From: Calditrichaceae bacterium
Lineage (GTDB): Bacteria; Calditrichota; Calditrichia; RBG-13-44-9; J075
DNA length: 64,000 bases
Assembly (NCBI GenBank): GCA_013360445.1
Contig: JABWBP010000005.1
Span: 20,487 to 84,486 of the forward strand
Direction: 5' to 3'
In this document: positions 1 through 64,000 of the stretch, one piece after another
How positions within the stretch are numbered: the stretch's first letter is position 1
Layout of the letters: every line of letters starts with the position of its first letter
Translations under genes and position numbers: made by a program
Notes under the pieces: generated by a model
Database searches by the model: none
Seen by the model: only the letters and a program-made list of their open reading frames with translations
Told to the model about the DNA's origin: nothing

Positions 1-2018
1 GCGTGCTGCCAGTTCCGGGAGAGATAATTTTCGTATCCCTGCTGAAAATGCTCCAGCGTCTCGCGGATTTTCCCATCCGGCGCGTTTCCTTTCAGGGAGA
101 GCAATTCGTACACTTTCACCGGCGCCTGCTTTCCCTTTACCCGCAGCAAATCCAGTTGCCGCACCACCACTTCATCCTGCACCAGCCGGTGGGTCTCCTC
201 GCTGATCATGATCCCGGTGCCGTAAAACTTGTTCGCCCCTTCCAGGCGGGCGCCTAAGTTCACGGAGTCGCCGATGGCGGTGTAATCGAAGCGGATCTCC
301 GAACCCATGTTGCCGATCACCATCGGCCCGCTGTTGACGCCGATGCGCTGGTGCAGGTCCGGCAGGCCGCGCTTTTTCCAATCCTCGCGAATCTTTTCCA
401 ATCCTTCCTGCATCAGCAGCGCGGTGGCGCAGGCTTTCAGGGCGTGGTTGCCCACGTCGAGGGGCGCGCCGAAGATGGCCATGATCGCGTCGCCGATATA
501 TTTGTCGAGGGTTCCCTGGTTCTTCAAAACGATGTGGGTCATCTCGTTGAGGTATTCGTTGAGCAGTTTGACCAGCTCCTCCGGCGCGGTAGCTTCGGAG
601 AGGTTGGTAAACCCGGCCAGGTCCGAGAACAGCACGGTGCAGAGCTTCTTTTCCCCGCCCAATTTCACCAGCTCCGGCTTCTTCAAAAGCTCATCCACCA
701 CGTTGGAAGAGACGTAGTGGGTGAAAATGCGTTTGATTTCGCGTTTGTCGTGCTCCTCCACCCGGTAGCGGTAAGCGTAGTGAATGGCGTAGGTGAACAG
801 CACCGCCAAAAAGGGCGCGATCACCGGGAGCCAGAGGAATTTCAGGGCAAACCCCAGCCAGGCGGTCAAAAAGGCCAGCCCGTACACCGCCACGCTGGCC
901 GCCACCCCGCCCACCGGGCGCAGGAAGGCGAATACCAGCCCGGCAAAGATTCCGACCAGGAGAATGAACAGAAAGTGCCCGCCTTTGGACATCTCCCGGA
1001 TGAAGTGGTTGTTGAGAATCTGCCAGAAGACGTTCGCGTGAACCTCCACGCCCGGGAAACTGGGCTGCCAGGGGGTGGAGCGGAAGTCGCCCAGCCCCGG
1101 CGCGGAAGCGCCGATGAACACCACCTTGCCGGCGAAAAATTCCAGGGGCACTTCTTCTTTGAATAAATTATAAAAGGAGATGTAGCGAAAGGTTTTGAAG
1201 GGGCCGTGATAATAGACCAGGGTTTTGCTCTTCTCGTCCGTGGGAATGCGCACCGAGAAGCCCGAGGGGGTCAGCAGCTCCATTTCCCGGCGTTCCGGGC
1301 GCCAGTGCAATTGATCCACTTCCAATTCCCGCATGGCCATGGCCACCGCCAGGGTGGGATAGACGTGGTCGTTGAAGCGCAGGAAGAGGGGAACCCGGCG
1401 GGAGATGCCGTCTTTATCCGGGGAGAGGTTTACCGCGCCGATGCCGGCGCTGGCGTTGTGCAGATCGGGAAATTCCGGCTCCATGCGGTCGATGGCGTCG
1501 AGGCGGAACATCAGCTCATCAGGCACCTCCAGGCGGAAGCGGTCGGCCTGGAAACCGGCCGGCTCGGAGGCCATGGCCTCCAAAAAGTTGTCCACGTCCA
1601 TGGGGGTCAGCACAAAGGCGGTGAAGACGTTTCCGTGCGCCCGCGCCGCCTCCACAAAGCGTTTATCCTCCTCCGGGAAGCGGTTGCTGCGGTCGAAGAG
1701 CACATCCATGGCCACCATGCGGGCGTTAGCGCGTTTCAGGGTTTCCAGAATTTGCGCCCAGTAGGTGCGCGGCCACTGGCTGAAGGAGCCTAACTCTTTC
1801 AAAGTGCGCCCGTCGATGTCCAAAATGATAATATCTTCGATGGGATTCTGCGGCGGCTCGATGATCTTGCGCACCCGGTAGTCGTAGGTGGCGGCCTCGA
1901 ATTTGTAGAAAAACTCTCCCAGGGCCCCGAAAGTGGTCATGATCCACACTCCCAGGCTTGCCACCGCGCCCGATCCCAGCCCCATCCAGAGCTTTCGCAG
2001 AAATCTTTTTTTGCGCAT
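1..2018 (-). CDS. CHASE2-domain sensor adenylate/guanylate cyclase (class III). The N-terminus is in the window; the C-terminus runs off the window edge.
   Basis: Manual reverse-strand translation from the ATG at 2016-2018 gives MRKKRFLRKLWMGLGSGAVASLGVW (TM helix). A CHASE2-like periplasmic region and 3 further TM helices follow. The cyclase core motifs are present: LFSDLAGFT, KYIGDAIMAIFGAP, RIGVNSGPMVIGNMGS, FDYTAIGDSVNLGARLE. There is no stop before position 1, so the gene is absent from the ORF track. Confidence 0.85.
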   Translation of the reverse strand, partial: MRKKRFLRKLWMGLGSGAVASLGVWIMTTFGALGEFFYKFEAATYDYRVRKIIEPPQNPIEDIIILDIDGRTLKELGSFSQWPRTYWAQILETLKRANARMVAMDVLFDRSNRFPEEDKRFVEAARAHGNVFTAFVLTPMDVDNFLEAMASEPAGFQADRFRLEVPDELMFRLDAIDRMEPEFPDLHNASAGIGAVNLSPDKDGISRRVPLFLRFNDHVYPTLAVAMAMRELEVDQLHWRPERREMELLTPSGFSVRIPTDEKSKTLVYYHGPFKTFRYISFYNLFKEEVPLEFFAGKVVFIGASAPGLGDFRSTPWQPSFPGVEVHANVFWQILNNHFIREMSKGGHFLFILLVGIFAGLVFAFLRPVGGVAASVAVYGLAFLTAWLGFALKFLWLPVIAPFLAVLFTYAIHYAYRYRVEEHDKREIKRIFTHYVSSNVVDELLKKPELVKLGGEKKLCTVLFSDLAGFTNLSEATAPEELVKLLNEYLNEMTHIVLKNQGTLDKYIGDAIMAIFGAPLDVGNHALKACATALLMQEGLEKIREDWKKRGLPDLHQRIGVNSGPMVIGNMGSEIRFDYTAIGDSVNLGARLEGANKFYGTGIMISEETHRLVQDEVVVRQLDLLRVKGKQAPVKVYELLSLKGNAPDGKIRETLEHFQQGYENYLSRNWQH

Positions 2019-2044
2019 GCCGTCCCTTTCGCCAGAAATTGACG

Positions 2045-2058
2045 GCCTAAATTTAGGC
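2045..2058. promoter_or_regulatory. Perfect 14-bp palindrome GCCTAAATTTAGGC about 30 bp upstream of the cyclase start; possible operator site.
   Basis: Exact dyad symmetry seen directly. The position relative to the start codon at 2018 suggests a regulator binding site. Confidence 0.25.
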
Positions 2059-2157
2059 AGGCGAAGCGGATTAGCAAGGTAAAAAATATCTCGCCCGGCA
2101 ACTGTTTCAAGGCTAAAGCCTGTTCGCCCGACAGTAAACAACAGGGAGGGCGATCCG

Positions 2158-2217
2158 ATGAAAAGCATCGCTGGTGCAAAAAAGAAGCGCGCCGCGGCGC
2201 GCCTCGAAGAAGAATAG
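2158..2217 (+). CDS. Possible 19-aa small basic peptide, MKSIAGAKKKRAAARLEEE.
   Basis: ATG is preceded by a strong Shine-Dalgarno (SD) sequence, AGGGAGGG, at 6-nt spacing. It is too short to support by composition and could be chance. Confidence 0.15.
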   Translation: MKSIAGAKKKRAAARLEEE

Positions 2218-2245
2218 TTGAACGGTTTCGTTTCTGGGCCGCGTC

Positions 2246-3142
2246 TCAGCGCAGCAGCACCATCTTCCGGGTTTGCCGGTAATTTCCGGCAACGAAATGA
2301 TACAGATACACACCTGAAGCCGCTTCATTTCCCCGCTCATCCCGGCCATCCCACTTCACCCGGTGCGTTCCCGCGGGAAATTCTCCATCGGCCAGCGTTT
2401 TTACCAGCCGCCCCCGGATGTCGTAAATCTTCAGGGTAACCGCGCCGTTCATTGGCAAATCGAATTGGATGATGGTTTCCGGGTTGAAGGGGTTGGGGAA
2501 ATTCTGGTGCAAAGCATACGTCTGCGGCATGCTGCTCACCTGAACCCGTTCGAGATTGTTTTTGGCAAAGAGGGTTCCCTCTCTTTCTTTCGGGTAAAAT
2601 TCCTGGATGTGAATCCGTTGAGCCTTCCAACTGCCCAGGAGATGCTCAATGGTCTGCAATTGCAGAACTACTTCCCTGCCGACAAAGGGCTGTAAATCAA
2701 TTTCCAGTGAATCCTGCCAGCTAAACTGGGAACCGTTCAGAGAATCCAGGGCAATTTCCCGCGCGCTCAGCAAAGGTTCGCCGTTGCGATGGTCTATCAA
2801 ACGCAGGCGCAGCAAGGGCAGGTGGGGAACCGCGCCGGTCTTTCTCATATCCCGCACCCGGGCGCGCGCTTTCAGGAATGCTGATTGCACCTCACTGTCC
2901 ACAATTAGAGGAAGGGTTTGCAGGAAGCGGGAGGCGGAACCGCCTTGCGCCAACGGATCAAACCGCCAAACCCGCAGGCTGTCCGGAGTGCGAATCTGAA
3001 TATCCCCGAACAATAGCGCCGCCCGGCCTTCCAGGTTCAGGCCCGGCAAATCCTGCAAGCGGAAAAGCTCTTTGCGGTATTGTTTCTCCGCCAGGGTGCT
3101 GGCTTCCTGCCTTATAACGGAAAACCGGGAAATGAACCCCAT
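2246..3142 (-). CDS. C-terminal portion of a T9SS cargo protein (Por secretion C-terminal sorting domain). Probably the 3' part of one gene interrupted by a frameshift with 2958-4475.
   Basis: The C-terminus NFPNPFNPETIIQFDLPMNGAVTLKIYDIRGRLVKTLADGEFPAGTHRVKWDGRDERGNEAASGVYLYHFVAGNYRQTRKMVLLR is a canonical T9SS CTD. There is an in-frame stop at 3167-3169 just upstream of the annotated M. Confidence 0.6.
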   Translation of the reverse strand: MGFISRFSVIRQEASTLAEKQYRKELFRLQDLPGLNLEGRAALLFGDIQIRTPDSLRVWRFDPLAQGGSASRFLQTLPLIVDSEVQSAFLKARARVRDMRKTGAVPHLPLLRLRLIDHRNGEPLLSAREIALDSLNGSQFSWQDSLEIDLQPFVGREVVLQLQTIEHLLGSWKAQRIHIQEFYPKEREGTLFAKNNLERVQVSSMPQTYALHQNFPNPFNPETIIQFDLPMNGAVTLKIYDIRGRLVKTLADGEFPAGTHRVKWDGRDERGNEAASGVYLYHFVAGNYRQTRKMVLLR

Positions 3143-4475
3143 TTTGCTCCCGGTCCCACGCCACGCCTAACCGGAGCAACCCGGTGTGATAAGCAATGCT
3201 GGGAGAGCGGTTCTTTCCCCAGGAGGCGGTAGAGCTTAAGCGGGTTTCCGCGCTCCAGCTCTGGCCGTTGTCGGTAGAGGCGGTGTAGTAGATGTTGCCG
3301 CCGTCTTCATATACCAAATGCCAGGTTCTATCTTCATCCACTACTACCCGGCGGCCGTTGTTGTAGGCGGTGGCGGCAGCAGAGTTGCTGGCCAGGTGGC
3401 CTTTGAAATTGGCAATAACCGTGGCATTGTCCTGGGTGAAAATCACCGGGCTTTCGTAGTAGCCGTTCACCGGATTATTGGGTTCAGTGATAGTAGCATA
3501 ACTGGTTTCCCAATGTTGAAAATACCAGGTAATATTTTGCCCATGAAAAGGAATCATAGTATCCTGACGTGCACGAACAGCATAGTAAGGCTTGCCTGGT
3601 AAAACAGTTTGATTCAAAAATATTCCTTTATAAAAATCTCCAGAATTTGGTTCAATCACCAACGGTGAGGGGTGGGTATGCCAAAGGGGTGCGGTTCCGC
3701 GGTTTTGGGGAATCCCACCCAATTCCGGACCATCTGACAACCACGGGTCCTTAAAACCGATGTCTCCTTTTTCAACACTTGCAGATAACAAATATACTCC
3801 CAACGTAGCACTCTTAACCGACTTGAGCCAGGAGATCAGTTGATCCATAGAACTATCAATTAAGAAAGCTCTATAATTCAATACATCACTTTCATCATCG
3901 TTCCAGTGATGGTATTTCTCGGGAGGGTTTTCCACCAGACCCGTATCCGACCATATTGTTTCACTCTGTTGTAGAGTCAGCCAGACATGAAGGGGATCTG
4001 GAACCCACAGGTCGCGCCAGTGAGGATTGGTATAATGTTTCAAATAATTCCCGGTGAGATCCAGCATATTTTCTCTTTTGACAAATACATCGACATTTTG
4101 AGGTGTGCCCCCTTTTCCAATAGTGATGGTATCAGAAGTTACCATAAAGCCCGGACCTGTAATATCCGCATAAATTTGATAAAATTGATTCGGATGTCCA
4201 TCCGGACTAACGTGATACAAATTATATCCGGAAGATCTTATTTGGAATGGCCCGTTTGGATTGGCATACCATACATAAAAGTAATTCGCTGAAGGCGGTA
4301 TAGGGTTGCCATTCAGATACAAATCAGCATAAACTTCGGAATTCCATTCATGGCCGTTGGGATCCCAGCGAAAATCTTCCCCCCGCACTTGTACAGTATA
4401 GCCGCTTTGTGCCGATAACCTGCTTACCGGAAGCAACAGCAAGATTGAAAAAATAAGTTTGAGGTAATAATTCAT
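2958..4475 (-). CDS. Secreted BNR/Asp-box repeat protein (sialidase-like propeller start), N-terminal portion. The last ~60 residues of this frame look like an out-of-frame read-through.
   Basis: SD TAAGGAG is followed by ATG and the signal peptide MNYYLKLIFSILLLLPVSRLSAQ. A BNR motif YYTASTDNGQSWS is present. The frame after ...WDREQNG becomes low-complexity G/P/A-rich and overlaps 2246-3142 by 185 nt in another frame. Confidence 0.6.
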   Translation of the reverse strand: MNYYLKLIFSILLLLPVSRLSAQSGYTVQVRGEDFRWDPNGHEWNSEVYADLYLNGNPIPPSANYFYVWYANPNGPFQIRSSGYNLYHVSPDGHPNQFYQIYADITGPGFMVTSDTITIGKGGTPQNVDVFVKRENMLDLTGNYLKHYTNPHWRDLWVPDPLHVWLTLQQSETIWSDTGLVENPPEKYHHWNDDESDVLNYRAFLIDSSMDQLISWLKSVKSATLGVYLLSASVEKGDIGFKDPWLSDGPELGGIPQNRGTAPLWHTHPSPLVIEPNSGDFYKGIFLNQTVLPGKPYYAVRARQDTMIPFHGQNITWYFQHWETSYATITEPNNPVNGYYESPVIFTQDNATVIANFKGHLASNSAAATAYNNGRRVVVDEDRTWHLVYEDGGNIYYTASTDNGQSWSAETRLSSTASWGKNRSPSIAYHTGLLRLGVAWDREQNGVHFPVFRYKAGSQHPGGETIPQRAFPLAGFAGPEPGRPGGAIVRGYSDSHSGQPAGLAV

Positions 4476-4506
4476 GATGGTTTCTCCTTATGTTTATAAA
4501 ATGGTG

Positions 4507-5613
4507 TTAATTTCTCCTTCCCATTACCAGGACATCATGATTATCCACATATCCTACCGTTACCATGAGGTTGTCGCTTACAGCTAAACCTTCAAAAGAA
4601 CCGGTAGCCATCATTAAATCCTCATAAGTTTGCCAGCTTGATCCATTATAATGTACACATAATCCAAACGCACCGACGACAAAGATATTGTTCAAGGCGC
4701 TTCCCCGCACGCGGGTCGAGAAATAATTTGGTATGAGAATTTCTTCCCATTGATGTACTTTCCAAACCCTTAACCCACTTCCACTTACAAAAACCGGAGA
4801 GTTTATATCAAACCAGGTACTATGAAGACGACGGGATAATGTCCAATTCAAGGTATCAGCAATTCCGTTAAGCGCTATAGATAAGAGGCGGTATTCTCCC
4901 ACATAATACCGGTCAGAAACAACCGCCAAAATGGTGGTTTGCCCGGTTGCTCTATCTAAAACTCCCCAAATATCATTAATGTTGGTATGGGTGCCACTCT
5001 CAATCCGCTGCCAATTGATGCCATCGTAATAGAAGATATTGCCTTTTTTACCAACCCCCCAGAGATCAGTGTTTGAGCTTCCCCAAAATTGTCTGATTCC
5101 TCCGAATGTGGTATCATTCAGATCATCGAACAAGAATTTCCATTCACTCCAGCTTTGTCCATTAAATCTAATGACTTCACCTCCATCGGTTGTCCAAACA
5201 TCATTTGGAGCAAAAGCGAATACACTCTGCAATGTGCTGATTATGAAAGAGTTTGTGTTGAATATTTTCACTGGAATTTTTTTCAACTCCCACTTTTGCC
5301 CATCCCAATGGACTGCGTTATGGGGGTTATACTGGCCAGAGGAATCTAGTACATGAATTTCACCCACTGCCCAAATGTCGTTTTCATTAATGATACATAC
5401 ATCTTTCAGAATGCTGGCGTTTCCGTCCCCGAAACTATAGGTTGTCCAGGTAAAGTTATGGCTGGTAGTGTCGGGTTTATTGGGAGGCGGCGGGGGCGGC
5501 GGTTCGGTGCCGGATTTTTCACAACTGCAAGCCAGCAGGAGGAAATGTAAAATGTAAAATGTAAAGTGTAAAATGCGGTGAATACGAATTTCAGGAGACC
5601 GGTAGCGCATCAT
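4507..5613 (-). CDS. Lipoprotein with beta-propeller-like Trp-containing repeats (DIWAVG, NDVWTT, TDLWGVG, NDIWGV, NIFVVG).
   Basis: SD AAAGGAG lies before ATGATG. The signal peptide MMRYRSPEIRIHRILHFTFYILHFLLLAC has an LLAC lipobox, followed by a polyproline linker. There are about 5 repeats with G-x-W / WxxG spacing. The ORF track extends to 5781 but the SD supports a start at 5610-5613. Confidence 0.7.
   Translation of the reverse strand: MMRYRSPEIRIHRILHFTFYILHFLLLACSCEKSGTEPPPPPPPNKPDTTSHNFTWTTYSFGDGNASILKDVCIINENDIWAVGEIHVLDSSGQYNPHNAVHWDGQKWELKKIPVKIFNTNSFIISTLQSVFAFAPNDVWTTDGGEVIRFNGQSWSEWKFLFDDLNDTTFGGIRQFWGSSNTDLWGVGKKGNIFYYDGINWQRIESGTHTNINDIWGVLDRATGQTTILAVVSDRYYVGEYRLLSIALNGIADTLNWTLSRRLHSTWFDINSPVFVSGSGLRVWKVHQWEEILIPNYFSTRVRGSALNNIFVVGAFGLCVHYNGSSWQTYEDLMMATGSFEGLAVSDNLMVTVGYVDNHDVLVMGRRN
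5545..5575. repeat. Tandem heptamer array (TGTAAAA)x4.5 lying inside the lipoprotein signal-peptide coding region.
   Basis: aatgtaaaatgtaaaatgtaaagtgtaaaatg, seen directly. Its reverse complement encodes HFTFYILHF. Confidence 0.6.
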
Positions 5614-5941
5614 TGACTCCTTTATTTGAGTTTCGGGAAAATACGCATTCTTCCCGGTGGGAGGCGGGCGGATTTGTTGAAGAATCTCAGGCGGGTAAGG
5701 AGAGAAAAAAGCAGAATAGAATATATTCCTCTTTCTCGCGCAGAAACTGGCGCAGAAGAGAGGATTTGCAAGGCTGTTCATGGCATTCTCCCCATTGAAT
5801 CACCGTTGTTACTCCGGGGAAATCGGCCACTTCCTCTATGGATGGCGCGTCAGGGGGAGGAGGCGTTACAATATCCGTACCACCGGTTCAGGCAACCACG
5901 TTTCCTTATTACGGCAGCAAGTTAAACTCAGGCATTCTCAA

Positions 5942-5985
5942 AAAACATGACTTTGGTCAGGTTAAAACATGATTTTGGTCAAGTC
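5942..5985. repeat. Two tandem 22-bp direct repeats, AAAACATGAYTTTGGTCARGTY.
   Basis: aaaacatgactttggtcaggtt and aaaacatgattttggtcaagtc, adjacent to each other. They lie in the spacer upstream of the lipoprotein gene. Confidence 0.5.
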
Positions 5986-6080
5986 TTTTAAGGAGGGAGG
6001 GCGGCAACACCGCGATTAGAGCGGGAGAGGTTACGGCGGAAAGGGTGGTGGGAAAAACACGGGGTGATCGAATTGCTAAC

Positions 6081-6190
6081 TGGTTGAATGGTTGGATGGT
6101 TGGATGGCTAAGTGGTTAAACGGTCGGCTGGCCATTTAGCCATTTAACCATTTACTCATCCATCCATCAATCCATTACTCCATTACCCCA
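6081..6190. repeat. Long imperfect hairpin: TGG-word array (TTGGATGG, CTAAGTGG ...) immediately followed by its complement, a CCAT-word array.
   Basis: tggttgaatggttggatggttggatggctaagtggttaaacggtcggctgg | ccatttagccatttaaccatttactcatccatccatcaatccattactccattacc. It sits at the 3' end of the aminotransferase gene. Confidence 0.6.
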
Positions 6191-6200
6191 TGATACTCCC

Positions 6201-7487
6201 TCAATCTCGGTCGAAGCCCAGCAGCAGTTCCATCAGGCAGTCGATGTCATCTTCATTATTATAAAAGTGGGGGGAGACGCGGATGAAGCCGTTGCGCAGG
6301 GAAACGTGCACCCGGCGGCTCTTCAGGTGCTCGAACAAAGCGGGGGCGTTGGAATGGTGGAAGGTGACGATGCCGGAGCGGGATTCCGGCTCTAAGGGAG
6401 TGTAAATCCGGTAGCCGTTCTCTTGCAAACGCTCGATGAGGTAAGCGGTAATATAAAGAATGCGCTGCTCGATGGCGCGGGAGCCAATTTCCAAAAACAT
6501 CTCCAGGGAGGCGCCGGCCCCCGCCACGCCCGCGGCGTTGTAATTGCCCGGCTCGAAGCGCTCCGCAGTCGGCAAAAATTTCAGCTCATACTTGAAAAAT
6601 TCCCAGGAATCCTCCACGGAGAGCCAGCCTGCGGCCATGGGGTGGACTTGCTCGAAAATCCGCGGGGAGATGTACATGAACGCGGTTCCTAACGGCCACA
6701 TCAGCCACTTTTGCCCCCCGGAAACCAGGAAATCGATCCCGCTTTCCTGCACGTCCAAATGCAGCGCGCCCAATCCCTGGATGCCGTCCACGCAAAAAAT
6801 AACGTTATTTTCCCGGCACAGCCGCCCGATCTCTTTCAAATCGTTGCGAAAACCGTTCAAGAACTCCACGAAGCTGATGGAGAGCAGGCGGGTTTGGGGG
6901 CGAATCATGGCGGCGATATCCTCCAACTCGATCCGGCCGTCGCGCTGCTTTACGAAGTCGATCTCCACCCCGCGGCGCTGCAAGTTCAGAAAGGGGTACA
7001 CGTTGGAGGGGAATTCGAAATCGTTCAGCAGGATGCGCTCCCCGGGTTTCCACTCCAGTCCCTGCGCCAGCCAGTTCAGCCCCATGGAGGTGCTGTCGGT
7101 AAGGGCCAGGTATTCCGGCGCCGCGTTGATGAAACGGCCCAGCAAATTTTTGAAGCTGCGTTTGACCTCTACCAAATCCGGCCAGAACTCGATGTTGCCG
7201 CAGGAGCGTTCCCGGTTGTGGCGCTCGATGGCGGCAATCGCTTCGCTGTGCATGGGCCCCAGGGCGGCGTGGTTCAAATAGACCATCGCGGGGGATGGGG
7301 CGTTTATTTCGGCCAATTTGGGGCCGAAAGCGCCGGCCAAACCGGCGTGGTTATTTCCGTTGGATTCCCGGTACGGGGCTATCAAAGCCGGCTCCGCCGG
7401 GCTGAAGGTATGGGGGAATAAAGCGCGGTATTTTTTCCAATCGACTGCGGCGCCGCGCTTTTCCCTGCTCAGAACCATGTTTTCCAT
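6201..7487 (-). CDS. Class V aminotransferase-fold PLP-dependent enzyme (cysteine desulfurase / epimerase-like).
   Basis: SD GGAGAAG lies before MENMVLS. A PLP-lysine region, SGGQKWLMWPLGTAF, is present. The length and motif order fit the class V fold. The ORF track extends to 7544 with an earlier start. Confidence 0.8.
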   Translation of the reverse strand: MENMVLSREKRGAAVDWKKYRALFPHTFSPAEPALIAPYRESNGNNHAGLAGAFGPKLAEINAPSPAMVYLNHAALGPMHSEAIAAIERHNRERSCGNIEFWPDLVEVKRSFKNLLGRFINAAPEYLALTDSTSMGLNWLAQGLEWKPGERILLNDFEFPSNVYPFLNLQRRGVEIDFVKQRDGRIELEDIAAMIRPQTRLLSISFVEFLNGFRNDLKEIGRLCRENNVIFCVDGIQGLGALHLDVQESGIDFLVSGGQKWLMWPLGTAFMYISPRIFEQVHPMAAGWLSVEDSWEFFKYELKFLPTAERFEPGNYNAAGVAGAGASLEMFLEIGSRAIEQRILYITAYLIERLQENGYRIYTPLEPESRSGIVTFHHSNAPALFEHLKSRRVHVSLRNGFIRVSPHFYNNEDDIDCLMELLLGFDRD

Positions 7488-7769
7488 GTTGCTTCTCCAT
7501 ATCCCGGCGATATCACAGCTTCCGGACGCCGGATGGCAGACCATCGTTTATCATTCACCCTGAATGGCAGGCAGGTGAATTCGCAATAGTGAATTCGAAT
7601 CTAATTTTGAAAGGGAGATCACACCACGGGGCGGCGACGCCCCGGGTATTGGGGAGAAACCTCGCTCCGCGGGGATGCTCACCCGCTTCGCCGTAGGGGA
7701 AAAACGAGCCTGCCCTCGTCTCCGCCGCTCCCAATAATCCCCGGCCGGGCGCTCCCCTCCCGCCGCATT

Positions 7770-9419
7770 TTATGAAAGCGCCAGCGCCTCGGCCAGGTTT
7801 TCTTCGAATTCCCGGAGAATTTCTTTGAACTGATCGGGAGAATAGAAACTGATCTCGTGAAGCATCATTTCCGGCGCCTGCCTTTCGGAAGGCCGCCAGC
7901 GCCAGCGAAAACCGTCATCGGACTTCACCAGCGCCTTCAAACGCCGGTTTTCCCCGTCGCGCAGCAACATGGAAATATCCACCTGCACCGGGGCGCCATT
8001 CACCACCGCGGTCGCCGCAACCTGTTCGTTCTGGAACAGCCGGGGGACAAAAGAAACCGGGTATTTCGAGTAGGTTTTGAGCAAGAAATAGACGTGCAGC
8101 GCAAAGACCCACACCGGGTAAGCGGCTTCCAGGTCTTCTAATTGGAAGGGCGGCACCTGGCCTTTTTTCTTGCGCTCCTGGTAGATCACCGCCCAGAGAT
8201 CCGAGGGATTGGGGATGTAGTTATGAATGGAAATCTGGCTGATGAAGATTTCCAGGGCGTAAGTGGGCAATTTTTCGTAAGTCACGTCGCGCACGTCGGA
8301 ATTGATGATGTTCAGGTGTTCCAGGCTCTCGACAAACTTACGGTGATCCATCTCGCAAATCGCCAGCCAGTCCTCCCGGGCGCCAATGCCGCGCAGGTAG
8401 TTGAACAACTCCACCTGGTTGGCGTTTTCTAACAGCACCTGCTGCACTAAGTGTTTCCAGTTATCCAACTGGTCCTGCACCAGGAAATAATTTTCCAGAA
8501 CGCTGCGCACCTCTTTATCGGTAGAATCCTGCAAAAACAGGATCCGAAACTCTTCCACGCTTTCCTCCACGTTGCCCATTTCTAACTTCAGGAAGGCTCT
8601 TCTTTTGCGCCAGAAGTAGCTTTCCGGTTCTTTTTTCAAAATGGCGCTGATCCTGGCCAGGGCTTCTTCGTGCTGATCATTGCCGGCCAGGTAGCCGGTT
8701 TCCAGCTCTACCAGATCCAGCTCATCCAGGGAGACCAGGTGGGGCACCGATGCTTTCAGGATTTGATACACTTCCGCGGGAGATTTTTTGCCGCTCTGGC
8801 TGGAAAGCTGCAAATAGCGTTTCAAGAGGCGCTTGTTGGCGGGATCGCCCAACAGGGCGTCGCGCATTTTGGTGAAGGCCGCGGCGTGTTTGTTCAATTG
8901 CAGGAGCGCTTCCGCCTGCTGTTCCGCAAACAGGAACGGTTTGCGCAGCAGGGTTTGATATTCGCGGATGAGGTTCAGGGCTTCCTCCGCCCGGCGGTGC
9001 TCGATCATCAGGGTAACCAGGCGGGAGAGCACGTAGAGATCATTTTTGCTCTCCGTGAGCGCTTTTTCATAGTCGGTCATGGCCTTTTTGGAGTCCTGCA
9101 ATTCCTCGAAGATCTTGCCGCGCAGGAAATAAGAAAAAGGCAGGTCGGGATGGTGGCGCACCAGGCGGTTGGTCATGGTCAGCGCCTTTTCCGGCATGTC
9201 CAATTTGAGGTATAAATTAGATAAACGGGTAAGCAAATGGGGATGGTTGGGTAATTTTTCCAGGGCCAACAACAAGGTTTTTTCGGCTTTTCGATAGAGC
9301 TGCAATTCCTGAAATTCTTTTGATAGCGCCAGGTAATTCCTGAGAACCTCCGTTTCCGGAATTTGCTTGTAGATTGCTTCCATGCGAACGATCCCTGTTA
9401 AAGTGTCCCTTTGTTCCAT
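7770..9419 (-). CDS. TPR-repeat protein with an unassigned C-terminal domain.
   Basis: The N-terminal half has repeated 34-residue helical repeats with the TPR A/L/Y pattern. No catalytic motif was recognised. Confidence 0.7.
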   Translation of the reverse strand: MEQRDTLTGIVRMEAIYKQIPETEVLRNYLALSKEFQELQLYRKAEKTLLLALEKLPNHPHLLTRLSNLYLKLDMPEKALTMTNRLVRHHPDLPFSYFLRGKIFEELQDSKKAMTDYEKALTESKNDLYVLSRLVTLMIEHRRAEEALNLIREYQTLLRKPFLFAEQQAEALLQLNKHAAAFTKMRDALLGDPANKRLLKRYLQLSSQSGKKSPAEVYQILKASVPHLVSLDELDLVELETGYLAGNDQHEEALARISAILKKEPESYFWRKRRAFLKLEMGNVEESVEEFRILFLQDSTDKEVRSVLENYFLVQDQLDNWKHLVQQVLLENANQVELFNYLRGIGAREDWLAICEMDHRKFVESLEHLNIINSDVRDVTYEKLPTYALEIFISQISIHNYIPNPSDLWAVIYQERKKKGQVPPFQLEDLEAAYPVWVFALHVYFLLKTYSKYPVSFVPRLFQNEQVAATAVVNGAPVQVDISMLLRDGENRRLKALVKSDDGFRWRWRPSERQAPEMMLHEISFYSPDQFKEILREFEENLAEALALS

Positions 9420-9521
9420 ACCTCAGCCCTGAGGCATTATAACGAAGTGAGCATAATTTATACAAAACCGTCACCCCAATTTTGATGATTTGCCCAAAAT
9501 GGCGGGTGGGAAAAATAAATA

Positions 9522-9602
9522 AGTGAGAAGTGGGAGGTAAGAAGTGGCAAGTAAGAAGTGAGAAGTTGCAAGTGAAAGGTGCAAATTCTCACTTGCAACT
9601 TA
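9522..9602. repeat. GAGAAGT-word heptamer array (8 units, NNNAAGT) ending in a short complementary segment.
   Basis: gtgagaagtgggaggtaagaagtggcaagtaagaagtgagaagttgcaagtgaaaggtgcaaattctcacttgcaactt, in the divergent spacer. Confidence 0.6.
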
Positions 9603-9656
9603 CCCCGTCTTGTTTGTAAAATCAACTGGTAAGCTCACCCTCCCAAAGGAGAAATA

Positions 9657-10058
9657 ATGACCTATGAAGATTGGGTAAGGCAGGTGCCAGATAGCATCAG
9701 GATTGATCCGCTATGGGCTTTTCAGGTTTATCCGAAGGCATTGTTTCTTTCGGATTTGGCCTGGGAGGATAGTGGAAAGATGTTAAAAGATGCCCGGGGA
9801 CGCAAAATCGCCGACCAATTGATTGACAGCGCCGGCTCTGTTAGCGCAAATATCGAAGAAGGTTTTGGCAGGGGATTTGGAAAAGACTATGCACGATTCT
9901 TGAGCATCTCTTTAGGCTCTGCTCGCGAGTGTCGCGGTTGGTACTATCGAGGAAGACGGTTGCTCAGCGACAATGTTCTCCGGCATCGATATCGTCTGCT
10001 GGATGAAATAATCGCCTTGTTAACAACACATATTCAAAAGCAGCGGAAGCATAAATGA
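9657..10058 (+). CDS. Four-helix-bundle protein of the TIGR02436 family (23S rRNA-intervening-sequence protein / Avd-like).
   Basis: SD AAAGGAG at 6 nt from ATG. The central motif SAGSVSANIEEGFGRGFGKDYARFLSISLGSARECRGWYY matches the family core (SNIAEG.GR ... FL.IA.GS). Length is 133 aa. Confidence 0.8.
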   Translation: MTYEDWVRQVPDSIRIDPLWAFQVYPKALFLSDLAWEDSGKMLKDARGRKIADQLIDSAGSVSANIEEGFGRGFGKDYARFLSISLGSARECRGWYYRGRRLLSDNVLRHRYRLLDEIIALLTTHIQKQRKHK

Positions 10059-10192
10059 GAAGTTAGAAGTGAGAAGTTGCAAGTGAGAAGTTGCAGGTTG
10101 CAAGTCAGAAGTGAATCTTCACCACCCTCTCACTTCTCACTTCCCACTTCTTACTTCCTACTTCTTACTTCTCACTTGCAACTTCTCACTCC
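10056..10192. repeat. Long imperfect hairpin: forward GAGAAGT-word array, then the reverse ACTTCTC-word array.
   Basis: tgagaagttagaagtgagaagttgcaagtgagaagttgcaggttgcaagtcagaagtgaatcttcaccaccctctcacttctcacttcccacttcttacttcctacttcttacttctcacttgcaacttctcac. It starts at the stop codon of the four-helix-bundle gene and overlaps the stop of the convergent ABC gene. Confidence 0.65.
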
Positions 10193-11163
10193 CTCATCCA
10201 GCAGCGCACCTCCTGGCCGGAAGGGAGAGAAAGCGGCGGCGGGGGATCGAGCCGGCAGCGTTCCGCCGCTTCCGGGCAGCGGGGGTGAAAGGGGCAGCCG
10301 GGAGGCAGGGCGCCCGGGGAGGGAATCTGGCCGGGGATGGGCGACAGCGCGCCGCGGGGTTTGTCCAAGCCGGGGATGGTTTGCAGCAGCAGGCGGGTGT
10401 AGGGGTGCTGCGGGGAGGCAAAAATCTGCTCGATGGAGGCGCTTTCCACGATCTGCCCGGCGTACATCACTAACACGCGCTGGCACACTTCCGCAATCAC
10501 CCCCAAATCGTGGCTGATGAAGATCATGCTCATCCCGCTCTCCCGCTGCAAATTTTTCAGCAGCTCCAGGATTTGCACCTGGATGGTCACGTCCAGGGCG
10601 GTGGTCGGCTCGTCGGCGATGAGGATTTCCGGGCGGCAGGCTAAGGCCATGGCGATCATGACCCGCTGCTGCAAGCCCCCGGAAAGCTGGTGGGGATACT
10701 GCTGAAAGCGCCGTTCGGGATCGGGGATGCCCACCCGCGCGAATAATTCTAACACTTCCCGCTGCGCTTCCCGGCGGGTTTTGCCGGAGTGGAGGGTCAG
10801 CGCTTCCGCGGCCTGCTCCCCGGCCTTGAGGACCGGGTTGAGGGCGCTGAGCGCCTCCTGGAAGATCATGGCGACGCGCCGCCCGCGAACTTTTTGCAGC
10901 GCTTTCTCCGAAGCCTGCCACAAATCCTCCCCCCGGAAGAGCACGCTGCCGGAGCGGTACAGCGCCGGCGGGGAGGGCAGCAGGCGCAGCAGGCTGAGGC
11001 AGGCAACGGTCTTGCCGGAGCCGCTCTCCCCCACAATGCCCAGGGCCTCGCCGGGGTGGAGATCGAAAGAAATGTCGCGGAGGATGGGCAGGGTTCCGTT
11101 TTCGCTGCGGATGTCGAGGTGGAGATTGCGGGCTTGCAGGATGGGAGTGGTTTTTTCAACCAT
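10186..11163 (-). CDS. ABC transporter ATP-binding protein, oligopeptide/dipeptide (OppD/DppD) type.
   Basis: Walker A GESGSGKT, signature LSGGLQQR, Walker B ILIADEPTTALD, and the C-terminal oligopeptide-type extension with cysteines. Confidence 0.85.
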   Translation of the reverse strand: MVEKTTPILQARNLHLDIRSENGTLPILRDISFDLHPGEALGIVGESGSGKTVACLSLLRLLPSPPALYRSGSVLFRGEDLWQASEKALQKVRGRRVAMIFQEALSALNPVLKAGEQAAEALTLHSGKTRREAQREVLELFARVGIPDPERRFQQYPHQLSGGLQQRVMIAMALACRPEILIADEPTTALDVTIQVQILELLKNLQRESGMSMIFISHDLGVIAEVCQRVLVMYAGQIVESASIEQIFASPQHPYTRLLLQTIPGLDKPRGALSPIPGQIPSPGALPPGCPFHPRCPEAAERCRLDPPPPLSLPSGQEVRCWMRE

Positions 11164-12030
11164 AGTAAAACAGCGCCCACAAAAACGGAGAAGTGAAAAT
11201 AATCGAATCGAAGCGGTCCAAAAAACCCCCGTGCCCGGGCAGCAGGGTGGAGGTGTCCTTCACCCCGGCGTCGCGCTTGAAGCGGGATTCCACCAGGTCG
11301 CCGATCTGCCCGAAAATCCCCACGATCGCGCCGCAGGCCAGGGAGTAGGTTAGCGGCAGGCCGGGAAGGAAAAGCTTTCCCAGCAGCATAAAACTGAGAA
11401 TCCCGAACAGCAGCCCGGCAATCGCTCCTTCCCAGGTCTTGTTGGGGCTGACCGCGGGCGCTAATTTGTGCTTGCCTAACTTGCGGCCGGCGGTGTAGGC
11501 GGCGGTGTCGCAAATCCAGATCGCGCCAAACATGACGATGATCAACCGCCCCCCGGCCGGGGAGATGGGCATCCCGAAAGTGGGCAGCCAGCTTTCCAGC
11601 CCGGTCAGGGAAACGCTCTCCGCCGCGGCGGGCATCCACTCCGCAAAATTCAGGCGCAGGCGCAGCAGGGTGGAGAGGAACAGGGTGATGTAAGCAAAGC
11701 CGGTAATCGTAAAAGTGGCGTTTTTGCTCGCCAGCCCTTCCTGCTTGCTCAGGTGCACGAATAAAATATACACCAGGGCCAGCAGCAGCAGGCTCTCCCA
11801 ATGGCCGGGATAGAAAAACGCCGCCAACAGAAAAAAACTGCTCAGCACTAACGCCGGCGCGCGGTAGGGATAGATCTGCTTGTGGTGGTACATGGTATAA
11901 AATTCCCACAGCGCCATTCCGTTGATGATCAAAATCAAGGCCAGGAAATAATAGCCGCCTAAGTAGGTTAGCAGCAGCAGCAGGGGAATTCCCCACAAAG
12001 CCACGCCGATTCGCTTGCCTAATTCGCTCA
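11156..12030 (-). CDS. cdsA: Phosphatidate cytidylyltransferase.
   Basis: Polytopic membrane protein with the C-terminal signature SPNKTWEG ... GHGGFLDRFDS. The likely start is the GTG preceded by AAAGGAG; the ORF track extends to a TTG at 12055. Confidence 0.85.
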
Positions 12031-12046
12031 CAATTTCTCCTTTGCG

Positions 12047-12165
12047 GGTGTCCAAGTGTTTAAGTGTTCAGGTGTTATAGTGTTTTAGTATTAAGGTGCT
12101 TTCCTAAATTTCGATCACAAGACGGCCATAACACATGAACACAATAACACTTAAACACTTGATCA
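12047..12165. repeat. GTGTT-word array, then a ~30-nt loop, then the AACAC-word array (long imperfect hairpin).
   Basis: gggtgtccaagtgtttaagtgttcaggtgttatagtgttttagtattaaggtgc ... ccataacacatgaacacaataacacttaaacacttgatcac. Confidence 0.6.
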
Positions 12166-12900
12166 CTGTAGTACCCGCGGAATGGTAGTGCGGAAATCCC
12201 GGAACAGGTGGTAGGCGTTTTCCAGGTAATCGACGGCGCGATCCCACTCCCGCTCGCTAACCGCCCGCAGCAGTTGGGCGATTTCTTCCTCAACGCCCAT
12301 AAATTGGTAGAATTGCACCGTATCCAGCAAACGGGCGATCACCCGCTCCAGTTCTTTTTGATTGCGCTCGGAGATGAGACGCAGGAGGGTCAGGTAGATA
12401 TTTTCGAAGTGCAGAATGAAGCTTTCTCTCATGCGCTCGTAGGATTTGCCGGGCGGCGCGGCGAGCGGGTCCGGGGCGAGGGCCGCCTCGGTGAATTTAT
12501 TTTGCTGCTGGCGGTTCAGCAGTACGAAGTTCATCTTGCGGATCAGGTCGCCGCGTAAAAAAGGTTTGGTGATAAAATCATTGGCGCCCATCCGTAACGC
12601 CTGCATCAGGGTGGCGCTGTCGGTGCGCGAGGTGATGATGATAACCGGGATGGCGCGGGTTTTTTCCATTTTCCGCAGCCGCTCCAGGGTCTGGAAACCG
12701 TCTAAGTGGGGCATGATCACGTCTAAAAAAATTAAATCCGGGCGGTACACCAGCGCCAGTTGGATGGCATCCTCTCCGTTGGTGGCGGTAGCCACCCGGC
12801 AATCCCTGCCGGTCAGCAGGTCGGATAGAATCTGCCGGGTAACCGGGTCGTCGTCCACCACTAACACATTGATCCTGGTTTTCTCTGGCTGCGGAACCAT
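12163..12900 (-). CDS. Response regulator with a receiver domain and a C-terminal ~120-aa helical domain of unknown output.
   Basis: VLVVDDD ... D ... the receiver-fold pattern with conserved Asp and Lys positions. The C-terminal half is helical with no recognisable DNA-binding motif. Confidence 0.75.
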   Translation of the reverse strand: MVPQPEKTRINVLVVDDDPVTRQILSDLLTGRDCRVATATNGEDAIQLALVYRPDLIFLDVIMPHLDGFQTLERLRKMEKTRAIPVIIITSRTDSATLMQALRMGANDFITKPFLRGDLIRKMNFVLLNRQQQNKFTEAALAPDPLAAPPGKSYERMRESFILHFENIYLTLLRLISERNQKELERVIARLLDTVQFYQFMGVEEEIAQLLRAVSEREWDRAVDYLENAYHLFRDFRTTIPRVLQ

Positions 12901-12912
12901 CTTCCCCTGTTT

Positions 12913-13887
12913 TTACAAATACCGGTCCACAAACTCTTTCAGCTCGAACACCCCGTCTTCCAGGATAATCTTATCGGCCATGGAAATGGGGGATTCCTCG
13001 AAATAAATATTTTCTACTTGCAAGTTATCCGATAATTTACTCACCAACTCTTTGGGATTGTTTTGCACAAACCGTACCGGGTAAGTCCTTTTTAACAGCA
13101 CTTTGGCGGTTTCCCCGGCCACGAAAAGGGATTTATTCATGTGCTTTGCCATGACGGCGATGGCGTGGGTGCCGGTTTTGTTCACAAAAGTGGTTTCCGT
13201 AAAGCGGTCGGTGCCGGTTAATACAAAATGGCACTCCTCCACCGCCCGGGCGATATCCGCATCCGGCACCAGGCGCACCTTGATCCCGGCTTTGGCGAGG
13301 CGGTAGGCCATTTGGGTGCCTTCATTCAACGGGCGGCTTTCGGTGCAGATCACCCGGAAACGCTTTTTCTGCCGCCGCGCTTCCATCAGAATGGATTCCA
13401 CCACGCTGCTGGCGGAGTGGGTCAGGATGACGTGGTGGTCGAGAATCAGGCGGCATCCCCAGCGGGTAATCACCTTCACGTTGTCTTCCGCGCGCTGGCG
13501 GATTTGAACGATCTCTTCCAGGGTGGCGTCGCGGATGGAGTTGATATCCTTCTGCTCTTTGGGAATATTCTGAATGAATATCAATACGTGGCGGGTGCGG
13601 TTATAGATCAACGCCATCAACGGTTTGGCGCGCACCAGGGCGTTGCTCAACTTGGAGAGAGCCTGAATCAACTCGGTGCGGTTTTTGTACAACTGCCGGC
13701 GAACAAAGTCATCCACAATATCTAACGCCTGGTTGGCCAGGTAAATGGAACCGTGCGTGGAATCATCGCGGATTTTGGCGACGTCCGTTCTCCAATACTC
13801 TAAGCCGTCATCTTCCGAGCCATTCAATTCGTCGATTTCTTTACTTGCCTTGATTTCTTTGCTTGCTTTGCTACTCGACATTTTCAT
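12913..13887 (-). CDS. eIF-2B alpha/beta/delta family protein (sugar-phosphate isomerase-like, MtnA/e2b2 family).
   Basis: Family-typical segments: VILTHSASSVVESIL, RVICTESRP, GTDRF. About 320 aa. Confidence 0.65.
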   Translation of the reverse strand: MKMSSSKASKEIKASKEIDELNGSEDDGLEYWRTDVAKIRDDSTHGSIYLANQALDIVDDFVRRQLYKNRTELIQALSKLSNALVRAKPLMALIYNRTRHVLIFIQNIPKEQKDINSIRDATLEEIVQIRQRAEDNVKVITRWGCRLILDHHVILTHSASSVVESILMEARRQKKRFRVICTESRPLNEGTQMAYRLAKAGIKVRLVPDADIARAVEECHFVLTGTDRFTETTFVNKTGTHAIAVMAKHMNKSLFVAGETAKVLLKRTYPVRFVQNNPKELVSKLSDNLQVENIYFEESPISMADKIILEDGVFELKEFVDRYL

Positions 13888-14191
13888 CCACCCATGTTAA
13901 GTATTTCAAGAATCCCTCATTTACCGGCAGAGCCAGGATTTCCGGTATCTCATAAGGATGCAAAGATTGAATGCGCTGTTCGAGGCGCCCGTAAACGTCG
14001 GTGTGGGATTTGATCATCAGCAGGTATTCGCGGTCATCGCAAATTTCTCCCTTCCAGCGATAGATCGAGCGCAGCCCCGGGATGACGTTGCAACAAGCAG
14101 CCAATTTCTCCGTTACCAGCGCCCGGGAGATCGCTGCGGCGGTCGCCTCGTCGGGAACGGTACAGAGTATAACGTAATATTTTTGATTCAT
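13871..14191 (-). CDS. cutA: Divalent-cation tolerance protein CutA.
   Basis: 106 aa, VILCTVPDEATAAAISRALVTEKLAACCNVIPGLRSIYRWKG ... HPYEIPE, the typical CutA1 pattern. It overlaps the downstream gene by 17 nt. Confidence 0.85.
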   Translation of the reverse strand: MNQKYYVILCTVPDEATAAAISRALVTEKLAACCNVIPGLRSIYRWKGEICDDREYLLMIKSHTDVYGRLEQRIQSLHPYEIPEILALPVNEGFLKYLTWVDENVE

Positions 14192-14250
14192 AGGCTGTCA
14201 AATATAATGATTTCAGATACTTAAAATCAAGCTGATTTTCTTGCTGAAAA

Positions 14251-14333
14251 GTTGCGAGTGAGAAGTGGCAAGTGGCAAGTGGTAAGTGGCAAGTGAGAGG
14301 TAGTAATTCCACTTCCCACTTGCCGCTTCCCAC
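14251..14333. repeat. GAGAAGT/GGCAAGT-word array followed by its complement (hairpin).
   Basis: gttgcgagtgagaagtggcaagtggcaagtggtaagtggcaagtgagaggtagtaattccacttcccacttgccgcttcccac. Confidence 0.6.
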
Positions 14334-14426
14334 TAAATTATTGACATCCGCTTTGCAAATGGCGGAGAGGATTAGTTATATTGGCTCCCGCCATTTTGAG
14401 GGCGCCGGGCTGATAAGCGAATAAAT

Positions 14427-15272
14427 ATGATGATTGAGATCCTCCGACACACCTTTTGGGAGACCCTGGAGATTTCCGGGTTAGTGTTTGTCGCCCTGGT
14501 GGCGATGGACCTGGCCTACGTGTATTCTCGCGGTCAAATGCTCTCCTTCCTGCAAAAATACCCCCGCGCCCAGTACCTCATCAGCGCTTTCCTGGGCGCC
14601 GTTCCCGGTTGCGAAGGCGCTTTTTTAGCGGTCTCCCTCCATACCCACGGATTGATCACCTTCGGGGCGCTGATAGCGGCGTTCATCGCCACCACCGGCG
14701 ACGAAGCCTACGTGATGTTCTCCGAATTCCCTCTCGCCGCCCTGGGATTGACTGCGCTGCTCTTCTTAATAGGCTACCTCGCCGGCTGGCTGGTCGATGT
14801 AGCGCAAAAACGGCGGCGCGGCGGGCACGAATTCCATTGCGTGACGGCTATTTTTCATCCCGCGGTCAAGTTTTCCTTCCGGCACTACACCCTCGACCAT
14901 GTCTGGAACCACATCATCAAGCAGCACATGATCAAAATTTTTCTGTGGACTTTTGCGGCCATTTTTTTGATCGAATGGGCAATAACCGCCTACCAGTTGG
15001 AGCAATTTTTGAGCGACAAACCGTATTTAATGCTCTTAGCAGCAGGGCTGGTGGGGTTGATCCCCCAGAGCGGCCCGCATCTGATTTTCGTGAGCATGTT
15101 CATGGAAAAGACCATTCCGTTTTCGGTTTTGTTCACCAATATGCTGGTGCAAAACGGCCACGCCCTGCTGCCCCTGCTCTCGGTATCGCTCAAGGATTCC
15201 CTGGTAATCAAGGGGATCGGCCTGGCGCTCGGCCTGCTGCTTGGCGGCGCCCTGATGTGGGGGGGCATGTGA
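14427..15272 (+). CDS. Polytopic membrane protein, putative permease with a two-fold internal repeat; family uncertain.
   Basis: About 8-10 predicted TM helices. PGCEG is present in the first half and there is a duplicated architecture. No confident family name. Confidence 0.6.
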   Translation: MMIEILRHTFWETLEISGLVFVALVAMDLAYVYSRGQMLSFLQKYPRAQYLISAFLGAVPGCEGAFLAVSLHTHGLITFGALIAAFIATTGDEAYVMFSEFPLAALGLTALLFLIGYLAGWLVDVAQKRRRGGHEFHCVTAIFHPAVKFSFRHYTLDHVWNHIIKQHMIKIFLWTFAAIFLIEWAITAYQLEQFLSDKPYLMLLAAGLVGLIPQSGPHLIFVSMFMEKTIPFSVLFTNMLVQNGHALLPLLSVSLKDSLVIKGIGLALGLLLGGALMWGGM

Positions 15273-15294
15273 GGGGGGATTGGGTATTACTTAA

Positions 15295-15370
15295 AACGTG
15301 ATGCGTAAAACATAATGCGTAATAAATACGCAATATGCAATACGAATTACGAGTTATGCATCACGTTTCA
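15295..15370. repeat. CGTAA-word array followed by the TTACG-word complement (hairpin).
   Basis: acgtgatgcgtaaaacataatgcgtaataaatacgcaatatgcaatacgaattacgagttatgcatcacgt. Confidence 0.55.
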
Positions 15371-15408
15371 TTCATCGAGCCGGACATTCCTAAACGCAGG
15401 AGACAAAC

Positions 15409-16407
15409 GTGGAAACCCCCTTAATGGTGGTGGGAGATGGAAACGGGAATTTTACCGAGGTTCCGGAACTGAATATGGCGGGGGTCAATTTTGTGAAGCC
15501 GCTTCTGCCCCGGGCGGAAGAGCTTATTCCCCTTCCCCCGGAGGCCCGGCTGGCGGCGCTGCCGGGACGGAACGCCATCGGCTACGATGCGGACCTGGAA
15601 AAATTTATCCCCCTCCGGGAATATGGGGGAACGCGGGTGTTCCCGGCGGCGGCAATATTGCCCGATACCTGCCTGCAACTCCTGCGAAGCGCGTTTTCCA
15701 TGGTATTGGATTCCCCGCGCCTGCCGAACGGAAATTTTACTGCGGTGGGACGCCTGGAAGACCGCTACGTGGTCGCGGCAACGCCGTTGCAGCAAGCGCT
15801 TTTTCCCGATCAGCAGATTTTCGTGATCCAGCCGGATAACGCCGCCTCCGAAACTGTTTTCGCCGCAGCATCGCACTTGAAAAGCGTCCCCCATGGCCTG
15901 GTTCGCTTCGAGATAAACCACCTGGAGCAGTTGCCGGCGGCGGCGGAAATGATCGGTGAAATTCGCTCCCAAACCGAGAAAGGGGCGGTACACCTCGCCG
16001 CGAGCGTGTTCGATCCCCGGCGCATAAAAGCGTGCTGCCGCGCCGGCTTAGACGGCCTGGAAGCGATCACCCATTCCGCCCGGGAAGAGTATTACGAAAA
16101 ATTCGCCGACCTCTCGTTCGACAACCTGCGGGAATCCCTGAAAGCCGTCAGCCAGGCCGGCCGCCGCGCCATTCTACGCTATCGCGTCTTCCCGGGACTG
16201 ACTGACCATCCCCTGGAATTCGAAGCGCTGAAAAAGCTGCTCTCCGAAACCGGGGTGGAATGGATTCGCCCGGTCAATCTGAACGTGGACCCGGAATGGT
16301 ACATGGATCGCCTGATGCTCTGGACCCTCCCGCGCACCCAGGCGGGCATGCGCAAGTGGCTGAAGACCATCGCTGAAAAATTTCCCCACATCCGGGTGGG
16401 ATATTAG
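15409..16407 (+). CDS. Hypothetical protein (332 aa); no recognisable family.
   Basis: SD AGGAGA at 6 nt from a GTG start. Coding-like composition with no motif recognised. Confidence 0.55.
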   Translation: METPLMVVGDGNGNFTEVPELNMAGVNFVKPLLPRAEELIPLPPEARLAALPGRNAIGYDADLEKFIPLREYGGTRVFPAAAILPDTCLQLLRSAFSMVLDSPRLPNGNFTAVGRLEDRYVVAATPLQQALFPDQQIFVIQPDNAASETVFAAASHLKSVPHGLVRFEINHLEQLPAAAEMIGEIRSQTEKGAVHLAASVFDPRRIKACCRAGLDGLEAITHSAREEYYEKFADLSFDNLRESLKAVSQAGRRAILRYRVFPGLTDHPLEFEALKKLLSETGVEWIRPVNLNVDPEWYMDRLMLWTLPRTQAGMRKWLKTIAEKFPHIRVGY

Positions 16408-16424
16408 GAGGACAGGGGGCAGCC

Positions 16425-16492
16425 GGAGTGCAAAACTTCAGTTTTGCACTCCTAAAACGCAGCCAGTGTGCAAAACTGAAGTTTTGCACTCC
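16425..16492. repeat. Two REP-like perfect hairpins, GGAGTGCAAAACTTCAGTTTTGCACTCC and GTGCAAAACTGAAGTTTTGCACTCC.
   Basis: 10-12 bp perfect stems with 2-4 nt loops. The same motif recurs in about 10 other spacers. Confidence 0.7.
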
Positions 16493-16511
16493 TATAAGAA
16501 ACGGGGTGTTT

Positions 16512-18839
16512 ATGACTGAATTCCTGTTGCTGATCATTCTCATTCTCCTGGCCGTCTTCATCCGCAGGACCTTCATCCTGCGCGATGAGCTGCGCCTGCT
16601 CCGGCAGGAATTTTCCGATCTACGGCGGCAGTTTTCCCGCGACGAGGCGCCCTCGCCGCTCTCCCCGGAACCGTCTGCCGGTGAGATGGCCGCAGCGGCG
16701 CCGCCCCCCCAACCTTTCCTGCCGCCGCAGCCCGCAGAGCAGCCAGAACCCCCCGCATCGCCAGTTTTTCCCTCTCCCTCGCCGGCGTTCCTGAAAAAGT
16801 CCGCCAGCCGGGAGGAGTGGGAAGCGCTCATCGGCGGGCAGTGGCTCAACCGCATCGGGGCGCTGGCGCTGATCATCGGGGCGATCTTTTTCCTGAAATA
16901 CGCCTTCGACAATGACTGGATCAACGAAACCGTGCGGGTGCTGTTAGGCGGGCTGGCGGGTCTGGCCGCGCTCTTCGCGGCGCTGCGCTCCCACCGGAAA
17001 GGGTTCCACATCTTTTCCCAGGGACTTTTCGGGGCGGGAATCGGCCTGCTCTACCTGTCCAGCTATGCTTCCTACAATTTTTATCAACTCGTTCCCCAGC
17101 CGGGCGCTTTCGGGTTGATGATCATCATTACCGCGTTGAGCATCTTCCTCGCCCTGCGCTTCAATGCCCTCTCCATCGCCATATTAGGCTGGGCCGGCGG
17201 CTTCCTAACCCCCCTGGCGCTCAGCGCCGGGCAGGCCAACCAGGTGGGATTGTTCAGCTATATCGCGTTTTTAGACATCGCCCTGCTGGCGATTCTCTAC
17301 CGGAAACCCAACTGGGCGATTTTAAAACCGCTCACCCTGGGCGCCACCTACCTGATGTACCTGCTCTGGTTCGACCAGTACTACTCTCCGGAGCGCTTAG
17401 CCCTGACCATTTTCTTCCTCACCCTGTTCTGGGCGCTCTTCTACGCCGCCGCCCTGCCCAATTTGCTGCGGGCGGAACTCCCTTTTGCTCCCCTGGACCA
17501 GGCCATCGCCGCGCTGAACGCGGCGCTTTACTACCTCTTTCTGCATATCATTCTCCACCCGGAACACCCCACCACAACCGCGCTGGCGGCCCTGGCGCTG
17601 GGAACGGTTTACTTCCTTCCTTATCTGAACGTCAATTCCCGGCAGCCGGAAAAAGAAAAAAGCTTAGCCTCCTTCGCGGTCATCGCCGTTGCGCTGTTAG
17701 CCATTGCCACGGCGATCCAGTTTTCCGGGTACTGGCGGGTATTTTTCTGGTCCCTGGAGGGGCTGGCGCTGGTGGGCGCGGGGGTGCGTTTCAACCTGAA
17801 GCGGGTCTGGCAAATCGCCCTGTTGCTGCTGCCGGTAGCAGTAGCGGGCTTGTTGGGGGAGCTGATTTTTGAAGCCTTCCCTTTCGGAAAACCGGAATAT
17901 CCCTTTCTCTTCAGCAAGCGCACCGCCGCCTTCGCGATGGCCGCGCTGGCTTGCGGGTTGAGCGCCGCGCTCTTAAACCGAACTGGTGAAAACCGCCCGG
18001 CCATCATTCAGCAGATATTGCATTACGCCTGGAGCGTGTTAGGATTTATCTGGATCAACGTTGAGATCAACGAATATTTCCGTAAATTGCTCGAAGCCTC
18101 GCCGGATCATACCGAAACCCTGGAGTTCCGGCTCCTGCTGCTGCGTTACAGCGCCTGGATGGCCTACTCCCTGCTGCTGGCCTTCTTCGGCGCTTCCCGG
18201 GGGAATCCGGCGCTGCGCTGGGTGGGATTGGGAATTGCCGGAATCGCGGTTTTCTTTTCCGTCTTTGATCTGAGCCTCTACCGCCCCATCGAGCATTTTA
18301 CGGTTTTATGGAACGGGCGGGCTGCGACGCTGCTTTTCCTGGCGCTGGGATTATTCGTGCACGGGCAATGGATCTATCGTTGGGAATTGCCGCTGCGCTG
18401 GAGCCGGAAAGCGGTGACCGCGCTGCGCCTGGCGGCATTGCTGCTGATCCTGGCGCTGGTCACCGCGGAAACCAACGACGCATTCGACAAAAAGATCGTT
18501 TCCTTTATCTTAGAAAATCAAACCACGGACGCTCATCCGCAGGTAAAAACCCTGCACGACGTGCAGCAACTGGCCATCTCCCTGGTCTGGCTGATGTATT
18601 CGATTATTTTGATGGGGGTGGGAATCTGGCGGCGCATGGCCGGGGCGCGCTTTGCCGCCATCGGCCTGTTCGGCCTTACCATTCTGAAGATTTTTGTGTA
18701 CGACCTGTCATTTCTCGGCACCCTGTACCGCTTTATTTCCTTCATCGGCCTGGGGCTGGTGCTGTTGGGCGTATCGTACCTCTACCAGCGATACAAAGCG
18801 GTTCTCTTCGGCAACGAGGCCGGGAGAACCGCCCGATAG
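16512..18839 (+). CDS. DUF2339-like polytopic membrane protein (N-terminal TM helix, coiled-coil and Pro-rich linker, then about 20 TM helices).
   Basis: Architecture: MTEFLLLIILILLAVF, a charged heptad region, a PPPQPFLPPQP linker, then many hydrophobic helices. The track start at 16428 lies inside the REP hairpin; ATG 16512 is the likely start. Confidence 0.65.
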   Translation: MTEFLLLIILILLAVFIRRTFILRDELRLLRQEFSDLRRQFSRDEAPSPLSPEPSAGEMAAAAPPPQPFLPPQPAEQPEPPASPVFPSPSPAFLKKSASREEWEALIGGQWLNRIGALALIIGAIFFLKYAFDNDWINETVRVLLGGLAGLAALFAALRSHRKGFHIFSQGLFGAGIGLLYLSSYASYNFYQLVPQPGAFGLMIIITALSIFLALRFNALSIAILGWAGGFLTPLALSAGQANQVGLFSYIAFLDIALLAILYRKPNWAILKPLTLGATYLMYLLWFDQYYSPERLALTIFFLTLFWALFYAAALPNLLRAELPFAPLDQAIAALNAALYYLFLHIILHPEHPTTTALAALALGTVYFLPYLNVNSRQPEKEKSLASFAVIAVALLAIATAIQFSGYWRVFFWSLEGLALVGAGVRFNLKRVWQIALLLLPVAVAGLLGELIFEAFPFGKPEYPFLFSKRTAAFAMAALACGLSAALLNRTGENRPAIIQQILHYAWSVLGFIWINVEINEYFRKLLEASPDHTETLEFRLLLLRYSAWMAYSLLLAFFGASRGNPALRWVGLGIAGIAVFFSVFDLSLYRPIEHFTVLWNGRAATLLFLALGLFVHGQWIYRWELPLRWSRKAVTALRLAALLLILALVTAETNDAFDKKIVSFILENQTTDAHPQVKTLHDVQQLAISLVWLMYSIILMGVGIWRRMAGARFAAIGLFGLTILKIFVYDLSFLGTLYRFISFIGLGLVLLGVSYLYQRYKAVLFGNEAGRTAR

Positions 18840-18841
18840 TT

Positions 18842-18859
18842 GGACGCTTCCCTGCGTCC
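18842..18859 (+). terminator. Short hairpin GGACGC-ttccct-GCGTCC immediately after the DUF2339 stop.
   Basis: 6-bp stem seen directly. There is no U-tract, so its role as an intrinsic terminator is uncertain. Confidence 0.25.
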
Positions 18860-18886
18860 CGGCGTTGTGGCGTTGTGGCGAATAAC

Positions 18887-18934
18887 CAATTTAATTCGCA
18901 ATTGGCAATTACCAATTGGCAATTGCCAATTTAA
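18887..18934. repeat. Palindromic CAATTG-heptamer array.
   Basis: ccaatttaattcgcaattggcaattaccaattggcaattgccaatttaaaag, in the convergent spacer before ftsZ. Confidence 0.65.
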
Positions 18935-18994
18935 AAGCCTTTCCCCGTCACACGGGCCGGCATCTCCAACCCGGCAATCTTCAATCGAAAATCC

Positions 18995-20164
18995 CTAATC
19001 CATCTGCTTGCGCAAAAAAGTGGGGATGTCCAGGTCGTCGATTTCCGAATCGAAAGTGATCCCGTCCGATTTCTGGATGAGGGGGCGGTTTTCCGCCGCT
19101 TCCTCGGTTTTTTTCCGTTTTTCCCGCAAGAAGGTCGGCAAATCCAGCACCCGGGGATTGACCTCCATGGGCTTGCTAACTTCCGGTTTGACCACCGCCC
19201 GTTCATCGGTATTGAAGCCGGTAGCGATCACGGTAATGAAAATTTCGTCGTTCAGATTTTCATCGATCACCGCCCCGAAGATCACGTTGGCGTCTTCCCC
19301 GGCTTCCTCGTAGATGATGGTGGTCGATTCGCTCACTTCGTAGAGGGACATCTGGCTGCCGCCGGTAATATTGACCAGCACGCCCCGGGCCCCGCGAATG
19401 GAAACTCCTTCCAACAGCGGGCTGGCGATGGCTTGCTGCGCCGCCTGCACCGCCTTGCCGTCGCCGCGGGAGTAGCCGGTTCCCATCAGCGCGTCACCCA
19501 TCTCCGCCATAATGGTGCGCACGTCCGCAAAATCCAGGTTGATCAGCCCCGGCACGGTAATCAGGTCGGAAATGCCCTTGGTGGCATGCAGCAGCACCTC
19601 ATCGGCCACTTTGAAGGCGTCTAACAGGGGGGTGGTTTTATCCACCACCGCGAACAACCGCTGGTTGGGGATCACGATGAGGGTATCCACGGCCTTGCGC
19701 ATTTCCTGAATGCCCTGTTCCGCCCGCTGCGACCGTTTCAGGCCCTCGAACGTGAAGGGCTTGGTCACGATCCCGACCGTCAGCGCCCCTAACTCTTTGG
19801 CCGCTTGCGCCACCACCGGCGCGGCCCCGGTGCCGGTTCCGCCGCCCATTCCCGCGGTCACGAACACCATGTCCGCCCCGGCCAGCGCCTTCTTCACCTC
19901 TTCATAATCTTCCTCGATGGCCTTGCGCCCGATCTCCGGATTGGCCCCGGCGCCCAGCCCGTGGGTGAGCTGCTTGCCGATTTGCACCTTGAACTGGGCG
20001 TGATTCTGCTCCAGCGCCTGGGAATCGGTGTTGATGGAAATGAAATCCACCCCGCTCAGGCCGGTTGTTACCATGGTGTTGATGGCATTGCCGCCGGCGC
20101 CGCCGACCCCGATTACCTTCAACTTCGCATTCAATTCCGCTCGTTCGTCAAACTCTATCGCCAT
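18995..20164 (-). CDS. ftsZ: Cell division protein FtsZ.
   Basis: [11 protein letters not shown], the tubulin signature [13 protein letters not shown], and the T7 loop region NLDFADV. Confidence 0.95.
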
Positions 20165-20218
20165 AACGCCTCCAGTTGGTTATAGTTGATCGCCTTCCTG
20201 GCGCCGCTTTTTTCAACA

Positions 20219-20316
20219 GGAGTGCAAAACTTTAGTTTTGCATTCCAGATGCGGTTTTTTTTGCTTCCGCAAAAAGTCGAAGATTACCCCAGTGCAAAAC
20301 TGAAGTTTTGCACTCC
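20219..20316. repeat. Two REP-like hairpins in the ftsA-ftsZ spacer.
   Basis: ggagtgcaaaactttagttttgcattcc and agtgcaaaactgaagttttgcactcc. Confidence 0.65.
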
Positions 20317-20320
20317 GAAT

Positions 20321-21553
20321 CTAAAAGAACCGCTTAAAAAACTGCCGGAAACTGCCTAACACGTCGTCCCACAAAACCCCGTGCTGGGGATTGGATAATA
20401 CGCCGTTCTGATGGTATAGCGGCCCGTAGAGGCACAATCCCACCGCGGTGCTGTAAATGGGGCTGCGCACGGAGTCGGTCAGCCCGCCTAAGGTTTTGGG
20501 AACTCCCAACCGCACCGGCATTCCCCAGATGTCTTCAGCCATTTTTGCAGTGCCCTCTAACAGCGCCGCGCCGCCGGTAATCACCGCGCCGGCGGCCATC
20601 AAATCTAACAGCTCTGATTTTTTCATTTTTTGGTGCACTAACGACAGGATTTCCTCCATGCGCGGGGCAATAATATCCACTAACACTGCCCGGGAGATGG
20701 TGCGCGGCAGCCGCCCTCCTACACCGGGCACGGTGATCGTATCCGCCTCGCTGATGCTGTCGCGCATGGCCGCACCGTATTTGATCTTGATCGCCTCGGC
20801 CTGCTCCGGGGGGGTGCGCAATCCCACCGCAATATCATTGGTGACGTGCTGCCCGCCTAAGGCCACCACGGAGGTATGCTGGATGTGCCCGTCGAAGAAC
20901 ATGGCGATGTCGCAAGTGCCGCCGCCGATGTCCACCAGCGCCACCCCTAACTGCCGCTCGTCGTCATCCAACACCGCGATGCTGGAGGCCAGCGGCTCCA
21001 GCACGATCTCTTCCACGTCGTAACCGGCGCGCTGCACGCTGCGCACGATGTTCTGCGCGGAAGTGACCGCGGCGGTAACGATGTGCACCTCTACCTCTAA
21101 GCGCACCCCGGACATGCCCACCGGGTCGGCGATGCCGTCCTGGTCGTCCACCAGGAATTCCTGGGGAATGACGTGGATGATTTCCCGGTCGATGGGAAGT
21201 GCCAGGGCTTTGGCGGCGTTGACAGCCCGCTCCACGTCTTCCTCGCTGATCTCGTGATCGTCGCGGGAGACGCCCACCATGCCCTTGCTGTTGATGCTGC
21301 GGATGTGGTCCCCGGCAATGCCCACAAAAACCGATTCCACCTGGATGCCGGCCATCGCTTCCGCCTCTTCCACGGCCGCCCGCACGGAATTGACGGTTTT
21401 ATCGATGTTTACCACCACTCCCTTGCGCAGCCCGTGAGAGGGGGAGCTGCCGATCCCCACGACGTTCAGCTTGCCGTCGGGGTCCTCTTTCACCACCACG
21501 GCGCAAATCTTGGTCGTGCCAATATCTAACCCGGTAATGAGTCTGCCTTCCAT
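20321..21553 (-). CDS. ftsA: Cell division protein FtsA.
   Basis: Actin-like ATPase motifs GLDIGTTKICAVV and VDIGGGTCDIAMF. Confidence 0.95.
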   Translation of the reverse strand: MEGRLITGLDIGTTKICAVVVKEDPDGKLNVVGIGSSPSHGLRKGVVVNIDKTVNSVRAAVEEAEAMAGIQVESVFVGIAGDHIRSINSKGMVGVSRDDHEISEEDVERAVNAAKALALPIDREIIHVIPQEFLVDDQDGIADPVGMSGVRLEVEVHIVTAAVTSAQNIVRSVQRAGYDVEEIVLEPLASSIAVLDDDERQLGVALVDIGGGTCDIAMFFDGHIQHTSVVALGGQHVTNDIAVGLRTPPEQAEAIKIKYGAAMRDSISEADTITVPGVGGRLPRTISRAVLVDIIAPRMEEILSLVHQKMKKSELLDLMAAGAVITGGAALLEGTAKMAEDIWGMPVRLGVPKTLGGLTDSVRSPIYSTAVGLCLYGPLYHQNGVLSNPQHGVLWDDVLGSFRQFFKRFF

Positions 21554-21625
21554 AACTGATCCTTTTGTGTGTCAGGGTCTCTGTTGCTTTGTTATTCTGC
21601 TTTGTTATTCCAAATCTGATTCTAT

Positions 21626-21733
21626 CGATGCTCGATGCTCGATACTCGATGCTCGATGCTCGATATAGATCAAATCCGCTGCCAGGTATCCGGCATCCGG
21701 CATCCAGCATCCAGTATCCAGCATCCGGCATCC
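21626..21733. repeat. ATGCTCG heptamer array (x5) followed by a CATCCRG heptamer array (x7). The two are partially complementary (GATGC/GCATC) and form a hairpin.
   Basis: cgatgctcgatgctcgatactcgatgctcgatgctcgata ... ggtatccggcatccggcatccagcatccagtatccagcatccggcatcc. Confidence 0.6.
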
Positions 21734-21739
21734 CAACTT

Positions 21740-22519
21740 TCACCCCTTTTTCCGCAAGACGATGCGCTCCTCAAAGGTGAGATCGATTTGCCGGATGGCC
21801 GGCAACTGGCCGACGACCGGCTCTTTTTCCAGCAACTGGCTGAGCAGGTAGAGACGCTGGTAATGCTTTTCCCGGCCAATCTTTACCCGCGCCGCGCCTT
21901 TTACTAAAATCAATTCCGGCTCGTGATTTTTCCCCAGGTTGATCTCGGAAATAAACGAAAAGAGATTGCGATCGACTTCGCGAATTTTTTGCACCACCCC
22001 GATGATCTCTTGCAGCGCTAAACTGTCTTTGGCCAACTCCCGGGCGGTTATGCCGGTCACCAGCGGGTATTTACTCATGGGCATGGAGGGCAATTTTTTG
22101 AGAATCACACCCTCTTCATCGACCATGTAGAGCGCCTTATCGGCCAGGTAGAAGACCGGCTCGCGCTCCTGCACGTTGATCAAAATCGTCGCCGGCATCA
22201 CCCGGGAGACGCTGACCCCACGGAAATAAGCGTTCTTCAGCAGCGTTTTGTTCAACTCCTCGACGTTAACCTTATACATGATTTGCGTGGTATCGATCTT
22301 AGCCGCCTTGCGGATCTCCTGCGTATCGATGAAACGGTTGCCGGTAATACGCACCGTTTCCGCCCGGAAAAGCGAGGTGCGGTACATCAGGTAATTGCTC
22401 CCGCGATAGACGCCATACCCCGCCAGCGCCAGCAATCCCAAAATCGCCACCAGTTTGGGGCTGGGATATAGCATTTTTGGCATCTGTTTATTTTTACGCT
22501 TCATAGCTTTTTCAAGCAC
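21740..22519 (-). CDS. ftsQ: Cell division protein FtsQ/DivIB (single TM helix plus POTRA domain).
   Basis: N-terminal TM helix LVAILGLLALAGYGVY, the POTRA pattern VRITGNRFIDTQEI, and cluster position. Confidence 0.85.
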   Translation of the reverse strand: MLEKAMKRKNKQMPKMLYPSPKLVAILGLLALAGYGVYRGSNYLMYRTSLFRAETVRITGNRFIDTQEIRKAAKIDTTQIMYKVNVEELNKTLLKNAYFRGVSVSRVMPATILINVQEREPVFYLADKALYMVDEEGVILKKLPSMPMSKYPLVTGITARELAKDSLALQEIIGVVQKIREVDRNLFSFISEINLGKNHEPELILVKGAARVKIGREKHYQRLYLLSQLLEKEPVVGQLPAIRQIDLTFEERIVLRKKG

Positions 22520-22612
22520 ACGGGTGTTTTAGTGCTCTGGTGTTCGAGTGTTATGCTGTGTCATTCTCAAAATTTACGAGAACACTCGGACACTAAAACA
22601 CTTGAACACATT
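22520..22612. repeat. GTGTT-word array followed by its AACAC-word complement.
   Basis: cacgggtgttttagtgctctggtgttcgagtgttatgctgtg ... gagaacactcggacactaaaacacttgaacac. Confidence 0.6.
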
Positions 22613-23559
22613 TACGGTTTTTCCACCCTTCGCTGATCTTCCTCCGAAAAACCCACTAACTTTACTTCCAATTCCAGCCACACCCCGGAGTGTTCGTACA
22701 CTTTGCGCTGCACCCGCCAGATCACTTCGTAAATGTCCCCCGCAGCGGCGTGGTTGAAGTTGACCACGAAGTTGGCGTGCTTGGGAGAGACCATCGCGCC
22801 TCCCACGGTAAATCCTTTGCACCCTGCCGCTTCGATCAGCCGCCCGGCGTAATCCCCGGGGGGGCGTTTGAACACGCTCCCGCAGGATGGATATTCCAAA
22901 GGCTGCTTCTCGGCGCGGCGTTTCAGGTAATCTTCCCGGGAGCGGCTCAATTGCTCCCGGTCTCCCGGCTCCAGGAACAGCCAGCAACCTAAGAGTATTT
23001 TGTTTTCCAGGCCGTCGGCGCGGCGGTAACCGAACTGCGCTTCCTCCCGGGGAAGCTGAACCCGGCGGCCCTTTTTATCCAGCGCGTCGATGCGCAGCAC
23101 CCGGTCGCCGATCTCGCCCACGAACGCCCCGGCGTTCATGCGAAGCGCTCCTCCCACGGTGCCGGGAATGCCGGACATGTAATCCAATCCTCCTAAGCTG
23201 TGCTTTTCGCAATATTCCACCAAATCCGCCACCGTTGCGCCGGCGCCCACGTAGAGCAACTCCCCCTCGTGAAACAACTGGCTGCAACAATGCTCTAACA
23301 GCACCACCACCCCCCGGAATCCCTCATCATGCACCAGCACGTTGGCGCCCTTTCCCATCACAAAATAAGGGACTCCTTCCCGGGTGCAGCAGCGAATGAT
23401 CTGCTCCAGCTCTTCCACCGTCGCGGGGGTTGCCAGAACATCTGCCTTACCGCCCACCTGGTAACTGGTCAGCGGCGCCAGGGGCGCATCCAGACGGCAG
23501 CTATCCGGGTATTCCCGTTTCAGCCGCTGGATGGTCTTTTTGATCTTCTCCGAGTTCAA
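22612..23559 (-). CDS. murB: UDP-N-acetylenolpyruvoylglucosamine reductase.
   Basis: FAD-binding domain GGKADVLATPATVEEL, a C-terminal MurB domain, and a TTG start. Confidence 0.9.
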   Translation of the reverse strand: MNSEKIKKTIQRLKREYPDSCRLDAPLAPLTSYQVGGKADVLATPATVEELEQIIRCCTREGVPYFVMGKGANVLVHDEGFRGVVVLLEHCCSQLFHEGELLYVGAGATVADLVEYCEKHSLGGLDYMSGIPGTVGGALRMNAGAFVGEIGDRVLRIDALDKKGRRVQLPREEAQFGYRRADGLENKILLGCWLFLEPGDREQLSRSREDYLKRRAEKQPLEYPSCGSVFKRPPGDYAGRLIEAAGCKGFTVGGAMVSPKHANFVVNFNHAAAGDIYEVIWRVQRKVYEHSGVWLELEVKLVGFSEEDQRRVEKP

Positions 23560-23561
23560 GG

Positions 23562-23588
23562 TTCAATCTTCAATTTTCAATCTTCACT
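23562..23588. repeat. TTCAATC heptamer x3 in the 24-nt murC-murB gap.
   Basis: ttcaatcttcaattttcaatcttcac. Confidence 0.5.
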
Positions 23589-24963
23589 TCTTTCCCAGCT
23601 TTTCCGCCAATTCATTGGCGCACTTCCAGACGTCGCCGGCGCCGATGGTGATGACCATATCGCCGGGCTGCAGAAGCGGGAACACTTCCCCGGCCAATTT
23701 GCGCTTGTCTTCCACGTAGAGCACTTGCTTGTGCCCCATGGTGCGGGCGGTATCGGCGATGAGTCTGCCGCTGACGCCCTCGAGGGGTTTCTCCCGCGCC
23801 GGGTAAACGTCGGTGACCACCAGGATATCCGCGTCGAAAAAGGAGCGGGCAAACTCTTTGTAAAAATCCCGGGTGCGGGAATACAGGTGCGGCTGGAATA
23901 CCGCGATGATGCGTTTTTCCGGCCAGCTGCTGCGCGCCCCTTGCAGGGTGGTCAGGATTTCCGCGGGATGATGGCCGTAATCATCCACCACCATGATGTC
24001 GTTTACCTGCGCCTTGACCTCGAAGCGGCGGCTGATCCCGGAAAATCCTTCCAGGGCTTTTTGAATGGTCGCAAAGGGAACTTCTAACTCCAATCCCACG
24101 GCAATGGAAGCCAGGGCGTTCTGAATATTGTGCCTGCCGGTCAAATTCAGCTTGACGCGGCCCAGCAATTCGCCCTCGTGGAAGGCGTCGAACTCCGTTC
24201 CGTAAGGCAAAAAATGCAGGTTGCGGGCGGTAAAATCCGCCTGGCTGCTGAAGCCGTAGCTGATCACGGTGCGCTTCAAGGCGTGGAGGATTTCCTGCAC
24301 CCCGGGATTATCCAGGCAGGCGATCACCTTCCCGTAAAAGGGAACCTTGTTGGCAAAGGCAATGAAAGCGTTTTTCAGATCCTCCAGGTCCTTGTAGCAG
24401 TCTAAGTGATCGGTGTCCACGTTGGTAATCACCGCAATGGTCGGGATCATGGAAAGGAAGCTGCGGTCGAATTCATCCGCTTCCGCCACCAGGAACTCTC
24501 CCCTCCCTAACTTGGCGTTGGTGTCCAGGGAGCGAACCTTGCCGCCGATGATCAGGGTGGGGTCCAGCCCGCCCTCGGTCAGCGCCGCCCCGATCAGCGA
24601 CGTGGTGGTGGTTTTCCCGTGGGTTCCGGCCACGGCGATGCCGTATTTCAGGCGAATCAGCTCGCCCAACATCTCCGCGCGTTTGATCACCGGAATCTTG
24701 CGCCGCAGCGCTTCCTGCACTTCTAAGTTATCCGCGTTGACCGCAGAGGAGTAGATCAGCACCTCCGCGTCCTGCACGTTCTCCGCCCGGTGGCCTTCGC
24801 TAATCCGCGCGCCCATGGCGGCGAGCTTGTGGGTAAGTTCGGAAAGCTGGGTGTCCGAACCGCTCACCTGGTAGCCGAGGTTCAGCAGCAGCTCCGCAAT
24901 GCCGCTCATGCCGATCCCGCCGATCCCGACGAAGTGAATTTTGTGAATTTTGCCTAAGCGCAT
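23584..24963 (-). CDS. murC: UDP-N-acetylmuramate--L-alanine ligase.
   Basis: IHFVGIGGIGMSGIA, the Mur ligase P-loop GTHGKTTTT. Confidence 0.95.
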   Translation of the reverse strand: MRLGKIHKIHFVGIGGIGMSGIAELLLNLGYQVSGSDTQLSELTHKLAAMGARISEGHRAENVQDAEVLIYSSAVNADNLEVQEALRRKIPVIKRAEMLGELIRLKYGIAVAGTHGKTTTTSLIGAALTEGGLDPTLIIGGKVRSLDTNAKLGRGEFLVAEADEFDRSFLSMIPTIAVITNVDTDHLDCYKDLEDLKNAFIAFANKVPFYGKVIACLDNPGVQEILHALKRTVISYGFSSQADFTARNLHFLPYGTEFDAFHEGELLGRVKLNLTGRHNIQNALASIAVGLELEVPFATIQKALEGFSGISRRFEVKAQVNDIMVVDDYGHHPAEILTTLQGARSSWPEKRIIAVFQPHLYSRTRDFYKEFARSFFDADILVVTDVYPAREKPLEGVSGRLIADTARTMGHKQVLYVEDKRKLAGEVFPLLQPGDMVITIGAGDVWKCANELAEKLGKK

Positions 24964-25003
24964 TCTGTTTTTCCGGTGATTATGTTTTTATCCACCCGTT
25001 TTT

Positions 25004-25125
25004 CAGTAGGCAGTAGGCAGTTGGCAGTAGGCAAAAGAAACTGCGCTTCTGCCGCTTTTCACTGCAAAACTGAAGTTTTGCACTCCGGTTATTGCTTACT
25101 GCCTACTGCCTACTTGCCTACTGCT
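25004..25125. repeat. Nested element: a GTAGGCA-heptamer array, then a REP-like hairpin, then the TGCCTAC complement array.
   Basis: cagtaggcagtaggcagttggcagtaggcaa ... ctgcaaaactgaagttttgcactcc ... ttgcttactgcctactgcctacttgcctactgc. The right arm overlaps the murG stop. Confidence 0.65.
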
Positions 25126-26221
25126 TTTCCAGCAGTTTCAATATCTCCTCGCCAATCTGCTCCGCGGCGCGGGGGCGGGCCAATGTTTTCCAGGCCGCGC
25201 TCTGCCGCTGCCGCAGAGATTCATCGCTCAACAGGGTTTCCAATGCCTGCTGCAATTCCTTTTCCCAGCCCGTTTTTTCCGTGACCATCAGGGCCGCCCC
25301 GGCTTCCGCGACCATGCGGCTGTTGTGCTCCTGGTGATTTCCCGCCGCGAAGGGATAGGGCACTAACACGGCCGGCCTGGCGACTGCGGCCAGCTCCGCC
25401 AGGGTGATCGCCCCGGCGCGGCATACGACCACGTCTGCCGCGGCGTAAGCCGCCTCCATCTCCTGAATGTAGGGCAGAATGCGCACCCTTTCATCGGCGC
25501 TTTGAAATCCCTTCACCACTGTCTGGAACTGGCTTTCCCCGGCCTGCCAGATCACCTGCATGGGGTATTTCTTCAGCAATTCCGGGAGAATGCCGCTCAT
25601 GGCGTTGTTGATGGAGCGCGCTCCCTGGCTGCCGCCGAATATGAGCAAGGTGATTTTATCCGGCTCCAGCCCCATTTTTTCCCGCCCGGCCTGCCGGGTA
25701 ACGCCGCCCAGGGTCTCCCGAACCGGGTTGCCGGTGACCACCAATTTATCCGCATACTGCGAAAAATACCGCCGCGCCGCTTCGAAAGAGAGGCAGATGC
25801 GCCGCGCGTATTTGGCCAGCAGCCGGGTGGTGACGCCGGGGTACACGTCCTGCTCCTGGATGAGCACCGGCACGCCCATTTTCGCCGCAGCGTAGAGCGC
25901 CGGGCCGCTCACGTAGCCGCCGGTTCCCACCGCCGCGTGGGGCGCAAACCGCTTCACGATTTTCCGGCTTTGATACAGACCGATGAGCAGCTTCGCCGGG
26001 AATAGCAGGTTTTTTAGGTTGAAGCTGCGCGCGAATCCCGAAATCAGGATGGTTTCCAGGGGAACGCCGTAACGGGGCACAATCCGGGTTTCGATCCCGT
26101 TTTTGCCCCCCACGTAAAGGAACCGGAAATCGCCCTTGCGTTTCAGCGCTTCGATAGTCGCCAGCGCCGGGTACACGTGCCCGCCGGTTCCGCCCCCGGC
26201 AATCAAGATTCGCTTTTCCAT
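25118..26221 (-). CDS. murG: Lipid II synthase MurG (undecaprenyldiphospho-muramoylpentapeptide beta-N-acetylglucosaminyltransferase).
   Basis: ILIAGGGTGGHVYPALA, the GT-B fold, and cluster position. Confidence 0.95.
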   Translation of the reverse strand: MEKRILIAGGGTGGHVYPALATIEALKRKGDFRFLYVGGKNGIETRIVPRYGVPLETILISGFARSFNLKNLLFPAKLLIGLYQSRKIVKRFAPHAAVGTGGYVSGPALYAAAKMGVPVLIQEQDVYPGVTTRLLAKYARRICLSFEAARRYFSQYADKLVVTGNPVRETLGGVTRQAGREKMGLEPDKITLLIFGGSQGARSINNAMSGILPELLKKYPMQVIWQAGESQFQTVVKGFQSADERVRILPYIQEMEAAYAAADVVVCRAGAITLAELAAVARPAVLVPYPFAAGNHQEHNSRMVAEAGAALMVTEKTGWEKELQQALETLLSDESLRQRQSAAWKTLARPRAAEQIGEEILKLLEKQ

Positions 26222-26240
26222 TCACATTCACTATTCGCTA

Positions 26241-26525
26241 CCCTTCGACAAGCTCAGGGCAAGTTTCATCATTCTCAGTTCACTATTCACAATTCCCCGT
26301 TCACCATTCCCCTTCACCGCACCTTTTTCACCCCCGCCCGGCTGCGGGTTCGGCGACGAACCGGCAGATGAACCCCTTCATGCGGCAGCGGGGCGGCAAC
26401 CGCCGGGATAAACGCCATGCTTTTTAGCTTGATCTTGATTTTCATTTTCATCTTCATACCACACCATCCTTTCCAGGAATCCTTTTCCCTTCTCACTTCT
26501 CACCCTTCGACAAGCTCAGGGCAAG
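26241..26525. repeat. 309-bp spacer bounded by perfect 23-bp direct repeats CCCTTCGACAAGCTCAGGGCAAG (26241-26263 and 26503-26525). The interior holds TTCACTATTC / TCACTTCTCAC word runs.
   Basis: Exact repeat found by eye about 262 bp apart. It lies between murG and ftsW inside the dcw operon. Confidence 0.6.
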
Positions 26526-26529
26526 CTTC

Positions 26530-27711
26530 TCACTTCTTATCTCTTCCTCTTCTCTCCCGCGGCAGGTAGTTGAACTTCGGCATTCGCAGGCTCCTCAACG
26601 AGCGCTCTTTCCAGGGAACGCGATTGGCGGCAACCCGCCCGGAGACCTGCCCGGCCAGCCGCAGCAGCATTCCCGCGTAGATGCAGGAGAACAGCAGCGC
26701 CGTTCCCCCGTAGCTGATAAACGGCATGGGCAGGCCGGTGGCGGGGATCAGGCGCAGGGTCACCATCATGTTAATGGTGGCGTAATACACGAAATGGGCG
26801 GTAACGCCCACCGCCAGGTACACCTCGAAACGATCCGTCGAGCGGCGGGCGATGCGAACCCCCTGCACCAGGATGACCCCGAATAGCGCGACTACCGTTA
26901 AAGCCCCGACCAGCCCCCACTCTTCCCCGATAATGGCAAAAATGAAATCGGTATGCGCCTCCGGCAAAAAGAACATTTTTTGGGTGCTCTGGGCAAACCC
27001 TACCCCGGTGATCCCGCCCTGCCCTAAGCTGACCAGGGATTGATACACCTGGTATCCCGCGCCCTGGATATCCGATTCCGGGTTGAGGAAGGAGAGCACC
27101 CGGCGCATTTTGTAGGGAGAAATCACCGCCGCCGCGGCCAGGGCCGGAATGAACATTAGCCCGGTGAGCGCCAGGTGCCACACCCGGGTGGGGGCGGCAA
27201 ACAGCATGGTGATTCCGATCAGGATGATCATGGCGGCGCTGCTGAAATTCGGCTGCAAAAGAACCAGGAACGAAAACAGCGCCACGTAGAACAGGTGCGG
27301 GAACACCCCCTGCCCGTAACTGCCCAGGATCTTTTCCTTGCGGCTCAGGGAGTCGGCGAAGAAAAGGATCAGGCTGAATTTGGCCACATCTACAGCCTGG
27401 AAATGGATCGGGCCGATATAGACCCAACGCCCCCGGTGGATAAAAGCGGTATAAATCAGCAGCGCCAGGCTGATCAATAAAAGGATCCAGGTATGCCCCT
27501 GCAATTTTTTGTAGGGCAGGCTGTAAGCCGCGGCCATGCCGATCAAGCCTAAGAACAGCCAGGTGAGGTGGCGCTTCAGAAAGTAAAAATGGTCGCCAAA
27601 ATATTGCTGGGCATAGAAGGCGCTGGCGCTATATACCATAATGATCCCCAACAGGATCAGCAAGAAAAATGCAGCTGCCAGCCAAAAATTTTGGAATCGT
27701 TTTTTCATCAT
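26530..27711 (-). CDS. ftsW: Peptidoglycan glycosyltransferase FtsW (SEDS family).
   Basis: Start MMKKRFQNFW, 10 TM helices, SEDS motifs. The track ORF extends to 28011 through low-complexity hairpin DNA. Confidence 0.9.
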   Translation of the reverse strand: MMKKRFQNFWLAAAFFLLILLGIIMVYSASAFYAQQYFGDHFYFLKRHLTWLFLGLIGMAAAYSLPYKKLQGHTWILLLISLALLIYTAFIHRGRWVYIGPIHFQAVDVAKFSLILFFADSLSRKEKILGSYGQGVFPHLFYVALFSFLVLLQPNFSSAAMIILIGITMLFAAPTRVWHLALTGLMFIPALAAAAVISPYKMRRVLSFLNPESDIQGAGYQVYQSLVSLGQGGITGVGFAQSTQKMFFLPEAHTDFIFAIIGEEWGLVGALTVVALFGVILVQGVRIARRSTDRFEVYLAVGVTAHFVYYATINMMVTLRLIPATGLPMPFISYGGTALLFSCIYAGMLLRLAGQVSGRVAANRVPWKERSLRSLRMPKFNYLPRERRGRDKK

Positions 27712-27727
27712 CTTCTTCACTGTACGG

Positions 27728-27772
27728 GAGGCGGAGCCTCCACGGTGGCGATCCGACGCAGAGCGTCGGATC
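27728..27772. repeat. Two adjacent perfect hairpins, GGAGGC-gga-GCCTCC and GATCCGACGC-agag-GCGTCGGATC, in the murD-ftsW spacer.
   Basis: 6-bp and 10-bp perfect stems seen directly. Confidence 0.55.
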
Positions 27773-27800
27773 GAGCAAAACGTAGTGGATTCTTCTACCC

Positions 27801-29207
27801 TTAAAGCACCATAAACCCGCCCTCGAGCACGTTCATCTTCTTTACCAGCTCTTTGAAACGCCGCCCCCGCTCCTCGTAATCCCGGAACATATCGAAACTG
27901 GAGCAGGCCGGGGAGAGCAGCACCACTTCGCCGGGGCGCGCCAGGGCGCGGGAGCGGCTCACCGCTTCCTCCAAACTGGCTGCCTGGTACACCGGCACGA
28001 CTCTTTCCCACGCCTCCGCCATGCGCCGGGACGCTTCCCCGATCACGATAACCGCCCGGGCGTGTTTTTTGAGCAGTTCATTGATTTCGGAGAAATCGCC
28101 TCCCTTGTCCTTTCCCCCGGCGATCAATATGATCGGTTCCCGGAAGCTCTGCAACGCATACCCCAGGGAGGCGACCGTGGTGGCTTTGGAATCGTTCACG
28201 AATTGCACCCCTTCGATGGTGCGCACCGCTTCCAAACGGTGCTCCACCCCGGGGAAATTTTCCAGCACCCCGCGGATGGCGTTCGCCGGAATTCCGTGCA
28301 ACGTTCCTAACAGGGCGGCGGCGGCCATGTTGTAGCGATTGTGCGGCCCGCGCAGCAGGGTTCGCTGCACCGGAATGTGCAGATTGAGGCGTTGCCAGCG
28401 GATTTCGATGGCATCTTTGCGCCAGAACGCCCCCGCTTGCAGCTCCCGGGAAATACTGAAGGGAATTTTTTGCGGGCGCGAAGCGGCGATGCGCCGGCTC
28501 AGAAATTCGTCGTCAGCGCAATAGATCAGAAGGTCCTCTTCTTCCATGCTGCGTAAAATTTGCAGCTTGGCCTGCACGTAGGATTCGTAATCCGGGTAAC
28601 GGTCTAAGTGATTGGGGGACAGATTCATGATCACCGCAACGCGAGGGCGGAAATTGGCGATGGTTTCCAATTGGAAGCTGCTAACTTCTAAAATAACGGC
28701 TTGCGGATCGGGCAGGCGGCGGATTTCCGCGGCCAGGGGGGAGCCGATGTTTCCCCCCACCAGCACCCGCTCGAAGCGCTGTTTGAAAATCTCCCCGGTT
28801 AATTGCGTGGTGGTGGTTTTTCCGTTGCTGCCGGTAATGGCGATGACCGGCGCGGGGCAGAACCAGGAGGAGACTTCTAACTCCCCGAGAATGGGGATGC
28901 CCCGTTCCCGCGCCCGAACCAGCGCCGGAACGGCGAGGGGAATGCCGGGGCTGATGCAGATGAGGTCGCTTTCCAGCACCCGCTCGCTGTGGCCGCCAAA
29001 CTCCACGGATACGCCGGGCAGCGCGATTTCATCCCCTGAAAACGGCGTCGCCGCGCGGGATTTTTGCTCGCTCAGCAGCACCCGGGCGCCGGCGGAAGCG
29101 AGCAATTCCGCGAGGGCGATCCCGCTGCGGGCCGCCCCTAACACCGCCACAGACGCGCCCTTCAGGCGCTGGCGGTTTTCCCGGTTATGGTGTGATATTT
29201 CGAACAT
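27801..29207 (-). CDS. murD: UDP-N-acetylmuramoylalanine--D-glutamate ligase.
   Basis: VAVLGAARSGIA Rossmann fold and GSNGKTTTT P-loop. Confidence 0.95.
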   Translation of the reverse strand: MFEISHHNRENRQRLKGASVAVLGAARSGIALAELLASAGARVLLSEQKSRAATPFSGDEIALPGVSVEFGGHSERVLESDLICISPGIPLAVPALVRARERGIPILGELEVSSWFCPAPVIAITGSNGKTTTTQLTGEIFKQRFERVLVGGNIGSPLAAEIRRLPDPQAVILEVSSFQLETIANFRPRVAVIMNLSPNHLDRYPDYESYVQAKLQILRSMEEEDLLIYCADDEFLSRRIAASRPQKIPFSISRELQAGAFWRKDAIEIRWQRLNLHIPVQRTLLRGPHNRYNMAAAALLGTLHGIPANAIRGVLENFPGVEHRLEAVRTIEGVQFVNDSKATTVASLGYALQSFREPIILIAGGKDKGGDFSEINELLKKHARAVIVIGEASRRMAEAWERVVPVYQAASLEEAVSRSRALARPGEVVLLSPACSSFDMFRDYEERGRRFKELVKKMNVLEGGFMVL

Positions 29208-29221
29208 CGCATCCTTGAAGA

Positions 29222-29336
29222 ATTGAAAAGTGCTAAATGAAAAGTGAAAATTGCGCAGGAGATTATCCCTTTCGCTCTCTTCCCTTTACACTTCACACTT
29301 TACACTTTTCATTTTGCATTTTTCACTTTGCACTTC
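29222..29336. repeat. GTGAAAA-word array followed by the TTTTCAC/ACTTTNC complement array (hairpin).
   Basis: ttgaaaagtgctaaatgaaaagtgaaaattgcgcagg ... ctttacacttcacactttacacttttcattttgcatttttcactttgcacttc. Confidence 0.6.
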
Positions 29337-30445
29337 TACCGCACTTTGAACGTCGTCAGCGTTAACATCGCCAACAGAATTCCCACGATCCAGAAGCGCA
29401 CCACCACTTTGGTCTCCGGCCAGCCTTTCAGCTCGAAATGGTGGTGCAGGGGGGCCATTTTGAAGACCCGGCGGCCCTGCCCGTAACGCTTCCGGGTGTA
29501 TTTGAAATAGCTGGTCTGGATGATCACGCTGAGCGTTTCCGCCACGAAAATCCCGCCGATCAGGATCAGGAAAATCTCCTTTTTGATGAGCACTGCCGCC
29601 GCGCCTAAAGTGCTGCCCAGGGCCAGGGAGCCGGTATCGCCCATGAACACTTCCGCAGGATGGGTATTGTACCAGAGAAATCCCGTGGCCGCGCCCACGA
29701 TGGTCATGCAATACACCGTCAACTCTCCGCTCCCGGGCAGGAAGATGATGTTCAGGTAATCGCTGAACACCGCGTTGCCGGTCACGTAGCACATTCCCGC
29801 AAAGGCCAGCATGGAAATGGCGATCAACCCGCTCGCCAGACCGTCCAGGCCGTCGGTAAGGTTTACCGCGTTGGAGGTTCCGGTGATGACGAACACGATC
29901 AATGGGATGTATAACCACCCGAACTGCATCTCCAGGTTCTTGAAAAAGGGCACGCTGGTGTTGGCGTTATAGCCCTTTTCCACGAACTCCGGGTTAAAGT
30001 AGATCAAGCTGCCGAAAAGCAGCCCTAAGACAATCTGCCCGGCCATTTTGTAGCGCCCGATCAATCCTTTTTTATATTTTTTCACCACTTTCAGGTAATC
30101 ATCGATGAAGCCGACCGCGCCCATCCAGAAGGTAGCCAGGAAGATCATGCGGATATAATAATTGCTCCATTTGGCCCACAGCAGCACGGAGATCAGCACC
30201 GCGCCTAAAATGATCAATCCCCCCATGGTGGGAGTGCCTTTCTTGGCCTGGTGAGTGGCCGGCCCGTCGTGGCGGATTTCCTCCCCGATCTGGTTTTTAT
30301 GCAGCAGGCGGATGATTTTCGGGCCGATCACAAAGCTGAACAGCAGCGCGGTGATCGCTCCCAACGCCGCCCGCACGGTGATGTAGCGGAACAGGTTGAA
30401 CCCGAAAAAATAGTCCCGGAATTCGAATAGAAAATCTGCCAGCAT
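29336..30445 (-). CDS. mraY: Phospho-N-acetylmuramoyl-pentapeptide transferase.
   Basis: TPTMGG, NAVNLTDGLDGLA, and FMGDTGSLALG motifs. Confidence 0.95.
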   Translation of the reverse strand: MLADFLFEFRDYFFGFNLFRYITVRAALGAITALLFSFVIGPKIIRLLHKNQIGEEIRHDGPATHQAKKGTPTMGGLIILGAVLISVLLWAKWSNYYIRMIFLATFWMGAVGFIDDYLKVVKKYKKGLIGRYKMAGQIVLGLLFGSLIYFNPEFVEKGYNANTSVPFFKNLEMQFGWLYIPLIVFVITGTSNAVNLTDGLDGLASGLIAISMLAFAGMCYVTGNAVFSDYLNIIFLPGSGELTVYCMTIVGAATGFLWYNTHPAEVFMGDTGSLALGSTLGAAAVLIKKEIFLILIGGIFVAETLSVIIQTSYFKYTRKRYGQGRRVFKMAPLHHHFELKGWPETKVVVRFWIVGILLAMLTLTTFKVR

Positions 30446-30461
30446 ATTTTTACCTGTTTTT

Positions 30462-30528
30462 GGGTGTTCGAGTTTTCATGTGTTCATGTTACTCGAACAC
30501 ACGAGCACTTGAACACCATAACACTCAA
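30462..30528. repeat. GTGTT-word hairpin with almost no loop.
   Basis: gggtgttcgagttttcatgtgttcatgttactcgaacacacgagcacttgaacaccataacactc. Confidence 0.6.
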
Positions 30529-31898
30529 AAAGCCTCCAAAACTTTTTCCATTTTCATCCCCCGCGACCCTTTCAGCAGCACCACGTCGTGAGGCTGCAAA
30601 ACTTGTTGTAAATGCGCGGCGATCTCTTCATGGGTTCGGTAATGGAACGCTCGCTTACCCCTGCCGGCCTTTTCTTCGAAGCCTTGCAGAATAAAACCGG
30701 AGAGCGGTCCGTAGAGCAGCGCCAGGTCCACCGGCTTCTCGGCCAGGAATTCTCCTAACCGGCGATGCTCGGTTTCGGCGAATTCGCCTAATTCTAACAT
30801 GTCTCCTAACACCGCGATCCGTTTTCCCCGCCCGTTTCGCAGTCCGGCCAGGTAGTTCAGGGCCGCGCGCATGGAATCCGGGTTGGCGTTGTAGGCGTCG
30901 TTAATGAACACGATGCCGTTTTTCTCGATGATCTCCATGCGCTGCTTTGCCGGGGCAAAATTTTCCAGCGCTTGCGCCGCCTCGCTCTCCGAAACGCCGT
31001 ACTGCAGCCCCACCGCCGCGGCTAACAGGGCGTTGAGCACCTGGTGCGTTCCGGGAACCTTCAGTTGAATGGAGACTGCGTCGTTCAGGCGGAATCTCAC
31101 CCGCCCGTAGCGGTCGATGAACTCCACCCTGCCGCGCACGTCGTTGCCGGAATTATATCCCACGGTAATCGCCTTGCGCCCGGCGCGGGGATAATTCCGC
31201 AAAAAGCGGTCTTCCATGTTCAAAAAGATGGGGGCCGAAGGCTCCAGGGCCTCGAACAGGGAAATTTTTTCCCGGTAAATGGCCTCCAGACTGCCCATGA
31301 ACCCGAGGTGCGCCTTCCCGACGTTGGTCACCAGGGCGGCGGTGGGTTTTGCCAGGCCGGCCAGCAGGGCGATCTCCCCGGGGTGATTCATGCCCATTTC
31401 CAGCACCGCCATCTCGGTCTGCTCGCCCAGTTGCAGGAGCATCAGGGGCAACCCGATGTGGTTGTTCTTGTTCCCCTGCGACTGAAAGACCCGGAAACGG
31501 GTCGCCAGCACCGCGGCGATCATCTCCCGGGTAGTGGTTTTGCCATTGGAGCCGGTGAGGCCGACCACTTCGATGTCAAATTGCCGCCGGCGCCAGGCGG
31601 CCAACTGCTGCAAAAAGTCCAGACTGTCTCCCACCACGATGAGCGGGCCTTGGGAGAACGCTTGCGCCGCGCGGTTTTTCTCCCACCATTTTTTCTCCAC
31701 CACAACGGCGGCAGCGCCCTTTTCCAGCGCCGCGGCGATATAGTCGTGCCCGTCGTGCGCCTCGCCCCGCAGGGCCAGGAACAATTCTCCCGGCTGCAAG
31801 CTGCGGCTGTCGATGGACAGGCGTCGCTCATCCGCCGCTTCCGCGTTCCCGCTCACCGATTGCAGACCGCGATATTCTTTCAAAAACTCCCCGATCAT
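30525..31898 (-). CDS. murF: UDP-N-acetylmuramoyl-tripeptide--D-alanyl-D-alanine ligase.
   Basis: LTGSNGKTTT P-loop and Mur ligase domain order. Confidence 0.9.
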   Translation of the reverse strand: MIGEFLKEYRGLQSVSGNAEAADERRLSIDSRSLQPGELFLALRGEAHDGHDYIAAALEKGAAAVVVEKKWWEKNRAAQAFSQGPLIVVGDSLDFLQQLAAWRRRQFDIEVVGLTGSNGKTTTREMIAAVLATRFRVFQSQGNKNNHIGLPLMLLQLGEQTEMAVLEMGMNHPGEIALLAGLAKPTAALVTNVGKAHLGFMGSLEAIYREKISLFEALEPSAPIFLNMEDRFLRNYPRAGRKAITVGYNSGNDVRGRVEFIDRYGRVRFRLNDAVSIQLKVPGTHQVLNALLAAAVGLQYGVSESEAAQALENFAPAKQRMEIIEKNGIVFINDAYNANPDSMRAALNYLAGLRNGRGKRIAVLGDMLELGEFAETEHRRLGEFLAEKPVDLALLYGPLSGFILQGFEEKAGRGKRAFHYRTHEEIAAHLQQVLQPHDVVLLKGSRGMKMEKVLEAF

Positions 31899-31920
31899 GG
31901 CTCACCGCGCTCAACCCGGT

Positions 31921-31944
31921 CGAAGTAATTTTTAATTGCCAATT
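31921..31944. repeat. CAATTG heptamer array (short copy).
   Basis: tttttaattgccaattgccaatta. Confidence 0.55.
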
Positions 31945-32040
31945 GCCAATTATCTCCCCCGCAGACCCTTTCCGACCCCCTCCCGAAGGCATCCCCACCG
32001 TGCGGGTTGACAGGAGAGGGTCAGAAAAGGACGGGAAGTT

Positions 32041-32094
32041 AGTGTTTGAGTGTTTTCGTAACTAAAACACCTGAACACTATAACACATGAACAC
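32041..32094. repeat. GTGTT-word array with its AACAC complement.
   Basis: agtgtttgagtgttttcgtaactaaaacacctgaacactataacacatgaacac. Confidence 0.6.
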
Positions 32095-32095
32095 T

Positions 32096-33553
32096 TTACG
32101 CCTCCTTCGCTAAAAACTGCTTCACCACCTCATGGTCGTCGAAGTGGACTTTTTTACCGGCAAATTCCTGGTAGGTCTCGTGCCCCTTTCCGGCAATCAG
32201 GATGATCTCATTCTTTCGCGCCTGCTTCAGCGCGGTTTCGATGGCGGCGCGGCGATCCGGGATCACCTGCACTTTGGCGCGGTCGTAAATGCCGCTTTGA
32301 ATCTGCTCCAAAATCTTTTCCGGATCTTCGCCGCGGGGATTGTCGTTGGTCAAAATCACCCGGTCGGCGTAATCCTCGGCGATTTTCCCCATGCGGGGGC
32401 GTTTTTCCGCGTCGCGCTCGCCCCCGCAGCCGAATACCACGGTGAGGCGGGGAGGCTTGAATTCCAACAGCGCTTCCAACATCCGCTGCAGCGCGTCCGG
32501 GGAGTGGGCGTAGTCGATATAGACCCGGTATCCCCGGGCGGAGAGATATTTCTCGCTGCGCCCGGGAACCCGGCGAAGCTTTTCGATCCCCCGGGTGATG
32601 TATTCTTCCAACAATCCTAAGGAGATCGCCGCAGTCGCGGCGGCCATCAGATTGTAAATATTGAACCGCCCTACCAGCGCGCTGCTGAAGAACATCTCCC
32701 CGGAAGGCGTCGCCAGGGTTACGAACATGCCCTCGGAAAGCAGCTGGTAGGATTTCAGCCGCACCGTCGCTTCGGGATCGGAAAACGAATAGGTAAACGC
32801 ATCGCCTTTGCTGCTTTGCAGGATGCGCCGGCTGTAAGGATCATCCAGGTTGACCACCGCGCGGTCGTTCTCCTGCAAATTGTCAAAGAGTTTTTTTTTC
32901 GCTAAGAAGTATTTCTCCATGGTTTTGTGAAAATCCAGGTGGTCATGCCCTAAATTGGTGAACACCGCCGCCCGAAAAGGCACGCCGTCGGTGCGGTGCA
33001 GCGCCAGGGCGTGGGAAGAGACCTCCATCACCACGCTCTTGTGCCCCTGGCGGTGCATATCGTAAAAGGTGCGGTGCAAATCCAGCGACTCCGGGGTGGT
33101 GCGCTCCGAAGGGGTGCGCTGCTCCCCGATAACCGTCTCCACGGTGCTGATCAACCCCGGCTTCCAGCTTGCCTCCCGCAAAATCGAGTGCAGCAGGTAG
33201 GCGGTGGTGGTTTTGCCGTTAGTGCCGGTAATTCCCACGATTTTCAATTCCTCAACCGCGTTTTCGTAAAAATTGCGGGCGATGAAGGGCAGCCAGCGCC
33301 GGGTATCCTTCACCTGCACGATCACCGCGCCTTCGATGGCGGGCATCTCTTCCACGATGAACGCCCGGCAGCCCCGCTCATACACCTGTTGAATAAAGCG
33401 ATGCCCGTCCTGCCGCAGCCCGCGAATGGCGATAAAAATATCCTCCTTTGCTACTTTGCGGGAATCGTACTGAATATCCCGCACGATGGTAGAGAGGTCT
33501 CCCCGCGCGCTGATCACCGGCAGATCTCCCATGATTTCGGAGATGCGTTTCAT
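32096..33553 (-). CDS. murE: UDP-N-acetylmuramoyl-L-alanyl-D-glutamate--2,6-diaminopimelate ligase (meso-DAP type; DNPR motif present).
   Basis: GITGTNGKTTT; the DNPR motif (TNDNPRGED) indicates DAP specificity. Confidence 0.95.
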   Translation of the reverse strand: MKRISEIMGDLPVISARGDLSTIVRDIQYDSRKVAKEDIFIAIRGLRQDGHRFIQQVYERGCRAFIVEEMPAIEGAVIVQVKDTRRWLPFIARNFYENAVEELKIVGITGTNGKTTTAYLLHSILREASWKPGLISTVETVIGEQRTPSERTTPESLDLHRTFYDMHRQGHKSVVMEVSSHALALHRTDGVPFRAAVFTNLGHDHLDFHKTMEKYFLAKKKLFDNLQENDRAVVNLDDPYSRRILQSSKGDAFTYSFSDPEATVRLKSYQLLSEGMFVTLATPSGEMFFSSALVGRFNIYNLMAAATAAISLGLLEEYITRGIEKLRRVPGRSEKYLSARGYRVYIDYAHSPDALQRMLEALLEFKPPRLTVVFGCGGERDAEKRPRMGKIAEDYADRVILTNDNPRGEDPEKILEQIQSGIYDRAKVQVIPDRRAAIETALKQARKNEIILIAGKGHETYQEFAGKKVHFDDHEVVKQFLAKEA

Positions 33554-35724
33554 GTCGGGTTACACACTAATTTTATTTTGGTGTTATGCTGCATCCTTTG
33601 CCCGGCGCCCGGCAACTGTCTTACCACCACCCCGCTGCCCTCTACCTCCACGGGTATATTCCAGGTGGAGAGCACTTGCAGCGCCTCCTTCAAGGTAAGG
33701 CCGGTTACCCGGGGCATCAGCGCGCGCCGGGGATCGCCCGCGGCATCGGTAAACAAACGCACTTTTTCCTTCCCGTTCAAGGGGGTGTATGCCGAAGGCT
33801 CCTGGCGATAGACCGTCTCCCCCTTGCCGACGATCTCGTATTCGACATCCTTCTTCTTCAGCATCCGGGAGGCTTTATTGACCGCCAGCCCCTCCAGGGC
33901 CGGCATCACATTTTTCACTTCCGGAAAATCTGCCCGGGCGTAAACCACGCTGGCAGATTTCTTCTCTTCCGGCTCCCCCGGCCGGTCCCATTGGGGCAGG
34001 TCATTTTGAGGCAGGCCGATGATCCGCTGGGCAATATTGCGAAAGGCCGGCGCCGCCACCTGGCTGCCGTAGTAACCGAGGCGCGGGTTATTGATCACCA
34101 CCAGCAGCACGAAGCGGGGCGCTTCCACGGGGAAGAATCCCACGAAGGAAGCGATGTGGCTGTTGGATGAAAAGGTATTGGTATTGCGATCCAGTCTCTG
34201 GGCGGTGCCGGTTTTACCGGCAATGCTGATGCCCTCGATGCGGGCGTTTTTCCCGGTTCCGTTTTCTACCACTCCTTGAAGGATGGTTTTCATCTGCCGG
34301 GCGGTCTCCGGGGAAACGACCTCGCGGATCGGCCGGGGGCGATACTCTTTATGTTCTTTCCCTTTAGAATCCACTACCCGGCGCACCAGGTAGGGCTGCA
34401 TCAACCGGCCGTCATTGGCGACCGCGGCGTAGGCGCTGGCAATCTGCAGGGGCGTCACCGCCACCTCGTATCCGATGCTCATAAATGAAAGGGAGTGGCG
34501 GGAGTATTCCGCCGGTTTGTGCAAAATGCCCCCGGCTTCCGCGGGCAGGTCGATGCCGGCGGGCGCCCCGAAGCCGAAATCCCGGGCGTAGCGGTAAAAT
34601 AGCGGCGCTTTGAACCGTTTGGAAAGCTTGATCACCCCGATATTGCTGGAATTTTCGAATACCTGCCGGGCGGTCAAGTTCCCGAAGCGATGGTGGTCTT
34701 TAATAACCTTTTGTGCTATGGGGTAGGAACCGTTTTCACAATAGATGATTTCGTTTTGCATATCTAAATGCAACTGTTCTAAGCACAGGGCCAGGGAAAC
34801 CATCTTGAAGGTCGAGCCAGGCTCGTACAGATCGGTGATGGCGCGGTTGAGGTAACGCTCCATGGAGTAGCGGTTGTACTCGTTGGGATTATAGCCCGGG
34901 TAGTTGGCCATTCCCAGTACTTCCCCGGTAAGCGGGTTCATTAAAATGGCCGACCCGCTGCCGGCCTGGTGGGCCTCCACCGCTTTTTTGACCTCCTCAT
35001 CCAAAATCCCCTGGTACACCACGTCGATGGTGGTTTCGAGGTGCATTCCGTTCACCGGTTCGGAGGCGGCAAAGTCCAGGTTGGGGAACTGGTTGCCCAG
35101 GGCGTCGCGCAGGTAGATCGACCAGCCGGGAGTTCCTTTGAGAAATTCGTCGTAGCCCATTTCCAGCCCGGCTTTGGCGTGGTTGTCGAAATCGCAGTAG
35201 CCGAGCAGGTGCGCCCCGGTCTGGCCGTAAGGGTAGTAGCGGCTGAATTTTTTCTCCAGGATGACTCCCTGCAGTTTGAGCGCCCGGATTTTCTCCGCCG
35301 TCTCCGGCGTCAAACGGTGCGCGAGGTACACGAACGGCTTGCTGGTTCGCACCTTTTGCAGCACGCTGTTGCGCGACTGCTGGATGAAGTCGGCAATTTT
35401 CCGGGCGTTGCTCTCCGGATTCTTCAGCAATTTGGGGCGAACCGCCAGGGAATAATAGATCAAATCCGTGGCCAACACCTGGCCGTTGCGGTCCAGGATA
35501 TTTCCCCGCTGCGCCGGCAGCACCAGGCGATTTTCCATTTGCCCTTTGGCAATTTTTTCATACTTCCCGTGGGAAAAAACCTGAATGATGGCCAGCTTGA
35601 TCACCACCAGCGACAAGCCCAATACCCAAAAAATCCCTAACACCACCAGGCGGTGATGAGGGAGCGGGGGGGAAGATTTTGGCCGGGCGGCTTTATTGAT
35701 CCGCCTGCCGGTCTTTTCCAACAT
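33550..35724 (-). CDS. ftsI: Penicillin-binding protein FtsI (class B transpeptidase) with two C-terminal PASTA domains.
   Basis: SXXK motif (GSTFK), SXN and KTG motifs. There are two C-terminal ~55-aa repeats matching the PASTA pattern (MPALEGL...LVCNPT). Confidence 0.9.
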   Translation of the reverse strand: MLEKTGRRINKAARPKSSPPLPHHRLVVLGIFWVLGLSLVVIKLAIIQVFSHGKYEKIAKGQMENRLVLPAQRGNILDRNGQVLATDLIYYSLAVRPKLLKNPESNARKIADFIQQSRNSVLQKVRTSKPFVYLAHRLTPETAEKIRALKLQGVILEKKFSRYYPYGQTGAHLLGYCDFDNHAKAGLEMGYDEFLKGTPGWSIYLRDALGNQFPNLDFAASEPVNGMHLETTIDVVYQGILDEEVKKAVEAHQAGSGSAILMNPLTGEVLGMANYPGYNPNEYNRYSMERYLNRAITDLYEPGSTFKMVSLALCLEQLHLDMQNEIIYCENGSYPIAQKVIKDHHRFGNLTARQVFENSSNIGVIKLSKRFKAPLFYRYARDFGFGAPAGIDLPAEAGGILHKPAEYSRHSLSFMSIGYEVAVTPLQIASAYAAVANDGRLMQPYLVRRVVDSKGKEHKEYRPRPIREVVSPETARQMKTILQGVVENGTGKNARIEGISIAGKTGTAQRLDRNTNTFSSNSHIASFVGFFPVEAPRFVLLVVINNPRLGYYGSQVAAPAFRNIAQRIIGLPQNDLPQWDRPGEPEEKKSASVVYARADFPEVKNVMPALEGLAVNKASRMLKKKDVEYEIVGKGETVYRQEPSAYTPLNGKEKVRLFTDAAGDPRRALMPRVTGLTLKEALQVLSTWNIPVEVEGSGVVVRQLPGAGQRMQHNTKIKLVCNPT

Positions 35725-36211
35725 AGTAGCGCCAGCTTTTTTTATCGACTTTAAAGATCAACGGTTCTTCAACTGTAGGCTTCAAGCCTAATTTTTCACC
35801 GGAGATTTGCGCCACCCGGTGATACTTGGTCAACTGGGAATTGACCTGCGCCTGGCGGCGGCTTACTTCGCTCTCCAGCCGCAGGACTTCCGATTTCAAT
35901 TTTTGAATATCCTTGTTGAACTCAACGATCTTATACTCTTTCCACTGGTAGAGTAAAAACGCCAGACTGAGCAGGATCAGCGCCAAAAAAACCGTTACCA
36001 CGTAAAGCGCCTGCTGCACCCCCTGTTTGAGATAATAAGCATTTCGCCCGGCCCGGGCGGGGGAGCGCCGCTGTTTTTCCACGGTTTTTTTCCGGGGCGG
36101 TTCCGGCCGTTTCGGCTCCCGTAGAACTTTGGATTTGCCCGGGACGGCTTTGGGCGCATTTTTAGCGCGAGGGCGTTTCACGTTACTCCTGGCCCTCCCG
36201 GTAAGGTACAA
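35693..36211 (-). CDS. ftsL: Cell division protein FtsL-like (single TM helix plus coiled coil), with a basic N-terminal extension.
   Basis: TM helix LYVVTVFLALILLSLAFLLY followed by the heptad region IQKLKSEVLRLESEVSRRQAQV. It sits between rsmH and ftsI. Confidence 0.7.
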   Translation of the reverse strand: MYLTGRARSNVKRPRAKNAPKAVPGKSKVLREPKRPEPPRKKTVEKQRRSPARAGRNAYYLKQGVQQALYVVTVFLALILLSLAFLLYQWKEYKIVEFNKDIQKLKSEVLRLESEVSRRQAQVNSQLTKYHRVAQISGEKLGLKPTVEEPLIFKVDKKSWRYYVGKDRQADQ

Positions 36212-37133
36212 TCTTCTCCGCCGCCCGCAGTTTGGCGCTGCGCGCCCGGGGATTGGCGCGGATTTCCTCCTCGTCCGGCGACAGGGGCCGGCGGGTTAAA
36301 ATTTCCAGTTCCCGAACCTTGTTGCAAACGCAGGCGGGCAGCTCCGGGGGGCAAACACAGCTCTGGTATTTTTCCCGGAAAAATTCTTTGACGATGCGGT
36401 CTTCTAAGGAATGATAACTGATCACCACCAGCCTCCCCCCTTGCTTCAATACCTGGAAAGCCGCCTCCAGCGAGGCGCGCAGGCGCTCCAGCTCCCGGTT
36501 CACTTCGATCCGGATCGCCTGGAACACCCGCGCCAGGGATTTATTCAAGAAGCGCTCGCCTACTACCGAGCGCACGACTGCCGCCAGATCGCCGGCGGTG
36601 CGAAATTCCGCGGTTTCCCGGCGGCGGGAAATTTCCCGGGCAATGGCCCGCCAGTGCCGCTCTTCCCCGAATTCCCGGATAATTCGCCCGAGATCCTCTT
36701 GCGAATAACCGTTCAGCACTACGGCTGCGGTAACTTTCTGCCGCGGATCAAAGCGCATATCCAGAGGCCCCTCGCTTTGGTAACTGAACCCGCGGCGCTC
36801 TTCATCCACCTGGAAAGAAGAAATTCCCAGGTCGTAGAGAACGCCGTCCACCGGATGCTTCCCGGCTTCGTGCAATACCACTTCCAACTGATCGAAAAAA
36901 GCCTGTTGCAGGTACTTGTTGGAGAAGCGGCTCAATCTTTGTGCGGCATATTCTATGGCTTCAGGGTCGGCGTCGATTCCGATTAAAAACGCGCGGGGAG
37001 AAGTCCGTTCTAAAATAGCGTAACCATGGCCGCCGCCCCCAAGCGTGCAATCAACATATACTCCTTCCTGATTATGAACCAGGTACTCTATCGCCAGCTT
37101 TGCCAGCGCCGGCTGGTGAAATCCCTTTTCCAT
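36183..37133 (-). CDS. rsmH: 16S rRNA (cytosine1402-N4)-methyltransferase.
   Basis: VDCTLGGGGH, IGIDADPEA, DLGISSFQVD. Start at MEKGF; the track ORF extends further upstream. Confidence 0.9.
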   Translation of the reverse strand: MEKGFHQPALAKLAIEYLVHNQEGVYVDCTLGGGGHGYAILERTSPRAFLIGIDADPEAIEYAAQRLSRFSNKYLQQAFFDQLEVVLHEAGKHPVDGVLYDLGISSFQVDEERRGFSYQSEGPLDMRFDPRQKVTAAVVLNGYSQEDLGRIIREFGEERHWRAIAREISRRRETAEFRTAGDLAAVVRSVVGERFLNKSLARVFQAIRIEVNRELERLRASLEAAFQVLKQGGRLVVISYHSLEDRIVKEFFREKYQSCVCPPELPACVCNKVRELEILTRRPLSPDEEEIRANPRARSAKLRAAEKIVPYREGQE

Positions 37134-37152
37134 ACCTGCGATCCCTGCAAGG

Positions 37153-37593
37153 TTAGATATCCAGGTCCCGAACGATATTCTGGTAATCCGTTTCGGTCGC
37201 CTCCACAAATTGCTGGTATTTGTCCGGGTTCCAAATTTCGAGTTTGTTCTGGTAGCCAACGATCAGAATTTCACTGTCCAGGTTGGCGTATTCGATCAAA
37301 TCGGCGCTGAGGTTCAAACGCCCCTGTTTGTCGATCTTTTGCTCCCCGGCCTGGTACATCAACCGCCGGGAGATCAGCCCGAACTCCCGCTCCGTTTGCA
37401 CCTTTCGCCGGATGTCTTCGATTAAGTAACGCCAGGAGGTAAGGGGGTACACGCTAATGCAGGGATGGGTTCCGCGAACCAACATGAGGGTATCTTCATC
37501 TTCCGGCTGAAGATTCCTGCGAAACCTGGCGGGGAAATTAATTCGCCCCTTGTTATCCAGAGTGCTGTTGACGCTGCCCCAAAATCCGTTCAT
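37153..37593 (-). CDS. mraZ: Transcriptional regulator MraZ.
   Basis: Duplicated MraZ fold. The N-terminus is MNGFWGSVNSTLDNKGRINFP (the canonical DxKGR motif), which is the likely start at 37593. Confidence 0.85.
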   Translation of the reverse strand: MNGFWGSVNSTLDNKGRINFPARFRRNLQPEDEDTLMLVRGTHPCISVYPLTSWRYLIEDIRRKVQTEREFGLISRRLMYQAGEQKIDKQGRLNLSADLIEYANLDSEILIVGYQNKLEIWNPDKYQQFVEATETDYQNIVRDLDI

Positions 37594-37817
37594 TTCGCCC
37601 TTATTCCCCACTTTAATGGAATTAAGTGGATTTTTCTCCACTGCAAATATCGACGGTTTTAGGGAATAAATCAAGGGAAAATTGAAATTCTGGCGAAAAA
37701 GGCAGGAAGATCAATAGAGAAGGATAGAAATATCCCCGCGGGAGAGGGGTTCGAAACGAATTGGCATTAAAATGTCGGCAAAAAATTTCAACTATCTTCG
37801 GTTGAGAATTTTACCCC
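37594..37817 (-). promoter_or_regulatory. Upstream region of the dcw cluster; the presumed mraZ promoter and autoregulatory region.
   Basis: The 224-bp AT-richer spacer is the only long spacer upstream of the 15-gene co-directional cluster. No specific -35/-10 could be assigned. Confidence 0.3.
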
Positions 37818-38573
37818 TTAAAACAGGGTAATGCTTCCCCCCACTCCCAGCGCCAGATACTCTCCGAATACGATATTCCCGGTCAGCGCCAGACGTTTGG
37901 TCGGATAAACGTGCACTCCCCCGTTCAGCCTGAGAAATGCTTCGATCAGGGAGCCTGGTTGGTTGTCCGGTTGCCCGTCCAAATGGGTATTGAACACACT
38001 GCGAGACGCGCCGGGAGCGATATAGAAATCTACCCGGGGCAAAAAATAACCGAGATAGGTCTGGATCAAGAGCATCCGAATATCAAAGTCCGTCAGTCGC
38101 TCTAATTGCTGGTAGAGCGCCAGGAAACCGACCCGCAGCGAGGAGGCTTCCTCGATCATGGTATAACGTATCCCCACGCCCCACAAAAAAGCGTTCTCCG
38201 GATTTGGCTGCCCGAATTTGAACGCCATTGCCCGGCCCAGCACGTGCACCCGGTAGGGCAGGCCTATCTCCATCTGGAAAAAAGGCACGTTGAAATTGCC
38301 GGTGTTGGCCAGCGCCCCGGTTTGCTGCTCTTTATTCACCACCGCCCAGGCGGTCGTGAAGGCTAAATTGACCCGCATCGCTCCCAGGGTTTGAATGCTC
38401 TGGATCGCGGAGCAATTCAATACACTGTTGATAGAAGCGTTCAGATTATTGACGCCGGTAGATGTAGAATCGTTAATGAGTTTGTCTAAATCGATCTCCT
38501 GGGCAAATAAGGGTGGGTCCACAGGACAGAAGAGGCAGAAAAAAATCACGCAGATATAGGGCATTAACTTCAT
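37818..38573 (-). CDS. Outer-membrane beta-barrel protein (signal peptide, C-terminal Phe).
   Basis: Signal peptide MKLMPYICVIFFCLFCPVDPPLFAQ, alternating hydrophobic beta-strand pattern, and the terminal ...GGSITLF. Confidence 0.65.
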   Translation of the reverse strand: MKLMPYICVIFFCLFCPVDPPLFAQEIDLDKLINDSTSTGVNNLNASINSVLNCSAIQSIQTLGAMRVNLAFTTAWAVVNKEQQTGALANTGNFNVPFFQMEIGLPYRVHVLGRAMAFKFGQPNPENAFLWGVGIRYTMIEEASSLRVGFLALYQQLERLTDFDIRMLLIQTYLGYFLPRVDFYIAPGASRSVFNTHLDGQPDNQPGSLIEAFLRLNGGVHVYPTKRLALTGNIVFGEYLALGVGGSITLF

Positions 38574-38682
38574 AAATATTCGACCGCTTCGACTCCGGCC
38601 AACTCGTTTTTGGGATGCTGATGGATATTGCCGCCCCAGGATGCATAAAAATCATACCCCTCCCTCGGGGCCCTGCGAACAT

Positions 38683-39459
38683 TTATCCTTTGATCAATCC
38701 CCGCTCGCTTTTTTCAAGGAAACCGATGATGGCCTCCAATTCGGGCAGGGGTTTCAACTCTTGCCGGATTTTCTCCACCGCTTCCTTCCGGGTCAAATTG
38801 CTGCGATAGATAAAGCGGTAGGCGCGTTTGATTTCCAGCAGCACATCCGCGCCGAATCCTTTGCGCGACAGCCCGACGTGATTGACGCCCCCGTATTGCA
38901 AAGGCTCGCCCATCGCCAATATAAACGGCGGCACATCCTTGGATATCTTACTGATTCCCCCGATAAACGCGTGCTGGCCGATATGGACAAATTGATGAAT
39001 GGCGCTGAGGCCCCCCACACCGACGTAATCTTCGATAGTCACGTGGCCGGCCATGTTCACGGCGTTGGCAATGATGACATTATTCCCGATTACGCAGTCA
39101 TGGGCGACGTGGGAGTAGGACATGAGCAGGCAGTTTTTGCCCACCACGGTTTTGTAGGAATGTACCGTGCCGCGGTTGAGCGTCGCGTATTCCCGGATGG
39201 TGGTGCCGTCGCCGATCTCCAGGTAGGTTTTCTCATCCTTGTACTTCAGATCCTGGGGGGCGGTGCCTAACACCGCGCCGGGAGAGACGCGCACGTTCTT
39301 GCCCAGCCGCACCCCGGAATCAATGAATACGTGGGACTGGATTTTGCACCCGTCGCCGATGATTGCATCGTCCTGGATGATGCTAAAAGGGCCGACTTCC
39401 ACGTCTGCGCCCAACTCCGCGCCGGGATGAACGATTGCCGTAGGGTGAATGGTTGCCAT
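38683..39459 (-). CDS. lpxA: Acyl-ACP--UDP-N-acetylglucosamine O-acyltransferase.
   Basis: MATIHPTAIVHPGAELG plus hexapeptide repeats. The track start lies further upstream. Confidence 0.9.
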   Translation of the reverse strand: MATIHPTAIVHPGAELGADVEVGPFSIIQDDAIIGDGCKIQSHVFIDSGVRLGKNVRVSPGAVLGTAPQDLKYKDEKTYLEIGDGTTIREYATLNRGTVHSYKTVVGKNCLLMSYSHVAHDCVIGNNVIIANAVNMAGHVTIEDYVGVGGLSAIHQFVHIGQHAFIGGISKISKDVPPFILAMGEPLQYGGVNHVGLSRKGFGADVLLEIKRAYRFIYRSNLTRKEAVEKIRQELKPLPELEAIIGFLEKSERGLIKG

Positions 39460-39463
39460 GAGA

Positions 39464-39574
39464 GTTTCAGGTTTTGAGTTTCGAGTTTGGCGCATGGCGC
39501 ATAGAGCATAGGGCATAGCGGGGCAGTTCCGTCTTATCCTTGCGCTTTGCACTCTGCGCTCTGCGCCATGCGCC
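39464..39574. repeat. GAGTTTC heptamer x3, then a GCGCAT-word array with its ATGCGC-word complement (hairpin).
   Basis: ggttttgagtttcgagtttgg cgcatggcgcatagagcatagggcatagcg ... cgctttgcactctgcgctctgcgccatgcgcc. Confidence 0.6.
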
Positions 39575-40984
39575 TTAGCGGTCTATAATGGCGGCTAACA
39601 TCTCTGCTTCCGCCACCAATTCTCCATCCACAAAAGCCTTTCCATACATTTTACAGGAAGTGGCGCGCTGGCGCAGCATTTCCAGTTCGTACACCAGTTG
39701 CGCCCCGGGAAGCACCGGTTTGCGAAAGCGCACCCCGTCCATTCCCATGAAATAGACCAGTTTGTGGTCGGGGTTCTCTTCCCCGTTCAGCAGCAGGATG
39801 CCGCCGGTTTGCGCCATCCCTTCGATGATGAGAACCCCCGGCATGATGGGGTGGCCGGGAAAATGCCCCTGGAAAAATTCCTCGTTGCCGGTAACGTTTT
39901 TGATGCCCACGATCCGTTTGCCCATGTCGAATTCCACGATCCGGTCCACTAACAGAAAGGGGTAACGGTGGGGCAAAATGCGCTGAATGGCGTCGAAATC
40001 GAACACTACTCCTTTGCGGGGAACGTCCTGGTATTTGCGGGTCAACTGCTGGCTTTTGTAATATTCCCGCAGGCGGCGGGCAAATTCGATATTGCTTTGA
40101 TGCCCGGGGCGGGCGGCCAGAATCTGTCCTTTGATCGGCGCTCCCACCAGGAACAGATCGCCTAACATATCCAGCACCTTATGGCGGGCAGGCTCGTTGC
40201 GGAAGCGCAGCGCCCGGTTGTTCAAAATACCGTTCGAGCCGGCAAACACCTCACCCTCGATCTTCAAGGCATTGCGAATACTATCCTGGTCGATCTCTTC
40301 CAGCTCTTTATCGCAAATCACCACCGCGTTATTCAGGTTGCCTCCCTTGATCAATCCCTGTTCGATCAGCATTTCGACCTCGTGGAGGAAGCAAAAGGTG
40401 CGCGCGGGGGCGAATTCGGTCACAAATTCCTTCTCTAAGGAGAACAATCCGGAGTGCTGGCTGCCCAAGGCGGGGTTCTGGTAATCGATCATGACGGTGA
40501 TGCGGAAGTCATCCAAAGGCAGCGCCACCATGTCGATTCCGCGCTTCTCATTATGAAAATGGAGGGTTTCCGAAACCACTAAGTAATTTTTCGGCGCTTC
40601 CTGTTCCATAACCCCCGCTTCTAAGAGCACGTTCACATAGGGCATGGCGCTGCCGTCGCCCACCGGGGGCTCCGCGGCGCTCAATTCGATCAGGAGGTTG
40701 TCGATTTCCATTCCCGCCACCGCCGCTAAAACGTGCTCCACGGTATAGATCCGGCAGCCGCCTTTTTGCAGGTTGGTGCCGCGCAGGCTGTCGATGGAAT
40801 TATCCTGAACCACGTAGTCCACCAGCGCCGGCACCTCCACCGGGTTCTCCAAATCCGAGCGGCTGAAGACGATCCCGTAATTTTCCGGGGCCGGTTTGAA
40901 AGTGATGGTGGAACGCTCCCCGGTATGCAGCGCGATGCCCGCAAACGAGGCCGTGGTTTTGATGGTCCGTTGCTTTTTGGACAT
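39575..40984 (-). CDS. lpxC/fabZ: Bifunctional UDP-3-O-acyl-GlcNAc deacetylase / 3-hydroxyacyl-ACP dehydratase (LpxC-FabZ fusion).
   Basis: The N-terminal LpxC fold (HTGERSTITFKP, zinc ligands) is fused to a C-terminal FabZ hotdog domain (HFPGHPIMPGVL). Confidence 0.9.
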   Translation of the reverse strand: MSKKQRTIKTTASFAGIALHTGERSTITFKPAPENYGIVFSRSDLENPVEVPALVDYVVQDNSIDSLRGTNLQKGGCRIYTVEHVLAAVAGMEIDNLLIELSAAEPPVGDGSAMPYVNVLLEAGVMEQEAPKNYLVVSETLHFHNEKRGIDMVALPLDDFRITVMIDYQNPALGSQHSGLFSLEKEFVTEFAPARTFCFLHEVEMLIEQGLIKGGNLNNAVVICDKELEEIDQDSIRNALKIEGEVFAGSNGILNNRALRFRNEPARHKVLDMLGDLFLVGAPIKGQILAARPGHQSNIEFARRLREYYKSQQLTRKYQDVPRKGVVFDFDAIQRILPHRYPFLLVDRIVEFDMGKRIVGIKNVTGNEEFFQGHFPGHPIMPGVLIIEGMAQTGGILLLNGEENPDHKLVYFMGMDGVRFRKPVLPGAQLVYELEMLRQRATSCKMYGKAFVDGELVAEAEMLAAIIDR

Positions 40985-41065
40985 ATATTTTTATCCCTTA
41001 CACATATTCATCAATCCGAAAAACCAGGCTTCAAGAACCCGCAGCCAATTACAAGATTTCCCCCG

Positions 41066-41123
41066 CTTCCCCAAATTCACTTTTCATCCCCGCATTCACG
41101 GGGACAAATTTTTCACTTTTCAC
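41066..41123. repeat. TTTTCAC heptamer run (direct, x5) around a small hairpin TCCCCG-cattca-CGGGGA.
   Basis: ttcacttttcatccccgcattcacggggacaaatttttcacttttcacttttcactttc. Confidence 0.55.
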
Positions 41124-42147
41124 TTTTCACTTTCTCCAACTCCTCTTCTAACTTCTTTACCCGTTTCAGCAATTCCGGGAGGCTGTTGAGCGCCGCTTCA
41201 ATGCGTTTGGTTTTCATGATCGGGCGGGCCGGGTACCCGAAGATGATTTCGTCGTCTCCCACGCTTTTGGGTACCCCGGATTTCGCCCCGATCTGCACCC
41301 GGTCGCCGATGGTGATGTGCCCCACCGTGCCCACCTGCCCGGCAATCATCACGTTCCGCCCGATTTTGGTGCTCCCGGAAATGCCGGTTTGCGCCGCAAT
41401 CACGGTGTTTTCCCCCACGGTGACGTTGTGGGCTAAGTGTACCAGGTTGTCTAATTTTGCGCCGGCCTTCACTACCGTCTCGCCTAAGGTGGCGCGGTCG
41501 ATGGTGGCGTTTGCGCCGATTTCCACGTCGTCTTCGATAACCACCCGCCCGACCTGGGGAATTTTGTGAAATTTCCCCTGGTAAGGGGCAAATCCAAACC
41601 CGTCGCTGCCGATTACCGCGCCGTTGTGAATGATCACCCGGCTGCCGATGCGGCAATTTTCCCGGACGCCCACCGAGGGATAGAGGATGCAGTCATCGCC
41701 CACGCTGCTGTCGTCTAATATCACGCAATTGGGGAAAATCTGGCAGCGCTCGCCGATCCGCACGTTCGCCCCGATGTAAACATTTGCCCCGATAGCGCTG
41801 TCCTTGCCGATCCGGGCGCCGGGGTGAACCACCGCGCTGGGGTGAATCCCCGCTTCTAACATCTTTTTGGGAGCGTTGAACAGGAGAAACGTTTTCAGAA
41901 AACCGAAATAAGCGTCAATGGCCTGAATATAAGGAATCGCGGGCGTAACCCCCGCTTTGGCGTCGATGATGACCGCAGAAGCCCCGGTCTTCGCCAAATA
42001 TTCCCGGTAGCGGGGATTGGCCAGAAAGGTGATCTCCCCGGCTTTCGCTTTGTCGATTTCGGCCACGTTAGTGATTTTTACGTTCGGATCGCCCTGCAAT
42101 TCCCCGCCGATATGTTCGGCAATTTCCGCCAGGGTAAAAACCGGCAT
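41113..42147 (-). CDS. lpxD: UDP-3-O-acylglucosamine N-acyltransferase.
   Basis: N-terminal LpxD domain, hexapeptide repeats, and C-terminal coiled coil. Confidence 0.9.
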   Translation of the reverse strand: MPVFTLAEIAEHIGGELQGDPNVKITNVAEIDKAKAGEITFLANPRYREYLAKTGASAVIIDAKAGVTPAIPYIQAIDAYFGFLKTFLLFNAPKKMLEAGIHPSAVVHPGARIGKDSAIGANVYIGANVRIGERCQIFPNCVILDDSSVGDDCILYPSVGVRENCRIGSRVIIHNGAVIGSDGFGFAPYQGKFHKIPQVGRVVIEDDVEIGANATIDRATLGETVVKAGAKLDNLVHLAHNVTVGENTVIAAQTGISGSTKIGRNVMIAGQVGTVGHITIGDRVQIGAKSGVPKSVGDDEIIFGYPARPIMKTKRIEAALNSLPELLKRVKKLEEELEKVKSEK

Positions 42148-42204
42148 AACCCTCTCCGTGTTTTGAAAAATTGAGCACAGGTTGGACGCTTTTCCCGATT
42201 CCGG

Positions 42205-42340
42205 GAGCGAGTGTTTTCGTGTGCAAGTGTTATGGTGTTCAAGTGTTCGAGTGTTATAGTGTTTTAGTGTCAGGTATTATCGTATTGAGATAACTTGAAC
42301 ACTAAAACATCATAACACCATAACACGAAAACACTCGCCC
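42205..42340. repeat. Longest GTGTT-word hairpin: 8-mer NNNGTGTT x8, a loop, then the AACAC-word complement.
   Basis: gagcgagtgttttcgtgtgcaagtgttatggtgttcaagtgttcgagtgttatagtgttttagtgtcaggtattatcg ... gataacttgaacactaaaacatcataacaccataacacgaaaacactcgccc. Confidence 0.65.
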
Positions 42341-42363
42341 TCTAAAGCATTTCCGGCGAATAC

Positions 42364-42897
42364 TTACTGGGCTTTGCCTAATTCTTCCAACACTTTATCG
42401 GTAATGTCATAATCGGGTTTGGCGAAGAGCACCACGCCTCCCACCGCGTCCAAAATATAATCGTAACCTTCCTGCTCCCCGACTTTACGGATGACCTGGT
42501 TGATTTTGTTGACAATCGGATCGGTCAATTCTTTATTCTTACGATACAGCTCTCCCTGGGGCCCTAATTTTTCGTATTGGTAGCGCTCTAACTGGGTGGC
42601 CAGGTTCTGAAGCTCGGATTCCTTTTCCGCTTTTTTCTCGGGGCTTAACAGCAGGCTCTGGTTTTGGATCTCTTCGTAGAGCTTCTGCGCATCCTGCTGC
42701 ATTTGGGTAAATTCCGTTTCGTAAGTTTTCCGCAGTTCATCGAGTTTCTTTTGGGTTTCCTGAAATTCCGGGTAGCTATCCAGGATTTTTTGGGAGTCGA
42801 TGTAGCGAATTTTCATCTGCGCGTAGCCGTGATTCACCATGGCAAACGAGAATATGCCTATAAACAGCATCCACACATACATTTTACTTAACTTCAC
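42364..42897 (-). CDS. skp: Periplasmic chaperone Skp/OmpH.
   Basis: Signal peptide, 177 aa, coiled-coil rich. It sits between lpxD and bamA. Confidence 0.85.
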   Translation of the reverse strand: MKLSKMYVWMLFIGIFSFAMVNHGYAQMKIRYIDSQKILDSYPEFQETQKKLDELRKTYETEFTQMQQDAQKLYEEIQNQSLLLSPEKKAEKESELQNLATQLERYQYEKLGPQGELYRKNKELTDPIVNKINQVIRKVGEQEGYDYILDAVGGVVLFAKPDYDITDKVLEELGKAQ

Positions 42898-42957
42898 AGT
42901 TTCCTCCTGAGGTTGATGGTCTGAAAAAATTAGCCAGATTCGTTATATTTGAAAAGT

Positions 42958-43064
42958 GGGACGTAAAGTGTAAAGCGTAAATCGTAATGCGTAATTTCAT
43001 TTTCTATTCGCTTTAGATATTACCCTTTACGCATTACGTGTTACACATTACGCATTACGTTTCA
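42958..43064. repeat. CGTAAA-word array with its TTACG-word complement (hairpin).
   Basis: gacgtaaagtgtaaagcgtaaatcgtaatgcgtaatttc ... ccctttacgcattacgtgttacacattacgcattacgtttcac. Confidence 0.6.
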
Positions 43065-43067
43065 CTC

Positions 43068-45383
43068 CTAAAATTGCCCGAATTTGAAATGGATTTTCCA
43101 TTGCCCTTTGCGATTCCCGAAGCGGTCGTAGTAATCGTACCCGTAACCGAAATCCACCCCGATGATCCCCAGCAAAGGCATAAACAGCCGCGCGCCTACC
43201 CCGGCGGAGCGGCGCATATCCGAAAGGTTGAATTCCGAAGAAGATTCCCAGGCGTTTCCCGTCTCCATAAAGAAAAGCCCGAAAATGGTGGGGTTGGGGG
43301 CAATGGGAAAGCGCAGTTCCGCAGTAAAGCGGGCCATGGAGCGTCCCCCCTGGGGAGGGCCAACCCGCCCTTCATCGTAACCGCGCAGCGATTCCGAATA
43401 TCCCAGGCCGGAACCACCCATGAAAAACAGTTCGTTGGGATTGATGTAATAATTACTGTGCAGCCCGTTGATAGAACCGAACATACTTTCCAGGTAAAGC
43501 ACCAGGCCCAATAGAAGCGGACTGTAGGATTCTACCGAGAAGATATTTTTGACGAAATCTTCGTCCCCGCCCAGGAAGCCCCCGGCAAGCTTGGTGCGCA
43601 GGTTGAAAACCGTTCCCATGGTAGGGAATTCCGGGCGGTTGCGGCTGTCCCGGCGGAAGATTTGGGTAACGCTAACCTGGGTAGAACTGGTTGCAAACAG
43701 GTTCGGGTTGAATCCGATGGTATTGCGGATATTGAAAATTTCGTTTTCCGCGACCCGGAAAATCCAATCGCCCCGGAAATAGTTGTCCGGCCAGCGGAAA
43801 CGGCGCCCGACCTGAACGGTGAACCCCCGTTCTTTGCCGTCCCAGGGACGGAAAGCCCCGTTAAAGCGGGTATCGAACACCGAGAAACCTAACAGGGTGG
43901 GACTGCCGAAAGCCCAGGGCTCGGTAAAACTCAAGGTGAGGTTACGGTAAAACTTTCCGAAATCCCACTGAAACCCTAACCGCTGCCCGTCTCCGCCGGA
44001 AAGCGGCCGCCGCAAGGAGAAGTTGTTCAGCGCAAACCCGATGCTGCCGATAACCCCGTCGCGCTGGCTGTAACCGGCGCTCATATTGGCGGTATCGGTG
44101 GAGCGCTCTTCCACGTTCACTTCCAGGTTAACGTGCTTGTCGTCGTTGGGAAGGAGCTTCACATCCGGCACCACGTTGCCAAAATAGTTCAGAATCCACA
44201 CGTCGCGCACGCTGCGTTCCAGCCTGGCGCGGTTGAAAATGTCTCCGGGATATATTTTGAACTCCCGCCGCACCACTTTTTCGTTGGTTTTGGAATTACC
44301 GGTGATGATGATCTCCTTGATCCGCACCACGTGCCCCTCGTTGATCCGCAGCTTAATGTCCACGGTATTCTGGTTGACCGGAATTTCCTGCGGCAAAACG
44401 TTGGCGAAAAGGTAGCCCTCATTGTAATAAAGGTTTTGGATATTCTCCCGGATGCTTTTCTCGAAATTCTCCTGGTTGTAAATGTCCCCTTCCTTGAACA
44501 GCAACTGCCGCTCCAGTACTTCGCTGGGGAACACCGTATTGCCCTCGAACGAGATCTTCCCGAAATAGTACTGGTTTCCTTCGTTGACGTAAACGTCGAT
44601 GAACAGGTCGCGCTTATCTTCGCTGTAATAAATGGAATCCCTTTCCACTTCGGCGTCGCGGAAGCCTCTTTTGCGGCAGAACTTCACCAGGTTTTCCAGG
44701 TCTTCTTCGTATTTTTCCCGGTTGTAATCGGCTCCCCGCCACCAGCGGTCTTCTTTAATCTTTTTAAACGATTTCTTCACCTCTTTTTCGGTCAGCTCAT
44801 CCAGGCCGAGAACGCGAATGCGTTTTACCTGCACCTTTTTGCCTTCCCGCAACACTATGCTGGCCTGCACGCGATTATCGGCGGTATGCACGGTATCAAT
44901 GTCAACTTTCGCCAGCAGGTAGCCTTCTTCTTTATATTTATTCAGGAGGGAGCGTTTGGCTTTATATTGCGAAAAAGGAGTCAGCACCATCCCCTTAAAA
45001 AAGCCGATTTCTTTGTCGATATCTTTTTTCTTCAGCTTTTTGTTGCCCTCTACCGTCCATCCATCCAGGCGGGGATACTCTTCGACCCGGATGAGCAGAT
45101 CCAGGTTCTCTCCTACCTGGCGTTCTGCTAAAACCTGCACGTCGGAGAAGATGTTCAGCGCCCACAAATTCTTGATCGCCCGCTGCACCTGGTCCCCGGT
45201 AATGAAGGTGCCGCGAATCAAACCGCTATTTAACAGGATGAGCGTGCTGTCGGCGAGTTCGTTCCCCTCGATCCGGATATTGTTGATCTTAAACTGCTGT
45301 TGAACCTGGGCAGAAAGGGCCGGCGGGAGCATTACCGCCGCCAGCATCAAAAAGAGCAGCAATTTAAGTTGTTTATAGCGCAT
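43068..45383 (-). CDS. bamA: Outer membrane protein assembly factor BamA.
   Basis: Signal peptide, 5 POTRA repeats, a C-terminal 16-strand barrel ending in ...KFGQF. Confidence 0.9.
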   Translation of the reverse strand: MRYKQLKLLLFLMLAAVMLPPALSAQVQQQFKINNIRIEGNELADSTLILLNSGLIRGTFITGDQVQRAIKNLWALNIFSDVQVLAERQVGENLDLLIRVEEYPRLDGWTVEGNKKLKKKDIDKEIGFFKGMVLTPFSQYKAKRSLLNKYKEEGYLLAKVDIDTVHTADNRVQASIVLREGKKVQVKRIRVLGLDELTEKEVKKSFKKIKEDRWWRGADYNREKYEEDLENLVKFCRKRGFRDAEVERDSIYYSEDKRDLFIDVYVNEGNQYYFGKISFEGNTVFPSEVLERQLLFKEGDIYNQENFEKSIRENIQNLYYNEGYLFANVLPQEIPVNQNTVDIKLRINEGHVVRIKEIIITGNSKTNEKVVRREFKIYPGDIFNRARLERSVRDVWILNYFGNVVPDVKLLPNDDKHVNLEVNVEERSTDTANMSAGYSQRDGVIGSIGFALNNFSLRRPLSGGDGQRLGFQWDFGKFYRNLTLSFTEPWAFGSPTLLGFSVFDTRFNGAFRPWDGKERGFTVQVGRRFRWPDNYFRGDWIFRVAENEIFNIRNTIGFNPNLFATSSTQVSVTQIFRRDSRNRPEFPTMGTVFNLRTKLAGGFLGGDEDFVKNIFSVESYSPLLLGLVLYLESMFGSINGLHSNYYINPNELFFMGGSGLGYSESLRGYDEGRVGPPQGGRSMARFTAELRFPIAPNPTIFGLFFMETGNAWESSSEFNLSDMRRSAGVGARLFMPLLGIIGVDFGYGYDYYDRFGNRKGQWKIHFKFGQF

Positions 45384-45446
45384 CGAATCAAACCCTTTTT
45401 TTACTTCAAACCATACAAATTAAACGATTCACGTATTTTTTGCAAA

Positions 45447-48400
45447 TCAAAAATTAAACGAATGGCGGAAACGGAAGCGGAAGTCATTGGTGATTTGCTC
45501 ATTATAGAACGGGTTGAACTGAAATTTATTCCACTCCACTTCAAACAGAAGGTTGTACAGCAGCCGGTATTCCATCCCAAAGGTATGGTTGACGCCTAAT
45601 TTGGATTCTTCGTATCCCAAAACCAGCTCGCCGGTATAGGTGAGGTAAAGATCCCGCAGCAAATATTTACCCATCGTTATGCCTGAGCTATGGAGTAATA
45701 GTAACGCCGGATCAATATTATTGTTCAAATTCGGGGCTAAAAAGGTGGTGGAGTTCAGTTGCGCCCGGTCCTGGAAGCTGAGGTAAAAAAGATTCGCGGT
45801 AAAATTGGAGCGCAACCGGACATAATCCACGTGCAACCCCCGCTCCATCTGGCGTTCGATGGGCCGGAAGAGGGGCCGGATCAAAAAGTTCTCGGTCATG
45901 CTCAAACCCACTTCCCCGGCCTTATAGTGCAGGTTTCGCACACTGTATCCCAGGTAAGAGAGCACCTGTTCCTGGGTTTCCCCGGTAACCTCATCCCGGG
46001 AAACCAGTTTGAAGCGAAAGTCCTCCCAGCGCCCCTTGGAAACCTCTTTTTTGGTTACCGGGTCGATGACGTATAATACCAGGTAGATATCCCGGGGGAA
46101 ATTCCCCGTGGAGTCGCGCACAGTCGTGTAAGCCCGGCCATACACCTCCGGAAAAATCTCGAAGCGATTGAATTCCGCCCCGAACCGCTCTACCCGGAAC
46201 TTTACATCCAGGTACTCCACCTGCCCGCGGGTGGATTCCACCGCTCCCTCCACCCGGAAAGTTTCATCCGCCAATCGCCCGCTAAAATCCAGCCCGGCAG
46301 AGGCGTTATCGATATCCAGCTCCATAAAAACCTCCCCCACGTAGGCCGGCACCTTCACGAAGTAGTGGTTATTCCTGCCGGGCAGGGAGTTGATGTCCCA
46401 GCGCATATTCATCAAAAAATCCACCACTTTATTCTCTTCGTAAAATTTTTCATCCTCGTCGTACATGCCGATGAAGGGGAAGGTAACCCGGCAATTGTAA
46501 AGCGTCAGGGTTCCCCGGGCCAGGGGCAGCTCCGGGGGGCCGGCGAAGTAGAACTTTTCCCCCGGTTTTTTGCCGCTCGCGGCAAAGTAGCCGATATCGC
46601 CTTCCTCCATCATGCCGGGAATGGCCAACGGAATGCCCTGATCGGCGGTTTCCAGCGCCAGCACCCCAAAGTTCAACCCCACTTCGTCGAATATCCAGGG
46701 AGCAAGCCGGGTGGTGTCTATCGTAACCTCGGGCAGGTTGTAAATGCGCGCCCGGCGGTTACCCACCAACCCTTCGATGGTTTTGATATGGATGAAATTG
46801 CCCGCCCCGGTTAGCTCCACCTCGGCTTTCAATTGCGCCAGCGCGGGGATGACGCCGTCGAATTCCAGGGAACCGTTGAAAATTTGCAGGCGCATCGCCT
46901 CTAAGGAAGGGCGGGAGCGGGTTCCGATCACCCGCGCGAAGAAGTTCCCCTCGCAATCCGGGTTTTTGAAATAGGGCAGTAGTTTCGGCAGTTCTGCCAG
47001 CACGTTTCCCCGGGCGGTGATGCGCATATCCATGGGCGCGTCGGGATCGACCCCGATGAACCCTTCCCCCTCCACGGTGTACTCATCGCGGTTGATATAG
47101 ATGAATTTCCGCACCCGCACGAGGTGGTTGCTAAGCTCCCAAAACGGTTCCCCGGCCGCCACGGAATCTTCGAAAGTCAGGATGATGGTATCGAAAGGAT
47201 TGTTTTTGAACAGCCCGTTTTTGATCTGCACGTCCCCGTAAATGGCCGGGCGGCTCATGGGACCGGCGGCCGCAATGGTGTAATTGAAGTTTCCGCGAAT
47301 GATCTCCGGGTCGCGAAATACCGTCTCGGCCAGGAAATTGCTCTCCACGTTCTCCGCCCGGATGGCCAGGTTCAGGGAATCGGTCTGCAAGTTCCAGGCG
47401 AAATCCGCGTTGAAAACCTGCTCGCCGTTCAGCCGCACCCAGAAATTGTCGAAATTCAAGCGATAATTCTCCAGGGTTCCGGAGAACCGGGTGTCGTAAT
47501 ATCCCACCCGGTTCACGATAAAATCCGTCGCTTCCAGGTTGAACTTCAGCCGGGGATTGCTGACCGTCCCTTCCACGGCCATCTCTCCCTGGATCACCCC
47601 TTCTTCGAAAACCGCCCCGATAGTGGGGCTATTTTGCAGGTAATCGGCGATAGAGAAGCGCTCGATGCGGATATTTCCCCGGAAAGGCGCATCAGGGCGG
47701 GCGCCGGAAAACAGATCCCCGTGGAATAGATTTTCCGCATCGATGCGGGTGAACATGCCCTCTTCGGAAGAATTTATTTCAAAGTCGCCTTTGAGCGGTT
47801 GCGGGGCGGTGGCAGCGCTGAATTTGCCCTTGATTTTCTGGTTCTCCATAAAAATATCCCGGATATTGGCGGAAAGCGAGAAAACGTCGCGCTGGCGATC
47901 GCCGCTGATGATATTCATGTTTGCATGAAGAAAGTTGTAGGGGCCGGAAAAATTGAAATCGACTGCGCGCCCGGCCACGAATCCGGCCGCCAGGGGATTC
48001 CGGGTAAAGCGCAGCGCCGGGAAATCCTTCACGTCCAAAACGGCCACGTTGGGATCGCTGAACAGGTTTTTGATCGTGCCCTTGACGGCAAAATCATCCG
48101 CCAGGTCTTCGGAATGGAGGCTGAAGTCGAAAAGCTGGTCCTGCAGGATGAATGGTCCCCGCCCTTTTACGAACAGGCTGTCCTGCCCGTGTACCTGGTA
48201 TTTGAAGGTTCCCCCGAACAGTTTGGCGCGGAAGTCGCCCCCGAAATCGGTATGCAGCAGGATTTTCCCGCCGTTCAGGGCGTCGAAAATGCTAAAGTAG
48301 CTCGCCGGCACGGAAATGTCGGAGTCCAGGTCGAGGTCGATTCGATTTTCCGCAAAATTCACCTCCCCGGTTCCCTGGGTGCGGAATTTCATAAAATCCG

Positions 48401-49622
48401 CCCGCAGGTAGGGGAATTCCATCAATTTGCTGCGGGTATTGTAATTCAGGCGCAGGCGCACGGTATTGAAGGGCGCCACGGCGTACAACAGCGCCGGGCA
48501 GCGCAGGTCCGCGGCAATGTCGAGGGAGTTGAACGGCCCGGTAAACGCGGCGCGGGCGGCAATTTTTCCCTCGTAGGCGTAATCAAAAATGGAGTGTGAT
48601 TTTTTGAGATTCGCAGCGGAATAGTTCGCCACTTCTAAGTTCCAGTCCGCTTCCGGGTGGAAAAGGTCCGCAACCGCGCCAAAAAATTGCCCCGTTCCGT
48701 CTTCGATCTCGCAGGCAAACGGCTCGATGACCACCCCGCGCCGGGCGAAGCGCAGGGTAAGCTCCGCGGCCCGGGCGTGCTGGTTATGGATGTAGATGGA
48801 AAAATCCCGCACCCGGATCGCGCCGTCAAAAGCGAGGCTGTCCGGAGAGAACCCCCGGTTGGTGATTCCCACCCGGCCGGCCAGCCGGGCGTTTTCCAGT
48901 TGCAAGAAGCCGAGTTTCCAGAAGGGCCAGTTGGAGGTAATGATACATTCGTTGAGGGCCAAATCCGCGGAGAATTTCCTGGCCGGAAAATCCACAGTCC
49001 CGGTTAAGTTGATAGAAGAATTGGCGGCGCCTAAGAATTCTCCTTGCAGATTCAAATCCGCCTGCTCCAGGTGGGAGGAATAAGCCACCCGTCCCGCCAG
49101 GCGGTTCAGGAGGGGGAATTCCTTGCCTCCCGGCGCTTTCAGAAGGATGCCCCCATCTTCAACGGAGATAAAATTAATGCCCGGAAATTCGCGGATGCTG
49201 GAAAAAATATCCTGGAAAAGTTTTTCCATGGGGATTGCGCCGCTTCCCGCGAGGGCGGGTTTCTCCGAATAATAGAGGTTGAATTTGGGATTGACTAAGG
49301 TGACCGAAGTGAGGCAGTGGGGAATTTGAAATTTGTGGGTGATGAGTTTAAAGGGATTGAACCCGATGCGGATCTCTTCTAATTCCAGGCTGAAGGTGGC
49401 GTTTTCATCGGCGGCGCGGAGTTTGTAAAATGATAACGAATTGAAGCCCGCGGAGAAATCGTTGATCAAAAACAACTCCCCGAAGTAGGGCTGGAGTTTT
49501 TTGACCAGCAGGGTCCTTATCTCGGTTTTGACCGGGGTGAAGGTCCAGAGCAGGTACCATCCCAGGGCTACCGACATAAGGGTAATGAAAAGGTAAAAAT
49601 GCCAACTGCGCTTGTGTTTCAT
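45447..49622 (-). CDS. tamB: Translocation and assembly module protein TamB-like (AsmA-family, DUF490 C-terminus).
   Basis: About 1390 aa, N-terminal TM anchor, long beta-rich body, and a conserved C-terminal DUF490-like segment. Start at MKHKRSWHFY. Confidence 0.8.
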   Translation of the reverse strand: MKHKRSWHFYLFITLMSVALGWYLLWTFTPVKTEIRTLLVKKLQPYFGELFLINDFSAGFNSLSFYKLRAADENATFSLELEEIRIGFNPFKLITHKFQIPHCLTSVTLVNPKFNLYYSEKPALAGSGAIPMEKLFQDIFSSIREFPGINFISVEDGGILLKAPGGKEFPLLNRLAGRVAYSSHLEQADLNLQGEFLGAANSSINLTGTVDFPARKFSADLALNECIITSNWPFWKLGFLQLENARLAGRVGITNRGFSPDSLAFDGAIRVRDFSIYIHNQHARAAELTLRFARRGVVIEPFACEIEDGTGQFFGAVADLFHPEADWNLEVANYSAANLKKSHSIFDYAYEGKIAARAAFTGPFNSLDIAADLRCPALLYAVAPFNTVRLRLNYNTRSKLMEFPYLRADFMKFRTQGTGEVNFAENRIDLDLDSDISVPASYFSIFDALNGGKILLHTDFGGDFRAKLFGGTFKYQVHGQDSLFVKGRGPFILQDQLFDFSLHSEDLADDFAVKGTIKNLFSDPNVAVLDVKDFPALRFTRNPLAAGFVAGRAVDFNFSGPYNFLHANMNIISGDRQRDVFSLSANIRDIFMENQKIKGKFSAATAPQPLKGDFEINSSEEGMFTRIDAENLFHGDLFSGARPDAPFRGNIRIERFSIADYLQNSPTIGAVFEEGVIQGEMAVEGTVSNPRLKFNLEATDFIVNRVGYYDTRFSGTLENYRLNFDNFWVRLNGEQVFNADFAWNLQTDSLNLAIRAENVESNFLAETVFRDPEIIRGNFNYTIAAAGPMSRPAIYGDVQIKNGLFKNNPFDTIILTFEDSVAAGEPFWELSNHLVRVRKFIYINRDEYTVEGEGFIGVDPDAPMDMRITARGNVLAELPKLLPYFKNPDCEGNFFARVIGTRSRPSLEAMRLQIFNGSLEFDGVIPALAQLKAEVELTGAGNFIHIKTIEGLVGNRRARIYNLPEVTIDTTRLAPWIFDEVGLNFGVLALETADQGIPLAIPGMMEEGDIGYFAASGKKPGEKFYFAGPPELPLARGTLTLYNCRVTFPFIGMYDEDEKFYEENKVVDFLMNMRWDINSLPGRNNHYFVKVPAYVGEVFMELDIDNASAGLDFSGRLADETFRVEGAVESTRGQVEYLDVKFRVERFGAEFNRFEIFPEVYGRAYTTVRDSTGNFPRDIYLVLYVIDPVTKKEVSKGRWEDFRFKLVSRDEVTGETQEQVLSYLGYSVRNLHYKAGEVGLSMTENFLIRPLFRPIERQMERGLHVDYVRLRSNFTANLFYLSFQDRAQLNSTTFLAPNLNNNIDPALLLLHSSGITMGKYLLRDLYLTYTGELVLGYEESKLGVNHTFGMEYRLLYNLLFEVEWNKFQFNPFYNEQITNDFRFRFRHSFNF

Positions 49623-49624
49623 TC

Positions 49625-49705
49625 CATTGCTCGTACTGGATGCTCGATGCTCGATATTCGATGTTTGATGCTTGAAACGGGCCTGTTGCATCGGGCATCG
49701 GTGAA
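49625..49705. repeat. ATGCTCG-word array with a GCATCGG complement (same family as 21626-21733).
   Basis: ctcgtactggatgctcgatgctcgatattcgatgtttgatgcttg ... ttgcatcgggcatcggtg. Confidence 0.55.
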
Positions 49706-49742
49706 GGGCGCCGCTAGGGGCGTTTGCAGTGTATTATAACGC

Positions 49743-49770
49743 GAACCTGCTAAAAGGTTCGGGGGTTTTT
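49743..49770 (+). terminator. Hairpin GAACC-tgctaaaa-GGTTC followed by GGGGGTTTTTT (plus-strand orientation).
   Basis: 5-bp stem plus T-run. It is weak, and no plus-strand gene lies upstream. Confidence 0.2.
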
Positions 49771-49808
49771 TAGAATTGGCAATTACCAATTGCCAATTGG
49801 CAATTAAA
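49771..49808. repeat. CAATTG heptamer palindromic array.
   Basis: tagaattggcaattaccaattgccaattggcaattaaaaac. Confidence 0.65.
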
Positions 49809-49814
49809 AACACT

Positions 49815-51122
49815 TTAAGGAACCAATAAATCGCCTACCGGCGACAACTCGAAGCCGCGCGAGCGCAATTCCCCGATCAATTCCGCCAGCATGGTGTACA
49901 TCCTGCCGTTCTGCCGCTCCGTTCCCAGGTGCATTAACACAATCGCGCCGTTCAAGCTCTGGCTGGCGTCATCTTTGTCCAGGATGGCGTCGCGCACGAC
50001 CTCCGGGGTTTTGTAGAGGGCAGAGTTCTCGTCGTTCACCCAGTCGTGGGTATCAAAACCGTTGCTCCAGCCGATGTGCCGGAAGCCCGCTTCCGCCGCC
50101 CAGTCTAAAATTTCCTGGTTGTATTCTCCAAAAGCCGCCCGCCAGTAGGGCTTCATGGGATTCCCCACCAGGGCGTTGAAGAGGCTGTCGGTGCGCAGCA
50201 ACTGGCGCTGGAGGTACTCCCGGGTCACGCCCGGGGCGTTATCGTGCCGGCGGTTTTGCTCGAAGGTGGTGAGGTGGGGATGGTCGTAGGTGTGGTTGCC
50301 GATCTCGTGCCCGGCGTTGACCATTTCCAGCACCAATTCGGGGTATTTTTCGATGAACTGCCCGGTGAGGAACATGGTGGTAACCACCTGTTTTTCTTGC
50401 AGAATGGTTAAGATCTCCTTGGCGCCTTCCGCGCTGGAGCCGCCGTCGAAGGTAAGCGAAAGCTGCCGGCGCTGGCGATTGCCGCGCACCACCGGGTAGC
50501 GCAGCGCTTCCACCAGGGAGTTCTTGTAAGTGATTTCCAGGTGATCTTCATACACTAATTGCTGGCGCTCGTTCCAAACCCCGATGCGGAGGAGATTGCG
50601 GCCGTACTGCAACGGAAGGGGAAAACGCTGAGCGCCCCCGGCGGAAACGATCTGGCTGAGAATCGGCCAGTCGTTGCGCCAGACCGTGAGCACCGCCCCG
50701 CGTTCCAGGGAAAGATTCAGATCGTAGGTTTTTTGGGCGAGTATTTCGGAACGGAATGGCTGCCCGCTGCGCGCCAGGGAGTCGATTTGATCGGGCCGGG
50801 GAACGGGAAGGCTCTCGCCGGCATCTACCGGGAGCAAGGCCGGCGATTCCCCGGGGGAGACGCTTCCGGCCCCGGGCAGATAGAGCGCCAGCGCCAGCAA
50901 TCCTAACGTCAACACCGCGTTCCAACCTAATAGAATGGGAAATTTGCGCTTCTTGACCGGGGCCCAGATTTGCTGCAAGCGGAACAGAAGGTAACATTTG
51001 CGCCCGCAAAAATAATGGCGGTTCAGGTGCCGGCGGCATTCCAGGCAAATATCTTTTTTGCAGTGATAACAACGGGTTTTGGCGATCACCGCGGGATGCC
51101 GGTAACAGAATTTTATTGCCAT
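49815..51122 (-). CDS. Polysaccharide deacetylase (NodB homology domain) with an N-terminal B-box-type zinc finger and a TM segment.
   Basis: N-terminus CYRHP...CYHC...CLEC...C...C (B-box-like Cys/His spacing). NodB motifs TFDGG and HTYDHPHL. Confidence 0.75.
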   Translation of the reverse strand: MAIKFCYRHPAVIAKTRCYHCKKDICLECRRHLNRHYFCGRKCYLLFRLQQIWAPVKKRKFPILLGWNAVLTLGLLALALYLPGAGSVSPGESPALLPVDAGESLPVPRPDQIDSLARSGQPFRSEILAQKTYDLNLSLERGAVLTVWRNDWPILSQIVSAGGAQRFPLPLQYGRNLLRIGVWNERQQLVYEDHLEITYKNSLVEALRYPVVRGNRQRRQLSLTFDGGSSAEGAKEILTILQEKQVVTTMFLTGQFIEKYPELVLEMVNAGHEIGNHTYDHPHLTTFEQNRRHDNAPGVTREYLQRQLLRTDSLFNALVGNPMKPYWRAAFGEYNQEILDWAAEAGFRHIGWSNGFDTHDWVNDENSALYKTPEVVRDAILDKDDASQSLNGAIVLMHLGTERQNGRMYTMLAELIGELRSRGFELSPVGDLLVP

Positions 51123-51168
51123 GACTCTCTTGGGTTCGCTTTCCGAAGTCGCAAGGGCCGGTTGCGCT

Positions 51169-52539
51169 TTACAGATTATACTTTTTAACCTTATTTCTCA
51201 AAGTACGCAGGGTAAAACCCATCTTTCTGGCCGCCTGGGTTTTGTTGTTCCCGGTTTCGCTAAGCGCCTGGCGGATGATTTCCCGTTCGCAGGCTTCCAA
51301 TTTTTCCTTGTAGCCCAGGTTGCTGTCCTCTAACACCCGGTCGAACAGGGGCGAGCCGGTGGCCCGGGGCCCCTGCAAATACGCCGGGAGGTCCTGGGCG
51401 GCGATATGAGTCCCCTCGCACATCACCACCGCGTTTTCGATGGCGTTTTCCAGCTCCCGCACGTTGCCGGGCCAGTCGTAGCCCATCAGGAGCTTGCGGG
51501 CTTCTTCCGATATTCCCTGGATTTGGCGCTGATCCTTCAGTACGTATTTTTTGAGAAAATGGTCGGTGAGCGGGCCGATGTCCTCCAAACGCTCCCGCAA
51601 AGGGGGAATCAGGATCGGGATAACGTTCAGGCGGTAGTAGAGGTCTTCCCGGAACAGCTTTTCCGCCATGCGTTTTTCCAGGTCGGCGTTGGTGGCGGCG
51701 ATCAGGCGCACGTCCACCTCGATATTGTCCACCCCGCCTACCCGGTTGAAGCGTTTTTCCTGCAACACCCGCAGCAGCTTCGCCTGCAAGGAGAGCGGAA
51801 GCTCGCCGATCTCGTCCAAGAACAGGGTGCCTTTGTCGGCGATCTCGAACTTGCCCTTCTTCATTTTATAAGCGCCGGTGAAGGCGCCCTTTTCATGGCC
51901 GAACAGCTCGCTCTCTAACAGGTTTTCCGGGATAGAGGCGCAATTGATCTCTACCATGGCGTGATTCTGGCGCTTGCTCTGGAAATGCACCGCCCGGGCG
52001 ATCAGCTCTTTGCCGGTGCCGCTCTCTCCCCGCAGCAGCACCGTGGCGTCCGTGGCCGCGACTTTGGCGATCTTTTGGAACACTTCCTGCATCTTCCCGC
52101 TTACCCCGATGATATTCTCGAAGCGATACGTGCGGGTCAATTTGGATTTCAGATCCAGGTTTTCGCTGATGAGGCGTTTTTCTTCCAGCGCCCGGCGGAT
52201 AATGATCAGCAGCTCGTCTAAGTTGATGGGCTTGGTCAAATAGTCATAGATGCCCATTTTCATGGCGTTCACGGCGTTTTTGACGGTGCCGAAAGCGGTC
52301 ATCATAATGATTTTGATGTCCGGCTGGTTTTCCAGCAGCACGCCGGATAACTCCAGCCCGTTCTGGTCCGGCAGCAGGTAATCCATCAATACCAGGTCGA
52401 AAGCGCCTTTGTTGAACTCGCCCAGGGCCATGCGGGCATTTTTTGCCTTGCAGATTTCGAGGTTCTCTTCTTCCAGGATTTCGGCCAGGCCGTTCAAGGT
52501 ATTGATGTCATCTTCGACGATAAGGATTTTTTCTTTCAT
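51169..52539 (-). CDS. Sigma-54-dependent response regulator (NtrC family).
   Basis: Receiver domain, AAA+ domain with GESGTGKE and GAFTGA, and a C-terminal Fis-type HTH. Confidence 0.9.
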   Translation of the reverse strand: MKEKILIVEDDINTLNGLAEILEEENLEICKAKNARMALGEFNKGAFDLVLMDYLLPDQNGLELSGVLLENQPDIKIIMMTAFGTVKNAVNAMKMGIYDYLTKPINLDELLIIIRRALEEKRLISENLDLKSKLTRTYRFENIIGVSGKMQEVFQKIAKVAATDATVLLRGESGTGKELIARAVHFQSKRQNHAMVEINCASIPENLLESELFGHEKGAFTGAYKMKKGKFEIADKGTLFLDEIGELPLSLQAKLLRVLQEKRFNRVGGVDNIEVDVRLIAATNADLEKRMAEKLFREDLYYRLNVIPILIPPLRERLEDIGPLTDHFLKKYVLKDQRQIQGISEEARKLLMGYDWPGNVRELENAIENAVVMCEGTHIAAQDLPAYLQGPRATGSPLFDRVLEDSNLGYKEKLEACEREIIRQALSETGNNKTQAARKMGFTLRTLRNKVKKYNL

Positions 52540-52629
52540 AACAATGGCAATTTTCGATTGAAGATCAACAGTTTACGATTTATGAGCGTCCCGGCGGACC
52601 AAAGCACTTCATCGCGCCGGGGGCTACGC

Positions 52630-52765
52630 GTGCAGAACTGAAATTTTGCACCACAGGAGCCGCTTTGAGGCGCTCCAGCCGTTTTAATTGACAATTGGCA
52701 ATTAGCAATTGGCAATTGCCAATTATACCCTGATTGAGCGTGCAAAACTGAAGTTTTGCACTCCT
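52630..52765. repeat. A REP-like hairpin variant, then a CAATTG array, then a REP-like hairpin.
   Basis: gtgcagaactgaaattttgcac ... ttaattgacaattggcaattagcaattggcaattgccaatta ... gtgcaaaactgaagttttgcactcc. Confidence 0.65.
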
Positions 52766-52775
52766 GCCCCTGCCC

Positions 52776-54620
52776 CTACACATTTCCCCCCGGTTCATCA
52801 ATCGGCAGTTCGATGAATACCGAGGTTCCCACTTTCGGGGTGCTTTCAATATACACAACTCCTTTATGCCCCTCAACAATTTGTTTGGCAATTGCCAGTC
52901 CCAGCCCGCTGCCGGCGCGTTTGGTGGTATGGTAGAATTCGAAAACGTCCTTCAAAATCTCTTTGGGGATGCCCGCCCCGGTATCCCGGAATTCGATTTT
53001 GATATAATACCCCTGTTCCTTATCGGATTTTTCTTTGCGGATAATAGCGGTTTTGATCCACAGAATCCCTCCCTCCTCCATCGCTTCGAAAGCGTTGATG
53101 ATGATATTATGAAAAACCTGTTTGAGCTGGTTGTAATCGAACATGCCGGTAACGGCCCCGTTCTTGAATTCCTTCGCCGGGGCAAATTCCTGTTTGAGCG
53201 CCACTCTTAAAGAAGCGGCCCGGGCCGCCTGGATCATGATAATGTCCTCCAGCACCTGGTGAATATCGGTGCGGATGAGATTCAATTCCGGGGGGCGGGC
53301 GATGGTTAGAAAGTTGGTCACCAGCTCGTTGATGCGGGAGATTTCCGAAGAGATTACCTCCAGGTACTTGATCTTCTTTTCCGGGGAGATTTCCTTGCGA
53401 TGGATGAGGCGCTTCAAAATCTGCATGTTGATGTTCATGGAATTGAGGGGATTGCGGATTTCATGGCTCACCAGGGCGGAAAAACGGCTCAGCGCCTCTA
53501 ACCGTTCCATCTTTTGCAATTTCCGCTGGTTGCTCAGCAGGGAGCGGGCCATGGAGTTGAACTCCTGCGCCAGCTCGCCTAACTCATCCTGGTTTTTCAT
53601 TTGAATTTTATGCTGCAAATTGCCGCTGCCGTATTCCCGAACTCCCTGCACTAATTGCAGCAGCGGTCTGGTAAACCGTCTCACCCCTAATATTCCTAAT
53701 ACCAGCGCCACCAGGACGGTAATAGTGGTGAATATCCACAAGCGCACCTGCATCTGGTGCGCCAGGGTAAACGCTTCGTCCAGGGATTGCTGCACCACAA
53801 TGCCCCATCCCAACTGGGGAATGGGAACGTACACCAGGATGTTCTCCTCGCGGTCGATCGTGTAGGCGGTAATTCCTTCTTTGCCGGATTTCAGCTCCCG
53901 GGAAAATTCATAAAGAGAGTAGTCTTCCTGCTCGAAGACCTTTTCTTTATTCCGGTGCGCGATAACCTGACTCTCCGCGCTGAGCAGGAAAGCGAAGCCG
54001 GTTTTTCCGATGGTAACGCTGTCCACCACCGCCCAGATGGTTTTCAAATCGATCTCCGCAGCCAGCACCCCCAGCACCTGGTTGTATTTTTTGATCGGCT
54101 CCGAAACGGTGAGCAGGGGGAAGCGCGAAGGGGTGAAGTACACCTCGGAGAAATAGGAGCTGTCTTTCATCGCCCGGGTGAAAAGAGGCTCCCCGCTCAA
54201 ATCCTGCATTTCTTCCCCGAACCGGGTGGTGGCGGTTACCCGCCCGCTGTCATTCAACACAAAAACGGTGCGGAAGATGGGTTCTTCATCTTTTATTTTA
54301 TTGATCAGGTTGCTCTGGGTAAAGCGGTCCATGTCGGTAATATCGCGGGTGAGCGCGGCGCTGTGCAAAATGGTCAGGGGTTCTTTGATGAAGAGGTAGA
54401 TCTCATTGGCGGCGCGGCGGGCGATTTCCAGGTTGCGCTCGTAAATGTAGGATTGCACGGTGTTGCGGGTCAGGGAAATCAGGATCAGGCTGACGATCAA
54501 CAGCGGCAGGGTTCCTAACCCCACGTAGGTAATCATCAAACGATTGGAGATTTTCCGGGAAAGGAAGTGTTGGAAATTGCCCCGGGCTGCCCGAAGGCGC
54601 TGTTGAAAAGCCAGTTTCAT
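52776..54620 (-). CDS. Sensor histidine kinase (TM helix, dCache-like periplasmic domain, HAMP, HisKA, HATPase).
   Basis: H-box ALVSHEIRNPL, and the N, G1 and G2 boxes (DTGAGI, GSGLGLAI). Confidence 0.9.
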   Translation of the reverse strand: MKLAFQQRLRAARGNFQHFLSRKISNRLMITYVGLGTLPLLIVSLILISLTRNTVQSYIYERNLEIARRAANEIYLFIKEPLTILHSAALTRDITDMDRFTQSNLINKIKDEEPIFRTVFVLNDSGRVTATTRFGEEMQDLSGEPLFTRAMKDSSYFSEVYFTPSRFPLLTVSEPIKKYNQVLGVLAAEIDLKTIWAVVDSVTIGKTGFAFLLSAESQVIAHRNKEKVFEQEDYSLYEFSRELKSGKEGITAYTIDREENILVYVPIPQLGWGIVVQQSLDEAFTLAHQMQVRLWIFTTITVLVALVLGILGVRRFTRPLLQLVQGVREYGSGNLQHKIQMKNQDELGELAQEFNSMARSLLSNQRKLQKMERLEALSRFSALVSHEIRNPLNSMNINMQILKRLIHRKEISPEKKIKYLEVISSEISRINELVTNFLTIARPPELNLIRTDIHQVLEDIIMIQAARAASLRVALKQEFAPAKEFKNGAVTGMFDYNQLKQVFHNIIINAFEAMEEGGILWIKTAIIRKEKSDKEQGYYIKIEFRDTGAGIPKEILKDVFEFYHTTKRAGSGLGLAIAKQIVEGHKGVVYIESTPKVGTSVFIELPIDEPGGNV

Positions 54621-54645
54621 TTAATCACGTTGTGAGTTTGACCTC

Positions 54646-54820
54646 GGAGTGCAAAGCTTCAGCTTTGCACTGTATCGGAGTGTAAAACTCCGGCTTTGCA
54701 GTTTAATTCCTCATCGAGCAGTTCCGGCGTTTGCCCTGTTGCGAAGCGGCTCCTTCGGAGGATTGCCGTCAGATTGAGGATTTTTCAGGGTTGTGCAAAA
54801 CTGAAGTTTTGCACTCCGCT
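54646..54820. repeat. Three REP-like hairpins, two of them degenerate variants.
   Basis: ggagtgcaaagcttcagctttgcactg; ggagtgtaaaactccggctttgcag; gtgcaaaactgaagttttgcactcc. Confidence 0.6.
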
Positions 54821-54827
54821 TCTCGGG

Positions 54828-56492
54828 TCAATACTTCTGCAATTCCTTCGGCACGAACCAGTTTTCTACCGGGTTCATCCGGTAATAGAAGCGGCGCTCG
54901 TCTTTATGCACCGCCCGGAACTCCCGGAAACGGCTGTTCAGCCCGACCAGAATGCGCTCATCGAAAAACAGGAAAATGGCCGGATTTTCCCGCACCGCAA
55001 AGGTTTGGAAGCGCTGGTAAATATTCCGGTGAAGCTCCGCTTTTTCGCGTACCAGGCTGAACAAGCGGTTCAAATAGCGGTTCTGGTAATTCGGTTTTTC
55101 CAGCCCCGCTCCTAAGATGTTGAAGAAGAAATCATCGAATGCCTCGAAAAGGTAACGGGGGTCATAAGTATAAGCAAACAGGAGAGATTGGTAGGCGCCC
55201 TGCCGTACCAGCGTTTCCTTGTCATCCGGCGCCACGGGAATCGGTTCCACGTTCATGTTCAATTCTGCCAGGTAAATCTTGATCGCCCGGGCGACGTTTT
55301 CCTCCAGGTGGGAGTGGCGGGTAAAGTACAGGTTAAAGGAGAGCGGCTGGCCGTTTTTTTCCAGCATCCCGCTCTGCTTGTTCAAACGCCACCCCGCCCC
55401 GGTCATCAGGGTTAAGGCTTCCTGGGGGTCGTACTCTTCCCGGTAGAGGGAGCGTTCGTAATAGGGGCTGGACTCCGGCAGCAGGGTATTGGCCACTTTG
55501 CCGACGTCTTTCATAAAACGATTGACGATGTCCTGGCGATTGAGCGCCAGGTTGACGGCCTGCCGGACTTCCGGCTCGGAAAACGGGAAGCGGGTCAGGT
55601 TGAACAGCATGGTATAAACCTTGGTCTCCGGGCGGGGAACCGGGAAAAGCGCCATCCGCTGGCCCATCAATTCCCGGATGCGGTAGAGGGTGGTGGGGTC
55701 CGAAAATTCGATATAATCCACCTGCCCGTTTACCAGCGCGTCGATGAGAGCCTGTTCATCGGGGAAGAACAGAACTTTAACCCGGTCTAAAAACGGCCTT
55801 CCGGAATAATAGTGCGGGTGGAACCGCAAATTCATCATATTTTGAGAGAAGGATTCTATGATGAAAGGCCCCATCCCCACCGGCTCTTTTTCCTCGAATA
55901 CCCGCGGCCCGATCCGCAGCGCGGCCTGGTAATAATTCCCCGGAACGATGGGAATATCGGCCAGTTTGGCCCCGAAATTCTCATCCGGCTCGAATAACTC
56001 GAAACGCACTTCCAGGTCCCCGCTGCAAGAAATAGATTTGATATTGTCGAAATCGAACCGGCGATTGAGGATGAATCCACGGTATTTTTTCAACATCTCG
56101 AAGGTGAATTTGACGTCCACGTTGCGCAGGTTGGAGCCGTCGTGAAAACTGATATTACGATCCAGCAAAATTCTCCATACCCGGGGATCGTTCTTCCCGG
56201 GGGTGGTAAGGTAGCGTTCGATCAAATCGGGAGGATTCAGCACCTTGTCGGGAGTTTTGGTGAGGCCGTAACCGAAAATCAACTGCAAAATTTCCTTTTG
56301 GGCAGGAGTGTAGATTTGGAAAGGATTGAGGGTGAAATTCTTATCTTTCAGAACGCCGATCACCAGTTGGTCGCCGTAGCTTTCGATTCCCGGGGCAGCC
56401 GGCTGGCCCGCCAGCGGGGAAGCTGCCAGCGCCGCGATCCCCAGCCAGCATAAGATGCGAAAATAGTTGCCCAATAACGTTCCCTCGTTCAT
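54828..56492 (-). CDS. ABC transporter substrate-binding protein, family 5 (oligopeptide/dipeptide type).
   Basis: Signal peptide ILCWLGIAALAASPLAG, about 550 aa, SBP_bac_5-like organisation. Start at MNEGTLL; the track extends to 56546. Confidence 0.75.
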   Translation of the reverse strand: MNEGTLLGNYFRILCWLGIAALAASPLAGQPAAPGIESYGDQLVIGVLKDKNFTLNPFQIYTPAQKEILQLIFGYGLTKTPDKVLNPPDLIERYLTTPGKNDPRVWRILLDRNISFHDGSNLRNVDVKFTFEMLKKYRGFILNRRFDFDNIKSISCSGDLEVRFELFEPDENFGAKLADIPIVPGNYYQAALRIGPRVFEEKEPVGMGPFIIESFSQNMMNLRFHPHYYSGRPFLDRVKVLFFPDEQALIDALVNGQVDYIEFSDPTTLYRIRELMGQRMALFPVPRPETKVYTMLFNLTRFPFSEPEVRQAVNLALNRQDIVNRFMKDVGKVANTLLPESSPYYERSLYREEYDPQEALTLMTGAGWRLNKQSGMLEKNGQPLSFNLYFTRHSHLEENVARAIKIYLAELNMNVEPIPVAPDDKETLVRQGAYQSLLFAYTYDPRYLFEAFDDFFFNILGAGLEKPNYQNRYLNRLFSLVREKAELHRNIYQRFQTFAVRENPAIFLFFDERILVGLNSRFREFRAVHKDERRFYYRMNPVENWFVPKELQKY

Positions 56493-56644
56493 TGAAAACC
56501 CATAATACGCACGGGAAATTATAAAATCAAATTCTAATCGTTCCATTTCGCATGATGAAACCCCCCTTGCAATAATATTGGGGGGGTATTATATTGTGCA
56601 TCTCTTTTGAACCGTGATTATGAAAGGATAAACAAGGAACGGGT

Positions 56645-57940
56645 ATGCAAATAGACGTCAAAAAGGTAAATGCGAGCAAACGGCAGATCACCATCAAATT
56701 GACCCCGGAGGAGCTGCGGGAAGTCGAAAAGCAGGTAATCCGTAACCTCCAGAAAAAACTCACCCTCCCGGGTTTCCGTAAAGGACACATTCCCCCGGGA
56801 ATGTTCCGGCGCAATTTCGGCGAGGCCATCAAAGCGGAGATTCCGGAGCTTGCTATCGCCAAATATTATTCTGAAATGCTCGCTGAAACCGATCTGAAAC
56901 CTGTCGGCGTGGGAGAGATTACCCGGATCGACTTCAAGGAAATCGAAGAAGGAATGGAGTTTGATATTGAGTTGGAAGAGGAGCCGGAAATCGAGCTGAG
57001 AAAATATAAAAACCTGAAAGTCGAAAAAGAGATCGCGGTGGTGACGGATGAAATGGTCGATCAAACGCTGTTGAATATTCGCAAGCGTTTTGCCACCTCA
57101 AAAGCGGTCGAGATGGCCGCCAAAGGGCATTTCATCACCTTCACCGCCCAGTTGTTGGGGGAGGGCGACACCCCGGTAATCGGCAAAAAATATGATCAAA
57201 TCACCCTGGAAATCGGTTCCGGGGAATTTGATCCCGGTTTCGAGGAACAACTGATCGGCATGGAGGTGGGCGGGGAACGGATTATCCGCCGGATGGTTCC
57301 GCCCCGCCCCGGTGAAAAGAGCCGCGAGCCCCTTCTGGAAAGTTATAAAGTAACCGCCGAGGCCATCGAAGAGCGAGAATTGCCCCCCCTGGATGATGAT
57401 CTGGCAAAGAACCTCGATGATGAAAAAATCGAGACCCTCGAACAACTGAAGGATGCTTTGCGCAAAGACCTGCAGTACCGCCTCGAACGGCGCAGTAATT
57501 CCCAATTCTACAGCCGCCTGGCCGATGAAGCGCTCAAGGAAAATCCCTTTGAAGTGCCGGATTCGATGCTCAACCGGCAATTGGATTCCATTGTGGAACG
57601 GATTCAAGAACGCTATCCCGATGAAGAAATCGATGAAGCCACGGTGCGGGAAAAAAACCGCGCCGACGCCATTTACGCCCTGCGCTGGCACCTGCTGAAA
57701 AAGCAGATTGCCAGGGCCGAAAGCATCTCTGTCAGCGATGAAGAAACGCTCAAATTCATCGATTCTCTCAATATTACCGTCAAAGAAAAACACCAGCGGA
57801 AAAAGAATAAGGATTATCTCTATGACTTGAAGCAGGATTTGCTGGAAGAGAAAATCCTACATTTCTTGTCGCAGAATGCCGATATTGTCGAAGTCTTTGT
57901 TCAGCCGCAGGCAGAAGAAGGGGCAATCACCCGGGTGTAA
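56645..57940 (+). CDS. tig: Trigger factor.
   Basis: N-terminal ribosome-binding domain with a GFRKGH signature, 431 aa. Confidence 0.9.
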   Translation: MQIDVKKVNASKRQITIKLTPEELREVEKQVIRNLQKKLTLPGFRKGHIPPGMFRRNFGEAIKAEIPELAIAKYYSEMLAETDLKPVGVGEITRIDFKEIEEGMEFDIELEEEPEIELRKYKNLKVEKEIAVVTDEMVDQTLLNIRKRFATSKAVEMAAKGHFITFTAQLLGEGDTPVIGKKYDQITLEIGSGEFDPGFEEQLIGMEVGGERIIRRMVPPRPGEKSREPLLESYKVTAEAIEERELPPLDDDLAKNLDDEKIETLEQLKDALRKDLQYRLERRSNSQFYSRLADEALKENPFEVPDSMLNRQLDSIVERIQERYPDEEIDEATVREKNRADAIYALRWHLLKKQIARAESISVSDEETLKFIDSLNITVKEKHQRKKNKDYLYDLKQDLLEEKILHFLSQNADIVEVFVQPQAEEGAITRV

Positions 57941-58060
57941 GCGAACGCTGGCTATCTGCCGGCGTGCAGGCGCTGATTTTTTTCGATTTTTTCACCCAAC
58001 TTCAAAAGCCTTTCAGGGCTTTGATGGTTATGAAAACTTAAACGCTGCGAGGAATCATAC

Positions 58061-58678
58061 ATGCCTTTAGTCCCCATCGTTATCGAACAATCCGGGCGCT
58101 CGGAACGCGCCTACGACATTTATTCCCGCCTCTTGAAAGAGCGGATCATTTTTCTGAGCACTCCCATCGACGATACCATTGCCAGCCTTACCATTGCCCA
58201 GCTTCTGTTTCTGGAAGCGGAAGACCCGGAAAAAGACATCTACCTGTATTTGAATACCCCCGGCGGGTGGGTAACCTCCGGGCTGGCAATTTACGATACC
58301 ATGCAGTACATCAAGCCGGACGTGGTGACCACCTGCATCGGGCAGGCTGCCAGCATGGGCGCTATTTTGCTGGCTGCGGGGGCCCGGGGAAAGCGCTTCG
58401 CCCTGCCCAACGCCCGGATCATGATCCACCAGCCCCTCGGCGGAGTGGAAGGCCAGGCCACTGACATCGACATCCACGCCCGGGAAATTTTGAATATCCG
58501 CGACCGCTTGAACCACATTCTGTCGGAAAAAACCGGCCAGGCGCTGGAGAAGGTCGAACAGGATTCGGACCGGAATTTCTTCATGTCCGCCCAGCAGGCC
58601 CTGGAGTACGGGATCGTGGATGAAATTTTAGCCAAACGGGGCGGGATCGAGAAGCTGAAAGTGCGGGAAGAGGAATAG
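58061..58678 (+). CDS. clpP: ATP-dependent Clp protease proteolytic subunit.
   Basis: Ser-His-Asp catalytic triad context: [13 protein letters not shown]. Confidence 0.95.
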
Positions 58679-58884
58679 GTCGTGCAAGTATTCTGCGGGT
58701 ACCGGAAACGCAATACTCAACGCTATAACTACCGGGGCGGAAATTCATTATCAGAAGTAACTATTCAGGCGTTTTGCCACAGAGGCCACAGAGAGCACAG
58801 AGACATAAAAAAATTCCTAATCAAATCACAAATACAGGGATATAAGTCTCTAATGAATAGTGACTATCAGAAAACATTAAATTA

Positions 58885-59140
58885 ATACTGGTATCCGGTA
58901 TTAATGCGAATTGAATTAAGGATTGGAGTAAATATATGGGATTTGGAGGCTGATCGGTACTTAACATCCCCCCTGTCCCTCCTTCAAAAGGGGGAAATCA
59001 AGGGCGAATGCGAAGCTCCCCCCTTTGAAGGGGGGGACAGGGGGGATGTCGTAAGCCGATTTTAAGATAAATCCGATACAGTACTTTCAACCCTTAATTC
59101 TCATTATTGGCATCCGGTATCCGGTAGTAATCGTTATATC
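58885..59140. repeat. Composite palindromic element in the 475-bp clpP-clpX spacer. It has a flanking direct repeat GGTATCCGGTA[T/G]TAAT, terminal inverted repeats around GAATTAAGG / CCTTAATTC, and a central ~31-bp inverted repeat rich in C and G tracts.
   Basis: catcccccctgtccctccttcaaaaggggga ... tcccccctttgaagggggggacaggggggatg, with the flanks read directly from the sequence. Confidence 0.55.
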
Positions 59141-59153
59141 CAGTCACCTAACT

Positions 59154-60416
59154 ATGAAAAACAAAGATATGAGCAAGCGAGATTATTTCGATCACGAATC
59201 CTACTGTTCTTTTTGCAATCGCAAAGCCACCCAGGTGGCGCAATTGGTTACCGGGGCCTCCGCCAGTATCTGCGACCAGTGCATCCAGAGCGCCAACGAA
59301 ATTTTGCGCAATTCCCGCTCCTCGCGCTTCCAGCGGGGAGAGTTGCGGCTGCCCAAACCGGCGGATATCAAGAAATTCCTCGACCAGTTCGTCATCGGGC
59401 AGGAGCGCGCCAAGATCGCGCTCTCCGTGGCGGTCTATAATCACTACAAACGCATCTCCTTCGACGCCCAGGCCGATGACGTGGAAATCGACAAGAGCAA
59501 TATTCTCCTCATCGGCCCCACCGGGGTGGGTAAAACCCTCTTAGCCCAGACCCTGGCGCGGCTGCTGCAAGTGCCCTTCTCCATCTCCGACGCCACCACT
59601 CTTACCGAGGCCGGCTACGTGGGCGAAGACGTGGAGAATATCTTAGTGCGCCTGTACCAATCTTCCAATTATGATATTCCCTCCACGGAACGGGGCATCG
59701 TCTATATCGACGAGATCGATAAAATTGCCCGCAAGGCCGGCAGCCCCTCCATCACCCGCGACGTTTCCGGCGAAGGGGTGCAGCAGGCGCTGCTGAAAAT
59801 TTTAGAAGGCACCGTATCCGCCATTCCCCCCAAGGGCGGGCGCAAACACCCGGAAGCGCCGATGATCCACATCAACACCCGCAATATTCTTTTTATCTGC
59901 GGGGGGGCGTTCGAGGGCCTGGGGGACATCATTCGCCGGCGCATCGGGGAAAAATCGGTGGGATTTTCCGCCAAAATCAAATCCGTCAAGCACCTCAAAG
60001 AGGGGGAGGTGATGGAGTTCGTGGAGCCGGAAGACCTGCTCCATTACGGATTGATCCCGGAGCTGATCGGGCGGTTGCCGGTTTTCGTGGGATTGCAGGA
60101 ATTGAGCGATTCGGAAATGTTAGCAATCCTCTCGGAGCCGAAGAATTCCCTGATCAAACAATACAAAAAACTGTTCGAGTTAGAAGGCATCGAGCTGAAA
60201 TTTACCGAGAAAGCCCTGCGGGAGATCGTCAAAATGTCGCAGAAGCGGCGCACCGGGGCGCGGGGCCTGCGCAGCATCCTGGAAAAGGTGATGGTCAACG
60301 TAATGTTCCAGGTACCCTCGCTGGGCAACGTAAAGGAGTGCCTGATCACCGAAGAGGTGATCCTGGGCAGCGCCGAACCGGTCTTGAAGCAGGGGAAATC
60401 GCGCCAGTCCGCGTAA
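59154..60416 (+). CDS. clpX: ATP-dependent Clp protease ATP-binding subunit ClpX.
   Basis: N-terminal zinc-binding domain CSFC...CDQC, Walker A GPTGVGKT, and the GYVG pore loop. Confidence 0.95.
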
Positions 60417-60427
60417 GGATAAACACC

Positions 60428-60470
60428 TAATTGGCAATTAGCAATTGGCAATTGTCAATTGCCAATTTAA
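60428..60470. repeat. CAATTG heptamer palindromic array.
   Basis: taattggcaattagcaattggcaattgtcaattgccaattta. Confidence 0.65.
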
Positions 60471-60508
60471 TTTTTTTAACGCACCTTAGTCACTTTAAAA
60501 CACTTTCC

Positions 60509-62860
60509 ATGAAAACCATTCAACAATTTACCAAAGGCGATGAAACCATCCGCATTCCCGGCACTTTGCCGTTGCTGCCCATCCGCGACCTGGTGATTTT
60601 TCCCTACTCCGTGGTGCCGCTGTTAGTGGGGCGGGAGAAATCCCTGGCGGCCATCGAAATCGCCAAACATAACGACAACCTGCTGTTAGTAGCGACCCAG
60701 AAAAATCCCGAAAAAGAGGACATTACCTCCGCGGACCTGTTCCGGGTGGGCACGGTGTGCCGGGTTCTGCAAGTGCTGGAATTTCCCAACGGCCACGCCA
60801 AGTTAGTGGTGGAGGGGATCACCCGGGCGCGCATCAACCGATTTTTGAAAAACCGCCAATCCTTTCACGCGCAAATCTCCCTGTTCCGGGAGCAGGAAAC
60901 CTTCACCCGGGTTTCCGAAGCGTATCTCAAGCAGCTGATCTATTATTTTCAGGAATACATCAGCTTTACCCCGGATTTGCCGGACGAGATGCTGGAGCAC
61001 CTGCACCGCCAGGGCGACCCGGAGCGGATGATCGATTTCGTGGCTCTCAACATCCAGGCGGAGGCGGCGGAGAAGCAGAAAATTCTCCAGGAACGCGACC
61101 TGGAGAAGCGCCTGCTGCTCTTGTTAGAATTGCTGCAACAGGTCATCGGCCACCACCGGGTGCGCCAGGAGATCGACCAGCGGGTGCAGGAGCGGCTGAT
61201 CCAGAACCAGCGCAACTACTATTTGCAAGAGAAGCTGAAGGTGATCAACAAGGAGTTGGGCGAGGAAGAGGAGCTTTCGCCGGAAATCCTCAAGTTGGAA
61301 GAGGAAATCCTGGCGGCGAGCCTGCCCGATCACGCCCGGGAAAAGGCGGTGGAGGAGTTGGGCAAGCTGAAAAAAATTCCCCCCTTCTCCCCGGAATATA
61401 CCGTGATCCGCAACTACCTGGACTGGCTGATCCGGGTTCCCTGGGCGCAGCACACCCCCGACCGCCTCGACATCCGGGAAGCGCAGCGCATTCTCGACGA
61501 GGACCATTTCGGGCTGGAAAAACCCAAGGAGCGCATCGTGGAGCACCTCGCGGTGCTGAAACGGGTGCAGGGCATGAAGGGGCCGATCCTGTGCTTTGTA
61601 GGCCCCCCGGGGGTGGGGAAAACTTCGTTGGGAAAATCCATCGCCCGGGCGTTAGGGCGGAATTTCGTGCGCATCTCCTTAGGCGGGGTGCGCGACGAGG
61701 CGGAAATTCGCGGCCATCGCCGCACCTACATCGGCTCCCTGCCCGGCAAAATCATCCAGTCCATGAAAAAAGCGGCCACCAACAACCCGGTTTTTCTGTT
61801 AGACGAGGTGGATAAGATGAGCATGGATTTCCGAGGCGACCCCTCCGCGGCGCTGTTGGAAGTGCTCGACCCGGAGCAGAACAAGAGCTTCGTGGATCAT
61901 TATTTAGACGTGGATTACGATCTCTCCCAGGTCTTTTTCATCACCACCGCCAACGTGCGCGCCAATATTCCCCTGCCGTTGCAGGATCGCATGGAGATCA
62001 TCGAGCTGCCCGGCTACTTGGAGCACGAAAAGCTAAAAATTGCCCAACTGCACCTGATTCCCAAGCAGTTCCGGGAGCACGGATTAAGCTCCGGGGAGCT
62101 GCAAATTTCGGAAGAGAGCATTCTGCGGATCATCCGGGAATTTACCCGGGAGGCGGGGGTGCGTAATTTGGAGCGGGAAATCGCCAATCTTTGCCGCAAG
62201 GCGGTGCGGCGGCTCTCGGAAAACGGGGATATCAAGCGCCTGAACATCACCCCGGAGAGTCTGGAGGAATTCCTGGGCCAGCCCCACTTCCTCAACCGCA
62301 AAGCGGATTTGCGGGAAGAGGTGGGGGTGGCCACCGGCTTAGCCTGGACCCCTTTCGGCACCGGGGATTTGCTGCGCATCGAGGTAAGCGTGCTGCCCGG
62401 CAAGGGGCAGTTTACCCTCACCGGCAAATTGGGCGAGGTGATGCAGGAATCCGCCCGCACCGCGCTCAGTTACATCCGCTCCATCGCCGGGGAGTTGGAG
62501 ATCGCCAACGAAATTTTCGAGAAGAACGATCTGCACATTCACGTGCCGGAGGGAGCGGTTCCCAAGGACGGGCCTTCCGCGGGCATCGCGCTCACCTCGG
62601 CGATCATTTCCGCCCTGACCAAGCGCCCCCTGCGCAACACCGTGGCCATGACCGGGGAAATTACCCTGCGCGGCAAAGTGCTGGCCGTGGGCGGCCTGAA
62701 GGAAAAACTGTTAGCCGCCCAGCGCAATCGCGTGCCCATGGTCATCGTGCCCGCGGAGAACACCAAAGACATCGCGGACCTGCCCAAAGAGTTGCGGGAG
62801 GGATTGGAGATTGTGCAGGTGGAGCATTATAGGGAGGTGTTGGGGCGGGTGTTGGTGTAG
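60509..62860 (+). CDS. lon: ATP-dependent protease Lon.
   Basis: N-terminal LON domain, Walker A GPPGVGKTS, and the C-terminal Ser-Lys dyad region PKDGPSAGIA. Start at MKTIQQF; the track start at 60431 lies in the repeat. Confidence 0.95.
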   Translation: MKTIQQFTKGDETIRIPGTLPLLPIRDLVIFPYSVVPLLVGREKSLAAIEIAKHNDNLLLVATQKNPEKEDITSADLFRVGTVCRVLQVLEFPNGHAKLVVEGITRARINRFLKNRQSFHAQISLFREQETFTRVSEAYLKQLIYYFQEYISFTPDLPDEMLEHLHRQGDPERMIDFVALNIQAEAAEKQKILQERDLEKRLLLLLELLQQVIGHHRVRQEIDQRVQERLIQNQRNYYLQEKLKVINKELGEEEELSPEILKLEEEILAASLPDHAREKAVEELGKLKKIPPFSPEYTVIRNYLDWLIRVPWAQHTPDRLDIREAQRILDEDHFGLEKPKERIVEHLAVLKRVQGMKGPILCFVGPPGVGKTSLGKSIARALGRNFVRISLGGVRDEAEIRGHRRTYIGSLPGKIIQSMKKAATNNPVFLLDEVDKMSMDFRGDPSAALLEVLDPEQNKSFVDHYLDVDYDLSQVFFITTANVRANIPLPLQDRMEIIELPGYLEHEKLKIAQLHLIPKQFREHGLSSGELQISEESILRIIREFTREAGVRNLEREIANLCRKAVRRLSENGDIKRLNITPESLEEFLGQPHFLNRKADLREEVGVATGLAWTPFGTGDLLRIEVSVLPGKGQFTLTGKLGEVMQESARTALSYIRSIAGELEIANEIFEKNDLHIHVPEGAVPKDGPSAGIALTSAIISALTKRPLRNTVAMTGEITLRGKVLAVGGLKEKLLAAQRNRVPMVIVPAENTKDIADLPKELREGLEIVQVEHYREVLGRVLV

Positions 62861-62912
62861 TTTCTAAGCCAGCGGCTCGTTAACAGGCCTGCTGCGCTGG
62901 TGTTCTCGAACC

Positions 62913-63917
62913 TCACCCCTCCACCGCCGCCTCCGCCATGGCCCGGATATTCTCCGGCGGCACGTTGGGCAGCACGGCCTCGTGGCTGGGGCTGACGATC
63001 AGATTTGGCCCCAACAACCTTTTTACCCGGCGCACGTCCTCCCTCACCTGCTCCGGCGATCCATTCACCAGCAAATCCTGGGTGTCGATTCCCCCCATAA
63101 ATGCAATCTTTCCCCCAAATTCCCGGGCGAGCGTCTCCGCATCCATGTTGGCGGCTTTGGCCTGCAGCGGGTGCAGCCCATCCACGCCTAACTCGATCAG
63201 GTCAGGGATAATCCGGTAAATAGAGCCGCAGGAGTGCAGGATTACCGGCAATCCCTGCCGGTGCGCCAGGCCGATCAGCTTCTTGAAATAGGGTACGATA
63301 AACTCCCGGAATAATTCCGGGCTGATCAAAAGGTTCTGCTGGCTTCCGAAGTCATTGCCAAAGAAGTAAGCGTCGATAAGGCCATCCGCGGCGGCGAAGA
63401 AGCGGGCATTGGCTTGCAGGTAGAAATCGACCACGCGCTCCGTAACCGCGTGAACCACCCCGGGGTGGGTAAACATCTTGATAAAGTAGTTCTCCATCCC
63501 GAAGAATTCCGCCACGTCATGGAAGAACGGGCACCAGAATCCGCCGGCGCGATAGACGTCCCCCGCTTCCTGCAACGCCCGGATCACTTCCGAAAAATCC
63601 AGGAAATCGGGATCTGGCCACTCGAAATCCTCTACCTGGCGCACGTCTTCGCACCCGGCGAATGCGCCCCCGGCGCCAAGCTCCTCTCCGGTACGCTGCA
63701 CGTCGAACATGGGCTTGCCTCCGGGGTGTTTATAGACGCCCGCGGGTATCCATCTTAGATCGTCGTTCAGCGCCTGGCGCAACTGCTCCTCGGTCGCTGT
63801 TCCGAAATATTGATGGAGCAGGGGCCAGGTATCCGGGTGGGGATTTCCCAGCCACAGCCCGCAGCGGTCCGCAGGTAAACCGGCAATGATGGCCCGAATT
63901 CTATCGCGGCGGTTCAT
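62913..63917 (-). CDS. Uroporphyrinogen decarboxylase (URO-D) family protein (MtaA/CmuA-like methyltransferase fold).
   Basis: URO-D-like TIM barrel pattern. SD AAGGAA before MNRRDRIR; the track extends to 63995. Confidence 0.65.
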   Translation of the reverse strand: MNRRDRIRAIIAGLPADRCGLWLGNPHPDTWPLLHQYFGTATEEQLRQALNDDLRWIPAGVYKHPGGKPMFDVQRTGEELGAGGAFAGCEDVRQVEDFEWPDPDFLDFSEVIRALQEAGDVYRAGGFWCPFFHDVAEFFGMENYFIKMFTHPGVVHAVTERVVDFYLQANARFFAAADGLIDAYFFGNDFGSQQNLLISPELFREFIVPYFKKLIGLAHRQGLPVILHSCGSIYRIIPDLIELGVDGLHPLQAKAANMDAETLAREFGGKIAFMGGIDTQDLLVNGSPEQVREDVRRVKRLLGPNLIVSPSHEAVLPNVPPENIRAMAEAAVEG

Positions 63918-64000
63918 GGGATTTTCCTTTTTGCTGCATCCGGCAGAAGTTACAAGTTCCCCATCCTCTTCCTGAAAGTCTGGTTTTTTATGCAAGCAGT

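Follow-up and report, generated by a model that had tools for sequence, protein, structure and literature searches.

The hairpins that recur between genes in this uncultured Calditrichota-type bacterium are very probably REP elements, that is, short hairpins of single-stranded DNA on which a REP-associated tyrosine transposase (RAYT, an HUH/Y1 enzyme) acts, with its gene elsewhere in the genome, in one or a few copies. Systems of the REP/RAYT kind, selfish or domesticated DNA, are known, and what is new here is the example and not the type of system.

A conserved hairpin family in intergenic DNA

The window is the whole stretch of DNA that was analysed, 64 kb in length. Searching it for GTGCAAAACT-NN-AGTTTTGCAC with up to two mismatches returned nine matches against an expectation of zero, and one further, decayed copy is present. 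In the corresponding search with GTGCAAAACTNNAGTTTTGCAC (two mismatches or fewer), the matches start at 16428, 16468, 20222, 20292, 25062, 52630, 52740, 54649 and 54793, and none of 100 dinucleotide shuffles contained any match. The tenth, decayed copy lies at 54680 (GGAGTGTAAAACTCCGGCTTTGCAG) and has four mismatches. The initial annotation had described a family of about ten copies, which these nine matches and one decayed copy bear out, and its coordinates proved correct to within 1–3 nt. With foot tags included where present, the copies are as follows.

16425..16452, + strand: REP copy GGAGTGCAAAACTTCAGTTTTGCACTCC, tags on both sides, 12-bp perfect stem; starts 17 nt past the stop codon of the upstream gene (15409-16407)
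16468..16492, - strand: REP copy GTGCAAAACTGAAGTTTTGCAC+TCC, tag-first on the - strand; ends 22 nt before the ATG of the DUF2339 gene (16515); forms an outward-tagged doublet with 16425
20219..20246, + strand: REP copy GGAGTGCAAAACTTTAGTTTTGCATTCC with one mismatch; 54 nt before the ftsZ start; kept in the orthologue L030 with the canonical TC loop
20292..20316, - strand: REP copy with a perfect stem; 4 nt past the ftsA stop codon; L030 has different hairpins at the orthologous position
25062..25086, - strand: REP copy CTGCAAAACTGAAGTTTTGCAC+TCC, outer pair broken; 31 nt past the murG stop, between inverted heptamer arrays at 25004-25036 and 25090-25124
52630..52651, - strand: decaying REP copy GTGCAGAACTGAAATTTTGCAC, two uncompensated mismatches, untagged; 90 nt before the response-regulator start
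52740..52764, - strand: REP copy with a perfect stem; 11 nt past the histidine-kinase stop, within a 40-nt segment missing from the L078 spacer
54646..54670, + strand: REP variant GGAGTGCAAAGCTTCAGCTTTGCAC, compensated A>G / T>C; 25 nt before the histidine-kinase start; kept in L078; the variant also occurs in L044, L045 and L057
54677..54701, + strand: decayed REP copy GGAGTGTAAAACTCCGGCTTTGCAG, four mismatches; kept in L078
54793..54817, - strand: REP copy with a perfect stem; 10 nt past the stop of the solute-binding-protein gene; kept in L078

A perfect 10-bp stem is found in five copies, and in 16425-16452 the tags, when counted in, extend it to a perfect 12-bp stem. In the copy at 54649 a change in one arm is compensated in the other (A>G with T>C), and the copies at 52630 and 54680 are decaying. 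With a length of 25–28 nt and a stem of 10–12 bp, the unit is a short stem-loop of the REP kind. The hairpin forms a perfect 22-bp palindrome with a stem that is 60% A/T, and its folding energy is -12.0 kcal/mol for the DNA form and -17.9 kcal/mol for the RNA form (z about -6).

All ten copies are intergenic, as had been claimed, in a window that is about 92% covered by ORFs, and they share in this way the extragenic position of REPs. An 803-aa ORF listed from 16428 is an artefact, its GTG start falling within the hairpin. The copies are distributed over five short spacers (hypothetical/DUF2339, ftsA/ftsZ, murG/murC, histidine kinase/sigma-54 response regulator and solute-binding protein/histidine kinase), where they lie 4–31 nt past a stop codon or 22–90 nt ahead of a start codon. 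Four of the five spacers hold two or three copies each, often as inverted doublets, in agreement with the pairing reported at the outset, and the copy said to be nested in a GTAGGCA array, at 25062, does sit between inverted arrays of GTAGGCA-type heptamers.

No T-run follows any window copy on its 3′ side in the sense of transcription, so that the lack of a U-tract is confirmed and the copies do not have the form of intrinsic terminators. Rfam 15 gave no match at gathering score across the whole window, and a literature search with the hairpin sequence returned unrelated primers only. Since half-sites are never single in the window, pairs of DNA-uptake sequences were ruled out. The TTTTGCA half-site was also considered as a promoter of the sigma-54 or Bacteroidetes type and rejected on inspection: its spacing is wrong for sigma-54, the palindrome is conserved far beyond a promoter box, and half of the copies come after stop codons.

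A foot tag and an outward orientation

The unit is asymmetric, with a 5′ tag, GGAGT, at its foot. GGAG stands on one strand ahead of 8 of the 10 window copies, and the window contains no further GGAG-tagged hairpin whose stem reaches 7 bp. A conserved tetranucleotide at the 5′ foot is a feature of REPs; it has here the form GGAG(T) and not the canonical GT[AG]G. When copies are paired the tags face outward, GGAGT[hairpin]...[hairpin]ACTCC, and in the window as in the related loci they point toward the flanking genes. The doublets 16425/16468, 20219/20292 and 54646/54793 are inverted, but they do not share the conserved spacer, copied as one with its hairpins, that marks a REPIN. Spacers of doublets in the window clade range from 15 to about 120 nt and differ in sequence. 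Because they are unlike in both length and sequence, these doublets do not look copied as whole units, and the single REP, not a fixed doublet, looks like the unit in the window clade.

The hairpin in related genomes

Far from being absent elsewhere, the exact stem occurs, among the matches listed, at 79 or more loci; these represent at least 10 MAG species, whose GC content is 44–57%. The loop between the stem halves is species-specific (GA, TT, TA or AT). The family is sequence-conserved and REP-like, as first described, being extragenic, palindromic and present on many contigs of related genomes. REP families are typically dispersed over a genome in more than 100 copies; the copies listed here number 10 in the 64-kb window, at least 39 (on 18 loci) in the sister MAG and at least 44 in D_3_bin.27. 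Most copies keep out of coding DNA: about 99 of the 118 copies in the window and the loci lie outside long open frames, and coding copies, which the window lacks altogether (0/10), are rare in the relatives. Only L038 has a true-looking in-frame copy, and the apparent coding copies in L051, L005 and L019 probably precede the real start, in a frame that is open but not translated. In these last three loci a regular spacing of 126–144 nt recalls a CRISPR array; it comes from a segment duplicated in tandem ahead of a CoA-transferase gene, with no repeat-spacer array.

In D_3_bin.27 the hairpin is one half of a 112-nt outward-tagged two-hairpin element that has 13-bp terminal inverted repeats and sharp borders and is present in at least 35 copies. 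Unlike the window doublets, this 112-nt unit has the REPIN property of inverted REPs replicated as one. Double changes of the stem within the clade are compensated in nine cases and uncompensated in one. Eight of the nine compensated changes are one variant (A8>G), which may be a single event that was later copied.

Copies are also gained and lost between close relatives. The DNA of the sister MAG is about 91–94% identical to the window, with 89–94% for its loci L030 and L078, and the spacers of these loci, orthologous to those of the window, reveal turnover, with one copy absent, one replaced and one clean filled/empty site. The filled site is a 40-nt segment (52729-52768) with the 52740 copy, which is missing from an otherwise alignable spacer in L078. 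The absence concerns the 25062 copy, which is missing from L030 as a whole unit together with its enclosing heptamer arrays, and the replacement is that of the 20292 copy in L030. A CCCTG repeat is seen at the filled/empty site 52729-52768.

A cognate RAYT gene

The initial annotation raised the possibility of a RAYT elsewhere in the genome. The 64-kb window contains none, and the cognate gene is known from the sister species, which is not provably the same genome as the window. In that MAG, L035 3215-3760(-) encodes a 181-aa protein and is flanked by seven REP copies, four upstream and three downstream. The protein passes the NCBIfam equivalog NF047646 ‘REP-associated tyrosine transposase’ (99.1 bits, cutoff 80), matches E. 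coli TnpA-REP (PDB 4ER8) with E=4e-9, and scores 22.1 bits against Pfam Y1_Tnp, slightly below the 23-bit cutoff. It has an NHYH (HUH) motif at about residues 64–67, Y-LLWNPVRHGYV and YWDY motifs, and a tyrosine within RLNYLLWNPVRHGYV...PFSSFH aligned with 4ER8, and thus combines the HUH motif, the catalytic tyrosine and the RAYT-specific C-terminal motif. A second species, in L055, has a RAYT homologue between GGAGTGCAAAACTATAGTTTTGCACTCC and GGAGTGCAAAATCTATAGTTTTGCGCTCC, and L085 has a RAYT with 61% identity and, as its flanking hairpins, GGAGTGCAAAACTT[CT]AGTTTTGC. Hairpins flank the RAYT gene, as expected of REPs, in these three loci of sister or related genomes, not in the window. An IS200-type profile retrieved another Y1 gene (L006), which is surrounded by its own unrelated palindromes and is not the partner of the hairpin.

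Could the hairpins instead be the ends, or miniature derivatives of the PATE/MITE type, of an active multi-copy insertion sequence of the IS200/IS605 family, and not REPs that depend on one domesticated RAYT? The enzyme is a member of the Y1/HUH superfamily and has a weak match to Pfam Y1_Tnp, tagged subterminal hairpins also occur at IS200/IS605 ends (PMC6006769), and the version in D_3_bin.27 is MITE-like. However, the L035 protein is a RAYT by the equivalog model and aligns with TnpA-REP up to and including the NPV+HG+V...PFSSFH tail, and it is not detected by a profile built from the IS200, IS608 and ISDra2 transposases. About 0.6 Mb of hairpin-centred DNA (MAG fragments) holds only one intact and one broken gene copy; several REPs stand on each side of the gene, in place of one left end and one right end; and no tnpB is adjacent to the L035 gene. 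We consider this origin very unlikely and retain the REP/RAYT reading.

Hairpins across the RAYT clade

The association extends to a wider clade, sampled as 80 metagenomic RAYT homologues with 51–64% identity. GGAG-tagged perfect hairpins lie within 350 nt of 67 of these 80 homologues, and outward-tagged doublets accompany most of them. Near the RAYT gene 232 of 654 GGAG sites have a hairpin, compared with 21 of 859 at distances above 600 nt. The hairpins comprise 97 distinct stems with the common foot GGAGT-N-CAAA, which stays constant across the clade while the upper stems vary with full compensation.

This variation bears on the idea that the palindromes are double-stranded operators of a dimeric transcription factor controlling a regulon. 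Such a factor might be suspected behind a perfect 22-bp palindrome, some copies of which stand 20–60 nt ahead of start codons (16468 and 54646 in the window). Yet the stem sequence changes freely in the RAYT clade with its pairing kept, which indicates selection on the fold and not on the duplex sequence. The neighbours have no function in common (dcw cell-division genes, a two-component system, a membrane protein, a solute-binding protein), half of the copies lie directly past stop codons, copies come and go between close relatives, and a 10-bp half-site that is perfect at dozens of sites is unlike operator evolution. Taken together, these observations make an operator scarcely credible.

It is also improbable, if less so than either of these alternatives, that the hairpins are kept mainly as RNA elements (3′-end protectors, terminators without a U-tract, or processing sites for RNA-binding proteins) that tune operons, the transposase link being incidental. 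Tag-first copies lie 4–38 nt past stop codons and mirror copies just ahead of starts, the RNA hairpin is very stable (-17.9 kcal/mol), several copies are kept at orthologous positions, and REPs of E. coli stabilise upstream mRNA. Against this, the tags-outward rule is symmetric and holds around RAYT genes whatever the gene direction, so that transcription is not needed to explain the orientation. Neither an Rfam match nor a U-tract is found, copies appear and disappear between genomes with about 92% identity, and the same hairpin sits within the mobile-looking 112-nt element of D_3_bin.27, inserted in all gene contexts. The statistical tie of the hairpins to RAYT genes is strong as well. An RNA role is compatible with the data as a secondary, exapted function, not as the origin of the family.

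Proposed mechanism and effects on neighbouring genes

How the enzyme works, its action on single strands and any benefit to the host are inferred here. The functional unit would be the hairpin together with its 5′ GGAG(T) foot tag, which would correspond to the guide tetranucleotide GTAG in the REPs of E. coli. If it acts as TnpA-REP of E. coli and IS608 TnpA do, the RAYT would bind the folded hairpin on single-stranded DNA, read the tag, and then cut and rejoin nearby DNA; the putative substrate of an L035-type protein is single-stranded GGAGTGCAAAACTTCAGTTTTGCAC. Cutting and rejoining would spread, delete and reshuffle copies, singly or as outward-tagged doublets, in intergenic DNA that tolerates them.

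Once in place, a copy would be transcribed with its operon and yield a very stable RNA hairpin. Because this hairpin would lie close to stop or start codons, a secondary effect on the protection of mRNA 3′ ends, or on the relative expression of neighbouring genes such as ftsA/ftsZ and murG/murC, is plausible. The GGAG tag resembles a Shine-Dalgarno sequence (CUCC on the other strand) and stands right after stops or right before starts, so that the copies might also act on translation of the neighbouring gene.

Comparison with known systems

How does this family relate to the REP systems described so far? With the REP/BIME elements of E. coli and their TnpA-REP (4ER8) it has in common a 20–40-nt extragenic palindrome with a conserved tetranucleotide at its 5′ foot, singles and inverted pairs between co-transcribed genes, and a RAYT gene itself flanked by copies; the protein alignment spans the HUH motif, the catalytic Tyr and the C-terminal NPV.HG.V..PFS.FH segment. 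It differs in the tag (GGAG(T) here, GTAG in E. coli), in an A/T-rich, perfect and bulge-free stem with a loop of just 2–4 nt, in a Calditrichota-type host that is not a gammaproteobacterium, and in protein motifs, NHYH and YLLWNP here as against H-M-H (4ER8 alignment) and YIYINP. In the Pseudomonas REPIN/RAYT system (Bertels and Rainey; PMC3116915, PMC5581495) two inverted REPs likewise flank the RAYT and are scattered extragenically, and outward-tagged doublets flank most RAYT homologues here. The 112-nt two-hairpin unit of D_3_bin.27, with its 35 or more near-identical copies, is REPIN-like, unlike the window-clade doublets, whose spacers of 15 to about 120 nt are unrelated. IS608 and ISDra2, of the IS200/IS605 group, also have tagged hairpins that an HUH/Y1 enzyme reads in single-stranded form, the guide tetranucleotide lying 5′ of the foot, a parallel that is drawn here by analogy; they differ in the left-end/right-end pair that encloses the gene, in tnpB, and in an enzyme of the type whose profile misses the RAYT-model protein found here.

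Bacteroidetes are a host group related to Calditrichota-type bacteria (FCB group). Their TnpA-Y1 subclass 2.6 (Quentin et al. 2018, PMC6006769) is close in protein length (179 aa, 181 aa here), and its flanking hairpins (‘atypical secondary structures’) are non-GT[AG]G and have further genomic copies. In a comparison by motifs, without a tree, subclass 2.6 has NH[LIV]H, WQ and YIH[QN]NP in place of NHYH, YWDY and YLLWNP. The GTAG and CGTC super-families (Di Nocera et al. 2013, PMC3733652) are alike in their stem-loop, which bears at one end a short tag, either unpaired or at the foot, in families common to several species and in a flanked RAYT, but the tag here is GGAG, not GT[AG]G or CGTC. 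That survey has GTAG and CGTC tags only, with no GGAG, and does not list the phylum Calditrichota. We tentatively raise the possibility, which we would put somewhat below even, of an undescribed third super-family of GGAG-tagged REPs, with the foot GGAGT-N-CAAA and its own RAYT clade (NHYH ... YLLWNP, about 180 aa) widespread in uncultured environmental bacteria. As a part of the same tentative proposal, the stem would co-vary with the enzyme and the guide tag would be fixed.

The REP/RAYT partnership is extended by these findings to a poorly known lineage, the Calditrichota-type MAGs and their relatives. The 97 distinct hairpins near 67 enzyme homologues, in which the GGAGT foot is constant and the upper stems co-vary freely, form a large natural series in which substrate reading by RAYTs can be studied. 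For the annotation of Calditrichota-type MAGs, a conspicuous intergenic repeat is explained, and operon junctions (ftsA/ftsZ, murG/murC, the two-component system) are flagged where a stable RNA hairpin may modulate expression. The hairpin copies also mark places where assemblies may break.

A hairpin unit confined to intergenic spacers

A search of the window for GTGCAAAACTNNAGTTTTGCAC that allowed at most two mismatches returned nine matches, starting at 16428, 16468, 20222, 20292, 25062, 52630, 52740, 54649 and 54793, and 100 dinucleotide-preserving shuffles of the window gave none. Because a looser half-site search also recovered a decayed copy at 54680, the ten copies listed in the initial annotation were right to within 1–3 nt. 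The same search found no solitary half-site in the window; an uptake sequence therefore fits the family poorly, since its half-sites never occur singly. Inspection of the flanks revealed that the unit is asymmetric, with GGA preceding the stem on one side. The tagged orientation reads GGAGT-GCAAAACT-loop-AGTTTTGC-AC, the loop being TC in this orientation and GA on the opposite strand. The GGAG tag is carried by 8 of the 10 copies, and the 64-kb window holds no further GGAG-tagged hairpin with a stem of at least 7 bp. The predicted folding energy is −12.0 kcal/mol for the DNA hairpin and −17.9 kcal/mol for its RNA form (z about −6), and Rfam gave no match across the whole window.

All ten copies fall within five short intergenic spacers, as had been claimed, in a window of which about 92% is covered by long ORFs. 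The genes beside these spacers, assigned with Pfam, are as follows.

Hypothetical protein / DUF2339 membrane protein
FtsA / FtsZ
MurG / MurC
Cache/HAMP histidine kinase / sigma-54-dependent response regulator
Family-5 solute-binding protein

An 803-aa ORF called from 16428 was rejected as an artefact of a GTG within the hairpin, the DUF2339 match starting further downstream. Part of the dcw cell-wall/division cluster (murC, murG, ftsA, ftsZ) occupies 18995–26221 on the minus strand, and GC skew is negative at 16–48 kb, consistent with genes co-oriented with replication.

Tag-first copies start 4–31 nt past the stop codon of the gene upstream, and their partners lie 22–90 nt ahead of the following start codon. 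A reading as intrinsic terminators fits poorly: the stem is A/T-rich and, in agreement with the reported absence of a U-tract, sequence inspection found no T-run 3′ of the hairpin, in the transcription sense, at any window copy. If transcribed, hairpins at operon junctions may plausibly influence, as a secondary role, how stable the mRNA is or how it is translated.

Copies in related genomes

At least 79 stretches of GTDB species-representative genomes contain the exact stem; they come from at least 10 MAGs with a GC content of 44–57%. Each MAG has its typical loop: the window clade uses GA/TC, the MAG D_3_bin.27 uses TT/AA, and others have TA or AT. Two loci of CAZFVV, deposited as uncultured Calditrichaceae, are orthologous to window positions 17995–26211 and 52769–60986 with 89–94% DNA identity, and judged by these alignments CAZFVV therefore represents a species sister to the window organism. 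In the window and fetched loci the tag points outward, facing the nearer flanking gene, and pairs are without exception arranged as GGAGT[hairpin]...[hairpin]ACTCC.

The initial annotation held that copies at similar density inside coding regions would speak against the family. The window and loci together hold 118 copies at no more than two mismatches, of which about 99 fall outside long open frames. A copy in frame, at L038 2306–2327, reads PGADAEAAG-VQNFSFA-PASDG within a 1918-aa ORF, behind CARDB/NPCBM_assoc domains and ahead of an FlgD_ig domain, and looks like a genuine coding insertion within a linker.

D_3_bin.27 has a 112-nt element, GTAnCTATTCAGGCGTGAGAAGCTTC-GGAGTGCAAAACTTTAGTTTTGCAC-TGTTTCAATGAAAGCC-GCAACGCTAAAGCGTTGCACTCC-AATACCAAAGGCTGAATAGTTAC, of which the hairpin forms the left half. 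The element is a doublet with outward tags and sharp borders, framed by 13-bp inverted repeats, and its second hairpin differs through compensated changes; at least 35 copies are present in this MAG, in all gene contexts.

Contigs labelled WYBG (‘Deltaproteobacteria bacterium PRO9’) also carry orthologous loci (L021, L032) with 88–92% DNA identity to CAZFVV L034 and L068; because of this identity to a Calditrichaceae MAG, the label looks wrong. The REP is also found on L012, a contig binned as Candidatus Brocadia.

A RAYT gene lies among hairpin copies

The suggestion of a cognate RAYT elsewhere was borne out in two related species, where copies flank such a gene, and not in the 64-kb window, which contains no RAYT homologue. 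In L035, a sister-MAG locus, seven copies are packed in 1 kb with a 181-aa gene among them.

L035 3215–3760, minus strand, RAYT gene, 181 aa
L055 4363–4905, second RAYT homologue (E=2e-12), different MAG, REPs with AT loop
L006 5592–6279, second Y1 transposase gene of D_3_bin.27

The L035 protein contains NHYH (HUH motif) and YYVRLNYLLWNPVRHGYVEDLKNYPFSSFH, reaches 99.1 bits, above the cutoff of 80, with the NCBIfam equivalog NF047646 (‘REP-associated tyrosine transposase’) and 22.1 bits with Pfam Y1_Tnp (cutoff 23), and aligns to E. coli TnpA-REP (PDB 4ER8, E=4e-9) across the HUH, tyrosine and C-terminal motifs. One REP begins 2 nt past its stop codon and another finishes 9 nt ahead of its ATG. 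A reading of the hairpins as ends of an IS200/IS605 element fits poorly, since the gene passes the RAYT equivalog and is not detected by an IS200-type profile, several REPs lie on either side of it, and there is no tnpB. The L055 homologue, enclosed by GGAGTGCAAAACTATAGTTTTGCACTCC and GGAGTGCAAAATCTATAGTTTTGCGCTCC, has two in-frame stop codons, which reflect either loss of function as a pseudogene or faulty assembly.

The L006 gene, which reaches 87 bits with Pfam Y1_Tnp, has inverted palindromes of its own on its flanks (CCCAGGGTCGCGAAGCGCACCCTGGG and AAACCCTGAAAGGGTTT), and for this reason we consider it a separate REP/RAYT-like pair within the D_3_bin.27 genome.

A fixed foot and a variable stem in the wider RAYT clade

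With the L035 protein as query, a scan of metagenomes collected 80 loci encoding proteins 51–64% identical to it. A near-identical hairpin was found at L085 only; that of L123 and L156 reads GTGCCAAAC...GTTTGGCAC. With GGAG as the sole anchor, 67 of the 80 genes have within 350 nt a perfect hairpin of at least 7 bp starting directly at GGAG. Of 654 GGAG sites close to the gene, 232 carry such a hairpin; at distances beyond 600 nt the figure is 21 of 859. Their 97 distinct forms share the foot GGAGT-N-CAAA, while upper stem and loop vary by locus with pairing always kept (e.g. GGAGTCCAAAGCTTCAGCTTTGG, GGAGTACAAACCTAGGTTTGTACTCC, GGAGTGCGAAAGCTGTGCTTTCGC), and many clade genes have an identical outward-tagged doublet on both sides. 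Judged from these sequences, this pattern would be expected if the enzyme recognises the fold together with a constant guide tag. If it works as E. coli TnpA-REP and IS608 do (PMC3479197, PMC6006769), the RAYT would bind the folded single-stranded hairpin and read its 5′ guide tetranucleotide, and its HUH/Tyr site would cleave and rejoin DNA.

Gain, loss and decay of copies

Orthologous sister-MAG spacers share the copy at 20219 and all three at 54646–54817. At the 20292 position the sister MAG has other hairpins, and its murG-murC spacer lacks the 25062 copy together with the surrounding inverted heptamer arrays. The 52740 copy is inside a 40-nt segment (CCCTGATTGAGC-REP-TCCTGC), flanked on both sides by CCCTG in the window, that is missing from the otherwise alignable spacer of L078 (sister MAG). 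Of the 126 copies compared within the clade, 92 show a perfect stem; stem changes comprise 46 one-arm changes (decay), 9 compensated doubles and 1 uncompensated double. The A8>G variant makes up eight of the nine compensated changes and probably arose once, being copied thereafter.

The operator of a duplex-binding regulator is thus a poor fit: copies are gained and lost, the adjacent genes are unrelated to each other, and the stem co-varies in a clade pattern not expected for such a regulator. A REP family agrees better with these data. Among copies counted in the window and loci, rather than genome-wide, the hairpins have the properties of REPs except the canonical tag sequence, and they are associated with a RAYT in two related species, while hairpins of the same general design accompany 67 homologues.

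REP/RAYT systems are already well described; here, the guide tag and the host lineage differ. The tags recognised in two broad surveys are GT[AG]G and CGTC, with GGAG in neither (PMC3733652, PMC6006769), and our literature search did not find the hairpin sequence itself. Bacteroidetes RAYTs of subclass 2.6, of about 179 aa and flanked by ‘atypical secondary structures’ (PMC6006769), may be related to the L035 type.

Short-word arrays beside REP copies

25004–25036 and 25090–25124, GTAGGCA-type heptamer arrays, inverted around the REP at 25062
52690–52727, GCAATTG heptamer array, about 5 units, kinase/regulator spacer

The 25062 copy is indeed nested between GTAGGCA-type arrays, as first noticed, and the whole 141-nt unit has a predicted RNA folding energy of −64.6 kcal/mol. 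The GCAATTG array, which adjoins the filled/empty REP site, is conserved in L078. A CTGCCCCTGCCCCT array directly after 52764 abuts a REP copy, as do CTGCCC/CTGCGC runs in L051. Other arrays, at 39484–39560 and 41100–41135 (GCGCATGGCGCATAGAGCATAGGGCATAGCG; TTTTCACTTTTCACTTTTCAC), have no relation to the family.

Regularly spaced copies in L051 (7275–7977), L005 (1–400) and L019 (4150–4746) recall a CRISPR-like array. This fits poorly, the spacing reflecting tandem duplication of 126–144-nt units, each with one REP and hexamer runs, and not a repeat-spacer array. These units sit upstream of a CoA-transferase III gene; an open frame would read ...GVQNFSFA..., and they are probably untranslated.

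Follow-up and report, generated by a model that had tools for sequence, protein, structure and literature searches.

Why is the dcw cluster of this Calditrichaceae bacterium compact in its first genes and opened by mostly structured spacers from murE to ftsZ? An earlier note had suggested that the hairpins in these spacers are processing or stability signals that tune Mur versus Fts stoichiometry. In the window, the whole stretch of 64,000 nt analysed here, the cluster lies on the minus strand in the order mraZ-rsmH-ftsL-ftsI-murE-murF-mraY-murD-ftsW-murG-murC-murB-ftsQ-ftsA-ftsZ, with gene identities taken from NCBIfam equivalog matches and open reading frames. The compactness described from mraZ to murE was confirmed (gaps of 19 nt and about 1 nt, followed by overlaps of 32 nt and 4 nt); ftsL starts with GTG 3 nt past the rsmH stop, and the same frame is kept in the relative L001. 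The spacer lengths were also reproduced: murE/murF 197 nt, murF/mraY 79, mraY/murD 128, murD/ftsW 89, ftsW/murG 308, murG/murC 154, murC/murB 24, murB/ftsQ 107 (92 if the longest ftsQ ORF is taken), ftsQ/ftsA 186 and ftsA/ftsZ 156. As these spacers are present in 9-10 independent assemblies they are no assembly artefact. The reading favoured here, with a probability of about 0.6, is that the dcw spacers are filled by rapidly evolving repeat hairpins that populate the whole genome, and not by operon-designed signals.

Hairpins and repeats in the dcw spacers

Each spacer was compared with 200 dinucleotide shuffles, with ten coding sequences as controls. Sense-strand z values lie between -2.8 and -6.9 in eight of the ten spacers, against -1.7 to +1.5 in the coding controls, and the strong hairpins in the dcw gaps are real. 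The claim of a hairpin at every junction fails for the other two, as against these shuffles murC/murB (24 nt) has no fold (MFE 0) and ftsW/murG (308 nt) is structured at chance level (z = +0.5). That every hairpin differs is true in part, since GTGTTNNN octamers recur at three junctions and two junctions share a 22-nt palindrome.

Most hairpins belong to a first type of element, in which tandem arrays of 7- or 8-nt units form inverted pairs; each unit joins an invariant core of 4-5 nt to 2-3 variable bases. The G-rich array is on the 5' side in all array pairs (15/15), and at least eight unrelated cores are present (GTGTT, AAGT, CGTAA, AATT, GGAT, GTAGG, GCGCAT and TGG). The second type is a 22-nt REP-like palindrome with 9 copies in 64 kb, mostly as oppositely oriented pairs, and the third consists of small inserts such as the 23-nt repeat CTTGCCCTGAGCTTGTCGAAGGG. 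No match to Rfam families was found for these elements.

All the dcw spacers are on the minus strand. That of murE/murF (31899..32095; z -5.4 sense, -2.0 antisense) has three modules, namely a GTGTTNNN array hairpin (32040-32095), a single-copy, sense-strand-specific GC-rich hairpin (31952-32040) and a short AATTGGC array (31934-31951). This core hairpin reaches -51.7 kcal/mol on the sense strand versus -31.6 on the antisense and shows one compensatory change, A-U to G-C, relative to L001; it does not vary across 9 strain contigs. The murD/ftsW spacer (27712..27800, z -3.8) holds two plain GC-rich hairpins (27750-27772, 27727-27741) and no arrays, and 85 of its 89 nt are the same in L001, compared with an identity of 0.869 at four-fold sites; L001 and L002 carry an additional 62-nt insertion bearing two further hairpins. 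The conserved, single-copy GC-rich hairpins of these two spacers may be true locus-specific RNA elements among the repeats.

A GTGTTNNN octamer-array hairpin occupies murF/mraY (30446..30524; arms 30495-30523 and 30455-30485, z -5.6), where strain alleles of 79 and 95 nt are two octamers apart and L001 has 125 nt with another loop, and again murB/ftsQ (22505..22611; arms 22566-22609 and 22521-22560, z -5.2), where L001 has a CGTATTN-array hairpin in its place. The AAGTGNA heptamer-array hairpin of mraY/murD (29208..29335; arms 29284-29335 and 29217-29250; z -2.8 sense, -4.0 antisense) has alleles of 128 and 135 nt. In murG/murC (24964..25117, z -6.9) GTAGGCA / TGCCTAC heptamer arms (25087-25117 and 25004-25036) enclose a REP-like palindrome (25062-25083) in the loop; alleles measure 147, 154 and 161 nt, and L001 has a GTGTTC-type array instead. 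The inverted heptamer arrays of ftsQ/ftsA (21554..21739, z -6.9) pair seven GGATGCY units on the sense 5' side (21688-21736) with 5-6 GCATCGA units on the 3' side (21625-21665), with 6 bp and one mismatch per heptad, and in alleles of 186, 165 and 144 nt the arms vary independently by 7, 14 or 21 nt.

In ftsA/ftsZ (20165..20320; z -5.0 sense, -7.4 antisense) the REP-like palindrome GTGCAAAACTNNAGTTTTGCAC occurs twice (20222-20243, 20292-20313); the copies have oppositely oriented loops and jointly make one long stem. The final 60 nt or so upstream of ftsZ, with GGAGG, are kept in L001. A loop is inverted in some strains (TAAA/TTTA), which implies template switching while the strand was folded. 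The murC/murB spacer (23560..23583) consists of three direct heptamers, AGATTGA AAATTGA AGATTGA, without a hairpin, and 23 of its 24 nt are the same in L001. The composite ftsW/murG spacer (26222..26529) is overall not a hairpin; it contains two identical copies of CTTGCCCTGAGCTTGTCGAAGGG (26241-26263, 26503-26525) that are not in L001, a conserved GC-rich core with a 47-codon ORF (26314-26457), and G-rich direct heptamer arrays.

Distribution in the window and turnover among relatives

Of the 35 intergenic gaps in the window that measure 40 bp or more, about 23 are occupied by elements, divergent and convergent gaps included. Being found in some two thirds of the gaps they are not dcw-specific (occupancy of dcw versus the rest of the window, Fisher p = 0.12). 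With correction for GC, 14% of intergenic 100-nt windows are structure outliers versus 0.3% of fully coding ones. The lpx, skp and bamA genes had been said to follow the same pattern, and this holds for lpxA/lpxC-fabZ, where a GGCGCAT-type heptamer-array hairpin is found (39489..39574, minus strand), for lpxD/skp and for skp/bamA; at lpxC-fabZ/lpxD there is a short TTTTCAC array (3.4 units) with a small hairpin only. Besides lpxA/lpxC-fabZ about 15 hairpin loci lie outside dcw, among them 6058-6192, 12048-12166, 14245-14334, 15292-15368, 42207-42338 and 42955-43066, together with REP-like copies (16428-16489, 52630-52761, 54649-54814) and AATTGGC arrays (18893-18931, 49765-49811, 52686-52725, 60429-60467).

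A cassette on the plus strand (9521..10190) contains a PF05635 gene (23S-rRNA-IVS-protein / four-helix-bundle, 9657-10058) of low GC3, on the strand opposite to its neighbours, with AAGTNNN heptamer-array hairpins on both sides (9521-9611, 10056-10190). Its G-rich left arm and its C-rich right arm can form a duplex of -65 kcal/mol. The homologous genes in seven other genomes are flanked by the same architecture, and RNase III processing of array stems is therefore plausible by analogy.

Other Calditrichia share the dcw gene set and its order, with murB not detected in three. Their clusters are either compact, the compact ones lacking such spacers, or have unstructured spacers: the ten murE-ftsZ junctions sum to 165-738 nt versus 1428 nt here, and z is above -2 in 27 of the 28 spacers that measure 45 nt or more. 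L001 (MurD identity 93%) has z values of -3.8 to -9.2 in six of eight spacers. Arrays of 7/8-mers number 5.5 per 10 kb here and 6.1 in L001, versus 0-2.4 in other Calditrichia. It is thus in a single Calditrichota lineage, of genus level, that the elements entered the gaps or expanded there. Even where FtsZ or MraY is identical, the spacers of different strains are whole units apart (7, 14, 16 or 21 nt), so the elements vary as complete units are added or lost, presumably through slippage or unequal exchange, and whole elements differ at two junctions among close relatives. The hairpin repeats are young and unstable.

Some features fit less well with the favoured reading. A hairpin of some kind is present in both the window and L001 at eight of nine junctions, even where the sequence was replaced, so there could be selection for a stem at these places beyond mere tolerance. 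Units with an invariant core and variable bases, and the universal G-rich-5' polarity, are not expected of neutral slippage and decay and indicate either constraint or a dedicated generating mechanism. Moreover, conservation in some of the spacer cores slightly exceeds that of four-fold sites (p = 0.007 to 0.03).

Transcription and possible roles

The dcw genes all point the same way, and the hairpins between them are on the sense side. No hairpin-plus-T-tract terminator was found in the dcw spacers when the minus strand was scanned, although the window has such terminators elsewhere (2205-2184, 57960-57975). The simplest interpretation is therefore that transcription runs on into a polycistronic RNA, which supports the proposal that the hairpins sit inside such an mRNA. 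Of 19 co-directional hairpins, 7 fold more stably on the sense strand than on the antisense (p = 0.49), with 81 versus 90 G-U pairs. On the whole the transcript bears no sign of selection, the GC-rich hairpin of murE/murF being the exception, and the attenuator proposed before ftsZ has left no mark either.

With no T-tract in the stems and a conserved leader of its own before every downstream gene, transcription probably continues through the spacers. The dcw RNA would then contain an imperfect duplex of 25-55 bp at each stem. By analogy with REP and 23S IVS, such duplexes would act as barriers to 3' exonucleases, cause partial termination or be cut by RNase III, so that the long dcw mRNA would be segmented. 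This segmentation would be a strain-variable side effect, and any tuning of Mur versus Fts levels by the hairpins is probably a by-product.

That the hairpins are dedicated determinants (RNase III/E sites, exonuclease blocks, attenuators) selected to set Mur and Fts levels from one transcript seems unlikely. Significant stems at eight of ten junctions would suit such a role, as would their position within the RNA, the stems that L001 keeps at the same junctions despite replaced sequence, and the sense-specific murE/murF core with its compensatory change and its invariance in 9 strain contigs; Coxiella IVS stems with heptamer repeats are cut by RNase III (PMC4990558). Nevertheless the same elements fill gaps of all orientations window-wide, are absent from other Calditrichia that share the dcw genes and order, are polymorphic in stem length among near-identical strains and were replaced by other arrays at two junctions in L001. 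In addition, no overall sense-strand bias is seen, and the antisense strand gives the more stable ftsA/ftsZ stem. The idea of a dcw-specific design was not borne out.

Less probable still is a cluster no longer transcribed as one operon, with an unrecognised terminator/promoter pair in each spacer and most late dcw genes transcribed separately. Spacers of 80-300 nt could house promoters, the leaders immediately preceding ftsZ, murF and murD show conservation relative to L001, and partial Rho-dependent termination is possible at REP elements (bioRxiv 10.64898/2026.03.23.713779). A scan for the sigma-70 consensus, in a phylum whose promoter types are uncharacterised, gave one weak sense-strand spacer site and 9 sites in total versus 7.9 in shuffled sequence; the T-tract terminators used elsewhere in the genome are missing from the spacers, and arrays that make up most of each spacer and are freely replaced or resized are hard to square with fixed promoter spacing. 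An action on DNA, through periodic nucleoid- or repair-protein sites, cruciforms or gyrase sites at intervals on the chromosome, in the way suggested for BIME/REP clusters, would agree with the equal folding of both strands (DNA palindromes, not RNA-only structures), the invariant 4-5 nt core at a 7-8 nt period resembling a repeated binding site, the occupied divergent and convergent gaps and the loop inversion, which shows hairpin formation in DNA, but it too is improbable, since at least eight unrelated cores coexist, more than a single binding protein can account for, and no candidate protein was identified.

Comparison with known systems

The elements belong with known classes of intergenic repeats. 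In the Neisseria dcw cluster, DUS pairs and Correia elements reportedly lie in enlarged intergenic gaps, as described by Snyder, Shafer and Saunders in 2003 (a study cited in PMC3184786). The junctions there, as here, are widened by genome-wide stem-loop-forming repeats; unlike those, the elements of the window are tandem-array hairpins and not uptake sequences or MITEs, and none of eight DUS dialects sought in the window is present.

The STRR of cyanobacteria are intergenic heptameric simple-sequence repeats, and the GGGAATC and GGGGAYT heptamers of Xanthomonas and Nostoc occur as convergent inverted pairs that vary between close relatives (Rehm et al. 2015, PMC4692102); Beggiatoaceae have TAACTGA heptamer repeats (MacGregor 2015, PMC4679880). 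Shared with these are tandem 7-nt units that are intergenic only, also within operons (pecE/pecF in Nostoc), large variation in length and sequence among close relatives and, with Xanthomonas, convergent inverted pairs with the G-rich array first. The published heptamers are mostly lone direct repeats in near-perfect copies, whereas most arrays here pair into long hairpins, their units combine a core with variable bases, many unrelated families occur together, 8-nt units are common and the host is a Calditrichota lineage.

Like the REP/BIME of enterobacteria and pseudomonads, the palindrome of the window is short, imperfect and conserved, and its copy number is high, with 9 in 64 kb. It too is extragenic, frequently paired in opposite orientation, found inside operons and variable in position between relatives. 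REP elements act as combined terminators and stabilisers with strain-variable positions (bioRxiv 10.64898/2026.03.23.713779), and their effects (mRNA 3' protection, partial termination) are of the type proposed in the earlier note. The sequence of GTGCAAAACTNNAGTTTTGCAC is unrelated to them, no RAYT transposase was seen, and the C. abyssi palindrome aAACCGTTgaAACGGTTt (PMC5317091) is likewise unrelated to it.

The 23S rRNA IVS, whose stems are RNase III substrates (PMC4990558), interrupt helix 25 or 45, whereas the elements here stand between protein-coding genes, the dcw stems have no ORF and their cleavage by RNase III would be by analogy. In common with the IVS that carry an S23p ORF in Coxiella, Leptospira and Xanthomonas (PMC4990558) are the long inverted-repeat stem, the optional PF05635 ORF in the loop and the strain-variable tandem heptamers at the stem base, and this layout is seen in one cassette of the window and in seven homologous cassettes of other genomes.

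The dcw cluster and the anatomy of its spacers

The window has a G+C content of about 56%, and its minus strand carries a complete dcw cluster at 18995-37593. Matches to NCBIfam equivalog models identified ftsZ, ftsA, ftsQ, murB, murC, murG, ftsW, murD, mraY and murF, and murE, ftsI, ftsL, rsmH and mraZ were assigned from their translations and from an ORF map built on the GC3-GC2 contrast and then curated by hand. The start codon of ftsL is a GTG placed 3 nt past the rsmH stop, and its frame is conserved, with no indels, in L001, a locus of a close relative. An earlier note on this DNA had described the genes from mraZ to murE as compact and the junctions from murE to ftsZ as occupied by spacers of 24-309 bp, and both descriptions were confirmed. 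The mraZ-rsmH gap is 19 nt, ftsL and ftsI overlap by 32 nt and ftsI and murE by 4 nt. With curated start codons the ten spacers measure 197 nt (murE-murF), 79 (murF-mraY), 128 (mraY-murD), 89 (murD-ftsW), 308 (ftsW-murG), 154 (murG-murC), 24 (murC-murB), 107 (murB-ftsQ), 186 (ftsQ-ftsA) and 156 (ftsA-ftsZ), in agreement with the lengths given in the note. The spacers are not assembly artefacts, since 9-10 independent assemblies from other sequencing runs contain them too.

The significance of each fold was expressed as a z score against 200 dinucleotide-preserving shuffles, and ten length-matched coding controls gave values from -1.7 to +1.5. The earlier note placed a hairpin at every one of these junctions, which holds for eight of the ten spacers (sense z -2.8 to -6.9) but not for murC-murB, where three direct heptamers were found and no fold, nor for ftsW-murG, whose structure is no stronger than that of its own shuffles (z +0.5). 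Its observation was largely right, and its interpretation is partly supported. In most stems both arms are tandem arrays of 7- or 8-nt units and the arms are mutually complementary. Read in the sense direction, the 5' and 3' arms are GGATGCY x7 and GCATCGA x5 in ftsQ-ftsA, and GTAGGCA and TGCCTAC in murG-murC; AAGTGNA in mraY-murD and GTGTTNNN in murE-murF, murF-mraY and murB-ftsQ form 5' arms that are each followed by the complementary array.

Two spacers are composite. In murE-murF a hairpin of octamer arrays is combined with a GC-rich hairpin and a short array of AATTGGC units. The ftsW-murG spacer contains direct arrays rich in G, and its conserved GC-rich core is flanked by two identical 23-nt copies of CTTGCCCTGAGCTTGTCGAAGGG (26241-26263 and 26503-26525, minus strand), which are absent from L001. 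The strand opposite to these copies reads PFDKLRA, which we take to be a motif of spurious ORFs in many phyla. The same spacer holds a 47-codon ORF (MKMKMKIKIKLKSMAFIPAVAAPLPHEGVHLPVRRRTRSRAGVKKVR; 26314-26457, minus strand) whose N-terminus is encoded by a heptamer array. This ORF has equal length in L001, with five synonymous and three non-synonymous codon changes, and its length is also kept in two 74-77% identical clusters; homologues outside this lineage were not found.

Array hairpins in the window, in relatives and in strains

Hairpins between the genes of an essential operon should be checked against the rest of the genome and against close relatives before they are read as regulatory design. 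Raw sliding-window folding energies were uninformative because GC-rich coding DNA folds strongly, and a GC-regressed score was used together with the shuffle z. Structure outliers, defined as 100-nt windows with z <= -3 after regressing out G+C, made up 14% of intergenic and 0.3% of fully coding windows, and 15 outlier loci lie outside the dcw cluster. In this lineage repeat hairpins occupy about 23 of the 35 window gaps of at least 40 bp (hand count), the dcw gaps among them, and the dcw cluster is not significantly enriched (8/9 dcw gaps vs 15/26 others, p = 0.12). The unit families and the palindrome of the dcw cluster recur in co-directional, divergent (14192-14426) and convergent (18840-18994) gaps. 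The same pattern had been claimed for the lpx, skp and bamA genes, and elements are indeed present between lpxA and lpxC-fabZ, between lpxD and skp and between skp and bamA.

Tandem Repeats Finder (TRF) returned 35 merged arrays of head-to-tail units with a period of 7 or 8, and these map to the gaps between genes. Their units, of the families GTGTT+NNN, AAGT+NNN, CGTAA+NN, AATT+NNC and GGAT+NNN, have an invariant core of 4-5 nt and 2-3 positions at only 40-60% consensus. Slippage alone would be expected to leave near-identical units, which these are not. The second element is the 22-nt palindrome GTGCAAAACTNNAGTTTTGCAC, with nine window copies at no more than two mismatches against none expected by chance. 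The copies are mostly paired with their loops in opposite orientation; in the dcw cluster two lie in ftsA-ftsZ and one in the loop of the murG-murC stem.

The arrays have a fixed polarity. Each of the window's 15 array hairpins has its G-rich arm on the 5' side (p = 6e-5), a rule valid on both strands because the elements are palindromic, and the G-rich array comes 5' in 30 of 35 array pairs when all loci, other phyla included, are taken together. Three of the five exceptions belong to a CACCAGN family at one Nitrospinota locus (L050). One explanation might be that a C-rich arm, if it were transcribed first, would present a site for Rho loading while the other arm had yet to be made. Of all local structures in the window the strongest is a hairpin at 58964-59049 on the plus strand (GC-corrected z -8.4), located in a 475-nt gap between plus-strand genes; it has the C-rich arm first and the G-rich arm second, opposite to the arrays.

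The repeats also touch gene calling and assembly. The longest-ORF starts at 16428, 39552, 49691 and 60431, which concern a DUF2339 protein, lpxA, a 1415-aa protein and an 810-aa protein, reach into palindromes or arrays; these starts are probably over-called and the true ones farther downstream. Public gene calls repeat the over-called start for the DUF2339 protein. Four independent Logan contigs (L083-L086) stop exactly 93 bp past ftsZ, in the region of an AATTGGC array (18893-18931), and the repeats appear to break short-read assemblies. The stretch 2958-5781 has low GC (0.42-0.50, GC3 about 0.45) and two long ORFs of 505 and 424 aa with no Pfam match, and was probably acquired horizontally.

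The closest genomes are uncultured Calditrichaceae. The MurD of L001 is 93% identical to that of the window, and identity falls to 46-59% in more distant Calditrichia. A second contig, L002 (WYBG01000153.1), is labelled 'Deltaproteobacteria bacterium', although its MurD and that of the window are 95% identical and it shares its spacer insertion with L001; the contig is probably Calditrichaceae DNA that was mis-binned or mislabelled. Metagenome contigs scanned with MurG yielded one 29%-identical locus only and no close relatives, and strain-level variants were obtained by exact-protein look-up.

Comparison with the dcw run of relatives, which the earlier note had proposed, separates this lineage from other Calditrichia. 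The ten junctions sum to 165-738 nt in the six other Calditrichia with full junction coverage vs 1428 nt here, and the median junction is 7-52 nt in them vs 141 nt here. These relatives have 28 spacers of 45 nt or more, and 27 of them are unstructured (z > -2), whereas six of eight spacers of L001 are strongly structured (z -3.8 to -9.2). Arrays of 7/8-mers reach 5.5 per 10 kb in the window and 6.1 in L001 vs 0-2.4 in other Calditrichia. High densities reappear in loci of the unrelated Nitrospinota, Nitrospira and Omnitrophota, which likewise have inverted heptamer arrays at their dcw junctions. The structured dcw spacers were therefore acquired recently by one lineage, and elements of this type are also found in other phyla.

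Even between close relatives the elements turn over. Four-fold degenerate sites are 86.9% identical to those of L001, and the murG-murC spacer has GTAGGCA arrays and the palindrome here and a GTGTTC-type array in L001; murB-ftsQ has a GTGTTNNN stem here and a CGTATTN array there, and murD-ftsW contains an additional 62-nt insertion with two hairpins in L001 and L002. Among strains with identical FtsZ or MraY the alleles are 186, 165 and 144 nt for ftsQ-ftsA, with arms varying independently by 7, 14 or 21 nt; 147, 154 and 161 nt for murG-murC; 128 and 135 nt for mraY-murD; and 79 and 95 nt, two octamers apart, for murF-mraY. Moreover the palindrome loop at 20222-20243 is inverted between strains, TAAA vs TTTA (CTAAAG vs CTTTAG; strain contigs L083 and L089), which suggests that the template was switched within a single DNA strand folded as a hairpin.

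Tests for a function in the transcript

The suggestion of attenuators before ftsZ fails, as the minus strand of the dcw spacers contains no stem with a T-tract directly behind it. Canonical terminators of this kind exist elsewhere in the window (2205-2184 and 57960-57975). Lacking a T-tract, the stems are neither intrinsic terminators nor attenuators, and the simplest assumption is that transcription reads through them. Terminator and sigma-70 promoter scans gave counts equal to the shuffled expectation.

The proposal that the hairpins serve mRNA processing and tune the stoichiometry of Mur and Fts proteins survives in part. The stems are real, lack T-tracts and are probably transcribed; analogy suggests that RNase III could cut them, or that they could stop exonucleases. 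Against a tuning role, they are genome-wide, lineage-specific and hypervariable repeats. If they affect the ratio of Mur to Fts proteins at all, this is most likely a by-product and differs from strain to strain. There is no sign of transcript-level selection: the sense RNA is the more stable in only 7 of 19 co-directional hairpins (Wilcoxon p = 0.49), and these have 81 G-U pairs in sense vs 90 in antisense. Rfam (E <= 1) returned three sub-threshold matches to miRNA precursors only, as generic long hairpins do.

Two hairpin regions may nevertheless be genuine locus-specific RNA elements. The single-copy GC-rich hairpin of murE-murF (31952-32040, minus strand) folds at -51.7 kcal/mol in sense vs -31.6 in antisense, shows one A-U to G-C compensatory change relative to L001 and is unchanged across nine strain contigs; the whole spacer has 14 G-U pairs in the sense fold vs 4 in the antisense fold. 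The other is murD-ftsW, where 85 of 89 nt are identical to L001 (p = 0.007). The GC-rich spacer cores are single-copy, no further copies being found when they were looked for.

S23p cassettes and the comparison with known elements

A PF05635 gene (S23p; 23S rRNA IVS protein, or four-helix-bundle family) lies at 9657-10058; it has low GC3 and is read from the plus strand, whereas its neighbours are on the other one. By sequence, Xanthomonas XCC0516 (2GSC) is its only relative in the PDB. It is enclosed in a cassette (9521-10190) in which AAGTNNN array hairpins flank the gene and the outer arms can pair (-65 kcal/mol). KSB1, Anaerolineae and further bins contain S23p homologues that are 61-77% identical, and all seven homologue loci, which come from other phyla (L101, L103, L105, L107, L109, L110 and L111), have a G-rich 7/8-mer array upstream of the gene and a complementary C-rich array downstream, with a duplex z of -3 to -11. 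In these loci arrays are present at 14 of 14 flanks of PF05635 genes vs one of nine other junctions (p = 1.8e-5). The cassettes sit between housekeeping genes and not in rRNA. Their design in the window and in all seven loci is that of the 23S rRNA intervening sequence (IVS), a long inverted-repeat stem enclosing a PF05635 ORF. No paper tying PF05635 genes outside rRNA to heptamer arrays was found in the literature, and tblastn of the S23p protein against 80 dcw loci gave no matches. An eighth locus (L112:1853-4975) is a string of reverse transcriptase, S23p, Cas1 and Cas2 with AAGTNNN/ACTTCTC array hairpins at every junction, and also has ACCGTTTA arrays reminiscent of the C. abyssi palindrome AAACCGTT..AACGGTTT.

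Because the dcw stems share with the cassettes their architecture, their polarity and part of their unit sequence, we infer that these ORF-less stems may belong to the same element family. A tentative extension, to which we give a probability of about 0.3, is that the array hairpins are ORF-less kin of an undescribed mobile cassette of IVS design (G-rich heptad array, S23p gene, complementary C-rich array) inserted between ordinary genes in several phyla. Every dcw junction would then bear an 'empty IVS stem', which RNase III would excise from the polycistronic RNA to leave gene-sized operon pieces, and the heptad arrays with their fixed G-first polarity would be produced either by the S23p protein or by whatever mechanism spreads the cassette.

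Such an IVS-like cassette family is a reading worth testing. Complementary heptad arrays bracketing four-helix-bundle genes in unrelated genomes provide a testable lead on the origin of the IVS and on why heptamer repeats are over-represented in some bacteria. In addition, an essential, dosage-sensitive operon whose stems vary between strains by whole units constitutes a natural experiment, and metatranscriptomes from the same samples could reveal the effect of a long stem on a bacterial polycistronic mRNA.

The dcw stems are genome-wide, lineage-specific and hypervariable repeats, kin to heptameric intergenic repeats and REP elements. With heptameric SSR or STRR-like repeats they share tandem 7-nt units, confinement to non-coding DNA and copy-number variation between close strains; they differ in having 8-nt units too and in lacking near-identical units. 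The polarity agrees with the 'convergent' arrangement of Xanthomonas heptamer repeats (PMC4692102). The conserved imperfect palindrome of 20-40 nt in high extragenic copy number that marks REP/BIME elements is represented by GTGCAAAACTNNAGTTTTGCAC. REP elements also go with a RAYT (IS200/IS605-like) transposase and a 5' GTAG recognition motif; no Y1 transposase was present among the proteins of the 64 kb window checked with Pfam. A MITE, which would be of fixed length with terminal inverted repeats, was rejected, as loci of one family have only their arrays in common and differ in loops and flanks, the spacer cores occur once each, and there is neither a conserved interior nor any target duplication. 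A CRISPR array was rejected too, as the units abut without spacers. A Neisseria-type explanation by DUS/Correia elements was likewise dropped: none of eight DUS dialects, the 10-mer core or two USS motifs was found in the window. The 23S rRNA IVS sits in helix 25 or 45 of that molecule and is excised by RNase III, whereas all copies here lie between protein-coding genes, and the dcw stems have its stem without its ORF. In Coxiella the IVS stem contains heptamer repeats that vary between strains and lie where RNase III cuts (PMC4990558).

Follow-up and report, generated by a model that had tools for sequence, protein, structure and literature searches.

Small Palindromic Insertions Probably Account for the Long clpP–clpX Spacer of a Calditrichaceae Genome

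Introduction

In a 64-kb stretch of Calditrichaceae DNA (hereafter the window), the genes of the ClpP and ClpX proteins are separated by almost half a kilobase of hairpin-forming sequence, and the question is where this sequence came from and whether it serves clpX. The initial annotation left three readings side by side, that is, a miniature inserted element, a structured clpX leader and a small RNA. The reading adopted here, with considerable confidence, is that the spacer holds two independent insertions of small, non-coding and non-autonomous palindromic elements, placed in an ancestral spacer of about 20–50 bp. One of them, element B, would be a MITE-like shell of ~213 bp, apparently inserted at TTAA, with a REPIN-like inverted doublet at its centre. 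The other, element A, would be a hairpin with arms of short tandem repeats, its own 14-bp terminal inverted repeat (TIR) and an 8-bp flanking duplication.

Results

A Lineage-Specific Spacer between clpP and clpX

The genes tig (56645–57940), clpP, clpX and lon follow each other on the + strand of the window, and this synteny is common to four related Calditrichia genomes. The clpX open reading frame opens with its first in-frame ATG at 59154, 475 bp from the end of clpP. Since ClpX has 415–416 aa in the relatives and the region starting at ATG 59169 aligns with MANKEYFDHE of the ClpX from locus L028, the comparison points to ATG 59169 as the actual start, in which case the spacer would measure about 490 bp. 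The relatives of this ClpX are annotated as Calditrichia or Calditrichota, and an identical ClpX is found in GCA_026648155.1 (locus L001) and in two Logan assemblies. The features of the locus are as follows (here and below, the strand is given where one was assigned, and the basis of each entry is in brackets).

58061–58678, + strand: clpP coding sequence, 205 aa (open reading frame; Pfam CLP_protease in the identical L001 gene)
58679–58748: lineage-specific spacer segment, origin unassigned (no counterpart in the 46-bp spacer of L028)
58868–58880, + strand: CAGAAAACATTAA, what is left of the short ancestral spacer (13-mer identical to the post-stop bases of L028 and L029)
59169–60416, + strand: clpX coding sequence, probable true start (relatives of 415–416 aa; L028 alignment)

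The earlier remark that a 475-bp spacer is unusually long is borne out, since three of the four relatives have 18–46 bp in its place. In detail, the spacer is 46 bp in L028 and L029 (ClpX 88% identical), 35 bp in L030, 18 bp in L031 and 165 bp in L032. The short spacers (18–46 bp) of the three relatives contain no such element, and the 475-bp spacer is thus taken as a lineage-specific insertion. The sequence of L028 also shows where element B entered. Its spacer starts with CAGAAAACATTAATTCTC, which has a single TTAA, and within it CAGAAAACATTAA is directly 3′ of the clpP stop codon. In the window, CAGAAAACATTAATTCTC is split into CAGAAAACATTAA at 58868–58880 and TTAATTCTC at 59094–59102, and therefore ~213 bp (58881–59093) interrupt the ancestral sequence at TTAA.

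The predicted fold of the whole spacer has −165 kcal/mol (z = −8.1), and none of 100 shuffles folds as well; by strand, the z-scores are −8.1 and −6.6. A scan of the spacer gave no sigma-70-like promoter and no terminator-like site. The sole site of the terminator scan is placed after tig, at 57955–57975.

Element A, a Hairpin with Tandem-Repeat Arms

The palindrome of the spacer had been flagged in the initial annotation, which overlooked a separate upstream element with CACAGAG repeats (58776–58803). This is element A.

58749–58756: TATCAGAA, 8-bp direct repeat on the left of element A, candidate target-site duplication (sequence)
58757–58864: element A, simple-repeat-armed hairpin, truncated in the window (inverted repeat I4; comparison with L001 and L002)
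58776–58803, + strand: GCCACAGAG GCCACAGAG AGCACAGAGA, left arm of element A, tandem 9-mers (repeat family D3)
58865–58872: TATCAGAA, the same 8-bp repeat on the right of element A (sequence)

In the window, element A extends from the left TIR GTAACTATTCAGGC to the right end TGAATAGTGAC, and its left-arm repeat is unique there, the partner arm being found in L001. Both L001 and L002 have 58 extra bp after window position 58853, which restore the right arm CTCTTCTGTGGTCTCTGTGGC, the partner of the GCCACAGAG repeat, and L001 is otherwise 100% identical to the window over flanks of 9.6 kb and 5.1 kb. The complete element is bounded by GTAACTATTCAGGC and GGCTGAATAGTGAC, a TIR of 14 bp, with TATCAGAA on either side. 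These bounds and the flanking TATCAGAA duplication are the signature of a separate insertion, whose right arm seems to have been lost in the window. Across the window and all fetched loci, the TIRs of element A were found at the known copies only. Because the 58-bp indel is not a multiple of three, an opposite-strand gene call of 86 aa in L001 is cut to 48 codons in the window.

Element A belongs to a class of intercistronic hairpins, with 40–60-nt arms made of degenerate tandem units of 7–9 nt, which fills intercistronic spacers in the source genome with a unit that differs per locus. Some hairpins of this class are located inside the dcw cell-division cluster. In L024 and L082, arms of CACAGAG-type repeats enclose C/G units, and hence it may be more than chance that A and B are neighbours in the window.

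Element B, a Nested Palindrome

The components of element B and of its surroundings are listed below.

58877–58880: TTAA, left copy, candidate target duplication of element B (single TTAA in L028)
58881–59093 (approximate): element B, ~213 bp, non-coding nested palindrome, the element flagged as MITE-like (empty site in L028; extent of homology in L008)
58881–58905: small palindrome ATTAATACTGG-TAT-CCGGTATTAAT, 7-mer units GGTATCC GGTATTA (repeats I7 and D1)
58904–59065, + strand: open reading frame of 53 codons across the hairpin, judged spurious (no homologue; frame broken in L008)
58913–58944: left TIR-like arm, GAATTAAGGATTGGAG... (repeat I2; conserved in L008 as GAATTAAGGGTTGGAG)
58964–58994: left core arm ACAT-CCCCCC-TGT-CCCTCC-TTCAAAA-GGGGG, a degenerate C6-linker-C6-loop-G6 unit (repeat I1; family comparison)
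58995–59018: central loop, 24 nt, with TCAAGGGCGAATG (opposite orientation in L008)
59019–59049: right core arm CCCCC-TTTGAA-GGGGGGG-ACA-GGGGGG-ATGT (repeat I1)
59069–59100: right TIR-like arm, ...CAACCCTTAATTC (repeat I2; homology with L008 stops at AACCC)
59094–59097: TTAA, right copy, candidate target duplication of element B, followed by ancestral TTCTC (L028 comparison)
59104–59131: second degenerate palindrome of 7-mer repeats, GGCATCC GGTATCC GGTAGTA (repeats D1 and D2)

The nested symmetry described from the sequence at the outset, that is, the direct repeat, the TIR-like arms and the inverted repeat of the core, was recovered in full and far above chance. The direct repeat GGTATCCGGTA[T/G]TAAT (58890–58905 and 59116–59131) matches at 15 of its 16 positions. 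The TIR-like arms of 32 nt are imperfect (75% complementary), start with TTAAGG, and have their first 16 nt kept in L008. The core consists of 31-nt arms, 87% complementary, around a 24-nt loop, and is an inverted doublet of the C6-linker-C6-loop-G6 unit, which the core covariance model scores at 76 bits over 58963–59050. Neither the core 19-mer nor the direct repeat recurs anywhere else in the 64-kb window, where shuffles expect 0.02–0.03 matches.

The left boundary of element B is approximate, as the global alignment with the L028 spacer fits two placements of the breakpoint, and both this boundary and the TTAA duplication are drawn from one empty site and one paralogue. The inferred insertion does not include the palindrome at 59104–59131, which contains the second copy of the direct repeat (59116–59131) and has no counterpart in L028 or in the L008 copy.

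A genome-wide search for further copies of the TIR and core had been proposed. Within the 64-kb window it yields the known copy only, with no second copy of the core or of the TIRs, and the TIRs gave none new in the fetched loci; related copies are found in other genomes. When the covariance model was run over the window with filters off, the next matches were unrelated palindromes of ≤19 bits. The open reading frame reported across the hairpin is present with 53 codons instead of 55, and it is considered spurious since the homologue search with its 53-aa product gave no candidate and the frame is broken in the L008 copy, where the core is inverted. Element B is identical in the NCBI MAG and in a separate Logan run assembly (L002), and a further Logan assembly, L003, covers the final ~100 nt before clpX and agrees there.

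Two other identities were tried for the core and rejected. An intrinsic terminator does not fit, the core being followed by ATGTCGTAAGCC and not by a T-run. For an integron attC, ACTTAAC to the left is compatible with R″ (RYYYAAC), but no R′ (GTTRRRY) is found in ATGTCGTAAGCC to the right.

A Second Copy of Element B at an Unrelated Locus

At L008, a locus of a Calditrichaceae MAG, a homologue of element B is flanked by a heparinase-like and a glycosyltransferase gene. It shows 76% identity over window positions 58909–59077, has the TIR GAATTAAGGRTTGGAG in common with the window element, and keeps the same flanks, TTAACAT...ATGTCRTAAGCCG. The counterpart of the palindrome at 58881–58905 is GGTGTTCAGGTGTTCG. 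The two cores are 93% identical when one is reversed, against ~76% when they are compared co-linearly, and the loop TCAAGGGCGAATG has the opposite orientation between flanks that are identical. At the positions that correspond to the two TTAA copies, L008 has ATAG and TAAA with no matching duplication; the TTAA duplication is seen at the window copy only.

A Dispersed Family of C6/G6 Palindromes

A total of 185,579 species-representative genomes were scanned with the pattern CCCCCCTGTCCC-N40-70-GGGACAGGGGGG, which has 24 specified bases. The scan gave 24 loci against ~0.07 expected by chance, the latter being our own estimate (596 Gb × 31 gap lengths / 4^24) under uniform base composition. As the loci were found by an exact pattern, the identity of their outer arms is partly a selection effect; nearly all 24 also have the inner C6-loop-G6 hairpins, beyond what the pattern demands. 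The architecture of the family is xxxT-C6-TGT-C6-TTnnAA-G6, a loop of 12–37 nt, and C6-TTnnAA-G6-ACA-G6-Axxx. Its members come from other Calditrichia, Pseudomonadota and other MAGs, covering at least three phyla, and they are bare, solo, or placed within unrelated MITE shells.

For instance, the core is central in a 200-bp element of the MAG OZ253442, with a 16-bp TIR and 5-bp target duplications, and at least 13 loci of this MAG carry the core by exact pattern. The shell TIR sequences are TTAAGGRTTGRAG and GGGGTTGTTGAAAAAG, the latter from the OZ253442 element, whose shell is unrelated to that of the window element. In Thiobacillus and other Pseudomonadota MAGs, the family is represented by a bare unit of 98 nt with the ends AAAT...ATTT. 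Six such bare copies are found in 8 kb of L020, a locus of a Pseudomonadota MAG, between genes of a hydrogenase-maturation operon. The copies are regularly spaced, but what they separate are hydrogenase-maturation genes and not attC cassettes.

Units of 25–32 nt are found both singly, as solo half-units, and paired in inverted orientation. Their linker is variable (TGT, TAAAT, CAG, TAG, AA, TTCCGT), and the arms of a doublet may diverge while each keeps its inner hairpin, as in CTCCCC/GGGGAG versus CCCCCC/GGGGGG. The consensus folds as a single long hairpin with 30 pairs, nine of which have compensatory changes, including the four outermost pairs (ACAT/ATGT, GCAA/TTGC, GAAT/ATTC or AAAT/ATTT). 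The orientation of the loop varies among same-flank copies in every subfamily with at least two copies. The L013 loop AATTTCAAGGTT is the exact reverse complement of the L024 loop AACCTTGAAATT, and the orientations in OZ253442 are divided 9 to 3.

The 26 copies that were placed are mostly intergenic, most often between same-strand genes. For the 141 open reading frames flanking 23 of the copies, the 25 most frequent Pfam families include no recurrent family and no transposase, Y1_Tnp included. Similarly, there is neither a recurrent nor a transposase family among the 25 most frequent Pfam families of the 42 window open reading frames.

A relative of the family is located in the clpP–clpX spacer of L032. 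This palindrome, AT-C6-TCTATCT-C6-G6-AGATAGA-G6-AT, is matched by the family covariance model with 41 bits (E = 1.5e-6); the simplest explanation is that this permissive site was reached a second time, independently.

In the metagenome scan with the 16-mer ACATCCCCCCTGTCCC, the matches listed are mostly due to chance and none has the exact second arm, with about nine loci among them showing related solo or variant units. In viral contigs, the doublet pattern gave 0 matches and the unit pattern 2 GC-rich ones without the family architecture. The blastn search of element B and the Thiobacillus copy against plasmids returned no match, with a low-complexity filter that may mask the runs. In the literature searched, the motif strings matched human OCT4 primers only; we could find no published description of this C6/G6 palindromic repeat family, which is also absent from Rfam.

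Conclusively, elements A and B are both insertions and neither is protein-coding, homologues of both the shell and the core of B occur at unrelated loci, and the loop is inverted from one copy to another.

Discussion

Relation to Known Repeats

Element B is of an ordinary kind, a MITE/REPIN-like insertion, that is, a palindromic non-autonomous intergenic repeat that resembles a REP/REPIN set within a MITE. Its ~213 bp are below the limit of about 600 bp for MITEs, it has no coding capacity, and its 75% complementary arms of 32 nt are terminal inverted repeats. The proposal of a MITE-like inserted element is supported as far as a miniature palindromic insertion is concerned, through the short-spacer relatives, the L008 copy and the dispersed core family. 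Strict MITE status does not follow for an element with one copy in 64 kb and TTAA at one copy.

Correia/NEMIS in Neisseria and ERIC in enterobacteria are bacterial MITEs found within operons. They resemble element B in being non-coding, ~100–250 bp long and bounded by TIRs, and in folding as a whole into a long hairpin; they are also placed between genes and co-transcribed, as the window element would be. The Correia target TA and the candidate TTAA of element B are both short and AT-rich. On the contrary, there is no sequence similarity between these elements and B, the target duplication of B is seen at one copy only, and the centre of B is a module that it has in common with unrelated shells of other phyla. 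The Tn3-derived TIMEs are comparable to the OZ253442 shell only, which has a TIR starting with GGGG and 5-bp target duplications, but its TIR is ~16 bp instead of ~38 bp. As for element A, it recalls the cyanobacterial STRR heptamers, both being intergenic, locus-specific tandem arrays of 7–9-nt units. It differs from them in that the repeat tracts are paired inversely into hairpin arms of 40–60 nt and that A has a TIR and an 8-bp duplication.

The likeness of the core to REP, REPIN and BIME sequences is based on its GC-rich, imperfect palindromic units (25–32 nt here, within the 20–40 nt of REP units), on the occurrence of solo units and of inverted doublets that fold into a single long hairpin, and on a gene-free, intergenic dispersal, especially at same-strand or convergent genes and in operons. 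Copies are sparse in the window (one per 64 kb), while L020 has six within 8 kb and OZ253442 has at least 13. Several differences separate the family from REPs and REPINs. The 5′ C-run is duplicated here, with a variable linker (e.g., TGT, TAAAT, CAG, TTCCGT), the 141 flanking open reading frames showed no RAYT gene among their 25 most frequent families, and in Calditrichaceae and OZ253442 the doublet is enclosed by larger TIR-bounded shells. Two REP superfamilies are defined by unpaired GTAG or CGTC tags (PMC3733652), whereas the units here carry no such tag and their ends (ACAT, GCAA, GAAT, AAAT) pair with the other arm. The REP-like repeat AACCGTTnnAACGGTT of the Caldithrix abyssi genome paper is different from the window family.

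Insertion, RNA Function or Artefact

The two elements would owe their mobility to an enzyme acting in trans and encoded elsewhere. They would be transcribed within the clpP–clpX mRNA, with clpX expressed from the clpP promoter, since the 18–46 bp spacers of the relatives leave no space for a separate clpX promoter. In this mRNA the hairpin would be very stable, free of a U-tract and non-terminating, and it might block 3′ exonucleases or act as a substrate of RNase III. By primary nature, the elements would be selfish or neutral DNA rather than a dedicated regulator of clpX. Against the insertion explanation stand the single-copy state of the B core and of each TIR in the 64-kb window, the restriction of the TTAA duplication to the window copy, and the palindrome at 59104–59131, which it leaves unaccounted for. 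Moreover, neither an autonomous element nor a transposase with matching ends came to light, and the C6/G6 palindrome in the same spacer of L032 could mean that the hairpin is under selection there.

Another reading is that the hairpin, inserted or not at the origin, has been exapted as an intercistronic structure of the clpP–clpX mRNA. It is compatible with an insertion origin and we regard it as possible, although on the unlikely side. The core alone has −68.8 kcal/mol and the z-score of the whole spacer is −8.1, the family is frequent between same-strand genes and within operons, a related palindrome is found independently ~30 nt past the clpP stop codon in L032, and the source genome has long hairpins in many intercistronic spacers, the dcw cluster included. 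REPs offer a precedent, intercistronic copies stabilising mRNA according to PMC5317091 and PMC3733652. In such a role the hairpin might conceivably be a 3′-exonuclease barrier, an RNase III site or a partial attenuator, which would leave more clpP transcript than clpX in the manner of intercistronic REPs of E. coli operons, and this is suggested as tentatively as the exaptation itself. However, three of the four close relatives manage without such a structure, and the near-symmetry on both strands fits a palindrome acting at the DNA level, not an RNA tuned on one strand. A dedicated clpX leader of the thermosensor or riboswitch type, or an independent small RNA gene, both raised in the initial annotation on the basis of structure and site, is very improbable. 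Strong predicted structure just upstream of clpX does agree with it, but the closest relatives are without the element, its homologue is at an unrelated locus with the core inverted, and the spacer has no promoter- or terminator-like site. In addition, no family of Rfam 15 matched at the gathering threshold, the only matches being generic microRNA-hairpin models with 31–34 bits versus the 90–104 needed. The possible G-quadruplex or i-motif, which would make the G-runs and C-runs a DNA or RNA switch, is even harder to maintain and can be set aside almost entirely. The + strand does carry three long G-runs (5, 7 and 6), with mirror-image C-runs, while the fourth of the four runs that had been counted is just GGG and is 25 nt away, too far for a four-tract G4 with short loops. 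The G4 prediction, run as G4-aware folding, returned a plain hairpin of −68.8 kcal/mol as the minimum-energy fold, which outcompetes the alternatives; a two-tetrad G4 (about −5 kcal/mol) emerges only when the complementary C-arm is deleted. What the family conserves is the complementarity of the arms, with compensatory changes, and not the number or spacing of G-tracts.

Two more readings concern the DNA itself. The flipping of the loop would suit an inverton, an invertible switch controlling clpX, and both orientations are indeed present among same-flank copies (L013 and L024; 9 to 3 in OZ253442; the window and L008). This is highly unlikely nonetheless, as the invertible segment has just 12–37 nt (24 nt in the window loop), too short for a promoter, the listed Pfam families of the window open reading frames include no recombinase, and three assemblies of the clpP–clpX locus agree in the orientation of the loop. 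Furthermore, short spacers between long perfect inverted repeats often invert as a common mutational outcome, which is well documented in chloroplast hairpins. That the palindrome is an assembly artefact is scarcely credible. The 58-bp indel in the element A hairpin, by which the window and L001 differ, could be an assembly difference, but element B is the same in the NCBI MAG and L002, with L003 in agreement over the part it covers before clpX, and homologous elements exist in unrelated assemblies.

Biological Meaning of the Insertions

With the insertion of two small palindromic elements as the preferred explanation, the tempting idea of a special regulatory leader of clpX is removed as wrong. 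What the locus exhibits is an essential protease operon which tolerates ~430 bp of inserted hairpin-forming DNA between the two cistrons. Beyond this locus, one and the same core is enclosed by unrelated shells in different phyla, operons of Pseudomonadota carry it bare, and the inversion of its loop between copies is both frequent and exact.

A more far-reaching proposal, which we consider speculative and rather improbable, is that the C6-linker-C6-loop-G6 unit and its inverted doublet are the recognition module of an undescribed, widespread mobilisation system specific to hairpins. If this were true, there would be a new pairing of the REP/RAYT kind, or another enzyme acting on single strands or hairpins, at work across Calditrichota, Pseudomonadota and other phyla, with its module captured by unrelated MITE shells. 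The exact inversion of the loop would then be the footprint of hairpin-based copying and not of ordinary recombination. If an enzyme partner exists, the C6/G6 family is a ready entry point for finding it; if there is none, the family would be a clean case of stable hairpins that spread and persist in intercistronic RNA.

Simple-repeat hairpins of the window

The window contains at least 10 long intergenic hairpins, whose arms of 25-60 nt are made of degenerate tandem repeats with units of 7-9 nt. Each locus has its own unit, among them GAGAAGT, GTGTTnA, GCGTAAn, CAGTAGG, GAAAAGT and GGCGCAT, and almost all hairpins are flanked by same-strand gene pairs, some of them within the dcw cell-division cluster. 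These repeats are similar to the cyanobacterial STRR heptamer repeats, but differ from them in their hairpin arrangement. Element A of the clpP-clpX spacer, with its CACAGAG repeat, is a member of this class.

Palindromic features of the window (window positions)
9548-9616, simple-repeat hairpin
10053-10190, simple-repeat hairpin
12048-12166, simple-repeat hairpin
15259-15278, solo G7-N7-G6-AT half-unit
15294-15368, simple-repeat hairpin
16425-16492, 28-nt palindrome copies
20219-20316, 28-nt palindrome copies
22524-22601, simple-repeat hairpin
25004-25114, simple-repeat hairpin
25062-25088, 28-nt palindrome copy
29221-29328, simple-repeat hairpin
39489-39574, simple-repeat hairpin
42207-42338, simple-repeat hairpin
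42935-43086, simple-repeat hairpin
54645-54818, 28-nt palindrome copies

Over 14.8 kb, the sole difference between the window and the same locus of GCA_026648155.1 (L001) is a 58-bp indel (window 58853/58854, L001 9643-9700), with both flanks 100% identical. Through it, the element A hairpin lacks its right arm in the window; the long form is also present in a Logan assembly of this locus (L002). Either variation within the population or differing assembly of the hairpin could account for the indel.

A distinct REP/REPIN-like family is also found, with the 28-nt palindrome GGAGTGCAAAACTTCAGTTTTGCACTCC. Its copies mostly form inverted pairs with 18-122 nt between partners, and one (25062-25088) lies within the loop of a simple-repeat hairpin (25004-25114).

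Start sites of clpX and lon

The ORF starts at 59154-59168 (clpX) and 60431-60508 (lon) are probably over-extended. For clpX, the most likely start is ATG 59169, because the ClpX proteins of relatives have 415-416 aa. For lon, it is 60509, as called in L001, rather than TTG 60431. The spacer upstream of lon (60417-60508) translates to AISNWQLSIANL, which suggests a further AATTG-type repeat.

C6/G6 elements in Calditrichia and other genomes

In L032, a locus of another Calditrichia lineage with 80% identical ClpX, an independent perfect palindrome (2865-2908) is also located in the clpP-clpX spacer, ~30 nt downstream of the clpP stop. It reads AT-C6-TCTATCT-C6-G6-AGATAGA-G6-AT, followed by GTTTTCTT, and scores 41 bits with the covariance model of the C6/G6 core. 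In L008, a Calditrichaceae MAG locus, the homologous copy of element B (6015-6217) occupies the entire 203-bp gap between a TAG stop (6012-6014) and the ATG (6218) of a glycosyltransferase gene, where ATGAACCC of the gene start overlaps the element at its right end.

The solo half-unit of the window, GGGGGGGCATGTGAGGGGGGAT, is placed at the 3′ end of ORF 14456-15301, shortly upstream of the simple-repeat hairpin at 15294-15368, and may be a remnant of the C6/G6 family.

OZ253442.1 carries a ~200-bp MITE family (loci L005, L007, L009-L011, L014-L016, L018, L022, L023 and L026). Its members share the TIR GGGGTTGTTGAAAAAG and show clear target duplications of 5 bp, such as GAGGA, TCATT, AAGGC and TACTC; these features are Tn3-like hallmarks. 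The C6/G6 doublet is central in every copy, with loop orientations of 9 versus 3. In L020 (1298-7537), a locus of a Pseudomonadota MAG, six bare 98-nt C6/G6 elements within 8 kb separate nearly all genes of a hydrogenase-maturation operon (HycI, HyaE, HupH, HybE and HypE-like); in-frame read-through of one element fuses two genes as a false 594-aa ORF.

In two further genomes, CACAGAG-type tandem-repeat arms surround a 200-230-nt loop holding C6/G6 units.

CACAGAG-armed structures
L024 5939-6195, enclosing a C6/G6 doublet
L082 330-580, minus strand, enclosing two outward-facing C6/G6 units

The association of these two element types, which are neighbors in the window, is therefore a recurrent one.
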